DNA of 64,000 bases from Adineta vaga (taxonomy: Eukaryota; Animalia; Rotifera): the NCBI GenBank assembly GCA_021613535.1, contig CP075495.1, positions 186,001-250,000 on the forward strand. Direction: 5' to 3'. The notes below the pieces were generated by a model. That model was not told where the DNA came from. It worked only from the letters and a program-made list of their open reading frames with translations, and did no database searches. Shown piece by piece: positions 1 through 64,000 of this stretch. Within the stretch, counting starts at the first letter, position 1. Every line of letters starts with the position of its first letter. Made by a program: the position numbers and the translations under genes.

Positions 1-314
1 ACCCACATAGAGATAGATTCGAATCGTGGTATCTTGTAGACTTATCCATCAATATCTCGGATATGAATATCTTAGCTGACCTCGTACAGATTTGAAAAAA
101 AGAAAGACACAACTTTTCTGCCTTAGACCCTATTCCACTATTATGTATATGTACTATTCAAATAAGAAAATAAGAGAGTAGTGAGCTAATTTCTCAACTA
201 TGAAAATAAATCAATTCTATTTATAATTAAGTAAGAAGATACTCGCTCAAAAGATACTATTTAAGTTACTTAATTGCTTAATTAATTAATCGGCGTTGAT
301 AATTATAACTAGTA

Positions 315-335
315 GAAGAAGAAGAAGAAGAAGAA
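315..335 (+). repeat. (GAA)7 microsatellite
   Basis: Seen directly, just downstream (minus strand) of the ribozyme and A-rich tail. Confidence 0.9.
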
Positions 336-363
336 GGTGTTTTTTTGTTATTTTTGTAGAGTT

Positions 364-408
364 TATTGACCGGTTTCTGTTAAGTTATTACTTAACGTCA
401 TCAGAATC
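364..408 (-). ncRNA. Minimal type I hammerhead ribozyme (Penelope-like/Athena-type)
   Basis: Minus strand reads att-CTGATGA-c-gttaagt-aata-acttaac-a-GAAAC-CG-GTC-aat. This has the complete catalytic core, a 7-bp stem II, a palindromic ACCGGT mini stem III, a GUC cleavage triplet and an att/aat stem I. It is followed by AATAAA and an A-rich tail. Confidence 0.8.
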
Positions 409-578
409 TAGAATAGAAAGAAGAATTTCTTTATAATTTATCTAAAACCTTAAACTAAAAAAAGAAACTGGAGGGCCAGAAGGGCCTCTGCCAGTAAGAA
501 AGACTGAACGGGGACATTGACCTTAAGGACCTCATGTCTCTAAAGAGGCTCGTCGTCGGACAGGTCGAGTTCGGCCAT

Positions 579-1346
579 TTAAGTTGCTTCTTGGCCACCA
601 CTGTTCGGACGGATGTTACTGTTGTAGATGATCATGGTGGATAGATGCTGGCGTGGTGAAGGGTTGATTGCTGCTCCACCATCCTCCTCTTCGATACTGT
701 TATCCACCACCTCTGATGCTGCAGATGATGTTGATGGTGGTGTTATTGTTGGTGGTGTAGGTGCTAGAGGATGATGGAGTTCACGCACCCGCTCCCGTCT
801 CTCTCGTCTATCAACCGTCCTCATACTACCGGCTCCAGCCACAGCTGGTTCTGTACGAACCAGAGGGTTGTGCCGGTGTAGTCGGGTTGTCTCCGGTCTC
901 CTCATCACACTGGTATGCGTGCTCCTGGGTCGACGAATGTTCCCATTCTCGCTTGAAGCATTGCGACCAGAGTGATGATAGCCGTAGCCGATGGCTCCCA
1001 CCGCCTGTCTTCTCTCCGTCAGTAGGTAGTCCATAAGACTACCTCTTCCTTCCTGAACCCCTTGCGGCCTATTGGCCACAAAGAATTCACCATTAGGCAC
1101 CCACATCGCCTCTCCCGTCCTTTCACACATGTACCGGCAGTAGAACCCATCACTGTTCGAGTGGTTCATCGCAGCCCGTCGCCATATAGTTGATGGAGGA
1201 CCGCCAACACGAGGACCGGACAAACCACCTCGAACAGCCTCTGGTGAAAACGTTCCTGAGAAAGGGGTCAGAGTTCTAAAGACCACATCGCTCACTTCTC
1301 GATCACTACTTCGCACTGGAGTTGAACTGTTAGTTGTACTAGACAT
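579..1346 (-). CDS. 255-aa orphan protein, low-complexity (Ser/Arg/Pro-rich); probable accessory ORF of a Penelope-like element
   Basis: Intact GC-richer ORF. Its ATG follows a TTTTTTTCTAG acceptor of a putative 5'UTR intron (donor GTAAGG at ~1437). A TATA box lies upstream and the hammerhead is in its 3'UTR. Confidence 0.6.
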   Translation of the reverse strand: MSSTTNSSTPVRSSDREVSDVVFRTLTPFSGTFSPEAVRGGLSGPRVGGPPSTIWRRAAMNHSNSDGFYCRYMCERTGEAMWVPNGEFFVANRPQGVQEGRGSLMDYLLTERRQAVGAIGYGYHHSGRNASSENGNIRRPRSTHTSVMRRPETTRLHRHNPLVRTEPAVAGAGSMRTVDRRERRERVRELHHPLAPTPPTITPPSTSSAASEVVDNSIEEEDGGAAINPSPRQHLSTMIIYNSNIRPNSGGQEAT

Positions 1347-1532
1347 CTAGAAAAAAATGAGAAATTATTAGTTTCACGAGTATATACAGCAACATTTAAA
1401 TAAACAGTTCAAAATCACAAAACAACCAAGCCCTTACACATAAGATCGGCTCACTTCAAAGAAGGAGACTTGGTATTGCTACCATGTTCTGTATACCAGA
1501 ACGATCTTATACCAACTGTCAAAAACGACAAC

Positions 1533-1541
1533 TTTATATAC
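1533..1541 (-). promoter_or_regulatory. TATA box (TATATAAAG) upstream of ORF 579-1346
   Basis: Plus strand ctttatata, about 100 bp upstream of the 5'UTR intron donor. Confidence 0.45.
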
Positions 1542-2371
1542 CCCTTCAAACACAGTTCATTGGTCTGTTAAGAAATTTCTTAACCGTTCAATCACGAACG
1601 ATTTCTTATTTGACAAATCACATGTTTCTTTTCTTTTTTTAAAATTGACAAGCAAGTGAGATATACCACAAAAATCCATCTCATCATTAACTTCAATCTT
1701 CTATACACTCCGAATTATACTAGATGGTTGAACTGGTCAACGATGCATGACACACCCTCAAGTGAATTCGAATCTCACATCCAGTAACATATCTTTTTCT
1801 AACTTTTCTTTTCTTCCTTTCCCTTGTATCCATTTATCTATATATATATATCTTTTTTTCTTCCTCTCCTTTCATCTCGGTCCACTTGATGCCTATAGAA
1901 AAAAGCACAATTATATATGAATAAAACAAAAGCATATCAAGATTTGGGTCAAATCCACTTGAAATGTTAATTAAACAAACGAATAATTTTCTTTTTGGTT
2001 CATGGTATAATAAGCATATAAAACAGGCTCATTATGAAAAATTCATGGAGTGGCAAATATCAAATTGGTACAAATTTTAAAGTGTGCGTGTCAAAATTAT
2101 TAAAAATTTTAACTTTTGAAAACTTGAAAATTTGAAAATTCTTATAATTTTTGCAAATTGTGTAAGTACAAAAGCAAAAGTACGTTATCACATGAATTAT
2201 TAGTGTAAAACAGAAATCTACCTTTGATGCAATTGAAATTCAATCAGAAATCAGAAATCAGAAATCAAAAAAATTATAATACCTTTTTGTCAATCAAAAA
2301 TCAACCAAAGAAGTGAATTTTTAGCGAGATATATTTGTAAAGAAAAGTGGTAATGATTAATAAAGAAGTAT

Positions 2372-4435
2372 TCAAAGTGCTTGATCATATGAATCGATAC
2401 CTGTAGTTTTACAGTTTTTTAAATGAAACAGAACTGTGAAGAATATGGTCGATTTTGGATAATTATATCCTCGAAAAGAATTTTTGAATTGCGACAGGTA
2501 CGAAAACATTTGTTCAGCAACTTGTGTATTGATGGATTTAAAAACATCATGGTGAGATGAGTGATCAGGTCTCATTACTGTTTTACACATTTGTCTTGTA
2601 TGGTTCTTAACATGAAAGCGGTCAATTGCCATGGTTAGATCTGTTAGAAATTGGGTGAAATTTGTTGATTTCAAATCTTCCGTACCAAAATGTTTTTTTA
2701 TAAACAATTTTAATGTGCACGCACAATCGTAACACATGGCGATGGGTAATTGACCAAACCGCTTTATTGTTAGAATATGATGAAGAACTCGTCGCACTAT
2801 TATTTTATTATAGAGATGAAGAAATATGTTAATTATTAGCAAAATAAAACAAATCTTTACACCAACTTCCTTCAGAACATGGTAACTCTGTAAATCCAAC
2901 TATGACAGCACAACTTAAGAATGTGGCTAAAAATCCGTAAGTACTGATTTTGCATTTAACATTTACTCCAGAGCGGAATACATTGCAAATTTTGTTATCA
3001 TATTGGCCATCATCATTTATATAATCACTTAGCGCTAATTTGTCTAATACTTGTTCTTTATCTTCGTTAATGATCTCTGGTGTCATATGAGTCATTCGAT
3101 CATTTTCCTCTAATGTTGCTGGTTGATGATGCTGGCAGTATCTGTGGTCGATACCAGGTGCTATGATAAAAGCATTAATGAATACAATGATGTACAAATC
3201 CTTATGAAATATACCTCTCCTTAACGGTGAATACAAACAACCCATCTGAATTGGACCTAACTCTGGGATGGTGCAATCAAACACATTCTTATACTGGCAA
3301 ACCAATCTATTGGCTTTTTGATGACCATCAACAACAAAAATTTTTGAGCACGTTTCAGGATTGCATTTTTTCGTAAACCGTTGATGATTTGTCCAAAAAC
3401 AACAAAATTTTTATATAGATCATTTTTAATCAACAAAAAATATGGATTACATTCATCAATATCACGTACAGACATTGGTATTTGAACAATTTTGTCGTTT
3501 GTTGTCATGAATTTAAATTTTGCAATATTGATGAAAAGCCACACCATTTGGAAATTTTTTTCATTCAAAAGACTTCAAAAGAAAACAATCACAAAATACA
3601 TATATGCAAAACAAAGTGATTATCATCTTACGAAATACAACCACCATTTACAGTAGCAGCATTGTGACCTAGTCTCCTATTGATCAATTCAATTTTTGAG
3701 TTATAAGCGTTGGTATATCCTTCAAAAGATACTGTATTTTGGATTAAGTTTTGATAACAAATATTTGGTTACCGTTTAAGTAAATAAATTTATCATTCTT
3801 AATTGATTCTGATGTAATAAACTTATTTTTCTTACGAATATAAAAATTTGGAAATATTTCAATATCGCATGTTGCACAATAACAAGTGGCAATAACTGAC
3901 AATGAAAATTCTGGTTATTTATGCGTTATCAACAAACATTATGTGTTCACTTACGAGCTTTATATGTTCATGTCAATGACATCACTGTCCTTGGACGATG
4001 AGCATATACAGGCTTCAATGATGCCTGGCATTCAATACATGTAGTAGTATATGGTTGTAAATATAATTCATGTGCATTGGCAGATTCGGCAATATTGTTG
4101 CCAATATATTTATCAATCATTTCACGTATAGAATATTGCTGGAACATTGCATCAAATAATGGTTGTGTTGACATAAATTCAATTATCGTTCGTACAGTAT
4201 GAACTTCATACGATTTACCAAAATGTAAACTAATAATATTCCGTATGTGATAATCCTTTCGCGGCAATTCTTGTGGAAAAAATTTGTTCAAATTCATTAC
4301 ACACATAATCTCATTCAAACGCATTGTTCTCATCATCAATATTAAAGTATGTTCTTCATCGGTGACTTCAACAGGTATACATGTTGATATATCGACAGGA
4401 GTTGTATTCATATTGTTATATTTATCTGAAAACAT
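2372..4435 (-). pseudogene. CxC5/CxC6-type KDZ (Kyakuja-Dileera-Zisupton) transposase, spliced and frameshifted
   Basis: Motifs across frames: PYTTTCIEC, CATC, VVDGHQKANRLVC, GCLYSP..RYCQHH, YDCACTLK, IDRFHVKNH, NTQVAEQMFSYL. These match the other KDZ genes in the window. Confidence 0.75.
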
Positions 4436-4786
4436 ATGTAAAAATGTATTTTCAAGATAATATTTACGTCACATTTTCATGTAGTCGAATATCACACTCT
4501 CAAGGAATTGTTTACATCATCATGCATTTTAATGTATTATAATTCGCCAAGATAAACTAATCATATTCATAAATACATGATAATTTAATAATTGGTGATA
4601 TGAATACCACTTCGAGTAAGACTTAATTATTTTTATTTTTATTTTCCATGTTAACGTAACTAGCATATACGGAAGTAAAAAAGAACTAAAAATAAAAAAT
4701 TTGACATGCATCGGGATATTCGAATAAAAAAAGTCAATAAAAAATGTCATTGTTTAAAAGTTAATACTATTGCTGAATGAAGTTAA

Positions 4787-6971
4787 TTAATATTTTTTCT
4801 TCATTCTTCTTGGTTGTGTTCGTACTTCGTTTTCTCGATCATCAACTGAGCGTAGTTTTCGTTTTGGTCGTACAGTTAATGCCAATGTACTTGTAGTTTC
4901 AGCTTTTGCAGTTGCATCGATTTGCACCTGTTGTGTTAATTCTTGAGGTATGCCATCTGTTACACTCTGCGCACAAGGTAATGAATGCGATACTTGTGTC
5001 AACGGCAATTCATTTTCATTATTAATATCGGTTTCTTCTAATACAGCTGATGGTCTGAAACGTTGGATGTTCCATCGAACATGTTCCACGTAGAAAGTAT
5101 CTGATTGAAAAACCTTGATACATTCATCAGATAAAGTCCAATTGTTATTGGTGAACACATTTTCTTTTTGATGTGGATAAAAACTTTTCATATACTCTTC
5201 AAGTGACATGTTTGCCTGCGATAGAATCAAAACGAGATACATATTATCCATTAGAAATCGTGCAAAATGAAGGAAAGAGATGTGTTACATTTTTCTGCAA
5301 TGATTCAATGAATTTGAATTTGGATGTGTTGGATTGTAATTGAGGAGCTTTTCTTTGAAAAAAGAATAAAAAACAATTCGTGTTAGGAAGAAATATAGTT
5401 TCAGTTATTACTTGATCCATCCCTCTCTTAAGGAACGCTTCGTATCTTTTTTGATACTTTTTTTTGATCGACTTGGTTCTATCCATAAGTCATCCTTCTG
5501 CTCGAGTAGCTCAGCTTCAATCAATCGTGTAATCGCTTCCAAACGTATTGATGGTCTATTACATATCTGGGTAAGATCTGTTTTTGTATAAATAACAGAT
5601 TTGCTACGTAATATGTTGTTCATTGCTCTTTTCACCGTTTTTTCAGAATGTTTGTCATCTATTTTATTCACTATAGAGAATAATTTAACGAAAGGTCGAA
5701 AAGAAAAATAAGAAACAATCTATGTGAACCTTCTTTGATATTATGTGATGCTAATGTAGAAGAATGTGCATCATCAGTACTAACGTTCAATATTTCAGTT
5801 TCAATCTGATTACTACATATAGATATAGAAGAATTATCAAGATCTTTCAATATTTGTGAACTATCTAGCTCAGATGTTTCTAAATGCAAAGATGTAGATT
5901 ATTGAAATTAAAAAATAGAAGAACAAAATACTATTATTGACGTCAACATGTTGCTCATATATCAGTTGCACATCTAAATCTTGATGTTGTTCTTCACAAT
6001 CTTTTTCATGTGTATTACATGGAACATTGACTACTGATTCTGTAGTTTTTTCCAATTGAATTGGAGAACTAGTTGTTGGTTTTGGCGGATTTGCTGCTTT
6101 ACAATTATTATCTGATTGCTTTCGTCGATTGCACAATAGTAAATTTTCAATATCATTATAATCACAAGAGAATACATCTTCATTCGTAGTAACAAAGCAT
6201 CCATCTTCGACTTCTTGTACACTACCATTCTGAATATGATGTTGAATTACTGTTTCTAAATGATTTTTATAACATTTGTAATATGGCACAAGACAAGAAC
6301 TGTATTTGAAAATTTCCAAAGATAATGGTGACAATTTGTTATTTGGTGGAATGGAAGATATACGATAGACCGAATAATATTCATCAACATTTATGCCATG
6401 TTTGATCAATTTGTTTTTTACACATTCTTGAAATACATCGTTAGTTTTTGTTATTGGAATTTTCATATACGATTTTATTTTTCTATTTCGAACATCTAGT
6501 AGAAAATAATTGAATTTCAACAAACCATCATTGATCAATTCTTGTAAAGCTTGTTCGCCTAATGCAGGAGGATTTTTAAGGATTCCGCTTAAAATAATAA
6601 ATATGAGATGAATATCTGGTTAAACAATTAGAAAGATGGCTGCACTTACGTCTGTCCTGTTATAGGATTTTTGTCTGTCAACGTTGATAATGGAAGAATA
6701 TTGAATTCACAGAGCATAATTAATTCTTTTAGTCGTGTTTGTTCAGATACAGTTGATGAATGTTTAGTTACAGGTTTAGTAGAAAAATTGTAATCAATAG
6801 TAAACAAAGTTGTCACAACATCCAGTTGATGCTCGTACCATTTCCAAGCAGCCAACACCGCATCTTTTTGAACAATTATCATCGGATCCATTGTTGTTTG
6901 ATCAACGTTCTTTTTTCGTGGTAAATATGTCACATCATAAACATAAAATTTTCTTCTAATTATATTTTGTA
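4787..6971 (-). pseudogene. 3' part of a spliced gene, probably a paralog of the DUF3987-like gene, 5'-truncated by the insertion at 6972
   Basis: Chain of minus-strand exons with short introns. IIVQKDAVLAAWKWYEHQL resembles TVESQDTAKAAVLLMNYYVTQK in 25784-26062. The frame runs up to the junction at 6971. Confidence 0.45.
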
Positions 6972-9950
6972 AGGTGCACGCAATGCAAAAATCGAGTGAA
7001 ATTTATTTTTGTTTTTTTTGCACATGGTTAGATAGAGCGTGCGCTGCTGATCACGATGCACTACTTTTTTTCCTTTTTATAAGCTATTTTGTAGCCAAAA
7101 ATCGCAAAATCCTTCGAAAAACCCGAGTTCTCCCCAAAATCATGTTTTCGGACGAAATATGCAAAAACCAGTATTTTTCGGTTCTTGGAAATTCTTGAAA
7201 ACATTTTTTTTAGATTCACCATCAAAAACTGATTCTAGAAAAGCTCTGAAATCGCTATTAACTCAAAAATTATTTTTATGATGGCACTTCTAATATCTTC
7301 CACTACAGCACTAATAGGTGAATCTTGTAAACCTATCTAGTTTTTGTAGGAAGGTGCGAGGGCCAATTTTTGTTTGTTTTAATCCTCATACCATCCTCCA
7401 TAAAACTACGCATCGCTTTTGTTTTCATCTATTTTCTTCGTGGAGAAAAGTTCACTTTACTGATGGTACAGGCAATCGGGGAGGTCATTCGGATATAACA
7501 CATCCATTTTTCAGTCAAATCGAATGAAAATTTTTTTACAATGATAAAACTCGATGACAAATCGAATGGGCACCCTCCGAAGGTGTATCCTTAGTAGAGG
7601 TTTTCCAAGAGGTTTCTGAAAAACCATTTTTTGAAAGTATGCTTGATGTGTCTTAAACTGTATTTACAGCTATTTTACGCACAAATTTAGATGTTTTAAT
7701 AACTTTTTATTAAGTATAAATAGAAACATATAGAGTACAATATAGAAAATAAATCTATCAATCGTCGTTTATGTTATCGTTTGATATCCGTCGATGTGAT
7801 TGAATAGATGCACTACAGAGTCGACTGAAGAATAGTTGTAACACCTCACCATATGTTTGTCCTTGAGAATATGCTTCAATTGTATGCCAAAAACGACGAA
7901 ATAGTTTTAGTGCAATCTCTCTTTGGACAAAGTATGCACGAGATTCAGATATTAGTTTTATCATTTTTTCGAAGCTTTCTGACTAAACCAAAGGCCTTCG
8001 ATTGCATTGAGTTCACAATGATATTTTGGACAAAAGATAACATTAACTTTATATTTAAGTGCCAGAGTTTCGAGTTTTGTAACCTAGATAAAAAGCAGTT
8101 AAAAGAACATAGTGCGTGATATGGTTTTTATGAAACAAAACTGCTTTCACTTAGTTTTGAAATGCTGGATGTCCTGACAATAGTTCTCGAATTTCTTCTA
8201 ATTTAATTTTAGGTGGTAGTTGTATACCTAAATCTTTACATATTTCAACTAAACCCTTTGATTTACCTTTGTTTTCTCCTTCTTTAAAATAACAATCAAT
8301 AACGTGTGGATTACCATCTTCATCAAGATACTCGATACAGTTAACGATGCACTGGCCTCCCACTGATTTTCTTAAGTCTTGTAATGAATAAGCCTTGGCC
8401 GTATGAGTTCTTGCGTTATCCACAATAATATCAATTTGATGTTTTTTATAATGCTGTTTGAATTCCAGCATTTGAAATAATCTTTCAAATTGATTCAAGA
8501 TTGTTTCGTTGTTGAAATATGCATCGGTTCCAATATTGATACTCGCGATTGCAGATCGTTCAACATAATCTAGGTCGCCACTTGTATTTAATGATGGATA
8601 TTTTTTTATAGCTTGTTTCCATTCATGTTCATTAAGTTCAAAAAATGGTCCTGATGGATGTTGAACAAGGAAATCAGAAACCATGTGGCTACGGCCACGA
8701 CCTTTTGAAAAAAATGGCGTATTTTCTTTGAAAAACCAGCGTTTTGCACAAACTTCACCACTTCGAAAGGTTGATTCATCATGAACTAATTTAGAGAAAA
8801 ATCGAAATTCAGAAAAACAAAGAGAAAAAACCTATAAGAAATTCACTTACATATTAATATTCTTTGAGGACATTTAACTGGAAGACTCCATGCAGGTGTC
8901 TCTCCATCAATAATGGTGTGATAAAAATCCTTATGCTCCAAAAAATACTTTATAAATTCATTACGATGTTTTACAACATCGTCTCTTTCATGTCCTTCGA
9001 AGTACGGACGCTGTGCATTGGCTTCAAACTTTGCTCCCCATCTATGAAGATCTAATTGACAACTTCTTCCGGATCTTATATAACCACCATTAACTTGTAT
9101 TTCAATATCATTTAATTTGCAATACTTCTCGTTAATAAATTGGGCTAGATGCATCGCTGTAAATTCACCTGATTTTTGTGAACATTTTTCTGCAACAAAT
9201 GCTTTGGCATCTACCTCGATTTCTGGATATATATCATAAAATGAATCCAAGTGTTTACCACCACGTGAATCATGTGTAAATTCTTTATGATCACCATTCA
9301 TAAATATGTCAGCCCATTTGTGTGAAGTTTCTGCTGTCATAAAACCTATACTTTTAAGATATTCATCAATATCATCCCATTTAATTTTAAAATATCGTAA
9401 TGACATATAGAGTAATACACTAAGATATTTTGTATTGCATTTTAAACGACACATTTCAGCCAGATCTTCAATGTTGGGAAGTGTAAGTTTCTCCATAAAA
9501 TTTAATTTTAAATTGTCAACATTCACATTCACATCCACATCCACATGATAGTCATCATTTGGAAAATCAGGTGGACTTGGAATCGTCGCATTTTCCCATC
9601 GGTGAGCTGATGCACTACGTGATTGGGTTGTTCTTCTGTTTGTTCTAGGCATGACAAAATAATCAAATATAATTGATAAATAGCTGTTGTAATACGAAAG
9701 AATCGCTAAGATATTGTATGTTTATATCAGATAAAACAGATCTATTTATAAGGGCGAGCGACGAACAAGAACATACCTAGATTTCATTAATACATAGATA
9801 TGAAGTGATCACAATACCTAGAAAAGATAGTACGAATATGAAGAGGATGATTACATGTCCTGGAAAAGATATTACATATATAAACCGAGTGATTATATGA
9901 CCTGAAAAAGACATATATGTAATAGTCGAAAATTGAATTCAACTATTCAT
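6972..9950 (-). mobile_element. IS630/Tc1-mariner-superfamily DNA transposon, one end recognisable
   Basis: Starts after TA (6970-6971) with AGGTGCACGCAATGC, interrupting a coding frame, and contains the transposase below. No matching second TIR was found. Confidence 0.45.
7758..9652 (-). CDS. IS630/Tc1-like DDE transposase with long D-E spacing (spliced, 3 exons; possibly defective)
   Basis: Motifs PYFEGHERDDVV, HDESTFRSGE, SKGRGRSHMVSDF, IIVDNARTH and FCPKYHCELNAIEGLW. Confidence 0.75.
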
Positions 9951-9954
9951 ACAG

Positions 9955-10013
9955 TTATTCAATTATTCAGTTATTCAGTTATTCATTCAGTTATTCAGTT
10001 ATTCAACTATTCA
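9955..10013 (+). repeat. (TTATTCAG)n-like tandem repeat; second block at ~10330-10366
   Basis: Seen directly. Confidence 0.85.
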
Positions 10014-10028
10014 GGGTGCTGAGATGAA

Positions 10029-10114
10029 TTATCTCATTGTGGGTGTGTGGCGGGGCGGAGGGGTATTATCTCATTGTGGGTGTGCGGAGGGTGCGGAGGG
10101 GTATTATCTCATTG
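10029..10114 (+). repeat. ~40-bp G-rich tandem repeat (TTATCTCATTGTGGGTGTG..GGAGGGGTA), 2 full units plus a partial one
   Basis: Seen directly; contains TGTGGG. Confidence 0.8.
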
Positions 10115-10147
10115 AAGGTTGTAGATTTGAATATTTGATTGAGAATA

Positions 10148-10628
10148 TTTAGGGGCGCTGGCGGAGAGATGTCGAGCTCTGGAAAGACTTTTTCTAAGAA
10201 TAGTAGCGGGTTGGCGAGGAGACGAAATGGTTCTGAAGAGGCGGGACCGAAGGGTTTCACTTGGTATACAGTGTTTGTTGGAGTTAATTGGAAGTTGGTA
10301 CCATAAGTTAGGTTTCATATACTTCATAACTATTCAATTCAGTTAGTTTTCAGTTATTCAGTTATTTTGGTGTGGGTCCAGGGTTGCCGAACCTCCTGAT
10401 TTAGCCAGGAGTCTCCTGGTAAAAAAATCTCCTGGTACCAGGAGCTGGTTTTTTAGAATGTTTAGGAGGCGCTGTCGGAGAGATGTCGAGCTCTGGAAAG
10501 ACTTTGTCTAAGAATAGTAGCGGCTTCGCGAGGAGGCGAAATGGTTCTGAAGAGGCAGGACCGAAGGGTTTGATTTGGTATACAGTGTTTGTTGGAGTTA
10601 ATCGGAGGTTGGTACCATAGGTTATGTT
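10148..10628 (+). repeat. ~170-bp diverged direct repeat (10148-10317 and 10461-10628)
   Basis: Shared ggcgctg.cggagagatgtcgagctctggaaagact...ttggtatacagtgtttgttggagttaat..gttggtaccata. Confidence 0.9.
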
Positions 10629-11139
10629 TATTTACTGTAACAGCAGATTGAGTTGTTTTGTGTGGGTGATGTGATGGAGATTTCATGCTTTTTAGTCGAG
10701 AAAAAAATGGTTTGTTTGGAGCGTAAAATATAAGAGCGACTGATGTGTATTTAACATCTGACATGTGAATTTAGTGTGATTTGGAATGGGCGAAAAATAA
10801 AATGATGGAATTTTTTTTTTCGAAAAGAGAAAATATGCTGATCGGAAAGCAGCTTGAGGATTGATGTGATATCACGTAGATATGTAACTGGATACGGGAA
10901 GTTTTGTGAAATTGAACAAATGAAGAAGTTTCTTGAATTAGACCTATAGAATTAGTTAGAATTGAATTGATTTAAATCAATTTTCATGTATATTTTGATG
11001 TGTTGACTCATTTTACATTAAATCAATGCTATGGTTGGTATCCGGTGATATGTTTGTATAAAACTAACGATCTGTTTCATATATTTATGGGTTAATTGAT
11101 CAGTTTATGATTCGCAGTTGTATGAATAGTTCTTCTTAA

Positions 11140-11870
11140 ACTAATCTGAATTTCTAAAAGCTTTTAATACGTATTAAAGAGAAAAATAAACGGATAATCG
11201 ACTGAAACCACTGATACCCTGCTCGATTTAAATAAAGTAGAAAACGAAATTTCTTTTTATTACATATGAACAGATCATTCAGAGCTTTTGTGGTGAAGAG
11301 CAAAGTAACTTAATGTAAACAGTTCGTTATGCTCTACGAAGAAACAACCAATGGTTGAATGTCCCGCATGCTCTCGTGATAAAAAGTATCTATCTAATTT
11401 AGAGAAAAAAGATTTTTTTCTTTTTCAAAAAAATAGTCGATGTCCAGCTCATGAAAAATATCTGTTCAATTTAAAAAAAATCTTTTTCTTTCATATTAAA
11501 ATTAATGTCCCATATGTCCCGCTGATAAAAAACCGCCTACTCAATTTAAAAGAAAAATATTTTCTTTCGGTAATTTCGAAAAACAACATCCCGTATATCC
11601 CACGTATTAAATAATATTCATATGATGCGAGAAAACGAAATAATAGAAATATTAATTCTTTTCTTAATTTGATTAAATGTCTTCAGATGTTCAACATTTT
11701 ACTTTGTTATTGGTAGAAAAAAAAAAATTTTGCATACCTCAAGTTTTATCGGTAACCATAAATTACTCTCAATTATCTTCTTCTCTCAGTTAAAAATATA
11801 GAAATATTTTCTCTATTTAAAGTATTTCAAATTCTACTAATTCTCTAATCGACTACCACATATATTTTTA
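11140..11870 (+). repeat. Old diverged copy of 19580-20180 (inverted) and 55460-56060; contains ~83-bp subrepeats
   Basis: Co-linear matches such as gctcgat..aat.aa.tagaaaa, tattaca..tgaacagatcat, ttgaat.tcccg.atg and attctctaa.cgact.cca. Confidence 0.7.
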
Positions 11871-12199
11871 TCAATATCTGTTTACCATTGCAACAAAATC
11901 TGTTTTTAGATGCTTAATAAAATATAGGAATTTATGAATATCCATCAATCTATGTGTGAGCAACATCAAGCCTTTTGTATCTGTTTCGAAATCTATATGA
12001 TACGCTTTATTTGCGTCCTTAACTATATTTTCACATATTTGTATAGATATAGATTCAGTTATTTAGCATTGTGCTTTTTTTTCTAAGTCCATTTCGGTAG
12101 CTACGCAACAATTGATTGTGATAGTCTTCTTTTTGGAAGTGATTATACAAAATGTGTTATATTTCCTTTCAAATTTCAAGTTTTCGAAAATATTTTCCT

Positions 12200-12310
12200 A
12201 TTCATCTGATTTGATGAGAAAAGTACTCTTTCATATAAGTCTTTCAGTTTTCACCGTCATCGATGGGATATTCAAGAGATGATGAGAAGCAATAAGAATT
12301 GTTTATTCCG
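12200..12310 (-). pseudogene. Possible decayed hAT transposase C-terminal (dimerisation) fragment
   Basis: Minus frame LIASHHLLNIPSMTVKTERLI* resembles the hATC consensus LLSIPATSVPSERLFS. The surrounding sequence is very degenerate. Confidence 0.3.
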
Positions 12311-14926
12311 ATAATGCTGCGCTCTTACTTTAATAAATCGGACGGTTACTTATTAGAATGAATGATCACGTAAAATGTATAAACCATCAATAAAGAGGTT
12401 GATTAATCAGTATAAGGTAGACTACTACTTATACAAAACAGAAAAGTGTGAACGATTTGGTTTAATCAATGTTTTTTGACTAAAAATCAATTGAAATAAA
12501 ACAGTACTAAGCAATTTTAATCAAATCAACGACTAAAACAAATCAGGTTTATAAATATACATTTCAGTCCATCAAAAGTTTTCTGTTGTTGTCTTTACTC
12601 ACTTGTGATTCAGATTTTTAGATTTTGATTCTATTGGGACACGTTAATACTTTTACATCGATCGTTATCAAGTATAATATTTTGTTTTAAATGTACAATT
12701 AGTCATTGATGATGAAGTTTTTCACATGAAATGTCTGGGAAATGTGAATTTATCACAATATAGACTAGTTGTTTGGGGCAAGAAATTGGAAAAAGCGCTC
12801 AGGCATCTGAGTTTGGAATATAAATCTTGAGAAAACGTTTTCCATTGTCAAAAACTATGCTGCTTGATGTTTTTAAATCGAGTTCACTTCAATAAATACT
12901 TTGATTATAAGCAGACTTTTTCTATCTTTTTTTCATGTGAGTATTAATCTAATCTCTAGCCATGTATCTGAATAATCATTTTTATCTATTTCAATTATCT
13001 CTTGAACAATAACCTTTATTTATCACTAGAGTTCGCTTTGGTTCTCAAGAGGGCATGTGACAGTTGATGATGAGTTATTAAAACTGGAATATTTGTTGCT
13101 AGAAAAAGACATGTACTCGTTAGTTTTATTTCATTCAAATGTAAAATAGGCGCGCATTTAGCGGAACATATTGATAACTAGGAGAGGTCTTACTTTAATT
13201 TGATTTTATAGATAATAAAGATAGTTTTTTATTTCTTTATCTTTATTTTTAAGATAAATATTATCTCTATTCTTTATCAAATTAAATAAAGTCAATCTTT
13301 ACTTTTGTTTAAAAAGTTAAGATAAAGTAACATCTCTACTTTTAATTGTATTGTTTTTTCTTCGATGTAAATCAGGTTCTGAATAAGGTGTTTCTTGTGT
13401 ACCGAGACAAAAAATGGAATATTACATCTGCTAGACGAACAATGCGTGAAAGTAAATTATATTTGATAAATTTTATCTATATTTTCGTTGATTCAGATAA
13501 GTATCATAATATTGTTTTGTTATAATGATTGTTATTTTGTCATTAGTTTGAAAATAACGATGAGAATTTTTGTCATAATTCACTATTCTGAAATAAATAG
13601 TAAGAATTAAACATAATACGTTATCGTCATTATTCTTTGTCAAAACAACAAACAAGTGTCATGATTTTTTCCTTAATATGTTAGAAAAGTCAGTAATTTT
13701 AACGTCCGTTTTTGTTGACTTATAATAATAACGACTTTCGATATCTGAGTTATATAAATGAAAAAATTGTTATAGTTATTCGTAATTTTATCGAATGACA
13801 ACAATAAGGCAATATATATGATTAACATAAATATCTTTTTCGTTTCGTTATTTGTTATCTATTGTAAGTGTAAGATACCTATACTTTATATGCAATATTA
13901 TTGATTTTGCTTGCTGAGTAGTAGGTAGATACAGATATAAATCAGTGAATCATGAAAGCAAAATATATTCGTTTTTATCGATTAAGAGAATAATATCGAT
14001 CCCTTTGCCATGTAAAACTTTAATTGTAAAATAGATAATCAAAATTATCGATGAAATTTTGAACAATAAATAATGAATATAATATCAACAATAAACTTAA
14101 CGTTGACAAAAAATTCTTATTCAAAAAATACCATAAACATCTTCTATTAAAGTTTTTTGATAAAGCAAAATAGAATTAGTTGTCATCTTTATGGCAAAAT
14201 TAAACAATTCGCTCTTATGTACTGTTAAGCACAGAGAAGTTACTTTTTTTGTTTTACCTTATCATACAAAGTAAAAATAAGTATGATTCTAGTCTGTTAT
14301 TCTAGACAACTATGATAAAAAAAAGAGATCTTCATAGATTATAAAATAGAGATGAAGGTGATTTTATTTTGGAGTATAAAGCTAAGCAAAATAACAGAGA
14401 ATATTTTTGATTGATTGATCAAGATTCGATATAACAGCAGGAAACCTTGGAAATATTTCTTTCTCATAATCCACGAGATTCTAATATGAAATAAAAACAT
14501 AGAATAAAAGTAAGACAAAAAAGATGTATGAGAAAAATCTTGTTTTTAAGTTTTCCTCCCCGTATACATTTTTATTCTTTGTGAATTATTTGACGATGAT
14601 CAAATGGATGGTTCATGAAAAAAAAACACTTTGATTTATTGTTGTTTATAAGTAACGGTTTCCTTATTTAATTACCCATGTTGCCTTGGATAAAAATATC
14701 CTCATTCTTGATTTCACGAAGATAATAATTTTCGTTGAATATAATTTGTAAAAATAAACATTTTTTTTAGATGTTTTTTCAAGCAAAGAAACTGGTTAAT
14801 TAAACTATCTTACCTAACTTTTGAAGATATAAGTTTTTTCGAAAGGGAAGATTTTGTATTCGTTGCAACTTATAATCAGCAGCAACTATGATTGATGAAC
14901 GAAAGAAGCAAAAGAATGATGACGAT

Positions 14927-15251
14927 CACTGGCGGCGCGCCATGTAGGCGAAGGGAAGCAATTGCCTATCCTAACAAAAATCAGGGGAGGCAATAGAATG
15001 TTATTGCCTCTCGTAATAGGGCTATAACTAGCGCTTATAAGAGTTCGTTTAATTGTTTCTTCTACAATTCGTTCTTATTAACTTTCTCCAAATTACCGAA
15101 TTTTGAAAAACAAGGTCAGTTTCATTTGTCTGACTCTGGCTACTCTGTAGTCAATTTTCATGAACAATAGTTGAAAGTCAAAAATTTCTCGTTACTGTCG
15201 CCTGAAAAATATAATTGCCTCCCCTAGACAACTGAGCTTGCGCCGCCCATG
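14927..15251. mobile_element. hAT-type MITE (325 bp)
   Basis: Perfect 8-bp TSD ATGACGAT (14919-14926 and 15252-15259). Imperfect TIRs CACTGGCGGCGC / GCGCCGCCCATG (10 of 12 match). Confidence 0.9.
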
Positions 15252-16696
15252 ATGACGATGTATTGATAACAAAGGAATAGAACGAATTTTTTGTTAGAAT
15301 GGAAAATCATTTCCTTGACAACGGTCATTAGAGATGGATACACGTCATTTGTATATGTGTTATGAGTTCAATTGTAGCGTTTTATTCATAAAATGAAGTG
15401 GCAAAGTTCTATCGTTATATTTCTTTGCATTATTACAATAGCCGATTCCTTTGGAGAAAATGGGACAGGTATATGGCACATCAATTATAAGCTTTTTACA
15501 TCTTTTTTCATAAAATAAATTTTGATTTTCGTAAAAAGCATCAACACCGAGTGTTGTATATCGACTATCAATCGTCGGCAAGAGTCAAGGCGTAATGAAA
15601 ATTCATGTTCGTCATCGAACAACAATTTCATCTGATGGTGTATTAACAACAACATTACCTATTGATTTATTAATAGAAAAATATTTACAAAAGAAAAACC
15701 AAAATTATTTTGATGACTGGAATCAAAGAAAAAATCGTGCTAATCTCATAAACACAGCCTCTTTCTTTTCATTATTTCTTGTTTTGTCTACAATTTTACT
15801 GAATGTAAGTTATTATGAAAATATGTCATAGAAAATAATTTTCTTAGTCTGTTTACCCAAGATTTCGTTGACTGATGATATATCTTGAGTTTATAAGTGA
15901 AAAAAATTGATTAAAACAAAATACAACTTTTTAAGAAATTGAGCTGCCTTTAAGTAGTCGTGATTTTATTATTGTAACTGGAATGAAATGATGGTGTCGA
16001 CGTATAAAAAACGAAAAACTAATTTAATAAACTACAACAATAAAAACGAAAAATTTCGTTTGAAAAACTACGATAATAAAAAAAGACAAAAGTAATATGA
16101 GAATATGAAATAACTAGATAGTAATATAATGGATGAGTGATGACAGTTGTAATTTAAAAAAAACCAACTGTGATGAGATAAATGTTCCATTAATATTGTA
16201 AAAGTGATGATTATATAATTAATACATTATAAAATTCTTATTTTTATTGATTGTGTACAGATCGAAAGATGATACATACTGGAATATCAGAATAAGTCAT
16301 TATATGTTTTGTTTGTGTTTTTCATGGATGAATCTTCATCTTATCATTGACTTCTTTGAAACGTACATATTCATCATTATAAATTATTTCATGAATTACC
16401 ATTTGTAAAATGGTCATAAAATGAATTTACATCGTCAAATAAACGTAAGAATAAGAGTTGTTGATCAAGATATCACCATAATAATTCATCATCATAGATT
16501 AAGGATATGGATACAAAGACAAGAAATAAAACAGTGTTAGTTCAACAGTAAAAACGACTACATAACAAATCATGCTTGATTCTACATTTAACTAATCTAA
16601 AACAGAATATATGATAAAAATTGAACGAAAGGCGATTGATTTTTGTAAATCTCAAATGAAAAGATGTAGTATTATTCTACGTTTATATGATCTTCT

Positions 16697-18971
16697 TCAA
16701 AAAAAATTTCCAGATGTAATGCTCGAATGGTCAGACGATAGATCTAAAGACTCTCGCATATAATCATAAATTTTTCTTGATACTGGGTTGGGTTTTATGT
16801 TCGAACCATCCGTTAATAAAATATTTGATGAATTAAAAGATAATATATCTTTTGGTGAACAATTCAATTGTAATGAGTAGTCAACGAAATCATTACAAAT
16901 AATTTTGTTTAAGAGAAGCTGGAACTGGTCAATAGTTTTTCCTTTTGAATTTACATTGTCATAAAACGTGCTATTTGTTACAAATGGTAAAACATCAACT
17001 TTCATCTCGAGTGAAGTATTATTAACATCACTTTTTCTATTTTTTGAATATATACCGACTAATTGACCAAATAATTTTCTACCGTTAGTGATACAAGCAA
17101 CCTTTTTCAAACAAATCTTAGATGCAAAAAAAAACAACACAAACAACTACAATCAACATGACAATCAAAATTCCTATCATAACTTTTGGCCAGGCTTTTG
17201 TCCTTATTGTACGATTAATGTTGGATTGAAATTCAAGGTGAGCATTTTCTACATATTTTTTATGTTCGAGAGCTGAATCGATTAAAGACGAAATATCCAT
17301 CATTTCTTTTAAACTATTGATTTCAACATCGACCGGATTCACTGATTTGTCAAGTTTGAATAAAGTTTCATAGCTATTGTTGAAACTAAATACATACCTT
17401 TCAACGTTTTCACAAACGCCACCCAACGATCAAAAATCAAGTGTACCACAAGATATGAAACTATTACAGCGCGTTTTAATGATAGCAGATTTCGTTATGT
17501 TGCTGAATGTATTTTTGTTCTCCTTGTCATCTTTTTCAAAACATTGCAACGACATATCGACGCTAATTGCGTGTATATTGAGTGCTAATTTGACAACATG
17601 TGGTGATAACAAATCAACGGTTTCTCTCAAGCAATCGCTCGTTGATGTGTTGAATATGATTGACCGTAAACAAGCGTGTTGAATTGAATTGAATATGGGC
17701 ATTGGAACACAACAGAACATATACTTCGACTTTTCATCAACAGTACACTTTCGATCTTTATGATCCGACCACTCCGATGAACTACCATCTTCACTTAATG
17801 ACAAATATTGAGGAAGATTTGCTGTATACACGGCTCTTTTCCTATCGACAAACATCGGAAGACGTGTGATTTTAAACAAGTCCATCGTTTTCTTCGAAGA
17901 AATTGTTAGAATACCAAAACAATTTTCAATCCGAACATACCCAACAGTTTTTGGAAGTATTGAATCAAGATCAATTGTTTCATTCTGAGCAACAACATCA
18001 TGCGAATCAGTATCAACAATAAAATTGAAATCATCTTCCTTCAATTCGTAAACAATTTGACTTTCATTCACTTGAGAAAATGAGATTAGTTGTTGAACTA
18101 AAAGATTAGGTACAAACTGAGCCAACGAAACCGAAAAATTCAACGGTAAATTCTTTTGAATTCGATTTCACAAAAATTCATGGATGAATGTTCTTTGTTC
18201 TGGAGAAAACATCTCTAGATTCAAATCATGATTTGCAACTCTTGTGAATGCAGCTATTACTTGTTCATAATGTCGCCGGATTTCACTCTCCAAAGAAAAC
18301 TTTGCCCAACCTGTGAAAGCTCTTTGCTCTCTCAACGACATCTTCAAAAGATTAAAAATCAAACAACGTGTTTCATTCACACTATCAAACAAATTTTTGA
18401 AATTCTTCAACAAACCTAAATTGTCATCCTCCAACGATAAAATTGATGTAACCAGGGCATCATCTAACTTTTTCTGATGCATTTGAAAGTTTTCACTTTC
18501 ATCCAACCGACGTATGATTTCATCATTTTTTCCTCCAAAAAGATCACCGATAATCTTGTATCCACCATACATCAATGCACCGCCTAAAGCAATTTCTTCT
18601 ATTTGACGTTTCTGTCGTTGTCCTATCTGAGCGTCAAACAGTTCATTCGATCAACGTGCACTACCATTTTCTAAAACACGATTTCGATATTGTGTGCAGG
18701 CCTGCATACCAAAAGCCATTGAAACCGGAAAAACATCACACATAAATTGAAATACCGGAATTTCTAAAACAAAATTGACTGTGTCTTCCATTTGAGCATA
18801 TGATCCTAAATGCTCCCATATTGTATTGGTTTGTTTGTGATGTACAAGGGTACTATTTTTGACGATTGCAAGAAAATTACTTTTTATAGCGAGAGTCCGA
18901 TCAATACCAAACAAAATGAGCAAAACAAAAAGAAAACTTTTCGAGTGTATCATGATACTCAATTTCAACAA
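16697..18971 (-). pseudogene. Env/F-like class I fusion glycoprotein no. 2, with stops and frameshifts
   Basis: Signal peptide (FLFVLLILFGIDRTLA), furin-like RQKR followed by a Gly-rich hydrophobic peptide QIEEIALGGALMYGGYKIIGDLFGG, helical heptad region, Cys-rich ectodomain, TM VMIGILIVMLIVVVCVVFF and a cytoplasmic tail. In-frame stops at ~18651, 18168 and 17430. Confidence 0.65.
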
Positions 18972-21369
18972 CGATATATCAGTTTAAAAAATCAATCGCC
19001 TTAAGTCAATAAGATGATAACAGCACTTTGCAATTTATCTATAAAAGGTGTTAATAGCTATAAGAAACAAGTAGAAACACTTTGAAAAAAAACACAACAT
19101 GGTTGATTAGATAGATATGAAGTGTTTTTTTAACAGAACAAAATCAGAATATCGGAATCTAATCAGTATCGAATTCTATATTAGTTAAAATCAAAGACAA
19201 AACTGTACTGTACCAGAATTATATGAGTTCGTAATAATACAATATAGTTGTCGAAGATAAGGATGTGTAAGGTTAAACTTTGGAGTTTATTTAAAATTTT
19301 TAGAATTATATTTTTATGACTGTATGAATGAATTATCGTCGCTAAAGGAGAGAGAGGAAGAGCAGACGAGAGCTAATCTCTCATTCATTTAGCTAATTGT
19401 TCAAAAAGAAAAAAACATTCATGAAAAGCAGACGTACATATGTATAAACGTAGTTTAATAGGAATGTATTTATCATATAAAGAGACGTGACATATTTACA
19501 TTTGATAAAAGGGTGTAATTGTGATTGAACGCAGAAGGACGATAACGAGATTAATTCACATCTAACGATATCCTTAATAATATCACTATATGGCAGTCGG
19601 TTAGAGAATTTAGTTGAGTTTGGAATTGATATAAATACAAAAACAATTTCTATATCTATCTATTTTTTCATTTAATTCATAGAGAAGAAATTATAATTGA
19701 TAAATGTATAAGTAATCATTTTAACTACAATAAATAAACTATGTCGTTTGTCTTTAAACTTAGATAGATGTTTTTCTTACTTTGGGGACATGAGGTACAT
19801 TGAAATTCGTATAAAAAGAGAAATACAATTTTGTTTTTCTTCAAACAGTAGACAGATGTTTTGTATTCGCGGGACACGCGTCACATTGAAACTTGTATTC
19901 AGACAAAAACAGAATTTTTCTTCATACAAGATAAATAGATTTTTTGAAGAACGGGACATGCGGGATATTCAATGATCGGTTTTTCATAAGAAGTATACAA
20001 TAGATTTTACTTTTTTTCTGTTACTCAAAATATGAAGCTTTCTTATGATCTGTTCAGGTGTAATAGAGAGAAACTTTGTTTTTCTATTTCATTGATATCG
20101 AGCGGGAAATCCGTGGTGTGGGCTGATTTTATTTATTTACTTTTTCTTTCATAGGTATTAAAAGATTTTACAGAAAAATTGTGGTGACTTAATCAGTTGA
20201 AAAATGGAAAAGTTTTCAAAAACGATCTCTTTTGTATGTTATTTCTCTATCAGTAAAAATAGAAAATAATCTCACAACTATCATCAATATACAAGGTCAC
20301 AAATGTTTAGAAGGAAATGTCTGAGGGTGGGCGTTATGGCAAATAATGACAATACCAAAAAAAAGGTTTATATTGAAATAAATTTCATCATAATATTCTA
20401 ATCAAATATTCATGTTTTTATCTGATGAAAAAAATATACATTCATGAACAGAATGATTTATATTCTCTTTTTTTTCTACTCAAATCTATTAATCTTTATA
20501 TCAATCTTGTACATGTTCTCTTTTTTATCGCTCATTCTGATCTCAACTAAAACTAGTTTCAATCGATGCAGAATTTGATTTCGAATCGAATAGACCTGTT
20601 TTCAACGACAGAAATGTATCGGTAAGAGAAAAATTCTCTCTTGAATTACCTATGATGACGTATAGGTCATGTACACATGTGTGTATAATTGAAAAAAAAA
20701 GATATCGTTCGATGAATATATTCGAAATTAACGAACGAAAAAAGCATCTAGCCATTTGTTTTCTATTTATTGTTTAGATTTTTTAGGTATTATATTGTTT
20801 CATTTATCTTTATTATATGAACATTTATGATTGCGCTGTTTTTCGGAGATACAATCTATCTACAGCGAGGTTTCATAATAGATCACCAGTAAAATATGTG
20901 CTGATTTGTTACAGCTCAATACCTTTCTAAAGTAAAAATAACTGACGAAGAAAAGGTTCTTGGAGATTAAAAAGGATATCTGACTATTGAGTCTATAAAA
21001 CATCACTAAATAGTCTGAGTATGAAAAACAAAAAATGAACAGAATACCATTTTACTTTATCAATAGTCATTTTTTTTCCGAACACAGCGTATCAATGTCC
21101 TACATTTATTAAGATAAAACTAGAGAACGAAAAGGATTTTGAATGAAAGAGATTTCGTAACAATATCATAAGAAAAAATCAACATCGACAATTTTATTAT
21201 AAATAAAAGGGTGTCTAAGTGTGTGAGCAAGAAAGAACTTCTCAGTGAGTAAAAGTGTTAAGCAAGCATAACAAGAAAATTGTATGCTGTTTGCTATATA
21301 AACTACATAGTATTAGTTGTATGTGTATTTGATCACAAATACTCTCTACGTAAGTTATCATATCTGTTA

Positions 21370-23027
21370 GTATTATACAAATCACAAAGAAGACATATAA
21401 ATTAAAAAGGTAGATTCATTAAAACCTCTAACGACATTTTTATATTGTGCAAGCCATGCAAAAATTTGTTCACATATCTCAGTATTAGTAGAATTAGCAA
21501 CTGGATCATTATATGGATTAGTATTTTGACGACACCAAGGATCTATATGATTTCGATAATGTAGTTTATCGCAAAAAATTTTAGTCTTTCTAGTTTTTGT
21601 CGTGCGCGAGTTGTTTGAATAAAATTATTAGAATTTTTGATAAACAGTTTCAAGTGGCAGGCATCATCGTAAATTAAAATTTCGAGAAAATTTTCGATAT
21701 TTTGATACATATAAACGAGAAAGTTATATATTTGCGTTATAGATTCATATCTGAATAATTCGGAAATACTGCAGACAAATCCACAGTTAAAAGCAGCAGC
21801 GACAATTCCAGATGTGCGTTGCAAGATACGTTTATATAGTAACGACTTTAATGTTTTACATTGAAGATGAAATCGACCTCTATTTTTTCTTGTTCTTCTC
21901 CTGAGAAAACGACGAACTCGAGGGATTTGCATGTTCAAATGTTCTTTTTGATCATTGTTATCATCATCGTTCGTTGATAAATGTTCACGACATCTTTTAC
22001 TTCTATATTCAGGTCTAGCTGAACATCCAACTTTAACGTCACCAATAGACCCATCAATACTTGGAATAGATATATTTTTCACAGCACAAACTCTTCTGGT
22101 TGCTTTTTGATGTCCATCCAGTACGATAGTTGCGCTACATGGTCCTTTGCAATATTTATGATCTCTTTTACCCCATTTTCTAGTAAATAAATCTTTAACG
22201 TCCGGTAATATATTCAGAAGTGTTGTATGAAAATCTTGTTGATCTGGAATAGGCATACGGAAATTTTCGCTTGCACCAAAATTGCCGAGACGCCAAAGAA
22301 ACAATGTTTTTTGAAGATGAAAACGATTCATATTATCACCTTCTTTTCCTTCAAATTTATCATTTAAATAATTGAAAGCATTAGCACAATTTGAGAAGCC
22401 ACAATGTTTGAATAAAATATCGCCATCGATCTGTAAAAGAAGACGTTTTTCATATCCATAATTTGAAAAAACAGCGAATATTTCATCATCAGGATGAATC
22501 GTCAACATCTTCTGACCGTCTGGACGAAGATAATAATTATAAAAATATTTATAATTACATTTAATACATTGTTTGAAGAACACTGTTCCTTTCTTCGATC
22601 TCTCACCACAGCAGAAAATCGTGACGTCGTGGTGAGGAATCGGATTTGCCAACTCATTTCTTGCACAATTATTATTCATACAATGAGTGATTAAAGGTAT
22701 AAAACAATTGATGAGTGATGCCGAAAAATTATTAAGTTGATTAGAATAATAATTCTTGATATGTCTCTCGACTTCTTCCATAGATCTTATTACAAAAAAG
22801 TCTTTATATATTGGCATGAGTGATTTCCAATTTTCTAAACGAATTCCAATTTGCTCAGGAGAAAATTTTGTTTCAAAAATACGATTTAATAGGCACGTAA
22901 TATGATAATTACGACGAGGAGTAAATTTATTAATTTTCATGTTTAATTGGTGAAGATTCGTTGCCATTTCAAATGAAGTAAGAGGATATAAAATACTGTT
23001 TATGTCAAATTTCGAGGAAGAAGCCAT
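21370..23027 (-). pseudogene. CxC5/CxC6 KDZ transposase (left copy), frameshift near C-terminus
   Basis: Motifs THCMNNNC, KQCIKC, IVLDGHQKATRRVC, VGCSARP..RCREH and IYDDACHL. After the frameshift, HYRNHIDPWCRQNTNPY and NTEICEQIFAWL. Confidence 0.8.
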
Positions 23028-23819
23028 TTTTCGATGCAACTATTTTTTATTTTAATTCGCAACGTTAAATGTAAAACAATGTCTTATATATAGATTATCA
23101 ATAAAGATTTCAAATATATTTCCAAAAAAGTTAACAAATTCTACGTATTATGATAAAAGCTTAAATTACAATAAACGAGTAAATATGCGAATATATATAA
23201 ATATCGAACCAAAGTCAGTATGTTAATTTCTATCCAACGCAATTTCTGACAGAATAAATATCAATACACTAATAAAGCAGCAAAAGATGATTTGAGTAAA
23301 ACGAATGATTGAATTAATATCAATTGAATTGATAATATAAATTCAAATATTGAGTTTAAATCGACAATTGATCAGTCAATGAAAACAATTGTTTAAGCAA
23401 TACCAAATAATTGACGATATGAGTTGTACTGTTAAGTATACGTACAATATATTTGAATCGAAATACAAAATCCAGGTGTTGTGGATGAGGACGAAACGAT
23501 GTATTGATAATGAGAATAAATTGAGAACAATGAACCGAAAAAGGATTAATCGCCAAGTCAGTCGTGATGAGTTGTTGTACTTTCACATTGATGTTTGCAA
23601 GTTACGAATGCGAAATGTTCAGCTATAATCGAAATTTTGAGATGAAACAGATCAAAACATGTTTTTGTCAAAGTATAAGTATGCTTACTCACTCAGATGT
23701 GTATAATGCACTGGTCACGGCTGAGCACACTAAAGTACTCGAACTCATTCGATTTCATATTTCATATTATTGTTGTTCTACTTTTGGTAATTTTACTCTC
23801 GCTTCTCTTTACATTATCA

Positions 23820-26048
23820 ATGTCTTCAAAAGGAATATCTACACATAAAGTGCGTAGCATAATGCAAAAGGCTGCCTCATATCAAATGGATGTTACTAAA
23901 ATTTTCGATGAAAATATATGCAGCGTTATCAGTAACATTTGTTGCAGCAGTCAGATGCTTCATGAATATTTGATTACAATGTTGTTACCTGCCATTGGTC
24001 ATTTTCTCAATGTCAGTCAAATGCGTAGCAACACCGGTACACCAACAAATATTTCATTTTTTACAACAATTATTGGATATCTTAGTGTAAATAAATCAAG
24101 TGCAACAGATGCTGTTCTGAAAGGATGTCTCCTCATCGAAAAGCATATAGGTGTAAAACTAGAGAAAAGTCGAGGCAATTGTTGTGCAACGGTTGAGTCA
24201 CTTTTAACTGAATTGAAAAATACTTCACCTAAATTGATACAAATATGGGATAAAGCAGTTACTCTGTTGCAATCGTTCAGTTTATACAAATAAGGCGGTG
24301 CTGCTTATGACCGATCAATCATGTGCACTTTATATAACTCATCATCAGTCGTTAAACGTCAAACAAAATCAGGAAATATTGTAGTTGAAAATCCGGTCCT
24401 TAACCCTTTCGAGGCGATTGAATTTTTTTAAAAAAGAGCTAAAATTTATTGTTTTTCATGTATATTTATTCTCTATAAATACACCTGTTAGCGTTTTTGA
24501 GGGTATATGACCGTTTGTTTCTCTTTGTCTTGTTCCCATGAATGTATGAAGAATCCTCGCTTCCATTTAATTGGATAGTTATTGAAGTTCACTATTTTTC
24601 ACACGTATTTTATGCGATAGAAGCGAGACAAAGAAGTGCAATTAATTTGTTTTTCGTTTTATGTTCTTTTCGTATCATTACTTTCGATTCTTTTCTCTTA
24701 TGTGTATTGAAAGAATTGAATTTTTGAGTTGATTTAGATGTTTTCTGGTGAGACGTATTTTTCTAACAAATGCAGTTTACTTCATATGCCACTTGTTTCT
24801 CTGTACATGGATAAAATTCTTTATCTTCAGAATATGTTTTTAAAGATATCATTTCATGATATCCTGCCCTACATATTTTAGATATTCTCTACCTGAATTT
24901 TTTATATGGATATCATCTTCTATAACATCCTGTGTGCGTCACTCTCTATACCCTCAGCAATCGCGAGAAGCGAGTTTAGCAACAGCAAAGAAAATAAAAA
25001 CTTTCTGCTCTGATTGTGAAAATGTTTTTTGTCTTGATTGTTTCAACGAAAAGCATTATAGTATGCAATAGATGATTCGGAAAATAACGAACGTAGAATA
25101 GATAATACATTATCTGTAGCCTTTCCTATAAGAAAAAAAAGGAAAAGAAAGCGTTTTTCTATGACATTTCTTCTTGAAATATAATGAGACACACCGGTGG
25201 GTCTCATCGCCTCGAAAGGGTTAATATTGCTGCAGCTGCACATCCTGCTGACATATTTTCATCCGTCTCCAATGAGACAGATGATGATGGACTTATGGCG
25301 CTATTTCTTTTTGCTGCTACCGAACCCTGCATCCCTTTGTCGGATGAAATTACAAATCTTAATATTGATGAACCAAGTCTTGCTCACTTACTATATATTA
25401 TATATTGTTTTAATTCAGCGGAGCATAATGATATACGGCAAACAACAGATCGTGATGACAAACGTATAATATATTCGTACTCGAATGATGCGCAACAGGT
25501 GCAGTATTTTAATTTGATAATTTTTTCTTTTAACTGGAACAGCTAAATAACGATCGTTCTAAAAGAATTAAAACAATAATAGTATTGTAGGGGAATATGT
25601 GTAGTTAACATTCGAAAAGATAACAAATAACCACCTAATACTTAATAATATATATATAATAATATTTTTTCAATGATTAGCTGCTTCTCATTCTGTTACT
25701 GTACAGGTAATCAACACTACTTCGACGAATACACACATCAGATACGTGCAGCATATGGTATCGATCAAGGTCTATGATCTATCTTGAGAAAGGCAAAAGT
25801 ACAAGTGAGCAGATTAGCTGGAGCGTTACATGCCACCTCTTTAGCTTCAGCTGTTTTTGACCAATTGATTGAACATAGTCCATTACCTAGTTACGTTGAT
25901 ACTACGCCACCAGTATTTGATATGCTTAAACGAGCTGTAAAAGATTTTAAACAAACTCACAAATGGACAGTAGAATCTCAAGATACAGCAAAAGCAGCTG
26001 TATTGTTAATGAACTACTATGTTACCCAAAAACAAATATATACAAATC
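23820..26048 (+). pseudogene. DUF3987/YfjI-like P-loop NTPase gene (left copy), interrupted by a piggyBac MITE and truncated by the Helitron
   Basis: Degenerate Walker A (IIGYLSVNKSSA), TVESLL..L, Walker-B-like IWDK, DRSIMCTLYN, ENPVLNIAAAAHP (restored by removing the MITE) and DDGLMALFLF. Coding ends at a GTAAGT donor at 26049. Confidence 0.55.
24404..25220 (+). mobile_element. Non-autonomous piggyBac element (817 bp, left copy)
   Basis: TTAA TSDs at 24400-24403 and 25221-25224; 15-bp perfect TIR CCCTTTCGAGGCGAT; residual Cys-rich C-terminus TFCSDCENVFCLDCFNEKH. Confidence 0.93.
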
Positions 26049-26898
26049 GTAAGTACTCTTAGATTCTGGCTACGTTACACACAAGTAAGGCTCATCCTCT
26101 GGATTCGCGGGCCCTTTTCTGAAAGAATAACGTAACAATATAAATAAAAAAAATTTTAATAATTTTATATGAAACTTGGTTTTTCGAAAAGATTCAGAGA
26201 GAAAGCAATAATCAGTGTCAGTTTATTTTTGTAATAACAAAACGATTAAAAACAGTACAATTTGCGAAACAAAAATAAAAATAAAAAATACACCTGTTAT
26301 AAGCGTTTGATCGGCAAGGAATTAATTATGGTTATTCCAAGCTTATAATACGTTTTCTGATCGTAATGAACACTGACACATGAGTATCCCAGTATAAGAG
26401 TGAGATTCTATAATACAAAAAACATGAAAAAAAACGATAAGCTCAAATATATGGATTTCATGAAGATTAATTTACAAGTTTAACAAAGAAAACACTTCAG
26501 CATCAGAAACGAGTAAATATAGTTGAAAAAATTGAACGATCAATAGATTAGTTATCTTAAACTATATTTAAGAGTCCATAAATGGTTATGAGATTGCAAT
26601 AAATAAATTTGTACAATTAAAGGTAAATATTTGTTAGCTCAAAAACTTATGAAAATTGAATTATTTTGACATAAAAAAGTATGATAACAATAAGGAAAAA
26701 ATATTGGTTCGTTCTATTGATTCTATATTTTTCTTCCTATTTCACTCAATTTTATATTGTTATATGAAGTTGGAGATGAGAAACATGATTTTGGTTGTAT
26801 ACATTAGTCTAAATATTTTTTTAGATTTTTATATTAAATTTTCGAATATTATATCTTACAAAGATTTGGATTTGCTGTTAGCGACCGAATTAGGTCAA

Positions 26899-28726
26899 TC
26901 AGATACTTTGTATACTATTCTTCAACTTACGTCGATAAACATAGTATAGTGCAATAGAGATTAATCCTAAACATATCCAGCTGATAACTGATGCACTAAG
27001 AGACCACGCATCTTTAGGATGAAATGTTTGGATATCAGGAAGAGTGACTGGTTCGCTCAAACGTTTAATAATGTCATCGATTCTTTGGTCACGCGATTTT
27101 ACATTAAACCACGATGTATTCTTTTTTAGATGTTGATAAACATCAACAATAGGGATATTATTTGTCAGGAGACTATTGTTATAAATAACTGCAAATGATG
27201 GACCGCTCGAGGGTATTGGTTGACCTACTAAAGTAAAACCAGGACATGTAATTGTATACCCTGGAGTCACATTTACAACCGATATAGGCGGCAGTATAAC
27301 TTGTTCATTTATGTTCCGTGTTTGCGGTTTAAGAATAGAGTACTCAAATTTAGGAATTTTCAAACAATGAAGTGGTTCAGGTGACGAAGTCACCCAAAGA
27401 TTACCTCGCAGTTGTCGAATAAAGAATGGTTCGGATGGAGCTGATGTTATTTGACAACTTGACAATGATAGAGTTCCAATGATTTGACCAAGACAAGTTT
27501 TGTCTGTTATCGGTTGTATTGGTGGAGTATCACGGCAAGTTGTCATCAATTGAAGATCACATCCAGATGTTTGAGGATCATGCCATTCCATAGTGATATT
27601 GTCTATGGGATTAATTGCCCAATACTGAGGAATGTGACCAATTTGAATAGTTTTATTTTCATAGAAGAACGGAATTGCCATTAATTTGTAGGTATAAAAT
27701 GGTGAATGTTGTTGTTGTGGAACGGCAAAATAACTTGTAATAACAAGACGGCCAATTTCTTCTGGATTCATAGTGGTGTATCGAGAGCTGGGAACAAAAT
27801 CGACTTGTTGACGAACGAGAAGGTTAGTAGTAATTTGAGCAATTGGAATCTGTCCATACTCGGCATTGAATGTTAGATTTCCTCCTGATATAACATCATA
27901 GATTACACTATGTAGATCATCTGGCGAGAGAAATTCTAAAGTAAGTTTATTATGGAAGATTTTCTCTAACGCTAAGTAAAGAAAGGAACGTCGAATCTGG
28001 ATGTGTAGCTTTTCAACACTATCTCTGAGACTTTCAAGACTTTTTGAATGCATTTGTAAAATCGGAATTATAGCATTGATAGCTTGTTGTGTCGTTTGAA
28101 GTTCCTTTGCCAATTCAATCGGGGTTTCTTGAAATTTTACTAATAGTGCTCCATGTGCACGCATAGTATTAGAGAATTCTGAGAGAGATTTCTCGACGAG
28201 TGTCACTTGTTGCTGAAGATTTACTATTTGCATAGAATTCGCGGTAGATATGGCAAGACTGGTAAGTCCTACACCTATACTAATGATATCAGTAAGAAGA
28301 CGTTTATTTCTTTTCATTGTAATATTACATGACGGAATCTTTGAAGCACTTGATAATGGTAAAAAGTAACAAGTAGCAACAGTCATTGGAAAAATTGCTG
28401 AGTTATGAATAATTTTGTCAGATGGTGTGTATGAACCCACTGTCATGGCCTTCAGCCACGATAACTCATGAGTTATGTGTATATGGATCGGATGCTTTGA
28501 GTCATGTACATGTGATCACAGATAGTATATAAAAGCAGTATCTTCTACTTGTGTGTGTGTGTGTGTTCCATCTCAGCAATAAACTCACTCCCTCATAAGT
28601 AAAGAATAGACCTGATTCAGGATGACCAATTGTGGTATTTTGTCCAAAGATATCATTAAGTTTGCCAAGAATATTGTGTGAGAATAAAATCAAGAGAAGA
28701 AATAATAGTACAATGTTGTATATCAT
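26899..28726 (-). pseudogene. Env/F-like class I fusion glycoprotein no. 1 (left copy), interrupted by a solo LTR
   Basis: Signal peptide MIYNIVLLFLLLILFSHNILG, furin site KRNKR, fusion peptide LLTDIISIGVGLTSLAIS, long heptad repeat, Cys-rich region, TM WSLSASVISWICLGLISIALYYVY and a basic tail. The 515-codon downstream part is intact. Confidence 0.85.
28441..28595 (+). mobile_element. Solo LTR (left copy; small deletion at its 3' end and TSD)
   Basis: Begins TG directly after CCCAC. Contains TATATAAAAG, (TG)n and AATAAA. Mirror of 47049-47217. Confidence 0.75.
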
Positions 28727-29163
28727 GCTTGATAGATTTCCGGAAGTTAAAGACGACACTTCTCAATTAAAAATATTGAAGAATGAGAGTCAAATGCTTT
28801 TTACAAATATCTGAAACAAATGAACAAATTATTATTAAAAAGGTCATATTATCGATTGTTTTTTTTTCAAGTGAAGATAAATTATATATGAACTAATTAC
28901 AAGATTACAAAAAAATCAGTTAACATAAAACAACCACTCTAAATCAAAATGATTGAAAAATTTTTAATAGTTTAGTAGTTGTCCTTGAAAAATCGTATGG
29001 ATTTGTTTGATTATTAGATAACTATTCGTCGTTGATCTTGTCAAAACTTTTATTAATTTTGATAAAATAAATGGTGTTCAATTAATTGCGTCATTGGAAA
29101 TGCCGAAAGAGTTTCTTTTGTAGTATTGAATATGCAATGGCTTCAAGCATATTTCATGCCAAG

Positions 29164-32100
29164 TCATACAAAATATTGAGTATAACATTTTTTTGTTTGT
29201 TCAAAAAGTACAGCTAATCTGTTAAGCTCAGATACTTGTCCTTTAGATGGCTTTACTTGTAAAGCAGTGATGCTGAAGTCTTGTAAAATTACGAGATCCG
29301 AAAGCTGTTGTACTCTGGAAAGTGGTACATAAGCAGATGCGACCTCTACCATTCCAGGTGGCATATTTAAATCAATAATTATCTTCCGTAGTGTTTGACC
29401 TTGACTCTTATGAGTAGTGATAGAATAGGCTGGTATCAATGGCAAAGCTTTTCTCTTCACAGATATGGTAGCTTTAACTTTTTTATGTTTGAATATTTTC
29501 ATAACTGCTGCTTTGTTCGCGTACAGCTTCTCCAAACTGACATCAAACGTCTTTTCGACCACTGGAATAGGGACAAGAAGTGCGTCAAGTGAATCAAACT
29601 TTTTGATTTTTGATTTTGATATTTCTACTATTGTGTATTGAGCATTACGAATAAAGACAGTATCATTTGTGAAAACGTCTTCGTTAGATCCTGTAGTAGG
29701 TTCTGCTGTATGATCATAAACTAATCTACGAAAAATACCTTGTGTCCCATTCGACAGACCAAGTTCACAAGCTATATTTTCTTGCAATAGCACAGGCATA
29801 CCTGGCGCAAGAGGTAAGTAACCAGGTAAATGTTCTGTTTTATTATCCGGTAAACTTAAAAGACGTCTCGCCAAATCAGGAAGGTCGATATTTCTCTTAG
29901 CTTTTATTGTATCTGTAGCTATCACAACAGTTGGAACTCGACCCATTTCATATGCTTTATTGATTACAGCTCGATTGTTCAGTTCTGTTCTAAGTTCATT
30001 ACGGTAAACAAGAATTGGAGCCTAAGATACTACAAAAGAAGAAAGAAAACTAACTGCATTGAATAATATGATATTCTTTGTAAAGAGCACTACAGTAAGT
30101 TCTGACAAATGAAAGAAAAAACTCTACTTTCAAAGTTATTCATTTTTTTTATAATCATATCTGTATGCTGTAGTTTGTATGAAAGGACTAGTTGTATTTG
30201 TAACATACCTCGTTCCATGGTGGATCATTGAGAGAGATATTAAGTCCTATGCCAATTACACGTGTTCGAAGTAGTTGCCAATCTGCATTTGTTCCTTCAC
30301 CATTACGAACTCTATCCAACAGAGCTCGATAAGCTATATCTTTTGTTCTCATCTGTTGCTCAAGCATAACAACACAGTTTATTTGTAAGACAAGTGCTCG
30401 AGCACTTTTTTGTTGAATATCGTTTTCAATCGGCAAGTTCGTGTTCCCTTTTCCATCGTTGTCTGACGTAGTGGAAAAATTATAATAAAGTGGTTTGTCA
30501 AATACAGGTGAGTATTGAATATAATCTCCGAAAAAAATTATGTTTATACCGCCCATCGTAGACATGGGATCACAATGCTTAGCTGTCGCAACAAGTTTAT
30601 TCAAACGAGCCAATAAGCTAAGACCAACCATTGACATTTCATCAAGAATGATATATTCTACAAAACGCCATGTATTTTCAAGTGTCATCTGACCTGGACG
30701 ATTCATAGTTTTTTATTTCCTTTTCCGATTGCGTCCTTCACCGAGAAAGGAATGAATTGTCATGCCTTCAATCTCTGCTGCGGCAACTGATGTTGGCGCA
30801 AGTTTTCTCAATTTATGCGCACGATTTGTTTCTGTAAAATAGGCAGTAACAGCACGGATCAATTGAGACTTTCCTGTACCACCACAGCCGGGTACACACA
30901 TAATTAACTGATCTTGTTTGTCAACTAGAAAAAAATTAGTATGGTTATAATTTTTTCCGATTTATTACATCATCGTACCTCCGTTTAAACTATCTAAGCC
31001 ATCCAGATGACCAGTAATAATCATAAATGCAGCTTTTTGATTCTTGTTCAGCGTGAATTGTCTTGCCATGTTCTCTCGTGTTATTTCGTTTGGTACAATA
31101 ATTTTTGTGACTGACATAATGTGTCCTGAACTCGAGATGATCTTATTATTATCTAGATTTGATGGTAAATTATCTTCGATAACTTTAGCCAGTTCATTTT
31201 CGACATTATCATTATTCTCCACAATGTTATTTTGTGGTTGTTCACCTATACAAGCATTTCTTATTCGATCTTTATCGTCTTTAATTTTTCGTTGCCATCT
31301 ATTATTTAATTGAAGTAGTTCATGAGTTGCTGGCACTTAAATGTTCATGATCAGAAACAATATTCCCCTGCAATTTGGACGTATATGTAAGGCGATTTGT
31401 CGCTCCTGTATGCGAATCTATAAATGACAGTTATTAATGGTTATCTTCAAAAATGAATACTCTTACTTCGAATATTTGCAAATCTGTTAGCTTGATCCAC
31501 TGCTTTCACTATCTTTTCAAAATATATTTGTTCTACTTTATTCGCATTGTGATTGAAAGTAGGCATGTCAGCGATATCCAACGCTTCTAATACATCAAGT
31601 ACTTCAGTATTTTCATCCTCACTATCACTGTTAACATGATGAGAATAGTACTCGCCACCACCAGTATCAGTTTGTGCAGCTTCAATTACCTGCTGCAAAT
31701 GCTCATCACGATCACTTTTACATTCTTGAAGCAACTGTATATTATTGATGATTTTCCATGATGTTGGAAGGATTTTAGTTTGATGCATATGAAATGCTTC
31801 TTCCCATGTCTGGTTAACATTAGATACGTCTTCAAATGTGCGCCAGGGAAGAAAAAGAGGCAATATGGCTCGGCAATAACGTTCTTTTGTATCTTCTCGG
31901 TCTTTACGAGGTATTGGAGGACCAAGTAAGACTGGAACGACTGGTATCATACGCTTTATATTTATATGTGATGTTGCTTGCGGATGTTGAGCTTGAAACA
32001 TCTCTCTTTCAGAAAATGGTCGGCCACGGTGTAAAGTTTTTGAATGATCATTTGTCGATTCTGATTGAGTTTCCAAATGCTTTCGATCTCTTGCATCAAT

Positions 32101-35100
32101 AGGTTTTTTCCGATATAAACGAACATAATCATATAGACACATATTATCAAGCGCTCTTGAACGATATTGATAATCTACTCGAGTGTTAACATATACATAT
32201 TTGTTATTAGTCTCCGTTGGTTGAAGTGAAAATTGTTCTTCTGTTTCAAAGCAGTTTTCTTCATCGTTGATATCTGTAATATCTATCAAAATAAAAAAAG
32301 GTTCTAAGATTATATTCATTATTTATTGTATAGGTGAACTATGTCATAGTATCGTATTCACAATCTGACCTGCTGCAGAGAGCAAGAATATATCGATTTC
32401 TTAATGCTTAGTGAGTTCTATGAGATTTTATAGTTCCCCATAAGTACTATCGACTTATACATATATCTAATAAAATGAAAAAACATCTGACAAGAAAGTT
32501 TTTAACTTATAACAAAAAACGGCTTATAGAAATCTAGATATCACTTGTTATTTGAGACTGTTGTTTAAGTTTGGCGTCTATTAACATTGATTGTAAATAA
32601 TTCTCAATACCAATTAGAAATAGATTGACAAAATCGTGAGTTGTATAATGATCAGGCCAACCCATAAGATAAGAGGCCACTTGTACTCCAGATAGTTCTT
32701 GCTGTGATGCAAGCGTATTATAGCAACGCAAGACAAGTCGACGAGATTTTTCCTCGACATTCATAGCGGGGTTTATATGAAGCTTTTGCTTTTCAAAAGA
32801 TTGGACAGCTTTCAACATTAACGAGAATGTGTCACGAAACGAGAGACTCGATTTTGTGACATAATCTGTAACATAATATACCAAGGCCTTAGCATCACTG
32901 CCGCTGAAAATATATTTAATATCCATATTCGAACGGCACGCACTAATGATATATTCGTTGAAGTTATTAATTGTTTCATGAAGTCGCTTCAATTTAATTT
33001 CACCAGTTTCAACATTAATAGAGGATTCGTTTTCAGTTTTACGAGGCATTCGCATACGACATATAGGATTGTCGCTCTTTTTTGAATATTTATAACATGA
33101 TGCAGTGTGTTTATGCATATTATTAGTGCATACTAGCTTCACAACATCATTTTTAAAGTTGAGTTCAAAATTCGGCATTGATGGATTTGGTGTCGGCATG
33201 GTCGACGGCATGAGCTTCGAAGAATTATTTTCATTTTCATTAGAATTTGAAGATGATCTTTGCTGCTGTTCAAGATCTAAAAAGTTAATTTGATAAAATG
33301 AATTCTATATGTATTTATTTAGAGATGATCTTTTACCGTCATCTTCAGATGTATTAAGACTGAAGTTACTAAGGTCTTGCTTGATGATATCTTCTAAATA
33401 GTTAAGAAGACCACGTCGAAACTCTTCGTTTTGAACTGATTCTTTTAACTGAGAGGGTGTCAAATCATGATCAAGCCACATGAGAATATGTAAATGCAAT
33501 GAGCCCCGTCCTTGATTTTCAACTGTACCAAAGTAGGCTTTAATAGGACCTAGTACGCCCTTTTCAATCATACATTTAAGAATAGAAGAGATGAGTACAT
33601 TAAAAAACGACCTGTAGCCACGGGATGTGAAGCTATAATTTGAGCACGTTCGTATGTTGATGGAATTGTTTTTGGTATAATTTTATCGAGATCAAGGTCG
33701 ACACCAGCAAAATAGAGAGCAACACGGCTATGAATATCGGCAGGATTTATTGTCATAAATATACTAGGCAAATCTTGATTAAATGTCAGAGCATGGATCT
33801 TATTGCGAAGAGATGATCGAGAATAGGCTGAGCCCATGACACTTCCACCTACAGCCTTGATTTGATTCATGAATGTATTGATTCTTGGATTATCCACGGA
33901 AGAGAACGTCTTTTTGCCGATAGTTATGAGCGCTGACTCAATTTCTTTACTTGTCAAAGTTTGGAGATCATTTGCAGCGGTTTGAAAATAAGGTCGAGAA
34001 GCCATAAGAGTTGCATTCCGAAATGCTTGTCGTCGCTGTAATATATTAAAAAGAACGAACATGAATGAATGGTGCTTCTCAAAACGTTGATCATCATATG
34101 CTAGTAAATATCGTATGTGTTGCTCAAGTGACACTGGAATTGGCCTTGATAGATCCTGAGGTGCACCACATCCATAGGGGAAAAGAGTTGGATATAGACC
34201 AAGCAATAATTCTGGATTTAAACAATCGTTAATCGGCATATAAGATCTCGGAATCATAAACACATCATCTTCGTCTTCAGTTGGTTTATCTGATGAGTCA
34301 GCCGATACACTAGTTATATTCTTATGAACTTTACGAAGTAAATGTACGCCAATATCTTCTGACGAGATCATAGTTCCATTAACATCCAACACAGCACTAT
34401 TAAATTTTAAAATATTAGAAATTTTTCATTTTATAATTGAAACTTATTACCTAGGATTCATTGGGCATATGTTTTCTGAATTCATTTCATCTTGGTCAGT
34501 GGCATTTACCATTGGATCGTCAGTATATCCACTTCGTTCTGCATTTCCATCAATAGCATTTTCTAACCTTTCCAAGGTAATCCATATGCTCTCTGGAACA
34601 TCATCTTCAGGTAATTTTGCAATATTTCCCTCATTTACTAAGATGATATAGTACATATTTTAGAAAGCGTTTTTTTCTCTCAGAAACTTACCAGGAATTC
34701 CTCGATACATATGATTATGATTTTTCAACCATACGAGAGCACGACGAATTTTTTGTCGACTCACACCACAAATCTTACGTAATTGGACTCGATGCGGTGT
34801 GTGTGCGCCGATAAAAACAATTTTTAATGTATCAGAAAGATCTTCCACATCCAAGGGCAAACTTGTAACAATGTTTGGCATATTATGCATAAATGTAATT
34901 ACATTACCTTTGAGTGCAGCTTGAGCAGTAGAATGGTGATGAAAAGGAGAATGTAGTTTGATAATACAACTATTATGTCGATAAAGGGAAATTCTTCGAA
35001 AAGATAGTCGTGTATTCATAACTTTGTATTCTTTTCAATAATAGTTAATTACTTACAATTTTTCTTCAGCAATTGTTAGTCCCTGAAGCTCAAGCGGTAT

Positions 35101-36419
35101 ATCACCAATTCCACATTTTGTTTGCTACAGAGAACATTGGAATCTTATCTTTACTCAAAGCACTGTAGCACTGTTGACATACAGTACCAGTTTTTGTCAT
35201 CGTATTATATCCTCTCTTGTAAAGAACTATATTCGATATTGAGAAAGTATCAAAATTTTCGTCAACATCTGTAAATACGAATGATATGCAATCATGTAAT
35301 AATTACTTAATTAAGATATTTACCTTGTCTGTCGTCTTGTTTTTTTAGGAATAATATTCATGAGACCTATGTGAGTCGTTAGTTGTTTCACATTTAAAAT
35401 ATCTTGTAGAGCACATTCTTTCATGTTGTTAGTAGAGGCGCGAATATTACATAGAATACATACAGATTGTCGTAGGGCTGACATGGACATATGATTAGAG
35501 AAATCGTGCAAACAATGATTTTTTAATTTCGTTGGAATTGCCAATGGCCAAACAAGTTCTTTGAGTAGAGCTTGCTGCTCCTTTTCTAATATTCGTTGTT
35601 CTCGTTGTACGTTCACAGCTTCGACTAAATTACTTTTGGATCGCTGTCGATCCACTGCATCTTTCCCATTAGAGTTTTGTTGTTGTTTGTCTGTTAGAAG
35701 CCTATTTCTTTGTTTACTTCGACTTAACCTATTCTTTGCAGATCGTTCTCGTTGGACAGTAAGACGTATTCGCTGCTGATCTTCAGTTTCCTTTTCCCTT
35801 GCAGTCCGTTTGCGCAGTCGATCATCAGCTAGACGTTGTCTTCGCTGCTCTTCGCTTTCGACTATTTTCTCTTGGCGTTTCCGTTGACTGTTGTAAGTCT
35901 CTAAATTCGATGACGACTTCTCAACCAATGATGACATTACCTTGTGCTTCCTAATATTAGGCGGCGGTGAAAACTCAGGACTTCGTATAGATGAAATTTG
36001 GTTATTTTTAATCGTCTGCTTTCGTGGTGTCTAAATATACAAAAGTTTCAGACATATCTTTTTGGCTAATGCCCTATTATACACTATCTGTATTATCAGA
36101 TGTCTTTGCTCATTACTTACTGTTCGATCTCTGCGATATGGTTGTACAAGCGGTACAAAATGATTTGGACTCCATACTCCACCATTACCAGGACGATTTC
36201 TCGTAGAAAATTCATCCTCAGTGCTGCTCCAAAATATAATTAATCTTCCGTTAACTGGTGTAGTTGTGTCCAATGGCTTGTACATTGCATTCATAATTTT
36301 CATTTCTGCTCGGTAATCGATGAATGGATATACGCTTTGCACGTCACAATATAAAACATTAGCCAGCGCTACAAGCTCATAAAGTTCGGAATAACTACCA
36401 TTTTTACAAGTTTCTCTAA
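29164..36419 (-). pseudogene. Helitron RepHel polyprotein (OTU-like, charged coiled coil, DUF6570-like, HUH Rep, PIF1 helicase), multi-exon, frameshifted; left copy
   Basis: Rep motifs FMTINPAD, VENQGRGSLHLHILMW and YYVTDYVTK. Helicase motifs GCGGTGKS, APTSVAA, ILDEMSM, GDYIQYSPV, QQMR, TTHKSQGQT and YVPLSRV. OTU-like ALANVLYCDVQSVYP...NHFVPL. Confidence 0.92.
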
Positions 36420-39216
36420 CAAGGGAATGTCCCGAAGTGATGACCCGAGTTGAAGGCTGATATTATGTGGATGTGCTACACTAAGTACCCTGATGTCAAC
36501 TGTGAAACAATTATCGGCTGAGGCCTGTCCACTGAGAAACTATAATTATAACATTTTCTCACCATAGAGTACATGTATACCCCTACAGACATTTTTTTGA
36601 CTATTGTAGTTCTTGAACGGATACTGTTCCACATCCAAATATAGTGAAAGAATATGAATTGATATTGTTCGCAAATAATGTCGCACTATCACATCAGTCT
36701 ATATGTCTATTCCATCGAACCCAATAATGCTGTCTGCGTATATACGTAATTAGATACTTGTTTTCTTCTCTGGCATCTTTAAATACATTTTTATCTTTTT
36801 ATTGTAATCACATATTATTTCGCATTTATTGATAAATATTTCATCACTATGCTTATACGTACATCGCTCATACATGAATCAAAAAGAGAATGTACGTATG
36901 TTTCAATGATATTATGGACTTATCTTTTGATGATATGATCGTATCTTCTTTTATTGTTCCTGCGTAGATATAACGAATTCACTTTCTTTATATACTTGTA
37001 TTATCTGTTCCAGGCCTATATAATCACTCTTATATGTTTCATAGTATGTTCTCCAGGTCTTTGTAATCACTATCTCTTTCTTTGTAATATGGATCTCACT
37101 TCTATATTCGTTTGCTCCTTTGTTATCCGGAGCTATAAATAGATCGATTCTAATTCAAATTTAGCATGTGATATACATATATATTCATCTCATTTTATCA
37201 TACAATACACAATTAAAAACTTCTTTATTACACGGTAAGATAATGTGTTTCTGTTTTAATAAGTGATAAATAATCGTCTCTTCTCTAGCTTTCGATATTA
37301 AAATGGCAAATATAACAAATATTTTATATTTGTTGAACGATCTCGTACACCAAAAATATCCAGGTTCGAGTCTCAGTGAACCATCAGCAAAAGATCATGA
37401 GTTGGCAGATCAATTGTTTCTTATATTGGATCAGTTACTAAATGCAGCTGATTTAGAGTTCGAGAACATTAAAACATTAGATTTTAATGCGGATGATGAT
37501 GATGAAGAATATCAAGAAAACAATGATGATACACCATGCAACATCGATGGTACAAGATATTCTTATAATACAATGTGTAATATTGTTGAATACTCAAAAA
37601 AACACACATTTTCTTCATTACGTAGTCGTTACAAAAGAGTAAAATGTAAACAACAACTACATAGCATAAAACAATATGTTAAAGAACAAGGTACGAAGTC
37701 ACACAAGCTTCAACGTGTTGATGAATTTGTTTATATGGAATTCATGCGTGCTAGAAGATCGTATTTACCGATTCACGATTCTGATATAAGACGAATGGCT
37801 ATCAAAAAAGCACGTGAAATAAACCTAAATGATTTTGTGGCATCTCCTCATTGGATATTAAATTTCAAACGTCGTCATCATATTTCATCAAGAAAAATAA
37901 CCAAGTTAGTGACCAAACATCATCTAGAAGATCGTGATGAAATATTAAAATCTGCCGAGAACTTTGTTAAAGCAGTGAACAACATGGTTTCAAACTATGC
38001 GGAAGATCATATATTAAATACTGATCAAAGTAGTTTTAAGCAAGTTGACTTTCTTATGTACAAGAAAAGTAATATTTTTTTATTTTCAGTTATGAAAATG
38101 TATCGAAAAGAACTTTATCGACAACCGGTGAAAAATCAACAATAGGCCAGATAAAATCAATGAATGCTGTAACACATTCATACACCATTATGCCTACGAT
38201 TAGTATGGCTGGAAAATTAATTGGACCAGTTTTTATATGTCTACAAGAACCAACAGGAAGGCTAGGACCGCGTGTCAAACGATCGCTGTATGAGGCAAAT
38301 AATATCCATGTTACATGTAGCCAATCCGGGAAATTAACCAAAACACATGTTCGTTATTGAGCTGAAAAAGTTCTACGTCCTTCAGTTTCCAAAGATTGCT
38401 TATTGTTATTGGACTCGTGGTCTGGTCAAACGGATCCTAGTACTTATGATGGCATCTTTAATGAAGATGTTACATGTGAACGAATGCAAATTCCACCTAA
38501 AACAACTGGAGATATTCAACCATTAGATCGGTATTTCTTTCGTCAATGGAAATATTTAAAACAAAAAATATGTGATCGTATAGCCATTGATCGAATAAAT
38601 ATCGATATTACTTCTCGAAACAATATCTTAAAAATGCACTCGTTAATACACAATCAGCTGTCCGCAAGTAGATTTTCACCAATGATACAGTATGCATGGT
38701 TTTCAACAGGATATTTATCAAGAGATCCAGGTAGTTTTGACAATGTGCGTGATGTGTGTTTTTCTTTCGCTGAAGATTTTTGCTCTGTTACCACATGTAA
38801 CGATTGTTCTTTTATTTCTTGTAGTTACTGTGACAGTATACTCTGTTTTACTCATTTTTTCATTGATGATCATAAACATTGATATCAACATATATTCTTA
38901 TCGTCATAGAAAGATCTACTCGTTAAGCACATATAGACTGATGTGATAGTGCGACATTATTTGCGAACAATATCAATTCATATTCTTTCACTATATTTGG
39001 ATGTGGAACAGTATCCGTTCAAGAACTACAATAGTCAAAAAAAATGTCTGTAGGGGTATACATGTACTCTATGGTGAGAAAACGTTATAATTATAGTTTC
39101 TCAGTGGACAGGCCTCAGCCGATAATTGTTTCACAGTTGACATCAGGGTACTTAGTGTAGCACATCCACATAATATCAGCCTTCAACTCGGGTCATCACT
39201 TCGGGACATTCCCTTG
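36420..39216 (+). mobile_element. Tc4/Tc5-like (pogo-related) DNA transposon, 2797 bp, ~287-bp TIRs
   Basis: Ends CAAGGGAATGTCCCGAAG ... CTTCGGGACATTCCCTTG, flanked by TAA / TTA (TNA target). The insertion cuts the OTU-like coding frame. Confidence 0.88.
37303..38882 (+). pseudogene. Tc5-like transposase (CENP-B-type HTH, DD37D, Cys-rich C-terminus), one GC-AG intron and one premature TGA
   Basis: Motifs FVASPHWILNFKRRH, NTDQ, LLLDSW..(37 aa)..QPLD and a C-terminal Cys cluster. Removing intron 38040-38089 restores the frame. TGA at 38358-38360. Confidence 0.88.
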
Positions 39217-42200
39217 TTAGAGAAACTTGTAAAAATGGTAGTTATTCCGAACTTTATGAGCTTCTAGCGCTGGCTAATGTTTTATATTGTGACGTGCAAA
39301 GCGTATATCCATTCATCGATTACCGAGCAGAAATGAAAATTATGAATGCAATGTACAAGCCATTGGACACAACTACACCAGTTAACGGAAGATTAATTAT
39401 ATTTTGGAGCAGCACTGAGGATGAATTTTCTACGAGAAATCGTCCTGGTAATGGTGGAGTATGGAGTCCAAATCATTTTGTACCGCTTGTACAACCATAT
39501 CGCAGAGATCGAACAGTAAGTAATGAGCAAAGACATCTGATAATACAGATAGTGTATAATAGGGCATTAGCCAAAAAGATATGTCTGAAACTTTTGTATA
39601 TTTAGACACCACGAAAGCAGACGATTAAAAATAACCAAATTTCATCTATACGAAGTCCTGAGTTTTCACCGCCACCTAATATTAGGAAGCACACGGTAAC
39701 GTCATCATTGGTTGAGAAGTCGTCATCGAATTTAGAGACTTACAACAGTCAATGGAAACGCCAAGAGAAAATAGTCGAAAGCGAAGAGCAGCGAAGACAA
39801 CGTCTAGCTGATGATCGACTGCGCAAACGGACTGCAAGGGAAAAGGAAACTGAAGATCAGCAGCGAATACGTCTTACTGTCCAACGAGAACGATCTGCAA
39901 CGAATAGGTTAAGTCGAAGTAAACAAAGAACTAGGCTTCTAACGGACAAACAACAACAAAACTCTAATGCGAAAGATACAGTGGATCGACAGCGATCCAA
40001 AAGTAATTTAGTCGAAGCTGTGAACATACAGCGAGAACAACGAATATTAGAAAAGGAGCAGCAAGCTCTACTCAACGAATTTGTTTGGCCAATGACAATT
40101 CCAACGAAATTAAAAGATTATTGTTTGCATGATTTCTCTAATCATATGTCCATGTCAGCCCTACGACAATCTGTATGTATTCTATGTAATATTCGCGCCT
40201 CTACTAACAACATGAAAGAATGTGCTCTACAAGATATTTTAAATGTGAAACAACTAACGACTCACATAGGTCTCATGAATATTATTCCTAAAAAACAAGA
40301 AGAGAGACAAGGTAAATATCTTAATTAAGTAATTATTACATGATTGCATATCATTCGTATTTACAGATGTTGACGAAAATTTTGATACTTTCTCAATATC
40401 GAATATAGTTCTTTACAAGAGAGGATATAATACGATGACAAAAACTGGTACTGTATGTCAACAGTGCTACAGTGCTTTGAGTAAAGATAAGATTCCAATG
40501 TTCTCTGTAGCAAACAAAATGTGGAATTGGTGATATACCGCTTGAGCTTCAGGGACTAACAATTGCTGAAGAAAAATTGTAAGTAATTAACTATTATTGA
40601 AAAGAATACAAAGTTATGAATACACGACTATCTTTTCGAAGAATTTCCCTTTATCGACATAATAGTTGTATTATCAAACTACATTCTCCTTTTCATCACC
40701 ATTCTACTGCTCAAGCTGCACTCAAAGGTAATGTAATTACATTTATGCATAATATGCCAAACATTGTTACAAGTTTGCCCTTGGATGTGGAAGATCTTTC
40801 TGATACATTAAAAATTGTTTTTATCGGCGCACACACACACCGCATCGAGTCCAATTACGTAAGATTTGTGGTGTGAGTCGACAAAAAATTCGTCGTGCTC
40901 TCGTATGGTTGAAAAATCATAATCATATGTATCGAGGAATTCCTGGTAAGTTTCTGAGAGAAAAAAACGCTTTCTAAAATATGTATTATATCATCTTAGT
41001 AAATGAGGGAAATATTGCAAAATTACCTGAAGATGATGTTCCAGAGAGCATATGGACTACCTTGGAAAGGTTAGAAAATGCTATTGATGGAAATGCAGAA
41101 CGAAGTGGATATACTGACGATCCAATGGTAAATGCCACTGACCAAGATGAAATGAATTCAGAAAACATATGCCCAATGAATCCTAGGTAATAAGTTTCAA
41201 TTATAAAATGAAAAATTTCTAATATTTTAAAATTTAATAGTGCTGTGTTGGATGTTAATGGAACTATGATCTCGTCAGAAGATATTGGCGTACATTTACT
41301 TCGTAAAGTTCATAAGAATATAACTAGTGTATCGGCTGACTCATCAGATAAACCAACTGACGACGAAGATGATGTGTTTATGATTCCGAGATCTCATATG
41401 CCGATTAACGATTGTTTCAATCCAGAATTATTGCTTGGTCTATATCCAACTCTTTTCCCCTATGGATGTGGTGTACCTCAGGATCTATCAAGGCCAATTC
41501 CAGTGTCACTTGAGCAACACATACGATATTTACTAGCATATGATGATCAACGTTTTGAGAAGCACCATTCATTCATGTTCGTTCTTTTTAATATATTACA
41601 GCGACGACAAGCATTTCGGAATGCAACTCTTATGGCTTCTCGACCTTATTTTCAAACCGCTGCAAATGATCTCCAAACTTTGACAAGTAAAGAAATTGAG
41701 TCAGCGCTCATAACTATCGGCAAAAAGACGTTCTCTTCCGTGGATAATCCAAGAATCAATACACTCATGAATCAAATCAAGGCTGTAGGTGGAAGTGTCA
41801 TGGGCTCGGCCTATTCTCGATCATCTCTTCGCAATAAGATCCATGCTCTGATATTTAATCAAGGTTTGCCTAGTATATTTATGACAATAAATCCTGCCGA
41901 TATTCATAGCCGTGTTGCTCTGTATTTTGCTGGCGTCGACCTTGATCTCGATAAAATTATACCAGAAACAATTCCACCAAGATACGAACGTGCTCAAATT
42001 ATAGCTTCACATCCCGTGGCTACAGGTCGTTTTTTTAATGTACTCATCTCTTCTATTCTTAAATGTATGATTGAAAAGGGCGTACTAGGTCCTATTAAAG
42101 CCTACTTTGGTACAGTTGAAAATCAAGGACGGGGCTCATTGCATTTACATATTCTCATGTGGCTTGATCATGATTTGACACCCTCTCAGTTAAAAGAATC

Positions 42201-45200
42201 AGTTCAAAATGAAGAGTTTCGACGTGGTCTTCTTAACTATTTAGAAGATATCATCAAGCAAGACCTTAGTAACTTCAGTCTTAATACATCTGAAGATGAC
42301 GGTAAAAGATCATCTCTAAATAAATACATATAGAATTCATTTTATCAAATTAACTTTTTAGATCTTGAACAGCAGCAAAGATCATCTTCAAATTCTAATC
42401 AAAATGAAAATAATTCTTCGAAGCTCATGCCATCGATCATGCTGACACCAAATCCATCAATGCCGAATTTTGAATTCGACTTTAAAAATGATGTCGTGAA
42501 GCTAGTATGCACTAATAATATGCATAAACACACTGCATCATGTTGTAAATATTCAAAAAAGAGCGATAATCCTATATGCCGTATGCGAATGCCTCGTAAA
42601 ACTGAAAACGAATCCTCTATTAATGTTGAAACTGGTGAAATTAAATTGAAGCGACTTCATGAAACAATTAATAACTTCAACGAATATATCATTAGTGCGT
42701 GCCGTTCGAATATGGATATTAAATATATTTTCAGTGGCAGTGATGCTAAGGCCTTGGTATATTATGTTACAGATTATGTCACAGAATCGACTCTCTCCTT
42801 TCACGATACATTCTCATTGATGTTGAAAGCTGTTCAATCTTTTGAAAAGCAAAAACTTAATGCGAACGTCGCTATGAATGCCGAGGAAAAATCTCGTCGA
42901 CTTGTCTTGCGTTGCTATAATACGCTTGCATCACAGCAAGAACTATCTGGAGTACAAGTGGCCTCTTATCTTATGGGTTGGCCTGATCATTATACAACTC
43001 ACGATTTTGTCAATCTATTTCTAATTGGTATTGAGAATTATTTACAATCAATGTTAATAGACGCCAAACTTAAACAACAGTTTCAAATAACAAGTACTAT
43101 TTAGATTTCTATAAGCCGTTGTTTGTTATAAGTTAAAAACTTACTTGTCAGATGTTTTTTCATTTTATTAGATATATGTATAAGTCGATAGTACTTATGG
43201 GGAACTATAAAATCTCATAGAACTCACTAAGCATTAAGAAATCGATATATTCTTGCTCTCTGCAGCAGGTCAGATTGTGAATACGATACTATGACATAGT
43301 TCACCTATACAATAAATAATGAATATAATCTTAGAACCTTTTTTTATTTTGATAGATATTACAGATATCAACGATGAAGAAAACTGCTTTGAAACAGAAG
43401 AACAATTTTCACTTCAACCAACGGAGACTAATAACAAATATGTATATGTTAACACTCGAGTAGATTATCAATATCGTTCAAGAGCGCTTGATAATATGTG
43501 TCTATATGATTATGTTCGTTTATATCGGAAAAAACCTATTGATGCAAGAGATCGAAAGCATTTGGAAACTCAATCAGAATCGACAAATGATCATTCAAAA
43601 ACTTTACACCGTGGCCGACCATTTTCTGAAAGAGAGATGTTTCAAGCTCAACATCCGCAAGCAACATCACATATAAATATAAAGCGTATGATACCAGTCG
43701 TTCCAGTCTTACTTGGTCCTCCAATACCTCGTAAAGACCGAGAAGATACAAAAGAACGTTATTGCCGAGCCATATTGCCTCTTTTTCTTCCCTGGCGCAC
43801 ATTTGAAGACGTATCTAATGTTAACCAGACATGGGAAGAAGCATTTCATATGCATCAAACTAAAATCCTTCCAACATCATGGAAAATCATCAATAATATA
43901 CAGTTGCTTCAAGAATGTAAAAGTGATCGTGATGAGCATTTGCAGCAGGTAATTGAAGCTGCACAAACTGATACTGGTGGTGGCGAGTACTATTCTCATC
44001 ATGTTAACAGTGATAGTGAGGATGAAAATACTGAAGTACTTGATGTATTAGAAGCGTTGGATATCGCTGACATGCCTACTTTCAATCACAATGCGAATAA
44101 AGTAGAACAAATATATTTTGAAAAGATAGTGAAAGCAGTGGATCAAGCTAACAGATTTGCAAATATTCGAAGTAAGAGTATTCATTTTTGAAGATAACCA
44201 TTAATAACTGTCATTTATAGATTCGCATACAGGAGCGACAAATCGCCTTACATATACGTCCAAATTGCAGGGGAATATTGTTTCTGATCATGAACATTTA
44301 AGTGCCAGCAACTCATGAACTACTTCAATTAAATAATAGATGGCAACGAAAAATTAAAGACGATAAAGATCGAATAAGAAATGCTTGTATAGGTGAACAA
44401 CCACAAAATAACATTGTGGAGAATAATGATAATGTCGAAAATGAACTGGCTAAAGTTATCGAAGATAATTTACCATAAAATCTAGATAATAATAAGACCA
44501 TCTCGAGTTCAGGACACATTATGTCAGTCACAAAAATTATTGTACCAAACGAAATAACACGAGAGAACATGGCAAGACAATTCACGCTGAACAAGAATCA
44601 AAAAGCTGCATTTATGATTATTACTGGTCATCTGGATGGCTTAGATAGTTTAAACGGAGGTACGATGATGTAATAAATCGGAAAAAATTATAACCATACT
44701 AATTTTTTTCTAGTTGACAAACAAGATCAGTTAATTATGTGTGTACCCGGCTGTGGTGGTACAGGAAAGTCTCAATTGATCCGTGCTGTTACTGCCTATT
44801 TTACAGAAACAAATCGTGCGCATAAATTGAGAAAACTTGCGCCAACATCAGTTGCCGCAGCAGAGATTGAAGGCATGACAATTCATTCCTTTCTCGGTGA
44901 AGGACGCAATCGGAAAAGGAAATAAAAAACTATGAATCGTCCAGGTCAGATGACACTTGAAAATACATGGCGTTTTGTAGAATATATCATTCTTGATGAA
45001 ATGTCAATGGTTGGTCTTAGCTTATTGGCTCGTTTGAATAAACTTGTTGCGACAGCTAAGCATTGTGATCCCATGTCTACGATGGGCGGTATAAACATAA
45101 TTTTTTTCGGAGATTATATTCAATACTCACCTGTATTTGACAAACCACTTTATTATAATTTTTCCACTACGTCAGACAACGATGGAAAAAGGAACACGAA

Positions 45201-46474
45201 CTTGCCGACTGAAAACGATATTCAACAAAAAAGTGCTCGAGCACTTGTCTTACAAATAAACTGTGTTGTTATGCTTGAGCAACAGATGAGAACAAAAGAT
45301 ATAGCTTATCGAGCTCTGTTGGATAGAGTTCGTAATGGTGAAGGAACAAATGCAGATTGGCAACTACTTCGAACACGTGTAATTGCCATAGGACTTAATA
45401 TATCTCTTAATGATCCACCATGGAACGAGGTATGTTACGAATACAATTAGTCCATTCATACAAATTACAGCATACAGATATAATTATAAAACAAATGAGT
45501 AACTTTGAAAGTAGAGTTTTTTCTTTCATTCGTATGAACTTACTGTAGTGCTCTTTGCAAAGAATATCATATTATTCAATGCAGTTAATTTCCTTTCTTC
45601 TCTTGTACTATTTTAGGCTCCAATTCTTGTTTACCGTAATGAACTTAGAACAGAACTGAACAATCGAGCTGTAATCAATAAAGCATATGAAATGGGTCGA
45701 GTTCCAACTGTTGTGATAGCTACAGATACAATAAAAGCTAAGAGACATATCGACCTTCCTGATTTGGCGAGACGTCTTTTAAGTTTACCGGATAATAAAA
45801 CAGAACATTTACCTGGTTACTTACCTCTTGTGTCAGGTATGCCTGTGCTATTGCAAGAAAATATAGCTTGTGAACTTGGTCTGTCAAATGGGACACAAGG
45901 TATTTTTCGTAGATTAGTTTATGATCATACAGCAGAACCTACTACAGGATCTAAAGAAGATGTTTTCACAAATGATACTGTCTTTATTCGTAATGCTCAA
46001 TACACAATAGTAGAAATATCAAAATCAAAAATCAAAAAGTTTGATTCACTTGACGCACTTCTTGTCCCTATTCCAGTGGTCGAAAAGACGTTTGATGTCA
46101 GTTTGGAGAAGCTGTACGCGAACAAAGCAGCAGTTATGAAAATATTCAAACATAAAAAAGTTAAAGCTACCATATCTGTGAAGAGAAAAGCTTTGCCATT
46201 GATACCAGCCTATTCTATCACTACTCATAAGAGTCAAGGTCAAACACTACCGAAGATAATGATTGATTTAAATATGCTACCTGGAATGGTAGAGGTCGCA
46301 TCTGCTTATGTACCACTTTCCAGAGTACAACAGCTTTCGGATCTCGTAATTTTACAAGACTTCAGCATCACTGCTTTACAAGTAAAGCCATCTAAAGGAC
46401 AAATATCTGAGCTTAACAGATTAGCTGTACTTTTTGAACAAACAAAAAAATGTTATGCTCAATATTTTGTATGA
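39217..46474 (+). pseudogene. Helitron RepHel polyprotein, right copy
   Basis: Same motifs as the left copy. Extra lesions include a premature TAA at ~44476 and YVTK changed to YVTE. Confidence 0.92.
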
Positions 46475-46911
46475 CTTGACGTGAAATATGTTTGAAGTCA
46501 TTGTATATTCAATACTACAAAAGAAACTCTTTCGGCATTTCCAATGACGCAATTAATTGAACACCATTTATTTTATCAAAATGAATAAAAGTTTTGACAA
46601 GATCAACGACGAATAGTTATCTAATAATCAAACAAATCCATACGATTTTTCAAGGACAACTACTAAACTATTAAAAATTTTTCAATCATTTTGATTTAGA
46701 GTGGTTGTTTTATGTTAACTGATTTTTTTGTAATCTTGTAATTAGTTCATATATAATTTATCTTCACTTGAAAAAAAAACAATCGATAATATGACCTTTT
46801 TAATAATAATTTGTTCATTTGTTTCAGATATTTGTAAAAAGCATTTGACTCTCATTCTTCAATATTTTTAATTGAGAAGTGTCGTCTTTAACTTCCGGAA
46901 ATCTATCAAGC

Positions 46912-48758
46912 ATGATATACAACATTGTACTATTATTTCTTCTCTTGATTTTATTCTCACACAATATTCTTGGCAAACTTAATGATATCTTTGGACAAAA
47001 TACCACAATTGGTCATCCTGAATCAGGTCTATTCTTTACTTATGTGGGTGTGAGGGGAGTGAGTTTATTGCATGATGAGAATGAGATGGAACACACACAC
47101 ACACACAAGTAGAAGATACTGCTTTTTATATACTATCTGTGATCACATGTACATGACTCAAAGCATCCGATCCATATACACATAACTCATGAGTTATCGT
47201 GGCTGAAGGCCATGACAGTGGGTTCATACACACCATCTGACAAAATTATTCATAACTCAGCCATTTTTCCAATGACTGTTGCTACTTGTTACTTTTTACC
47301 ATTATCAAGTGCTTCAAAGATTCCGTCATGTAATATTACAATGAAAAGAAATAAACGTCTTCTTACTGATATCATTAGTATAGGTGTAGGACTTACCAGT
47401 CTTGCCATATCTACGGCGAATTCTATGCAAATAATAAATCTTCAGCAACAAGTGACACTAGTCGAGAAATCTCTCTCAGAATTCTCTAATACTATGCGTG
47501 CACATGGAGCACTACTAGTAAAATTTCAAGAAATCCAGATTGAATTGGCAAAGGAACTTCAAACGACACAACAAGCTATCAATGCTATAATTCCGATTTT
47601 ACAAATGCATTCAAGAAGTCTTGAAAGTCTCAGAGATAGTGTTGAAAAGCTACACATCCAGATTCGACGTTCCTTTCTTTACTTAGCGTTAGAGAAAATC
47701 TTCCATAATAAACTTACTTTAGAATTTCTCTCGCCAGATGATCTACATAGTGTAATCTATGATGTTATATCAGGAGGAAATCTAACATTCAATGCCGAGT
47801 ATGGACAGATTCCAATTGCTCAAATTACTACTAACCTTCTCGTTCGTCAACAAGTCGATTTTGTTCCCAGCTCTCGATACACCACTATGAATCCAGAAGA
47901 AATTGGCCGTCTTGTTATTACAAGTTATTTTGCCGTTCCACAACAACAACATTCACCATTTTATACCTACAAATTAATGGCAATTCCGTTCTTCTATGAA
48001 AATAAAACTATTCAAATTGGTCACATTCCTCAGTATTGGGCAATTAATCCCATAGACAATATCACTATGGAATGGCATGATCCTCAAACATCTGGATGTG
48101 ATCTTCAATTGATGACAACTTGCCGTGATACTCCACCAATACAACCGATAACAGACAAAACTTGTCTTGGTCAAATCATTGGAACTCTATCATTGTCAAG
48201 TTGTCAAATAACATCAGCTCCATCCGAACCATTCTTTATTCGACAACTGCGAGGTAATCTTTGGGTGACTTCGTCACCTGAACCACTTCATTGTTTGAAA
48301 ATTCCTAAATTTGAGTACTCTATTCTTAAACCGCAAACACGGAACATAAATGAACAAGTTATACTGCCGCCTATATCGGTTGTAAATGTGACTCCAGGGT
48401 ATACAATTACATGTCCTGGTTTTACTTTAGTAGGTCAACCAATACCCTCGAGCGGTCCATCATTTGCAGTTATTTATAACAATAGTCTCCTGACAAATAA
48501 TATCCCTATTGTTGATGTTTATAACATCTGAAAAGAATACATCGTGGTTTAATGTAAAATCGCGTGAACCAAAGAATCGATGACATTATTAAACGTTTGA
48601 TCGAACCAGTCACTCTTCCTGATATCCAAACATTTCATCCTAAAGATGTGTGGTCTCTTAGTGCATTAGTTATCAGCTGGATATGTTTAGGATTAATCTC
48701 TATTGCACTATACTATGTTTATCGACGTAGGTTGAAGAATAATATACAAAGTATCTGA
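46912..48758 (+). pseudogene. Env/F-like fusion glycoprotein no. 1 (right copy), solo-LTR insertion and 3' frameshift
   Basis: Removing the LTR plus one TSD copy restores ..GLFFTYVGSYTPSDK... There is a frameshift at ~48520 relative to the left copy. Confidence 0.85.
47049..47217 (-). mobile_element. Solo LTR, 169 bp, 5-bp TSD GTGGG
   Basis: TG...CA termini; GTGGG at 47044-47048 and 47218-47222. TATA and AATAAA are on the strand antisense to env. Confidence 0.85.
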
Positions 48759-49603
48759 TTGACTTAATTCGGTCACTAATAGCGAATCTTTGTAAGATAT
48801 AATATTCGAAAATTTAATATAAAAATCTAAAAAAAACTATTTAGACTAATGTATACAACCAAAATCATGTTTCTCATCTCCAACTTCATATAACAATATA
48901 AAATTGAGTGAAATAGGAAGAAAAATATAGAATCAATAGAACAAACCAATATTTTTTCCTTATTGTTAGCATACTTTTTTATGTCAAAATAATTCAATTT
49001 TCATAAGTTTTTGAGCTAACAAATATTTACCTTTAATTGTACAAATTTATTTATTGCAATCTCATAACCATTTATGGACTCTTAAATATAGTTTAAGATA
49101 ACTAATCTATTGATCGTTCAATTTTTTCAACTATATTTACTCGTTTCTGATGCTGAAGTGTTTTCTTTGTTAAACTTGTAAATTAATCTTCATGAAATCC
49201 ATATATTTGAGCTTATCGTTTTTTTTCATGTTTTTTGTATTATAGAATCTCACTCTTATACTGGGATACTCATGTGTCAGTGTTCATTACGATCAGAAAA
49301 CGTATTATAAGCTTGGAATAACCATAATTAATTCCTTGCCGATCAAACGCTTATAACAAGTGTGTTTTTTATTTTTATTTTTGTTTCGCAAATTGTACTG
49401 TTTTTAATCGTTCTGTTATTACAAAAATAAACTGACACTGATTATTGCTTTATCTTTGAATCTTTTGGAAAAACCAAGTGTCATATAAAATTATTAAAAT
49501 TTTTTTATTCATATTGTCACGTTATTCTTTCAGAAAAGGGCCCGCGAATCCAGAGGATGAGCCTTACTTGTGTGTAACGTAGCCAGAATCTAAGAGTACT
49601 TAC

Positions 49604-51819
49604 GATTTGTATATATTTGTTTTTGGGTAACATAGTAGTTCATTAACAATACAGCTGCTTTTGCTGTATCTTGAGATTCTACTATCCATTTGTGAGTTTG
49701 TTTAAAATCTTTTACAGCTCGTTTAAGCATATCAAATACTGGTGGCGTAGTATCAACGTAACTAGGTAATGGACTATGTTCAATCAATTGGTCAAAAACA
49801 GCTGAAGCTAAAGAGGTGGCATGTAACGCTCCAGCTAATCTGCTCACTTGTACTTTTGCCTTTCTCAAGATAGATCATAGACCTTGATCGATACCATATG
49901 CTGCACGTATCTGATGTGTGTATTCGTCGAAGTAGTGTTGATTACCTGTACAGTAACAGAATGAGAAGCAGCTAATCATTGAAAAAATATTATTATATAT
50001 ATATTATTAAGTATTAGGTGGTTATTTGTTATCTTTTCGAATGTTAACTACACATATTCCCCTACAATACTATTATTGTTTTAATTCTTTTAGAACGATC
50101 GTTATTTAGCTGTTCCAGTTAAAAGAAAAAATTATCAAATTAAAATACTGCACCTGTTGCGCATCATTCGAGTACGAATATATTATACGTTTGTCATCAC
50201 GATCTGTTGTTTGCCGTATATCATTATGCTCCGCTGAATTAAAACAATATATAATATATAGTAAGTGAGCAAGACTTGGTTCATCAATATTAAGATTTGT
50301 AATTTCATCCGACAAAGGGATGCAGGGTTCGGTAGCAGCAAAAAGAAATAGCGCCATAAGTCCATCATCATCTGTCTCATTGGAGACGGATGAAAATATG
50401 TCAGCAGGATGTGCAGCTGCAGCAATATTAACCCTTTCGAGGCGATGAGACCCACCGGTGTGTCTCATTATATTTCAAGAAGAAATGTCATAGAAAAACG
50501 CTTTCTTTTCCTTTTTTTTCTTATAGGAAAGGCTACAGATAATGTATTATCTATTCTACGTTCGTTATTTTCCGAATCATCTATTGCATACTATAATGCT
50601 TTTCGTTGAAACAATCAAGACAAAAAACATTTTCACAATCAGAGCAGAAAGTTTTTATTTTCTTTGCTGTTGCTAAACTCGCTTCTCGCGATTGCTGAGG
50701 GTATAGAGAGTGACGCACACAGGATGTTATAGAAGATGATATCCATATAAAAAAATTCAGGTAGAGAATATCTAAAATATGTAGGGCAGGATATCATGAA
50801 ATGATATCTTTAAAAACATATTCTGAAGATAAAGAATTTTATCCATGTACAGAGAAACAAGTGGCATATGAAGTAAACTGCATTTGTTAGAAAAATACGT
50901 CTCACCAGAAAACATCTAAATCAACTCAAAATTCAATTCTTTCAATACACAAGAGAAAAGAATCGAAAGTAATGATACGAAAAGAACATAAAACGAAAAA
51001 CAAATTAATTGCACTTCTTTGTCTCGCTTCTATCGCATAAAATACGTGTGAAAATAGTGAACTTCAATAACTATCAATTAAATGGAAGCGAGGATTCTTC
51101 ATACATTCATGGGAACAAGACAAAGAGAAACAAACGGTCATATACCCTCAAAAACGCTAACAGGTGTATTTATAGAGAATAAATATACATGAAAACAATA
51201 AATTTTAGCTCTTTTTTAAAAAATTCAATCGCCTCGAAAGGGTTAAGGACCGGATTTTCAACTACAATATTTCCTGATTTTTGTTTGACGTTTAACGACT
51301 GATGATGAGTTATATAAAGTGCACATGATTGATCGGTCATAAGCAGCACCGCCTTATTTGTATAAACTGAACGATTGCAACAGAGTAACTGCTTTATCCC
51401 ATATTTGTATCAATTTAGGTGATGTATTTTTTAATTCAGTCAAAAGTGATTCAACCGTTGCACAACAATTGCCTCGACTTTTCTCTAGTTTTACACCTAT
51501 ATGCTTTTCGATGAGGAGACATCCTTTCAGAACAGCATCTGTTGCACTTGATTTATTTACACTGATATCCAATAATTGTTGTAAAAATGAAATATTTGTT
51601 GGTGTACCGGTGTTGCTACGCATTTGACTGACATTGAAAATGATGGCAGGTAACAACATTGTAATCAAATATTCATGAAGCATCTGACTGCTGCAACAAA
51701 TGTTACTGATAACGCTGCATATATTTTCATCGAAAATTTTAGTAACATCCATTTGATATGAGGCAGCCTTTTTGCATTATGCTACGCACTTTATGTGTAG
51801 ATATTCCTTTTGAAGACAT
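49604..51819 (-). pseudogene. DUF3987-like NTPase gene (right copy)
   Basis: Mirror of 23820-26048 with extra small indels. Confidence 0.55.
50432..51242 (-). mobile_element. Non-autonomous piggyBac (right copy)
   Basis: TTAA-CCCTTTCGAGGCGAT ... ATCGCCTCGAAAGGG-TTAA. Confidence 0.93.
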
Positions 51820-52617
51820 TGATAATGTAAAGAGAAGCGAGAGTAAAATTACCAAAAGTAGAACAACAATAATATGAAATATGAAATCGAATGAGTTCGA
51901 GTACTTTAGTGTGCTCAGCCGTGACCAGTGCATTATACACATCTGAGTGAGTAAGCATACTTATACTTTGACAAAAACATGTTTTGATCTGTTTCATCTC
52001 AAAATTTCGATTATAGCTGAACATTTCGCATTCGTAACTTGCAAACATCAATGTAAAAGTACAACAACTCATCACGACTGACTTGGCGATTAATCCTTTT
52101 TCGGTTCATTGTTCTCAATTTATTCTCATTATCAATACATCGTTTCGTCCTCATCCACAACACCTGGATTTTGTATTTCGATTCAAATATATTGTACGTA
52201 TACTTAACAGTACAACTCATATCGTCAATTATTTGGTATTGCTTAAACAATTGTTTTCATTGACTGATCAATTGTCGATTTAAACTCAATATTTGAATTT
52301 ATATTATCAATTCAATTGATATTAATTCAATCATTCGTTTTACTCAAATCATCTTTTGCTGCTTTATTAGTGTATTGATATTTATTCTGTCAGAAATTGC
52401 GTTGGATAGAAATTAACATGTTCGTACTGACTTTGGTTCGATATTTATATATATTCGCATATTTACTCGTTTATTGTAATTTAAGCTTTTATCATAATAC
52501 GTAGAATTTGTTAACTTTTTTGGAAATATATTTGAAATCTTTATTGATAATCTATATATAAGACATTGTTTTACATTTAACGTTGCGAATTAAAATAAAA
52601 AATAGTTGCATCGAAAA

Positions 52618-54270
52618 ATGGCTTCTTCCTCGAAATTTGACATAAACAGTATTTTATATCCTCTTACTTCATTTGAAATGGCAACGAATCTTCACCAATT
52701 AAACATGAAAATTAATAAATTTACTCCTCGTCGTAATTATCATATTACGTGCCTATTAAATCGTATTTTTGAAACAAAATTTTCTCCTGAGCAAATTGGA
52801 ATTCGTTTAGAAAATTGGAAATCACTCATGCCAATATATAAAGACTTTTTTGTAATAAGATCTATGGAAGAAGTCGAGAGACATATCAAGAATTATTATT
52901 CTAATCAACTTAATAATTTTTCGGCATCACTCATCAATTGTTTTATACCTTTAATCACTCATTGTATGAATAATAATTGTGCAAGAAATGAGTTGGCAAA
53001 TCCGATTCCTCACCACGACGTCACGATTTTCTGCTGTGGTGAGAGATCGAAGAAAGGAACAGTGTTCTTCAAACAACGTATTAAATATAATTACAAATAT
53101 TTTTATCATTATTGTCTTCGTTATCAGACGGCCAGAAGATGTTGACGATTCGTCCTAATGATGAAATTTTCGTTGTTTTTTCAAATTATGGATATGAAAA
53201 ACGTCTTCTTTTACAGATCGATGGCGATATTTTATTCAAACATTGTGGCTTCTCAAATTGTGCTAATGCTTTCAATTATTTAAATGATAAATTTGAAGGA
53301 AAAGAAGGTGATAATATGAATCGTTTTCATCTTCAAAAAACATTGTTTCTTTGGCGTCTCGGCAATTTTGGTGCAAGCGAAAATTTCCGTATGCCTATTC
53401 CAGATCAACAAGATTTTCATACAACACTTCTGAATATATTACCGGACGTTAAAGATTTATTTACTAGAAAATGGGGTAAAAGAGATCATAAATATTGCAA
53501 AGGACCATGTAGCGCAACTATCGTACTGGATGGACATCAAAAAGCAACCAGAAGAGTTTGTGCTGTGAAAAATATATCTATTCCAAGTATTGATGGGTCT
53601 ATTGGTGACGTTAAAGTTGGATGTTCAGCTAGACCTGAATATAGAAGTAAAAGATGTCGTGAACATTTATCAACGAACGATGATGATAACAATGATCAAA
53701 AAGAACATTTGAACATGCAAATCCCTCGAGTTCGTCGTTTTCTCAGGAGAAGAACAAGAAAAAATAGAGGTCGATTTCATCTTCAATGTAAAACATTAAA
53801 GTCGTTACTATATAAACGTATCTTGCAACGCACATCTGGAATTGTCGCTGCTGCTTTTAACTGTGGATTTGTCTGCAGTATTTCCGAATTATTCAGATAT
53901 GAATCTATAACGCAAATATATAACTTTCTCGTTTATATGTATCAAAATATCGAAAATTTTCTCGAAATTTTAATTTACGATGATGCCTGCCACTTGAAAC
54001 TGTTTATCAAAAATTCTAATAATTTTATTCAAACAACTCGCGCACGACAAAAACTAGAAAGACTAAAATTTTTTGCGATAAACTACATTATCGAAATCAT
54101 ATAGATCCTTGGTGTCGTCAAAATACTAATCCATATAATGATCCAGTTGCTAATTCTACTAATACTGAGATATGTGAACAAATTTTTGCATGGCTTGCAC
54201 AATATAAAAATGTCGTTAGAGGTTTTAATGAATCTACCTTCTTAATCTACATCTGTCTTCTTTGTGATTT
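52618..54270 (+). pseudogene. CxC5/CxC6 KDZ transposase (right copy)
   Basis: Mirror of 21370-23027, with an extra frameshift at ~53120 and loss of CxxC (KQCIKC changed to KQRIKY). Confidence 0.8.
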
Positions 54271-56516
54271 GTATAATAGTAACAGATATGATAACTTACG
54301 TAAAGAGTATTTGTCATCAAATACACATACAACTAATACTATGTAGTTTATATAGCAAACAGCATACAAATTTCTTGTTATGCTTGCTTAACACTTTTAC
54401 TCACTGATAAGTTCTTTCTTGTTCATACACTTAGACATTCTTTTATTCATAATTAAATTGTTGATGTTGATTTTTTTATGATATTGTAGCGAAATCTCTT
54501 TCATTCAAAATCCTTTTCGTTCTCTAGTTTTATCTTAATAAATGTGGGACATTGATACGCTGTGTTCGGAAAAAAATGACTATTGATAAAATGGTATTCT
54601 GTTCATTTTTTGTTTTTCATACTCAGACTATTTAGTGATGTTTCCTAGACTCAATAGTCAGATATCCTTTTTAATCTCCAAGAACCTTTTCTTCGTCAGT
54701 TATTTTTACTTTAGAAAGGTATTGAGCTGTAACAAATCAGCACATATTTTACTGGTGATCTATTATGAAACCTCGCTGTAGATAGATTGTATCTCCGAAA
54801 AACAGCGCAATCATAAATGTTGATATAATAAAGATAAATGAAACAATATAATACCTAAAAAATCTAAACAATAAATAGAAAACAAATGGCTAGATGCTTT
54901 TTTCGTTCGTTAATTTCGAATATATTCATCGAACGATATCTTTTTTTTTCAATTATACACACATGTGTACATGACCTATACGTCATCATAGGTAATTCAA
55001 GAGAGAATTTCTCTCTTACAAATATATTTCTGTCGTTGAAAACAGGTCTATTCGATTCGAAATCAAATTCTGCATCGATTGAAACTAGTTTTAGTTGAGA
55101 TCAGAATGAGCGATAAAAAAGAGAACATGTACAAGATTGATATAAAGATTAATAGATTTGAGTAGAAAAAAAAGAGAATATAAATCATTCTGTTCATGAA
55201 TGTATATTTTTTTCATCAGATAAAAACATGAATATTTGATTAGAATATTATGATGAAGTATATTTCAATATAAACTGTTTTTTTGGTATTGTCATTATTT
55301 GCCATACAGCACACCCTCATACACTTCCTTCTAAATATTTGTGACTTTTTATATTGATGATAGTTGTGAAAGCATTTTCTATTTTTACATATAGAGAAAT
55401 AACATACAAAAGAGATCGTTTTTGAAAACTTTTCCATTTTTCAACTGATTAAGTCACCACAATTTTTCTGTAAAATCTTTTAATACCTATGAAAGAAAAA
55501 GTAAATAAATAAAATCAGCCCACACCACGGATTTCCCGCTCGATATCAATGAAATAGAAAAACAAAGTTTCTCTCTATTACACCTGAACAGATCATAAGA
55601 AAGCTTCATATTTTGAGTAACAGAAAAAAAAGTAAAAACTATTGTATGCTTCTTATGAAAAAACCGATCATTGAATATCCCGTATGTCCCGTTCTTCAAA
55701 AAATCTATTTATCATATATGAAGAAAAAATTCTGTTTTTGTCTGAATACAAGTTTCAATGTGACGCATGTCCCGCGAATACAAAAATCTGTCTACTGTTT
55801 GAAGAAAAACAAAATTCTATTTCTCTTTTCATACGAATTCCAATGTACCTCCTGTCCCCAAAGTAAAAAAACATCTATCTAAGTTTAAAGACAAACGACA
55901 TAGTTTATTTATGGTAGTTAAAATGATTACTTATACATTTATCAATTATAATATCTTCTCTATGAGTTAAATGAAAAAATAGATAGATATAGAAATTGTT
56001 TTTGTATTTATATCAATTCCAAACTCAACTAAATTCTCTAACCGACTGCCATATAGTGATATTATTAAGCATATCTTTCGATGTTAATTAATCTCGTTAT
56101 CGTCCTTCTGCGTTCAATCACAATTACACCCTTTTATCAAATGTAAATATGTCACGTCTCTTTATATGATAAATACATTCCTATTAAACTACGTTTATAC
56201 ATATGTACGTCTGCTTTTCATGAATGTTTTTTTCTTTTTGAACAATTAGCTAAATGAATGAGAGATTAGCTCTCGTCTGCTCTTCCTCTCTCTCCTTTAG
56301 CGACGATAATTCATTCATACAGTCATAAAAATATAATTCTAAAAATTTTAAATAAACTCCAAAGTTTAACCTTACACATCCTTATCTTCGACAACTATAT
56401 TGTATTATTACGAACTCATATAATTCTGGTACAGTACAGTTTTGTCTTTGATTTTAACTAATATAGAATTCGATACTGATTAGATTCCGATATTCTGATT
56501 TTTGTTCTGTTAAAAA

Positions 56517-59500
56517 GTTCAATCTATCTGAATATTGAGTATCATCGTCAAGTCTAATTTTAAAAAATCTGATCGACTAGAAAAGATAGAAAAAGGATTT
56601 TTATTTAAATGTAAATGTCCTGGTTTTTGTTGAACGAGATGTCGAACTACATTGAACCATTGAGTTGCTAATCGGTTTGAATTCATGCATTGATCGAATT
56701 CCTTGTATTGTACCTAAATTAATACAGACATAAGGGACAAAAGCAAAAGCTTTTCTGACCTGTTGTTCGAAGTTTTTCGCTTCTAGCTTTCAGAAAAGTG
56801 TTCTTCGCTTCTTCTACTTCATTCGATTCAAGAAAGAAGATATGAACACCAGGAATATCTTTGTTAGATCTTCTTGCTGTTTCAAGTTGTTGTTTTTGTG
56901 AGAATTCGTAGAAGTCTTTTGCATTTGACATGAGAATGTTTTTTGAAAGTGTAGCACGTCTGGCGACTGACTTCAGTACGGCGCCTATACCGTCGCCAGC
57001 ACCTTTACCATGACCTGTAGCTGTGAACGTCCAACAAGCATCCAAATCGAAGTCCATCTTATGATGAATTAGGTTTAAAATGCTGGTATTGTTCTTGAAA
57101 TGTGCACATGCGCCATCACTAAATGAACGACGAGGGTTGACGTAGTACATAAACTATTTAAAAAAAGATTTACCTCACATAATTGACCTTTTTTACCAAT
57201 GGAAAGTTTTTCTTGATAAATGCGGTGAGAATTTTCTGTGCACAATGCACGAATGATGTTGTATGCTCCATATAATTGCTAATGATCGCCAAATTTCGCT
57301 GTTCTTTCCCAATGGTCAGATGGATTGTAAATAAGGTGGCTTGATGATAACTAAAAAAGCCTTGCTGAACTTCACGCTGACGTATGAGTGTGTAATTCAT
57401 TGAAAAATCTATCTGAGCCACAGCAAAAGTTTTTTCCGTTGATTGACAGCGTAAGTCTTTGATATATTCACGTTGTTCACGATTAATGTGCGTGTGAAGC
57501 AAGAATGGAGACCATCTTGCTTCAATTTCCGTCAATAGAGAGTCAACCGAGCCAGACATTTGCTGAAGATCGAATATTTTATTGACTTTCTTCCATAAAG
57601 AACATGAACATTCGTCCTCCAAATCCAATATAAAGTTATCAGTGAGAATATCTCTGATGTTTTCTTCTGGACAAGCATCACATTCACCATTAAAGCACTT
57701 TTCATTCGAAATAGTGCAAACCATTTGAGTAATCAGATCCTTCATATTGATCTTATTACTAGCTGAGAAAGAACCTACATCGCCACATTTTCGGTAGTAA
57801 TTGTTCCAAGCCTATAATGAAGTTAAGTTACATTCGAATCAATATACGGCTAGCACAAACCTTCAATAACAGATCCATATTTTCGTGGATAATACACATG
57901 CATGTGTCATGTGGTGTTGCAGTCTTCACTTCTCGTGGACGAAGAGCATTGAAAGTTGATCTTGAAACCGTATCAGGATGACGTTCGTTGAATGTTTGGT
58001 AGGCATCCAAGACAGTCATTTCTAGAAACCGAACTGCTACTGATTGTCCGTTGATTTTGATCGTGTCTTTGGAATTGGATGAGACTCGACTAATACCATC
58101 TTCACAATAGAACTTGATCACAAGATCAATTGTTGAGTTAGATAAAGGACGATTACTTCCTCGCAGGCATTGTGGATAAGCTAAAATTCCATCGTTTTTT
58201 CGAAGAACAAGCGATCGTCGAGCTTGATTTGGCTTTGATGCAAACCTGATAAGTGAAAGAAATTTTTGGTAACATTTTTTGAAAAAATGCGAAGATATTG
58301 AACGACATGAGAATAAAATACGCACCATTTTTCGATTTTTTGTCGACCCCACTCTTTGGGAGCAATTGTCATCAAGCGAACTTGTTCATTAGCATCACTG
58401 TCACCGTATAACTTCTTCAAACCATCCAAAACTTCATTTGATTCACATATCGTTAGTCCGTGAGGATTTGATCGTGCGAGACTTGAGACTTGCCGTCTAG
58501 TATGTCGCATAAACGATTGAGTTTTCTATACACCTCATCGACTTTGTCTCGAATGGGCAATACTGCTGATCTAAATACAAATTTCGTTTTAAAAAATTCG
58601 AATTAAATTTATAAACTAACCTGTCATGAATCGGTTCTATGTTCAATAGATCGAATATCTTTGATAATTCTTTCATTGATTTGTCTTTTTTGTGTTCGAT
58701 TTCATAGAAATCATGATCTGTCTCTTCTTCCATCGATTCATGGTCAGTTGTTTCATCGACAGGTGGCGATTCATCATCGTCATTTGACTCAGCTAAGATA
58801 CCACTATCCATATGAGGATTCTCTTTCTCTTCTTCACTTAGATCATTGAATTCCACATCGACACAATCATCATCATTTTTGTCATCATTAACAGGGGAAC
58901 CTTGTGTCATTGATTCATCATCACTAGAACTTTCATTGTTGTTCTCCTGCTTTGATTGATGAGTCATCATTTTCTTCGATTCAAATGTATAATATCTTGG
59001 ACATAACCAGCTAAATCGGGTGTGAGCTACGTCATACTCACTGATCAAAAACTTCGATAATTCGGATGACACAGTCTTTACTCCTTTTGGTACACATACA
59101 GATTTATCATGCTTTACCGGATGTTCACAATTTTTTCGTCGCGGCATTAGAATAGATTTTGAAAAAATAAAGAAGCACTGATGGACAGTCGATATTTTCT
59201 AATATCCAATGATTCATCTCGTAATCTTATTCGTGTGAAGTCACAACATTTATGAATAAGACTCTATATCTAAAGATGTCCTTAAAGAGAAATGGAAAAT
59301 CTATCATTTCGATAGTAATGTCTCTTTCGATTCCATGGTCTCATTTGTGAAAGACAGTATAACAGCAAATCTTTTCAGTTATCAGGGCAGAGTCGTTAGT
59401 ATGATTTCGTTCTGTTAGGATAGTGTCATGGAAGTTGTTGTATTCCACGAGTAAAAGAAAATAAAAATTATTCAATTTAATTGAATACAATCTAGCTTGA

Positions 59501-59859
59501 CGAAATATATCTATTGATATGTTCAGAGAAAATGACTGAGCCTCCGAAACCTTCAATAGAACTGGTCTGATGTTCCTCAGGAAACATGTTTCTAGACTTT
59601 GTTTACATTTCTGAAAACCAAAAAATTCCAAAAAGAATACTTTTAAAGAAGTTCCACGCTTTTTCTCGACATTTTTCTATATATAAAAATACACCATAGG
59701 TGTTCCGAGAAAATGCTCAAAAACTCGGAGTTTTTGGGTAAGAGTACTTAATTTTTTTTAACTAAAAGTGTTTTCTAGTCGAGATCAACCTTTTGAACAA
59801 AAAAAAAACGAAAAAAACGACCTTTCTAAAAAAGTGGATGGGTCCTCATGGATTCACCC
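56517..59859 (-). mobile_element. Sola2-like DNA transposon, 3' end missing
   Basis: Candidate 5' terminus GGGTGAATCCATGAGGACCC (GRG-type) at 59859. No partner TIR is seen before the palindrome edge at 56516. Confidence 0.55.
56600..59147 (-). CDS. Sola2-like DDD transposase, multi-exon (integrity uncertain)
   Basis: Motifs [29 protein letters not shown] and [18 protein letters not shown]. The Sola2 subfamily name is recalled from motif pattern only. Confidence 0.65.
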
Positions 59860-60827
59860 ATATACTGTTTTGAATTACTTTAGCAGTCATCATTTCAGAA
59901 AAGTAAAACTCGAGATTTTTACATCAAAAAGACTTTTTTTAATTAAACAATGTGAAGGATGCATTGATCTTCATCAATGATGTATTACCATTTGTATACA
60001 TCTTTTTTTTAAAAGAAAAAAACCGTTAGCGTTCATTATGCCGTGAATGTCCATCCACTGACATGAAAAGAAATTGTTCTACAAAAAATGATCTGTGTGT
60101 CATTGCAGTTTGTTTCTCGTATAAAAATTAATTTTTATAGCACATGAAAATATTGTTCAAGAAAGGAAATATATCGATCAGTTTTGTATAAAAATATATT
60201 TCTTATTTCGAAAGGAAAGAAACAAACGGACAAAAAAGGAAACAATCGGACGGAGAAAGAAACAAACGGACGGACGAGGGCAGAAAGACAAAAATTGTAT
60301 TATAGCCTAGTGTATTTAGACAGTAAATAATTTAAATCAAACATCAAATTGAAACTTATTAAGAACTTAGAAAGATACATTTTTCTCATATTGATAATAT
60401 CAAAATGTAACACGTCCATATAATAAAAGTCGACTGATCAACTACATTACGTTCATTTTTCATACTGCAATCAAGGTAAATATAGATGTAAAGACAGGAT
60501 AATTTTGTCAGCTGAGTCAATCGTTTAATAATACTGTAATGAATGTGATTGTTGTTTTTTAAACTTGTTGTATAGAATAAATGAACATCTGGCAAGTATA
60601 TAATATAGTATTTTAATAGTTTATATTACCGCAGGAAAAGCATGTATTTAAAACGAAAATATAGAAACATCTTAAAAGTCAATGCGTCACAGACCATTAC
60701 CATTTTCATTTGGCAGATAATAAGAGCCACTGACGTTGTTTTGAAAAGTTCATGCTATTAATTAAAATGCACATTCTTATTGTTTAGTTAATTTTGGATA
60801 CTTACTAAAAGTTGTTTATTATTTTAG

Positions 60828-63236
60828 ATGCAAAATGGTGAAGATATTATCGAAGCACTTCGGTGTTCCATCGGTTTAGTATCTATAGTTTATATTTGTC
60901 GATTATATATGAAACTGTCAACTTTTCTATCAACAATTTTGTCGTCTACAGCTCGAACACAACTGATAAAACAAGCAGTAAATGAACGATATGACAGCAG
61001 TCATACAACTGAAAATATTATGATGGTGACAAACATGATTGAAATAAATAAAGATATGATAAATCGAGTGCTATTACTGTCAGATTTTGAGAGAAATGTT
61101 ATCAAACTTGATATAAATCATATTACAATGGATGTTTTAAATGATATGATCTTATTTCCATTTACCAACATTTGTATTAATTGTACAAAATCTCTTACTT
61201 CGTATCGCTACAAATTAATTCATGTTATCGATTGTTTTAAAATTAATCGAGCAGTAGCTGTAACAGCTGACTGTAAGACATGTTCACTGATTTATAATCA
61301 TTCATCTTGGTATTTATTAAAAGATCGATGGCGAAAGATTAATAAATCATCATTAAATAGTGCATTCAAAGTATTTTATTTGTGTGATTCGTTTGCATTT
61401 ACATATTCGGTTTTCTTTGATTATACATGTCAACTTCTACATGATCAATGTCCATTTCAATCGTTTTCTCGAATACTTATTGATCGATATAATTATGAAC
61501 ATCAAAACAGTAACATTATTCTTCAACCAATTCCATTAGCAAAATTATTTCAAAGTCATTGGTTATTATATCAAATTGTACGTTTTGAATTCATGTTAGG
61601 ACGAACTCAACTAGTTAATTTACCAGTTTCACTTAATCGAAATGAACTTAATTATCATTTTGAATGTTATTCTGGTTGGTGGTATCATTTATTCACTACA
61701 TTTTGGTCAAGACATAAATCAATTCCAAATATAAAGTGTTCTCCATCGAATTGTAGTCGATGTATTATTGTGGATGGACATCAAAAGTGTCGACGATTAG
61801 TGTGTAGTTTTAAAAATATTGTCGATACTTCCATTGAAGAAATGACTTCAATTGAAATTGGTTGTCCATATACACCTTGCCGAAGAATACAATCATCGAA
61901 TTCAAGTAAATATAGAATTATTCATTGCTGTCATTTATATTATTTTATTTTAGTTGATGCAATTTATTGTCGATATCATCAACCCTCAATTCTTTCATCA
62001 CCGTCTCTTGATTTACAAAAAGCTAGTGAAAGGGCTGCTGAATTCTCGGTAATAGTTCTATACTAATTAAGTCAGTTTTAGAAGTTAAGAACACACATAC
62101 TTCGACAGATATACTATCGTAAAATGCTATAATGTGAAATATATTCATTAGACTTATTACAAGTCAATATGATAGCCTACAACCTTTTCAATTATTATAA
62201 CTCAAAGATGGACCATTTCTTAGAAAGTCATATGACTTAGTTTCGTACAGACAACTACGCAAGTGTGATCTGTCCAACAGTTTGATCGATTCAAAAGTTT
62301 CACACACATTTTCTATGTCATATAGAATAAGATTTCATTTCTGTTGTATTAATTTGATAGAATAATTATATTTGTTTTTGTTATTTTAGATATGGGATAG
62401 AGATTTCCTGTCAGAACATAAAGCTCAATGCCAAAACTATCGTAATGATAGTGAAGAAATAAAAAAAAATAAAACATATGGCATATTAGCATCTTATCAT
62501 CCATGTGGAGTTGCAGTAGGCTTTACGGAAGCAATTAAAGCTGAAGGTATGTTCATTTAAAAACTTCTATAAATAAGATTTCATGTTCTAGAGTTACAAA
62601 ATCTTAGAAAATCTTGAAATGATGTGAAAAACTCTCGTTTATCATGTTTTAATAGGAATGCGATCAGTGACTCGTCATCTTTTACTCATGATCATTGGTG
62701 GTTTTCTTATGCCAGATGCACTAATACATGATTGCGCCTGCACATTGAAGCTCCACTGGAATAAATGGCTAGGTACAGATATGCTTAAGTCGTCGACATT
62801 AACACAACAGCTTCCAATTCATCTTGCTCTCGATAACTTCCATCAAAAAACACATTCGAGAGCAATGTGTCAAACCATTATGAAATCTGATCACCCATCA
62901 CATGAAGGACGATTTATTGGTTTAAACAGTCAAGCAGCTGAACAAGCATTTCAATATATATCCCGAGCGAAATTTGCATTACGAAATTTCTCATTTCCAC
63001 ATTCGACAATAATGTTATTGATTATACTCCATCTCCTGAATTTCAAAATGACCGGCCTCAACTTAGAAACAATTGGTTTAGGATCGCTGTATTTTGGTGA
63101 TATAATCAAGGACTTTTCCCCTACACCATGTGTATATGAACGCTTCGGCTCGTTAAACGATGAAGAACTGAACAAAAATGAAGATGATGATCACTCAGAT
63201 CTTGATCATAATGTTACATCTGAAGATATGTCATAG
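60828..63236 (+). CDS. CxC5/CxC6 KDZ transposase, multi-exon, possibly intact
   Basis: Motifs PFTNICINC, DCKTC, IIVDGHQKCRRLVC, IGCPYTP, YCRYH, TYGILASYHPCG, IHDCACTLK, LDNFHQKTH and NSQAAEQAF. Confidence 0.78.
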
Positions 63237-64000
63237 TTTTGTTTACATAATTTTTTCCACAAATAACGTCCTGTTGAATATCTGAAGATTGTACTTTTGT
63301 TGTAACTATAACTTCGTGTTTATATAGTTTTCTTCTTGGTTTGATTCTATATTTGTTATCTAGAAATTGAAAATAAATACTTGATTTGAACTGATTTATT
63401 GCATTGTTAATAAATTTGTTTAATGCATTATAATGCATTATCATGAGGAGTGTGCTAGTGATAACAATCAATCATATTTTAATACTTTTGCATTGACTAA
63501 GACGATTATCACATTCTTCAATGATTATATAATTTGATGTTAGATAATATTTTCTTATTTTTGTAAAGTAATAGGCGAAAATTCAATGTTAGTAAGATCT
63601 ATTTCTGCCAAAAAATTATCTCAAGAAAAGATCAGTGCATCATGACAATCATGTATAATTGTGAGGGAAATAAGTAATTAAAAGTACACGAATAAATATA
63701 ATAATAAAAATTAATCTTTAAATAGAACTTTTATCTCGTTTCAGAATAAGCAAAGCAATCATTATTCAGTTCCGATATTTACTTCCCTTTTACCATTTTT
63801 ATGGTTGACGCTATATGAGTATAATTTGAATTTGTACATAACAGAAAAAATAATTCAAATCATTTTGAAACACCATCTAAAATAAATAACAAGAAAATGG
63901 CTCGAATATACCAAGGAGAAACAAGTTCATTATCATCAGCAATAATATCATCGAATAATGATGATATTAGTGATGATAATAATGATGATAATATGAATTC

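Follow-up and report, generated by a model that had tools for sequence, protein, structure and literature searches.

The 64-kb window examined here, by which we mean the whole stretch of Adineta vaga DNA that was analysed, contains a 37-kb palindrome whose mirror axis is occupied by a 2.8-kb Tc4/Tc5-type element with 287-bp terminal inverted repeats (TIRs). The palindrome is likely real, and we lean, with some reserve, toward the view that it is an inverted duplication of 17.3 kb per arm on one chromosome, formed when the 287-bp TIRs paired after a break and the flank was copied. More tentatively, we suggest a genuine heritable TIR-seeded giant palindrome that would be one case of a general route from breaks to inverted duplications through long-TIR elements in bdelloid regions rich in transposons, with later exchange between the arms.

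The palindrome and the transposon at its axis

Self-BLAST of the window returned one long inverted match, 19109-36706 against 56529-38929 (98.3% over 17,642 columns), and the second-longest repeat inside the window was 186 bp. In the alignment the arms end cleanly at 19127 and 56516, which gives a left arm of 19127..36706 and a right arm of 38929..56516, each including its TIR. The initial annotation had described a 37-kb palindrome centred on a Tc5-like transposon, with TIRs of about 287 bp running unbroken into about 17.3 kb of mirrored flank; the inverted match and the Pfam domains in the spacer bear out the first part, and the alignment, with TIRs of 287 and 288 bp, the second.

The left TIR (36420..36706, plus strand, 287 bp) is directly preceded by TAA at 36417-36419, and the right TIR (38929..39216, minus strand, 288 bp) is directly followed by TTA at 39217-39219, so the inversion of the target trinucleotide claimed earlier can be read directly. 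One substitution and one difference in the length of a T-run separate the two TIRs. Contig branch points provided an independent check of the outer TIR edge: an empty-site contig meets the arm at 39217, and other copies of the family diverge at 39220-39221. The empty target site, C-TTA-G, agrees with the CTNAG target of Tc4/Tc5 transposons. A direct TNA duplication is absent around the element copy, which has TAA...TTA, inverted; this reflects rearrangement, and the copy at the axis is not an intact insertion. A search of the window found the TIR sequence only at the palindrome centre, while several further TIR-end variants of the same family are present in public-run contigs. Taken alone, the TIR did not fold unusually (z = -0.98), Rfam returned 0 matches at E 0.1, and of the 62 loci picked out in metagenomes by a 17-base TIR motif, only one had a 26-base BLAST match and none belonged to the family.

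The element interior is a single-copy spacer (36707..38928, plus strand), recovered as one contig of 2,280-2,282 bp in the public runs X15, X1, X2, and X3 and the lowest-depth long piece of the palindrome. It carries a Tc5-like transposase gene (37306..38882, plus strand) with a Tc5-type HTH domain (PF03221, 35.5 bits against a cut-off of 22.2), a Tc5 C-terminal domain (PF04236, 43.5 bits against 27.4), a probable intron near 38040-38090, and an in-frame TGA at 38358-38360. Because the spacer contig matches the window with 0 differences in X15 and X1, we take the TGA to be real. The element is a dead transposon. No Pfam match to the DDE_1/DDD catalytic domain was found on the split pieces of the transposase; these pieces are 35% and 52% identical to P0001, which itself has DDE_1, and the 52% stretch covers 260 aa.

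The element inserted within the OTU domain of a bdelloid Helitron, and each arm starts mid-OTU. The 3' part of this OTU-Helitron, comprising the C-terminal half of OTU, the Rep region, and the Pif1 helicase, lies at 29164..36416 (minus strand) in the left arm and at 39220..46474 (plus strand) in the right arm, as the initial annotation had proposed in placing the same Helitron part on both sides. Its further statement that the 5' flank was gone holds for the window, where the N-terminal half of OTU is absent from the whole 64 kb, but not for the genome, where public-run contigs indicate about 3-4 uninterrupted copies elsewhere and a total of about 5. The arms also contain a putative envelope-like ORF (26899..28515, minus strand; labelled by eye, with no Pfam match), whose mirror copy starts at 47143 and ends earlier, and a CxC5/KDZ-type transposase ORF (21543..23039, minus strand), whose mirror copy at 52606-54104 is split.

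Divergence, depth, and junctions

Over 17,544 aligned columns the arms differ by 221 substitutions (1.26%), and 37 indel events also separate them; these counts leave out one listed gap at the inner edge. This divergence is over-dispersed 5.7-fold, compared with at most 2.2 in 2,000 shuffles, and forms a mosaic of 0-4%. The arms being both mosaic and 1.26% divergent, the suggestion of a fresh, sequence-level snapshot of the event does not hold. Between-arm dN/dS rose from 0.51 (raw) to 0.70 with transition correction, and an excess of synonymous differences (39/112, p = 0.047 after the same correction) suggests that some tracts come from separately evolved copies. One tract free of substitutions holds a cluster of homopolymer indels (8 within 1.74 kb, against 29 in 15.8 kb elsewhere); the tract was picked post hoc for its zero substitutions, which inflates a Fisher test, and the rates alone are used here. 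Among the listed sites with reads differing from the right arm, the left arm carries the read-consensus letter at 31 of 40, and 9 of the 40 listed letters are common to both arms against the consensus, which hints at common descent of the arms. Letters found in the right arm only occur at 0.66-1.29x spacer depth in 7 run-site rows. The right arm represents a single-copy haplotype of its own and is probably the derived one of the two.

Contig depth in the public runs was expressed relative to the spacer, a rough measure from which X13 and X14 (small shares) were left out. The window-type TIR end leads to the arm only, through an unbranched contig without mismatch (39170-39246). The TIR-to-arm junction stood at 2.30, 1.91, 2.44, and 2.50x the spacer in X15, X1, X2, and X3 (four of four runs), and the inner TIR end at 2.28x in X15, the sole run that has it as a separate contig. 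For the same TIR family, two junctions with a single flank, one read directly and the other obtained by bin arithmetic, were at 0.67-1.36x in three runs. Arm depth was 3.0-5.3x, and the outer arm contigs, at 3.05-4.39x in X15, X1, and X2, exceed the 1-2 expected from two alleles, which counts for a real structure. These depths point to 3-5 arm copies and, for each spacer, two junctions between TIR and arm. Arm depth at half the expected value, named in the initial annotation as the sign of a fold-back of two alleles, was not what we found, with the TIR-arm junction at about 2x and the outer arm at least 3x the spacer. A two-allele join was thus rejected: hemizygous or homozygous alleles predict a junction-to-spacer ratio of 1 (measured 1.9-2.5) and arm depth of at most 2 (measured 3.0-5.3). 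A fold-back read or amplification chimera was likewise rejected, since public contigs contain arm-specific letters and include the spacer as a genuine single-copy contig.

On neither side does a contig run from the spacer through the TIR into the arm, and the longest (X6) ends at 39195. In four of four runs, exactly 27 letters of the empty-site contig are loose. With 31-letter words, 27 loose letters mark the cut point of a branch right after TTA, and a Helitron-5'-TTA-non-G junction therefore probably survives elsewhere in the genome, most simply joined to a variant TIR; which TIR variant, if any, adjoins the Helitron 5' flank is beyond what depth arithmetic can assign. Such a junction would leave one TIR end at the target site unpaired under every model.

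A possible, though doubtful, explanation for these observations is an assembly join, in which a conventional insertion (running from the Helitron 5' flank through a variant TIR, the spacer, and a TIR to the arm) and a separate TIR-arm copy were merged within the 287-bp TIR. The second copy could then be, just as tentatively, an allele with its interior deleted or an ectopic break-induced replication product started from the TIR of another family member. Such a join equally predicts two TIR-to-arm junctions per spacer, accounts for the branch after the Helitron-5' TTA, and can draw on the TIR-end variants known in contigs; the absence of a bridging contig allows two dispersed copies to have been joined, the arm divergence of 1.26% is allele-like, near the 1.7% allelic level reported for Adineta vaga, and bdelloid draft palindromes were scaffolding artefacts. 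Its plain versions, however, predict a junction-to-spacer depth of 1 where 1.9-2.5 was observed, and the join calls for one more TIR-arm copy standing alone, as well as a single element whose TIR ends are not alike. There is no N in the window, its two TIRs differ at two places and are therefore not one collapsed repeat, and the homopolymer indel cluster is slight evidence for a long-read consensus; such a consensus would bridge 2.8 kb. The public-run contigs mostly favour a real structure.

Pairing of the TIRs as the probable origin of the arms

Seeding by the TIRs, also the initial proposal, is the best reading of the centre, where the mirror takes in the TIRs together with the same target trinucleotide, inverted; the missing bridge from spacer to arm is one place where that proposal falls short. 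The fold-back hallmark is present, with a spaced repeat pair at the axis and a duplication that begins at the repeat. Of the roughly five OTU-Helitron copies, one received the element at C-TTA-G. On the Helitron-5' side, resection from a break or an uncapped end may then have gone past the element, allowing the TIRs to anneal as single-stranded DNA over a 2.2-kb loop and the unpaired 3' flap to be trimmed. Synthesis from the annealed TIR would have copied the TIR tip, TTA, and then the arm, and such copying explains the inverted trinucleotide without requiring a transposase. At 17.3 kb out, a hairpin or dicentric product would have broken, or synthesis would have switched template, and the end so formed would have healed by joining a truncated transposon at 56517. 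The 0-4% mosaic could have arisen later through mutation and patchy gene conversion between copies. A sister-chromatid crossover between opposite TIRs would give the same end sequence as fold-back.

The right outer flank (56517..59859, minus strand) is a DNA transposon, presumably Sola2-like, that has a terminus at 59859 but lacks the other; it is cut at the arm boundary, about 200 bp beyond its last ORF. The lack of a second end counts for the proposed duplication. The left outer junction (19109..19126) has imperfect similarity to the right-flank junction, a microhomology that falls short of significance (of 600 random flank pairs, 5.7% do equally well). Neither outer junction was found in the contig tables shown for the public runs.

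The outer junction also bears on an improbable alternative, a replication-based template switch in which a stalled fork or break-induced-replication bubble passed from TIR to TIR with no hairpin-capped intermediate, copied back along the arm, and switched a second time at 56517. It would yield the same centre and fits the imperfect similarity at the outer junction, and PMC10164571, in the part available, cites fusion of spaced repeats through replication. The outer microhomology, however, is no better than chance allows, and no sequence feature distinguishes such a switch from fold-back.

The initial annotation had also offered alternative-end or sister-chromatid transposition; a reaction of this kind, on sister chromatids or a hybrid element and catalysed by the Tc5-like transposase, we regard as very improbable. 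A DNA transposon does sit at the axis, a transposase cut could account for a junction at the exact target site, and the sections available of a study on Ac/Ds describe inverted duplications made in this way (PMC3239180). Such reactions, however, bring an end of the element to a new target, with a footprint left behind; here the same site is inverted at both ends, and new target duplication, footprint, and element end at the outer junctions are all absent. Re-insertion into the same CTTAG would be required, and a stop now interrupts the resident transposase gene, though it may be younger than the event.

Bdelloid palindromes and known systems

Bdelloid palindromes were first read as evidence of ameiotic evolution and later dismissed as artefacts. 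If true, the palindrome described here is a counter-example to the view that all of them are assembly artefacts; if verified, it would give bdelloid palindromes a local origin from transposon ends and offer a substrate on which gene conversion between arms could be tested. Should it prove a misjoin, a 287-bp TIR common to a small family suffices to fake a 37-kb palindrome. Giant palindromes from spaced inverted repeats are established in engineered yeast, and natural germline cases with a base-resolved intact seed are useful. Our literature search, with most subscription papers outside its reach, found no natural TIR-centred palindrome.

As far as the accessible parts of the sources go, allelic divergence in Adineta vaga is 1.7%, and all 20 palindromes of the 2013 draft collapsed in a long-read assembly (PMC8494291, 10.1101/2020.06.16.155473, PMC7953838). 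The present palindrome resembles those in its inverted arms, its allele-like divergence, and its bdelloid assembly; unlike them, alleles joined by scaffolding, it has by depth 3-5 arm copies and two TIR-arm junctions per spacer.

The Tc4/Tc5 group (Tc1/mariner-pogo) has, in the portion available of 10.1101/2023.11.06.565293, a CTNAG target, TNA adjoining the TIR, and Tc5 HTH and C-terminal zinc domains. Our Tc4/Tc5-type element shares the target site, TNA, and both Tc5 domains, and differs in that its trinucleotide is inverted rather than directly repeated. The Tc4 consensus sequences in that portion come from nematodes, arthropods, and tardigrades only, whereas our element comes from a bdelloid. 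A rearrangement with transposon ends, and long TIRs linked to breaks, recall what the available text reports for Ac/Ds (PMC3239180) and Galileo (PMC2775673); the new target duplication, footprint, or outer element end of Ac/Ds sister-chromatid and hybrid-element products (PMC3239180) is not present here.

The route itself, pairing of end repeats in break repair, is by our analysis already known from yeast experiments. In the part of PMC10164571 available, 8 of the 12 clones obtained from an Alu pair spaced by 1.5 kb had a terminal deletion together with inverted duplications of about 24 kb and were healed by translocation. The Adineta palindrome is like these products in its repeat pair, its kilobase-scale spacer at the axis, an apparent loss of one flank, an inverted duplication of tens of kilobases, and apparent healing onto other repeated or subtelomeric DNA. 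It differs from the engineered repeats and selected clones of that system (PMC10164571) in that the two TIRs of one natural transposon make up the pair and enough time has passed for the product to become a mosaic, and in that the palindrome is known from its sequence, with the dicentric step a presumed one.

Palindrome geometry and the central transposon

Self-comparison of the window returned a single long inverted match (98.3% over 17,642 columns), with arm limits by alignment at 19127-36706 and 38929-56516. The arms differ by 221 substitutions in 17,544 columns, 146 of them transitions, and by 37 indel events. Divergence is uneven (between 0 and 21 substitutions in each 500 bp, with a variance-to-mean ratio of 5.7), and the longest substitution-free tract reaches 1,744 bp versus at most 1,243 bp in 2,000 shuffles. 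The segment 24224-25968 and its mirror hold eight small indels, mostly homopolymer, and zero substitutions; these indels are possibly unpolished consensus errors of the assembly. Reads and the right arm showed 426 differences; of the 40 best supported, 31 match the left arm and nine are unlike both arms.

The element at the centre (36420-39216) has as its TIRs the innermost 287-288 bp of each arm, is flanked by TAA and TTA, and encloses a 2,222-bp spacer (36707-38928) with transposase coding for Tc5 HTH and C-terminal domains. The initial annotation, which had described a 37-kb palindrome centred on a Tc5-like transposon, was accurate on both palindrome and element. The spacer transposase aligned to P0001, a protein relative, at 35% and 52% identity, and its frame is interrupted by a TGA at 38358; P0001 was the sole longer relative found. 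The insertion target, C-TTA-G, was read from 27 loose letters of the empty-site contig, an uninterrupted Helitron copy, and CTNAG is the target described for Tc4 in the available text of a tardigrade preprint (10.1101/2023.11.06.565293). On domains and target, the element is predicted to belong to Tc4/Tc5, from which this copy differs in lacking a direct target duplication and an open frame. The host of this CTNAG-targeting element is a bdelloid; the same portion of the preprint lists Tc4 in ecdysozoans only and suggests an ecdysozoan origin (10.1101/2023.11.06.565293). In the contigs, the TIR family (39166-39221) comprises at least three tip variants and roughly 7-9 ends in total, with one transposase-bearing interior seen. 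Additional TIR copies in the public run X15 appear to join only from ~38976 outward, a joining point that suggests non-autonomous derivatives with shorter TIRs.

The host Helitron and arm content

Next to each TIR lies a frame encoding the C-terminal half of an OTU domain; the N-terminal half is absent within the 64-kb window. Every named match among the 27 relatives of this frame is bdelloid (Adineta, Rotaria, Didymodactylos), several with Helitron domains. Beyond the OTU half, both arms contain the Rep and Pif1 regions of the Helitron, together with an envelope-like frame (labelled by eye) and a CxC5/KDZ frame. Two envelope-like frames, at 16697-18983 and 26899-28515 (both minus strand), show by eye a signal peptide and a basic site preceding a hydrophobic stretch; neither has a Pfam match, and they share no BLAST similarity at E 1e-3. 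Three diverged KDZ-type transposase loci (2372-3410, 21543-23039 and 60828-63236) are 35-42% identical over short stretches.

Short TGTGGG/TGAGGG-like units, similar to the rotifer telomere repeat and too few for significance, occur in two settings. One is an arm indel close to where the Helitron meets the envelope-like frame (47040-47060, mirror near 28590); the other is a 37-bp tandem repeat at 10013-10114. The stretch 9937-10636, upstream of a transposase-like locus (8151-9721), contains tandem repeats with an 8-bp unit, along with a direct repeat of 186 bp (91%). A short repeat is 76% similar between the left flank (11155-11278) and the outer part of the arm (20045-20170).

Contig depth and copy count

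Five runs from four studies, of 21 listed, were examined, all as contigs, and one may be the assembly's own source. Contigs of X15, X1, X2 and X6 were compared over 36720-56700 and those of X15, X1, X2 and X3 over 38880-39340; contig depth is a rough guide, with some values obtained by arithmetic on depth bins. The spacer is one contig, with depths of 48.2 (X15), 13.5 (X1), 32.9 (X2) and 87.4 (X3). Relative to the spacer in the same run, the window-type passage from TIR tip to arm (39170-39246), unbranched and with zero mismatch, stood at 2.30, 1.91, 2.44 and 2.50 times, respectively, and two other single TIR-flank junctions at 0.67-1.36 times in the three runs where this was computable. The empty-site contig joins the arm at 39217 in all four runs at 3.5-4.4 times spacer depth, and its loose letters extend the OTU frame as N-I-G-S-F-N-E-A-L, as in OTU relatives (by eye). 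Depth was 4.5-5.3 times in the inner arm, 3.0-4.4 times in the outer arm and 0.66-1.29 times for letters private to the right arm (seven run-site rows, chosen for both letters being visible).

The depths are most simply explained by a single spacer with two TIR-arm junctions, alongside three to four Helitron copies with an empty site and an outer arm present about three times. These numbers agree with a one-chromosome palindrome accompanied by an empty-site copy. They do not agree with a simple join of two alleles, which is rejected on depth (two TIR-arm junctions per spacer and roughly three copies of the outer arm). Over 39217-56516, depth falls outward stepwise from ~5 to ~4 to ~3 times spacer, a pattern that suggests either Helitron read-through or partial, nested copies of the segment.

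The palindrome is probably real. Against it, no contig in the runs examined bridges spacer to arm, and the outer junctions were absent among the loose-end rows listed. Mean arm divergence is close to the 1.7% heterozygosity reported for A. vaga, for which the consulted portions of two sources also report that 20 of 20 draft palindromes collapsed with long reads (PMC8494291, 10.1101/2020.06.16.155473). The empty-site contig begins 27 letters ahead of TTA in all four runs, which with 31-letter words is the cut expected from a branch right after TTA; probably, therefore, non-arm sequence also follows the Helitron 5' flank. Because the window-type TIR is unbranched, it is excluded as this second continuation, for which two variant TIR tips, with onward flanks partly visible, are candidates. 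Three ends at the insertion site would then share one spacer, and one end would therefore be orphaned under any model: either a 5' flank piece, if the palindrome is real, or a second TIR-arm copy, if the assembly made the join, an explanation we regard as possible but rather unlikely.

Origin of the palindrome

The mirror takes in the TIR tips and target trinucleotide, so the switch would lie inside the TIR, by homology, rather than at a transposase cut. The interpretation proposed in the initial annotation is partly supported: TIR seeding is favoured in this form, and the alternative-transposition branch is disfavoured. The accessible parts of PMC3239180 and PMC2775673 describe two marks of alternative transposition, a footprint and an element end inserted at a target that is new; neither was found at the palindrome, and we consider this origin very improbable. 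A replication template switch also seems improbable. We lean towards fold-back or an equivalent sister crossover.

In a yeast model, as described in the available part of PMC10164571, resection exposes spaced repeats, which anneal with each other; once the flap has been trimmed, synthesis closes a hairpin, and the dicentric later breaks and its end is healed on other repeated DNA. An Alu pair spaced 1.5 kb gave duplications of ~24 kb in 8 of 12 clones there (PMC10164571). This model appears to fit the palindrome closely: the TIRs would act as the spaced repeats, annealing in resected DNA before flap trimming and hairpin closure by synthesis, and the dicentric product would break and be healed onto other repeated DNA. 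On its right, the palindrome is flanked by a transposon that has one terminus only and is cut off at the arm, and this flank looks as a healed end would; we infer which flank is original.

In the literature searched, no naturally occurring palindrome was listed with a single TIR element at its centre, and PMC3846280, PMC7953838 and PMC6829131 provided, in the parts available, general background only. Inverted-repeat-seeded duplication is already a known class of mechanism; the palindrome would work alike, and its centre, a spaced repeat pair at the axis with the duplication starting at the repeat, matches the class.

Follow-up and report, generated by a model that had tools for sequence, protein, structure and literature searches.

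Helitrons of the HLE2 type (Helitron2, Helentron and proto-Helentron) combine an RGSxHxH Rep signature with DUF6570 and a PIF1 helicase, and the consulted parts of two reports also describe an OTU domain upstream of Rep, a T after the 3' end and cargo ORFs (PMC4067079, PMC11417382). The Helitron described here from Adineta vaga is alike in all these respects, but differs in harboring a whole, selected viral-type fusion (env) gene, in showing no endonuclease domain and in a 3' end of CTTG or CTAG; its 5' end and sub-terminal repeats were not recovered. The same env family is found in the TelKA LTR retrotransposons of Adineta vaga, where env likewise comes last behind the replication gene, according to the portion of PMC5408684 consulted. 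Unlike TelKA, the env-bearing Helitron carries no gag, pol or flanking LTRs, hence no gag-pol-env array between two LTRs as in TelKA and the errantiviruses, and its replication falls to an HUH Rep and a helicase. Metazoan errantiviruses with an F-type env resemble it in the type of fusion gene, and two of our distant loci (L020 and L021, 29%) are gag-pol-env elements of this kind; as far as the consulted sections of PMC13524379 extend, all such errantiviruses are Ty3/gypsy, whereas the env-bearing Helitron is a rolling-circle element.

A DNA transposon that gained a viral fusogen is known from nematode Mavericks with MFUS-1, a protein proposed to aid their horizontal spread (bioRxiv 10.1101/2022.07.12.499685, in the part consulted). 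Mavericks, however, encode PolB, integrase, capsid proteins and a class III gB-like fusogen, none of which occurs in the env-bearing Helitron with its class I F protein, and the complete elements L003 and L011 lack the PolB, integrase, capsid genes and long TIRs that mark Mavericks/Polintons. Alphapleolipoviruses resemble the Helitron functionally only, combining a rolling-circle Rep with a fusion spike and no capsid, with integration in some (PMC12642806); they are archaeal and have an unrelated V-shaped spike, an internal membrane protein and proven virions, whereas the env-bearing Helitron is represented by genes only, and its animal host and F fold place it outside the Pleolipoviridae.

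No Helitron with an env was found in the literature searched, which included the consulted parts of PMC6431247, PMC7943196 and PMC5718144. The words "helitron" and "rolling" have no mention in the main text of PMC13524379, nor has "helitron" in PMC5408684. The arrangement could already be on record in the HELIANO domain tables, in the supplement of the A. vaga genome paper, or in Repbase or Dfam entries. The preliminary description of this locus had known of no account of the arrangement, which holds for Helitron and env together in the literature searched but not for the broader idea of a DNA transposon with a fusogen. Since nematode Mavericks already pair the two, the novelty lies in the rolling-circle, capsid-less setting. 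Within it, the env-bearing HLE2 Helitron is real, recurrent and apparently undescribed.

The window, that is, the whole stretch of 64,000 nucleotides analysed, contains the following features.

39217 to 49570, plus strand: HLE2-type Helitron, right-arm copy, 5'-truncated and dead
39217 to 46474, plus strand: RepHel gene, intron-containing, with OTU-like piece, DUF6570, Rep and PIF1 helicase
46818 to 46830, plus strand: predicted splice acceptor (pyrimidine tract, YAG|ATA), 85 nt upstream of the env ATG
46912 to 48758, plus strand: env-like gene, class I F type, broken in the window
47049 to 47217, minus strand: solo-LTR-like insert splitting env, 169 bp, TG...CA, with a 5-bp GTGGG duplication
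49526 to 49570, plus strand: conserved 3' terminus (TTTCAG..GGG..GCGA..weak stem..TACTTG, then T), defined by sequence conservation
36420 to 39216, plus strand: Tc5-like DNA transposon at the palindrome centre, with 287-bp terminal inverted repeats
26082 to 36419, minus strand: left-arm Helitron copy of the same insertion, with env at 26899 to 28726, also split by the insert

An ORF scan of the window matched RepHel to DUF6570 (E 6e-12), Helitron_like_N (E 6e-35) and PIF1 (E 1e-7), and the Rep motifs read FMTINP, ENQGRGSLHLH and YVTDYVT. HUH Rep and PIF1 helicase thus occupy a single transposase gene, as in Helitron-like elements, and the S in ExQxRG(S)xHxH (here ENQGRGSLHLH) together with DUF6570 assigns the element to HLE2. 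The Helentron trait, an AP endonuclease fused behind the helicase, is missing, with no endonuclease family among the scanned ORFs. Neither the 20 ORFs scanned around the Helitron nor tblastn of LTR pol and gag against the window gave a match to gag, pol or integrase, in agreement with the preliminary description, which had reported none of these genes and no flanking LTRs. Some of its details had to be given up. Position 39217, taken there as the element start, is instead the insertion site of the Tc5-like element, which cuts the OTU frame; it is not the 5' end, because another contig continues that frame upstream. The OTU-like piece cut here matches OTU with E 1e-4 in its L011 homologue. Aligning four upstream regions did not fix the true 5' end, nor was it located in L001 to L003. 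The label DUF3987 for the interrupted flanking gene was dropped, as the flanking ORF pieces have no Pfam match.

The PIF1 frame ends at 46474 and the env ATG follows at 46912 on the same strand, 438 bp on (about 440 bp had been stated); the env stop codon lies at 48756 to 48758. The full class I fusogen architecture claimed for the gene was recovered: a signal peptide, an RNKR cleavage site (47347 to 47358), a hydrophobic peptide, long helices, a Cys-rich region, a TM segment and a short tail. A joint that skips the insert (47043 to 47218) was found in 4/4 DNA runs and in 3/4 presumed RNA runs, indicating that insert-free env copies exist. The right-arm env has further frameshifts near 48520 to 48570, and the left-arm env has an open frame of 522 codons that begins within the insert and runs up to the stop. 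That env lies inside the Helitron is borne out by a 747-bp contig that in each of the four DNA runs reads from the PIF1 stop into the env start, and by recurrence of the PIF1-env order at six distinct sites. The depth of this contig is 2.6 to 5.3 times that of the palindrome centre, depth being a rough guide only, and DNA-run depth over RepHel and env as a whole also exceeds that of the centre. A 3964-nt contig (X17) runs from PIF1 through an insert-free env to a CTAG end followed by T and a different flank. As a separate observation, the insert-free copy sits within the PIF1 sequence of another Helitron.

The 3' end could be placed at 49570: behind 49571, 10 to 11 contigs diverge into unlike flanks in 4/4 DNA runs, which gives the element a defined 3' end common to copies with different flanks and followed by T, as in Helitron-like elements. 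Seven to ten contigs have only the last 47 bp in common with it and may be env-less relatives. Canonical (HLE1) Helitrons are marked by a 3' hairpin plus CTRR, a 5' TC and an A|T target, HLE2 elements by short terminal inverted repeats and a T|T target. The terminus reads CTTG in the window, L003, L004 and L011, and CTAG in the copy on the 3964-nt contig. A GC-rich hairpin (49536 to 49565) had been reported near this end; as a strong structure it was rejected, since it folds no better than shuffled sequence (z +0.7 and +1.0), and it is sequence conservation that marks the end. Across the 3' stems, z ranged from -0.7 to +1.0 against shuffles, and one of nine pairs was compensatory. A conserved TTTCAGAAAAGGG is found some 45 nt short of the end, the position expected for a 3' sub-terminal repeat; no convincing inverted partner was found in the window or in the 24 loci described below, whose 5' ends are missing.

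Scanning metagenome contigs with an alignment of 58 env homologues returned 24 loci (L001 to L024); a single-sequence scan of metagenome contigs and a scan of viral contigs returned none. Nineteen of them form a near clade (42-60% identical to the query), of which four with less than 300 bp upstream were left out, leaving 15 informative loci with at least 800 bp of upstream DNA each. PIF1 stands directly upstream of env, on the same strand, in 12 of the 15 (L002-L009, L011-L013 and L016). These collapse to six distinct sites, whose envs are 44-81% identical to each other. The RepHel-env order is thus kept at independent flanks, and the conserved 3' end follows in three of the loci. Pol is found upstream of env in none of the 15. 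None of the three outcomes that the preliminary description had named as refuting it was observed: family copies ending before env, env homologues always linked to gag-pol, or a protein that does not model as a class I fusogen. PIF1, env and terminus succeed one another in L003, L004 and L011. These are the three of 12 loci tested that have the terminus downstream. It was not found past env in the other nine, five of which have less than 500 bp there and two (L005 and L017) less than 1600; in L001 and L002, env runs straight into the first ORF of the next copy. Env-less Helitron members are uncountable here because the search was anchored on env. We consider it very probable that env holds a fixed place between the helicase and the 3' end in a bdelloid Helitron lineage.

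Three informative loci depart from this order. In L001, a copy of the element's short first ORF stands on either side of env, with no RepHel; in L018, env is cut at its 5' side, with mariner-like ORFs upstream; and in L024 a piece that we take to be transposase-like precedes env. None of the five distant loci (29-35%) has RepHel, and L020 and L021 have pol upstream. In L002, env is open, but the F-box ORF next to it has decayed and only about 48 codons of PIF1 are left. L001, L002 and protein P0103 are head-to-tail tandem derivatives that lost RepHel and have env open. Two of nine NCBI proteins examined come from gene models that merge PIF1 and env pieces, with PIF1 followed by env in P0091 (Rotaria magnacalcarata) and an env piece followed by PIF1 in P0110 (Adineta steineri).

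The complete elements L003 and L011 consist of an F-box/LRR-like ORF, OTU-RepHel, env and terminus, preceded in L003 by the short ORF. No capsid, matrix or packaging gene was found, the other cargo being the F-box/LRR-like ORF and the short ORF. The former lies at 5501-6538 in L002, 838-1857 in L003 and 86-1138 in L011 and has 24 homologues; its structural model is weak (pLDDT 50; LRR matches at E 0.01-0.1). The short ORF upstream of OTU-RepHel ends in an acidic helix. Together with OTU, the two ORFs look like ubiquitin-system cargo.

The protein encoded by the window env is represented by P0002, a natural intact homologue of 571 aa that is 95% identical to the window frame and spans both halves, which are therefore one gene. 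The family comprises 288 representatives at 50% clustering, its named members all come from Adineta and Rotaria, which points to a bdelloid rotifer as host, and 54 of the 58 homologues retain the Rx[KR]R cleavage motif. Sequence searches of the PDB with env gave at best weak F matches (E 0.03), and none in another search; a Fusion_gly (PF00523-like) match appeared in one of 31 aligned members (E 1e-5). The predicted structure of P0002 (pLDDT 71) found its best Foldseek matches in RSV, hMPV and paramyxovirus F (RSV F, E 1e-9), with Z 12.1 and rmsd 6.0 over 299 aligned residues in VIA, and also matched baculovirus F and mononega/chuvirus (insect-virus) glycoproteins. TM-scores reach only about 0.3, a level to be expected when the monomer is flexible. 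The fold check suggested earlier thus points to a class I F, and the family shows the corresponding traits: signal peptide, basic site, hydrophobic peptide, heptad helices, conserved Cys and a TM anchor. The gene is predicted to encode a class I fusogen whose fold resembles pneumo/paramyxovirus F. No long fused env proteins turned up when looked for, which is weak evidence. Among seven PIF1-linked envs, dN/dS, a check suggested earlier, is 0.15-0.34 in all 21 pairs, with dS above 1 and near saturation in most pairs and a value of 0.31 in the least saturated one. As a side observation, the near-clade env models P0044, P0088, P0104 and L010 (1482-1796) continue into a common C-terminal stretch that was not found in the window.

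Signs of expression come from four runs presumed to be RNA, none of them recorded as such. In these runs, RepHel shows GT..AG joints of sense orientation, though at shallow depth. Deeper presumed-RNA contigs over helicase and env carry a CT..AC joint (45076-45131) and poly(T) before 45963, and the RNA over this region looks antisense. An AATAAA lies on the minus strand at 45983-45988, and signs of antisense spliced, polyadenylated RNA extend across 43337-49568. By eye, a YAG|ATA acceptor-like motif precedes the env ATG in 7/7 PIF1-env spacers; no spliced joint into the env acceptor, and no env mRNA, was seen in the four runs.

The deposited Adineta vaga env clones ARJ54444-6 are 48% identical to the window env, and their substitutions match the env1a (TelKA1a) rows in the consulted table of Rodriguez et al. 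(PMC5408684). Helitron-linked envs spread over a 78-row clade in which TelKA1a env is nested, indicating that the gene is shared with retroelements. In a 16-row tree, holding nine Helitron-type rows together without TelKA1a was weakly rejected (AU p 0.026), the genomic context being unknown for most family members. Movement of env genes between DNA transposons and retroelements is thereby suggested, possibly from Helitron to LTR element. On this sequence comparison, transfer from a Helitron to TelKA1a would be the simpler reading, and repeated capture from LTR elements into Helitrons the alternative in the other direction.

The usual view is that Helitrons reach other hosts only as passengers in viruses. 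A lineage in which the element itself encodes a conserved fusogen would be the first case of a rolling-circle transposon that brings along its own entry protein. It would also open two questions to experiment: by what path a DNA transposon enters the germline or another host in the absence of sex, and by what means DNA travels among bdelloid rotifers. RepHel would make circular intermediates, as other Helitrons do (PMC6431247, in the part consulted). Env, translated from a spliced message entering at the conserved acceptor, would be cut at its RxKR site and exposed on vesicles or at the surface of the cell. Fusion with a neighbouring cell could then carry circles and RepHel over; the most plausible case is passage into the oocyte from somatic or nurse tissue, and passage between animals may also occur. 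That env helps circular Helitron DNA to move between cells in the absence of a capsid is, in our estimate, an evenly balanced proposition.

A different reading accepts env as a true part of the Helitron but has it kept for the host, either by blocking F-bearing retroelements and viruses or by serving fusion in syncytial tissues, the element gaining only indirectly. It would explain why env is open in the Rep-less or decayed derivatives L001 and L002, and it is consistent with the fact that these animals also carry a related env on TelKA1a, and with the well-known domestication of retroviral env (PMC5408684, in the part consulted). However, env has a constant place within complete elements whose many copies have varied flanks, at no fixed host locus, and an insertion destroyed the window env without apparent cost; we regard host benefit as possible but rather unlikely. 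Also unlikely, and tentative, is an extension of the cell-to-cell reading, by which these Helitrons would be enveloped agents that lack a capsid, the eukaryotic equivalent of pleolipoviruses, whose circles leave in F-studded vesicles, infect other cells or animals and carry flanking DNA, with env donated to TelKA1a. If true, bdelloids would have in them a candidate means of exchanging DNA.

The Helitron env might instead act in trans, coating TelKA-type Gag particles with which Helitron DNA or RNA hitch-hikes. The nesting of TelKA1a among Helitron-linked envs and the weak rejection of a separate Helitron clade argue for exchange of env between Helitrons and TelKA, and so speak for such a use. 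Yet Gag packages RNA rather than Helitron circles, and no pol stands beside env in 15/15 informative near-clade loci, which renders the trans reading distinctly doubtful.

Env could also be an unused passenger, acquired once or repeatedly from LTR elements by 3' end bypass, the standard mechanism of Helitron capture (PMC6431247). The prevalence of antisense RNA over env and its broken state in the window, L009 and L011 agree with this. So does the failure to establish co-divergence with PIF1 in the five to six elements available (Mantel p 36/720, 45/120 and 7/120); the raw PIF1/env correlation (rho 0.81) was set aside after the permutation test. Position, orientation, acceptor motif and terminus are nevertheless alike across elements whose envs are 44-64% identical, dN/dS is far below 1, LTR or pol remnants are absent beside env, and whole-gene capture by Helitrons is called exceptionally rare (PMC6431247, in the sections consulted for both statements), leaving the passenger reading quite improbable. 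A chance neighbourhood or assembly artefact, with env from a nested LTR remnant, has next to no probability: the region is transposon-crowded and palindromic, but bridging contigs in 4/4 independent runs and an identical PIF1-env order at six other sites rule out the nested remnant.

The palindrome itself has arms of 17.6 kb (19109-36706 and 38929-56529) that are 98.3% identical. The arms differ by about 1.2-1.8%, and the TIRs of the Tc5-like element (HTH_Tnp_Tc5, E 1e-8; Transp_Tc5_C, E 4e-11) at 1/287. Both Tc5-like ends abut an identical TTA site in the Helitron OTU frame, the uninterrupted context being C-TTA-G, and Tc5 elements prefer CTNAG targets. This suggests that the palindrome arose by transposase-driven inverted duplication around the Tc5-like element. 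The window helicase has a premature stop at 44923-44925, which L003 and L011 lack. Since both arms carry the env insert and the helicase stop absent from relatives, both Helitron copies are dead and derive from a single insertion, as had been proposed; they are remnants duplicated into a palindrome around the Tc5 insertion.

Just outside the palindrome, a second, distant F-type env-like gene (17118-18953, minus strand; E 2e-14 to the env profile) has a signal peptide, an RQKR site, a TM segment and three in-frame stops. It lies downstream of a CxC5/KDZ-type transposase (21546-23039), with no gag or pol seen nearby, and might belong to another env-bearing DNA transposon. Remnants of several more KDZ-like and DDE-like transposases occupy 2375-9721, 52606-54346 and 56722-63233.
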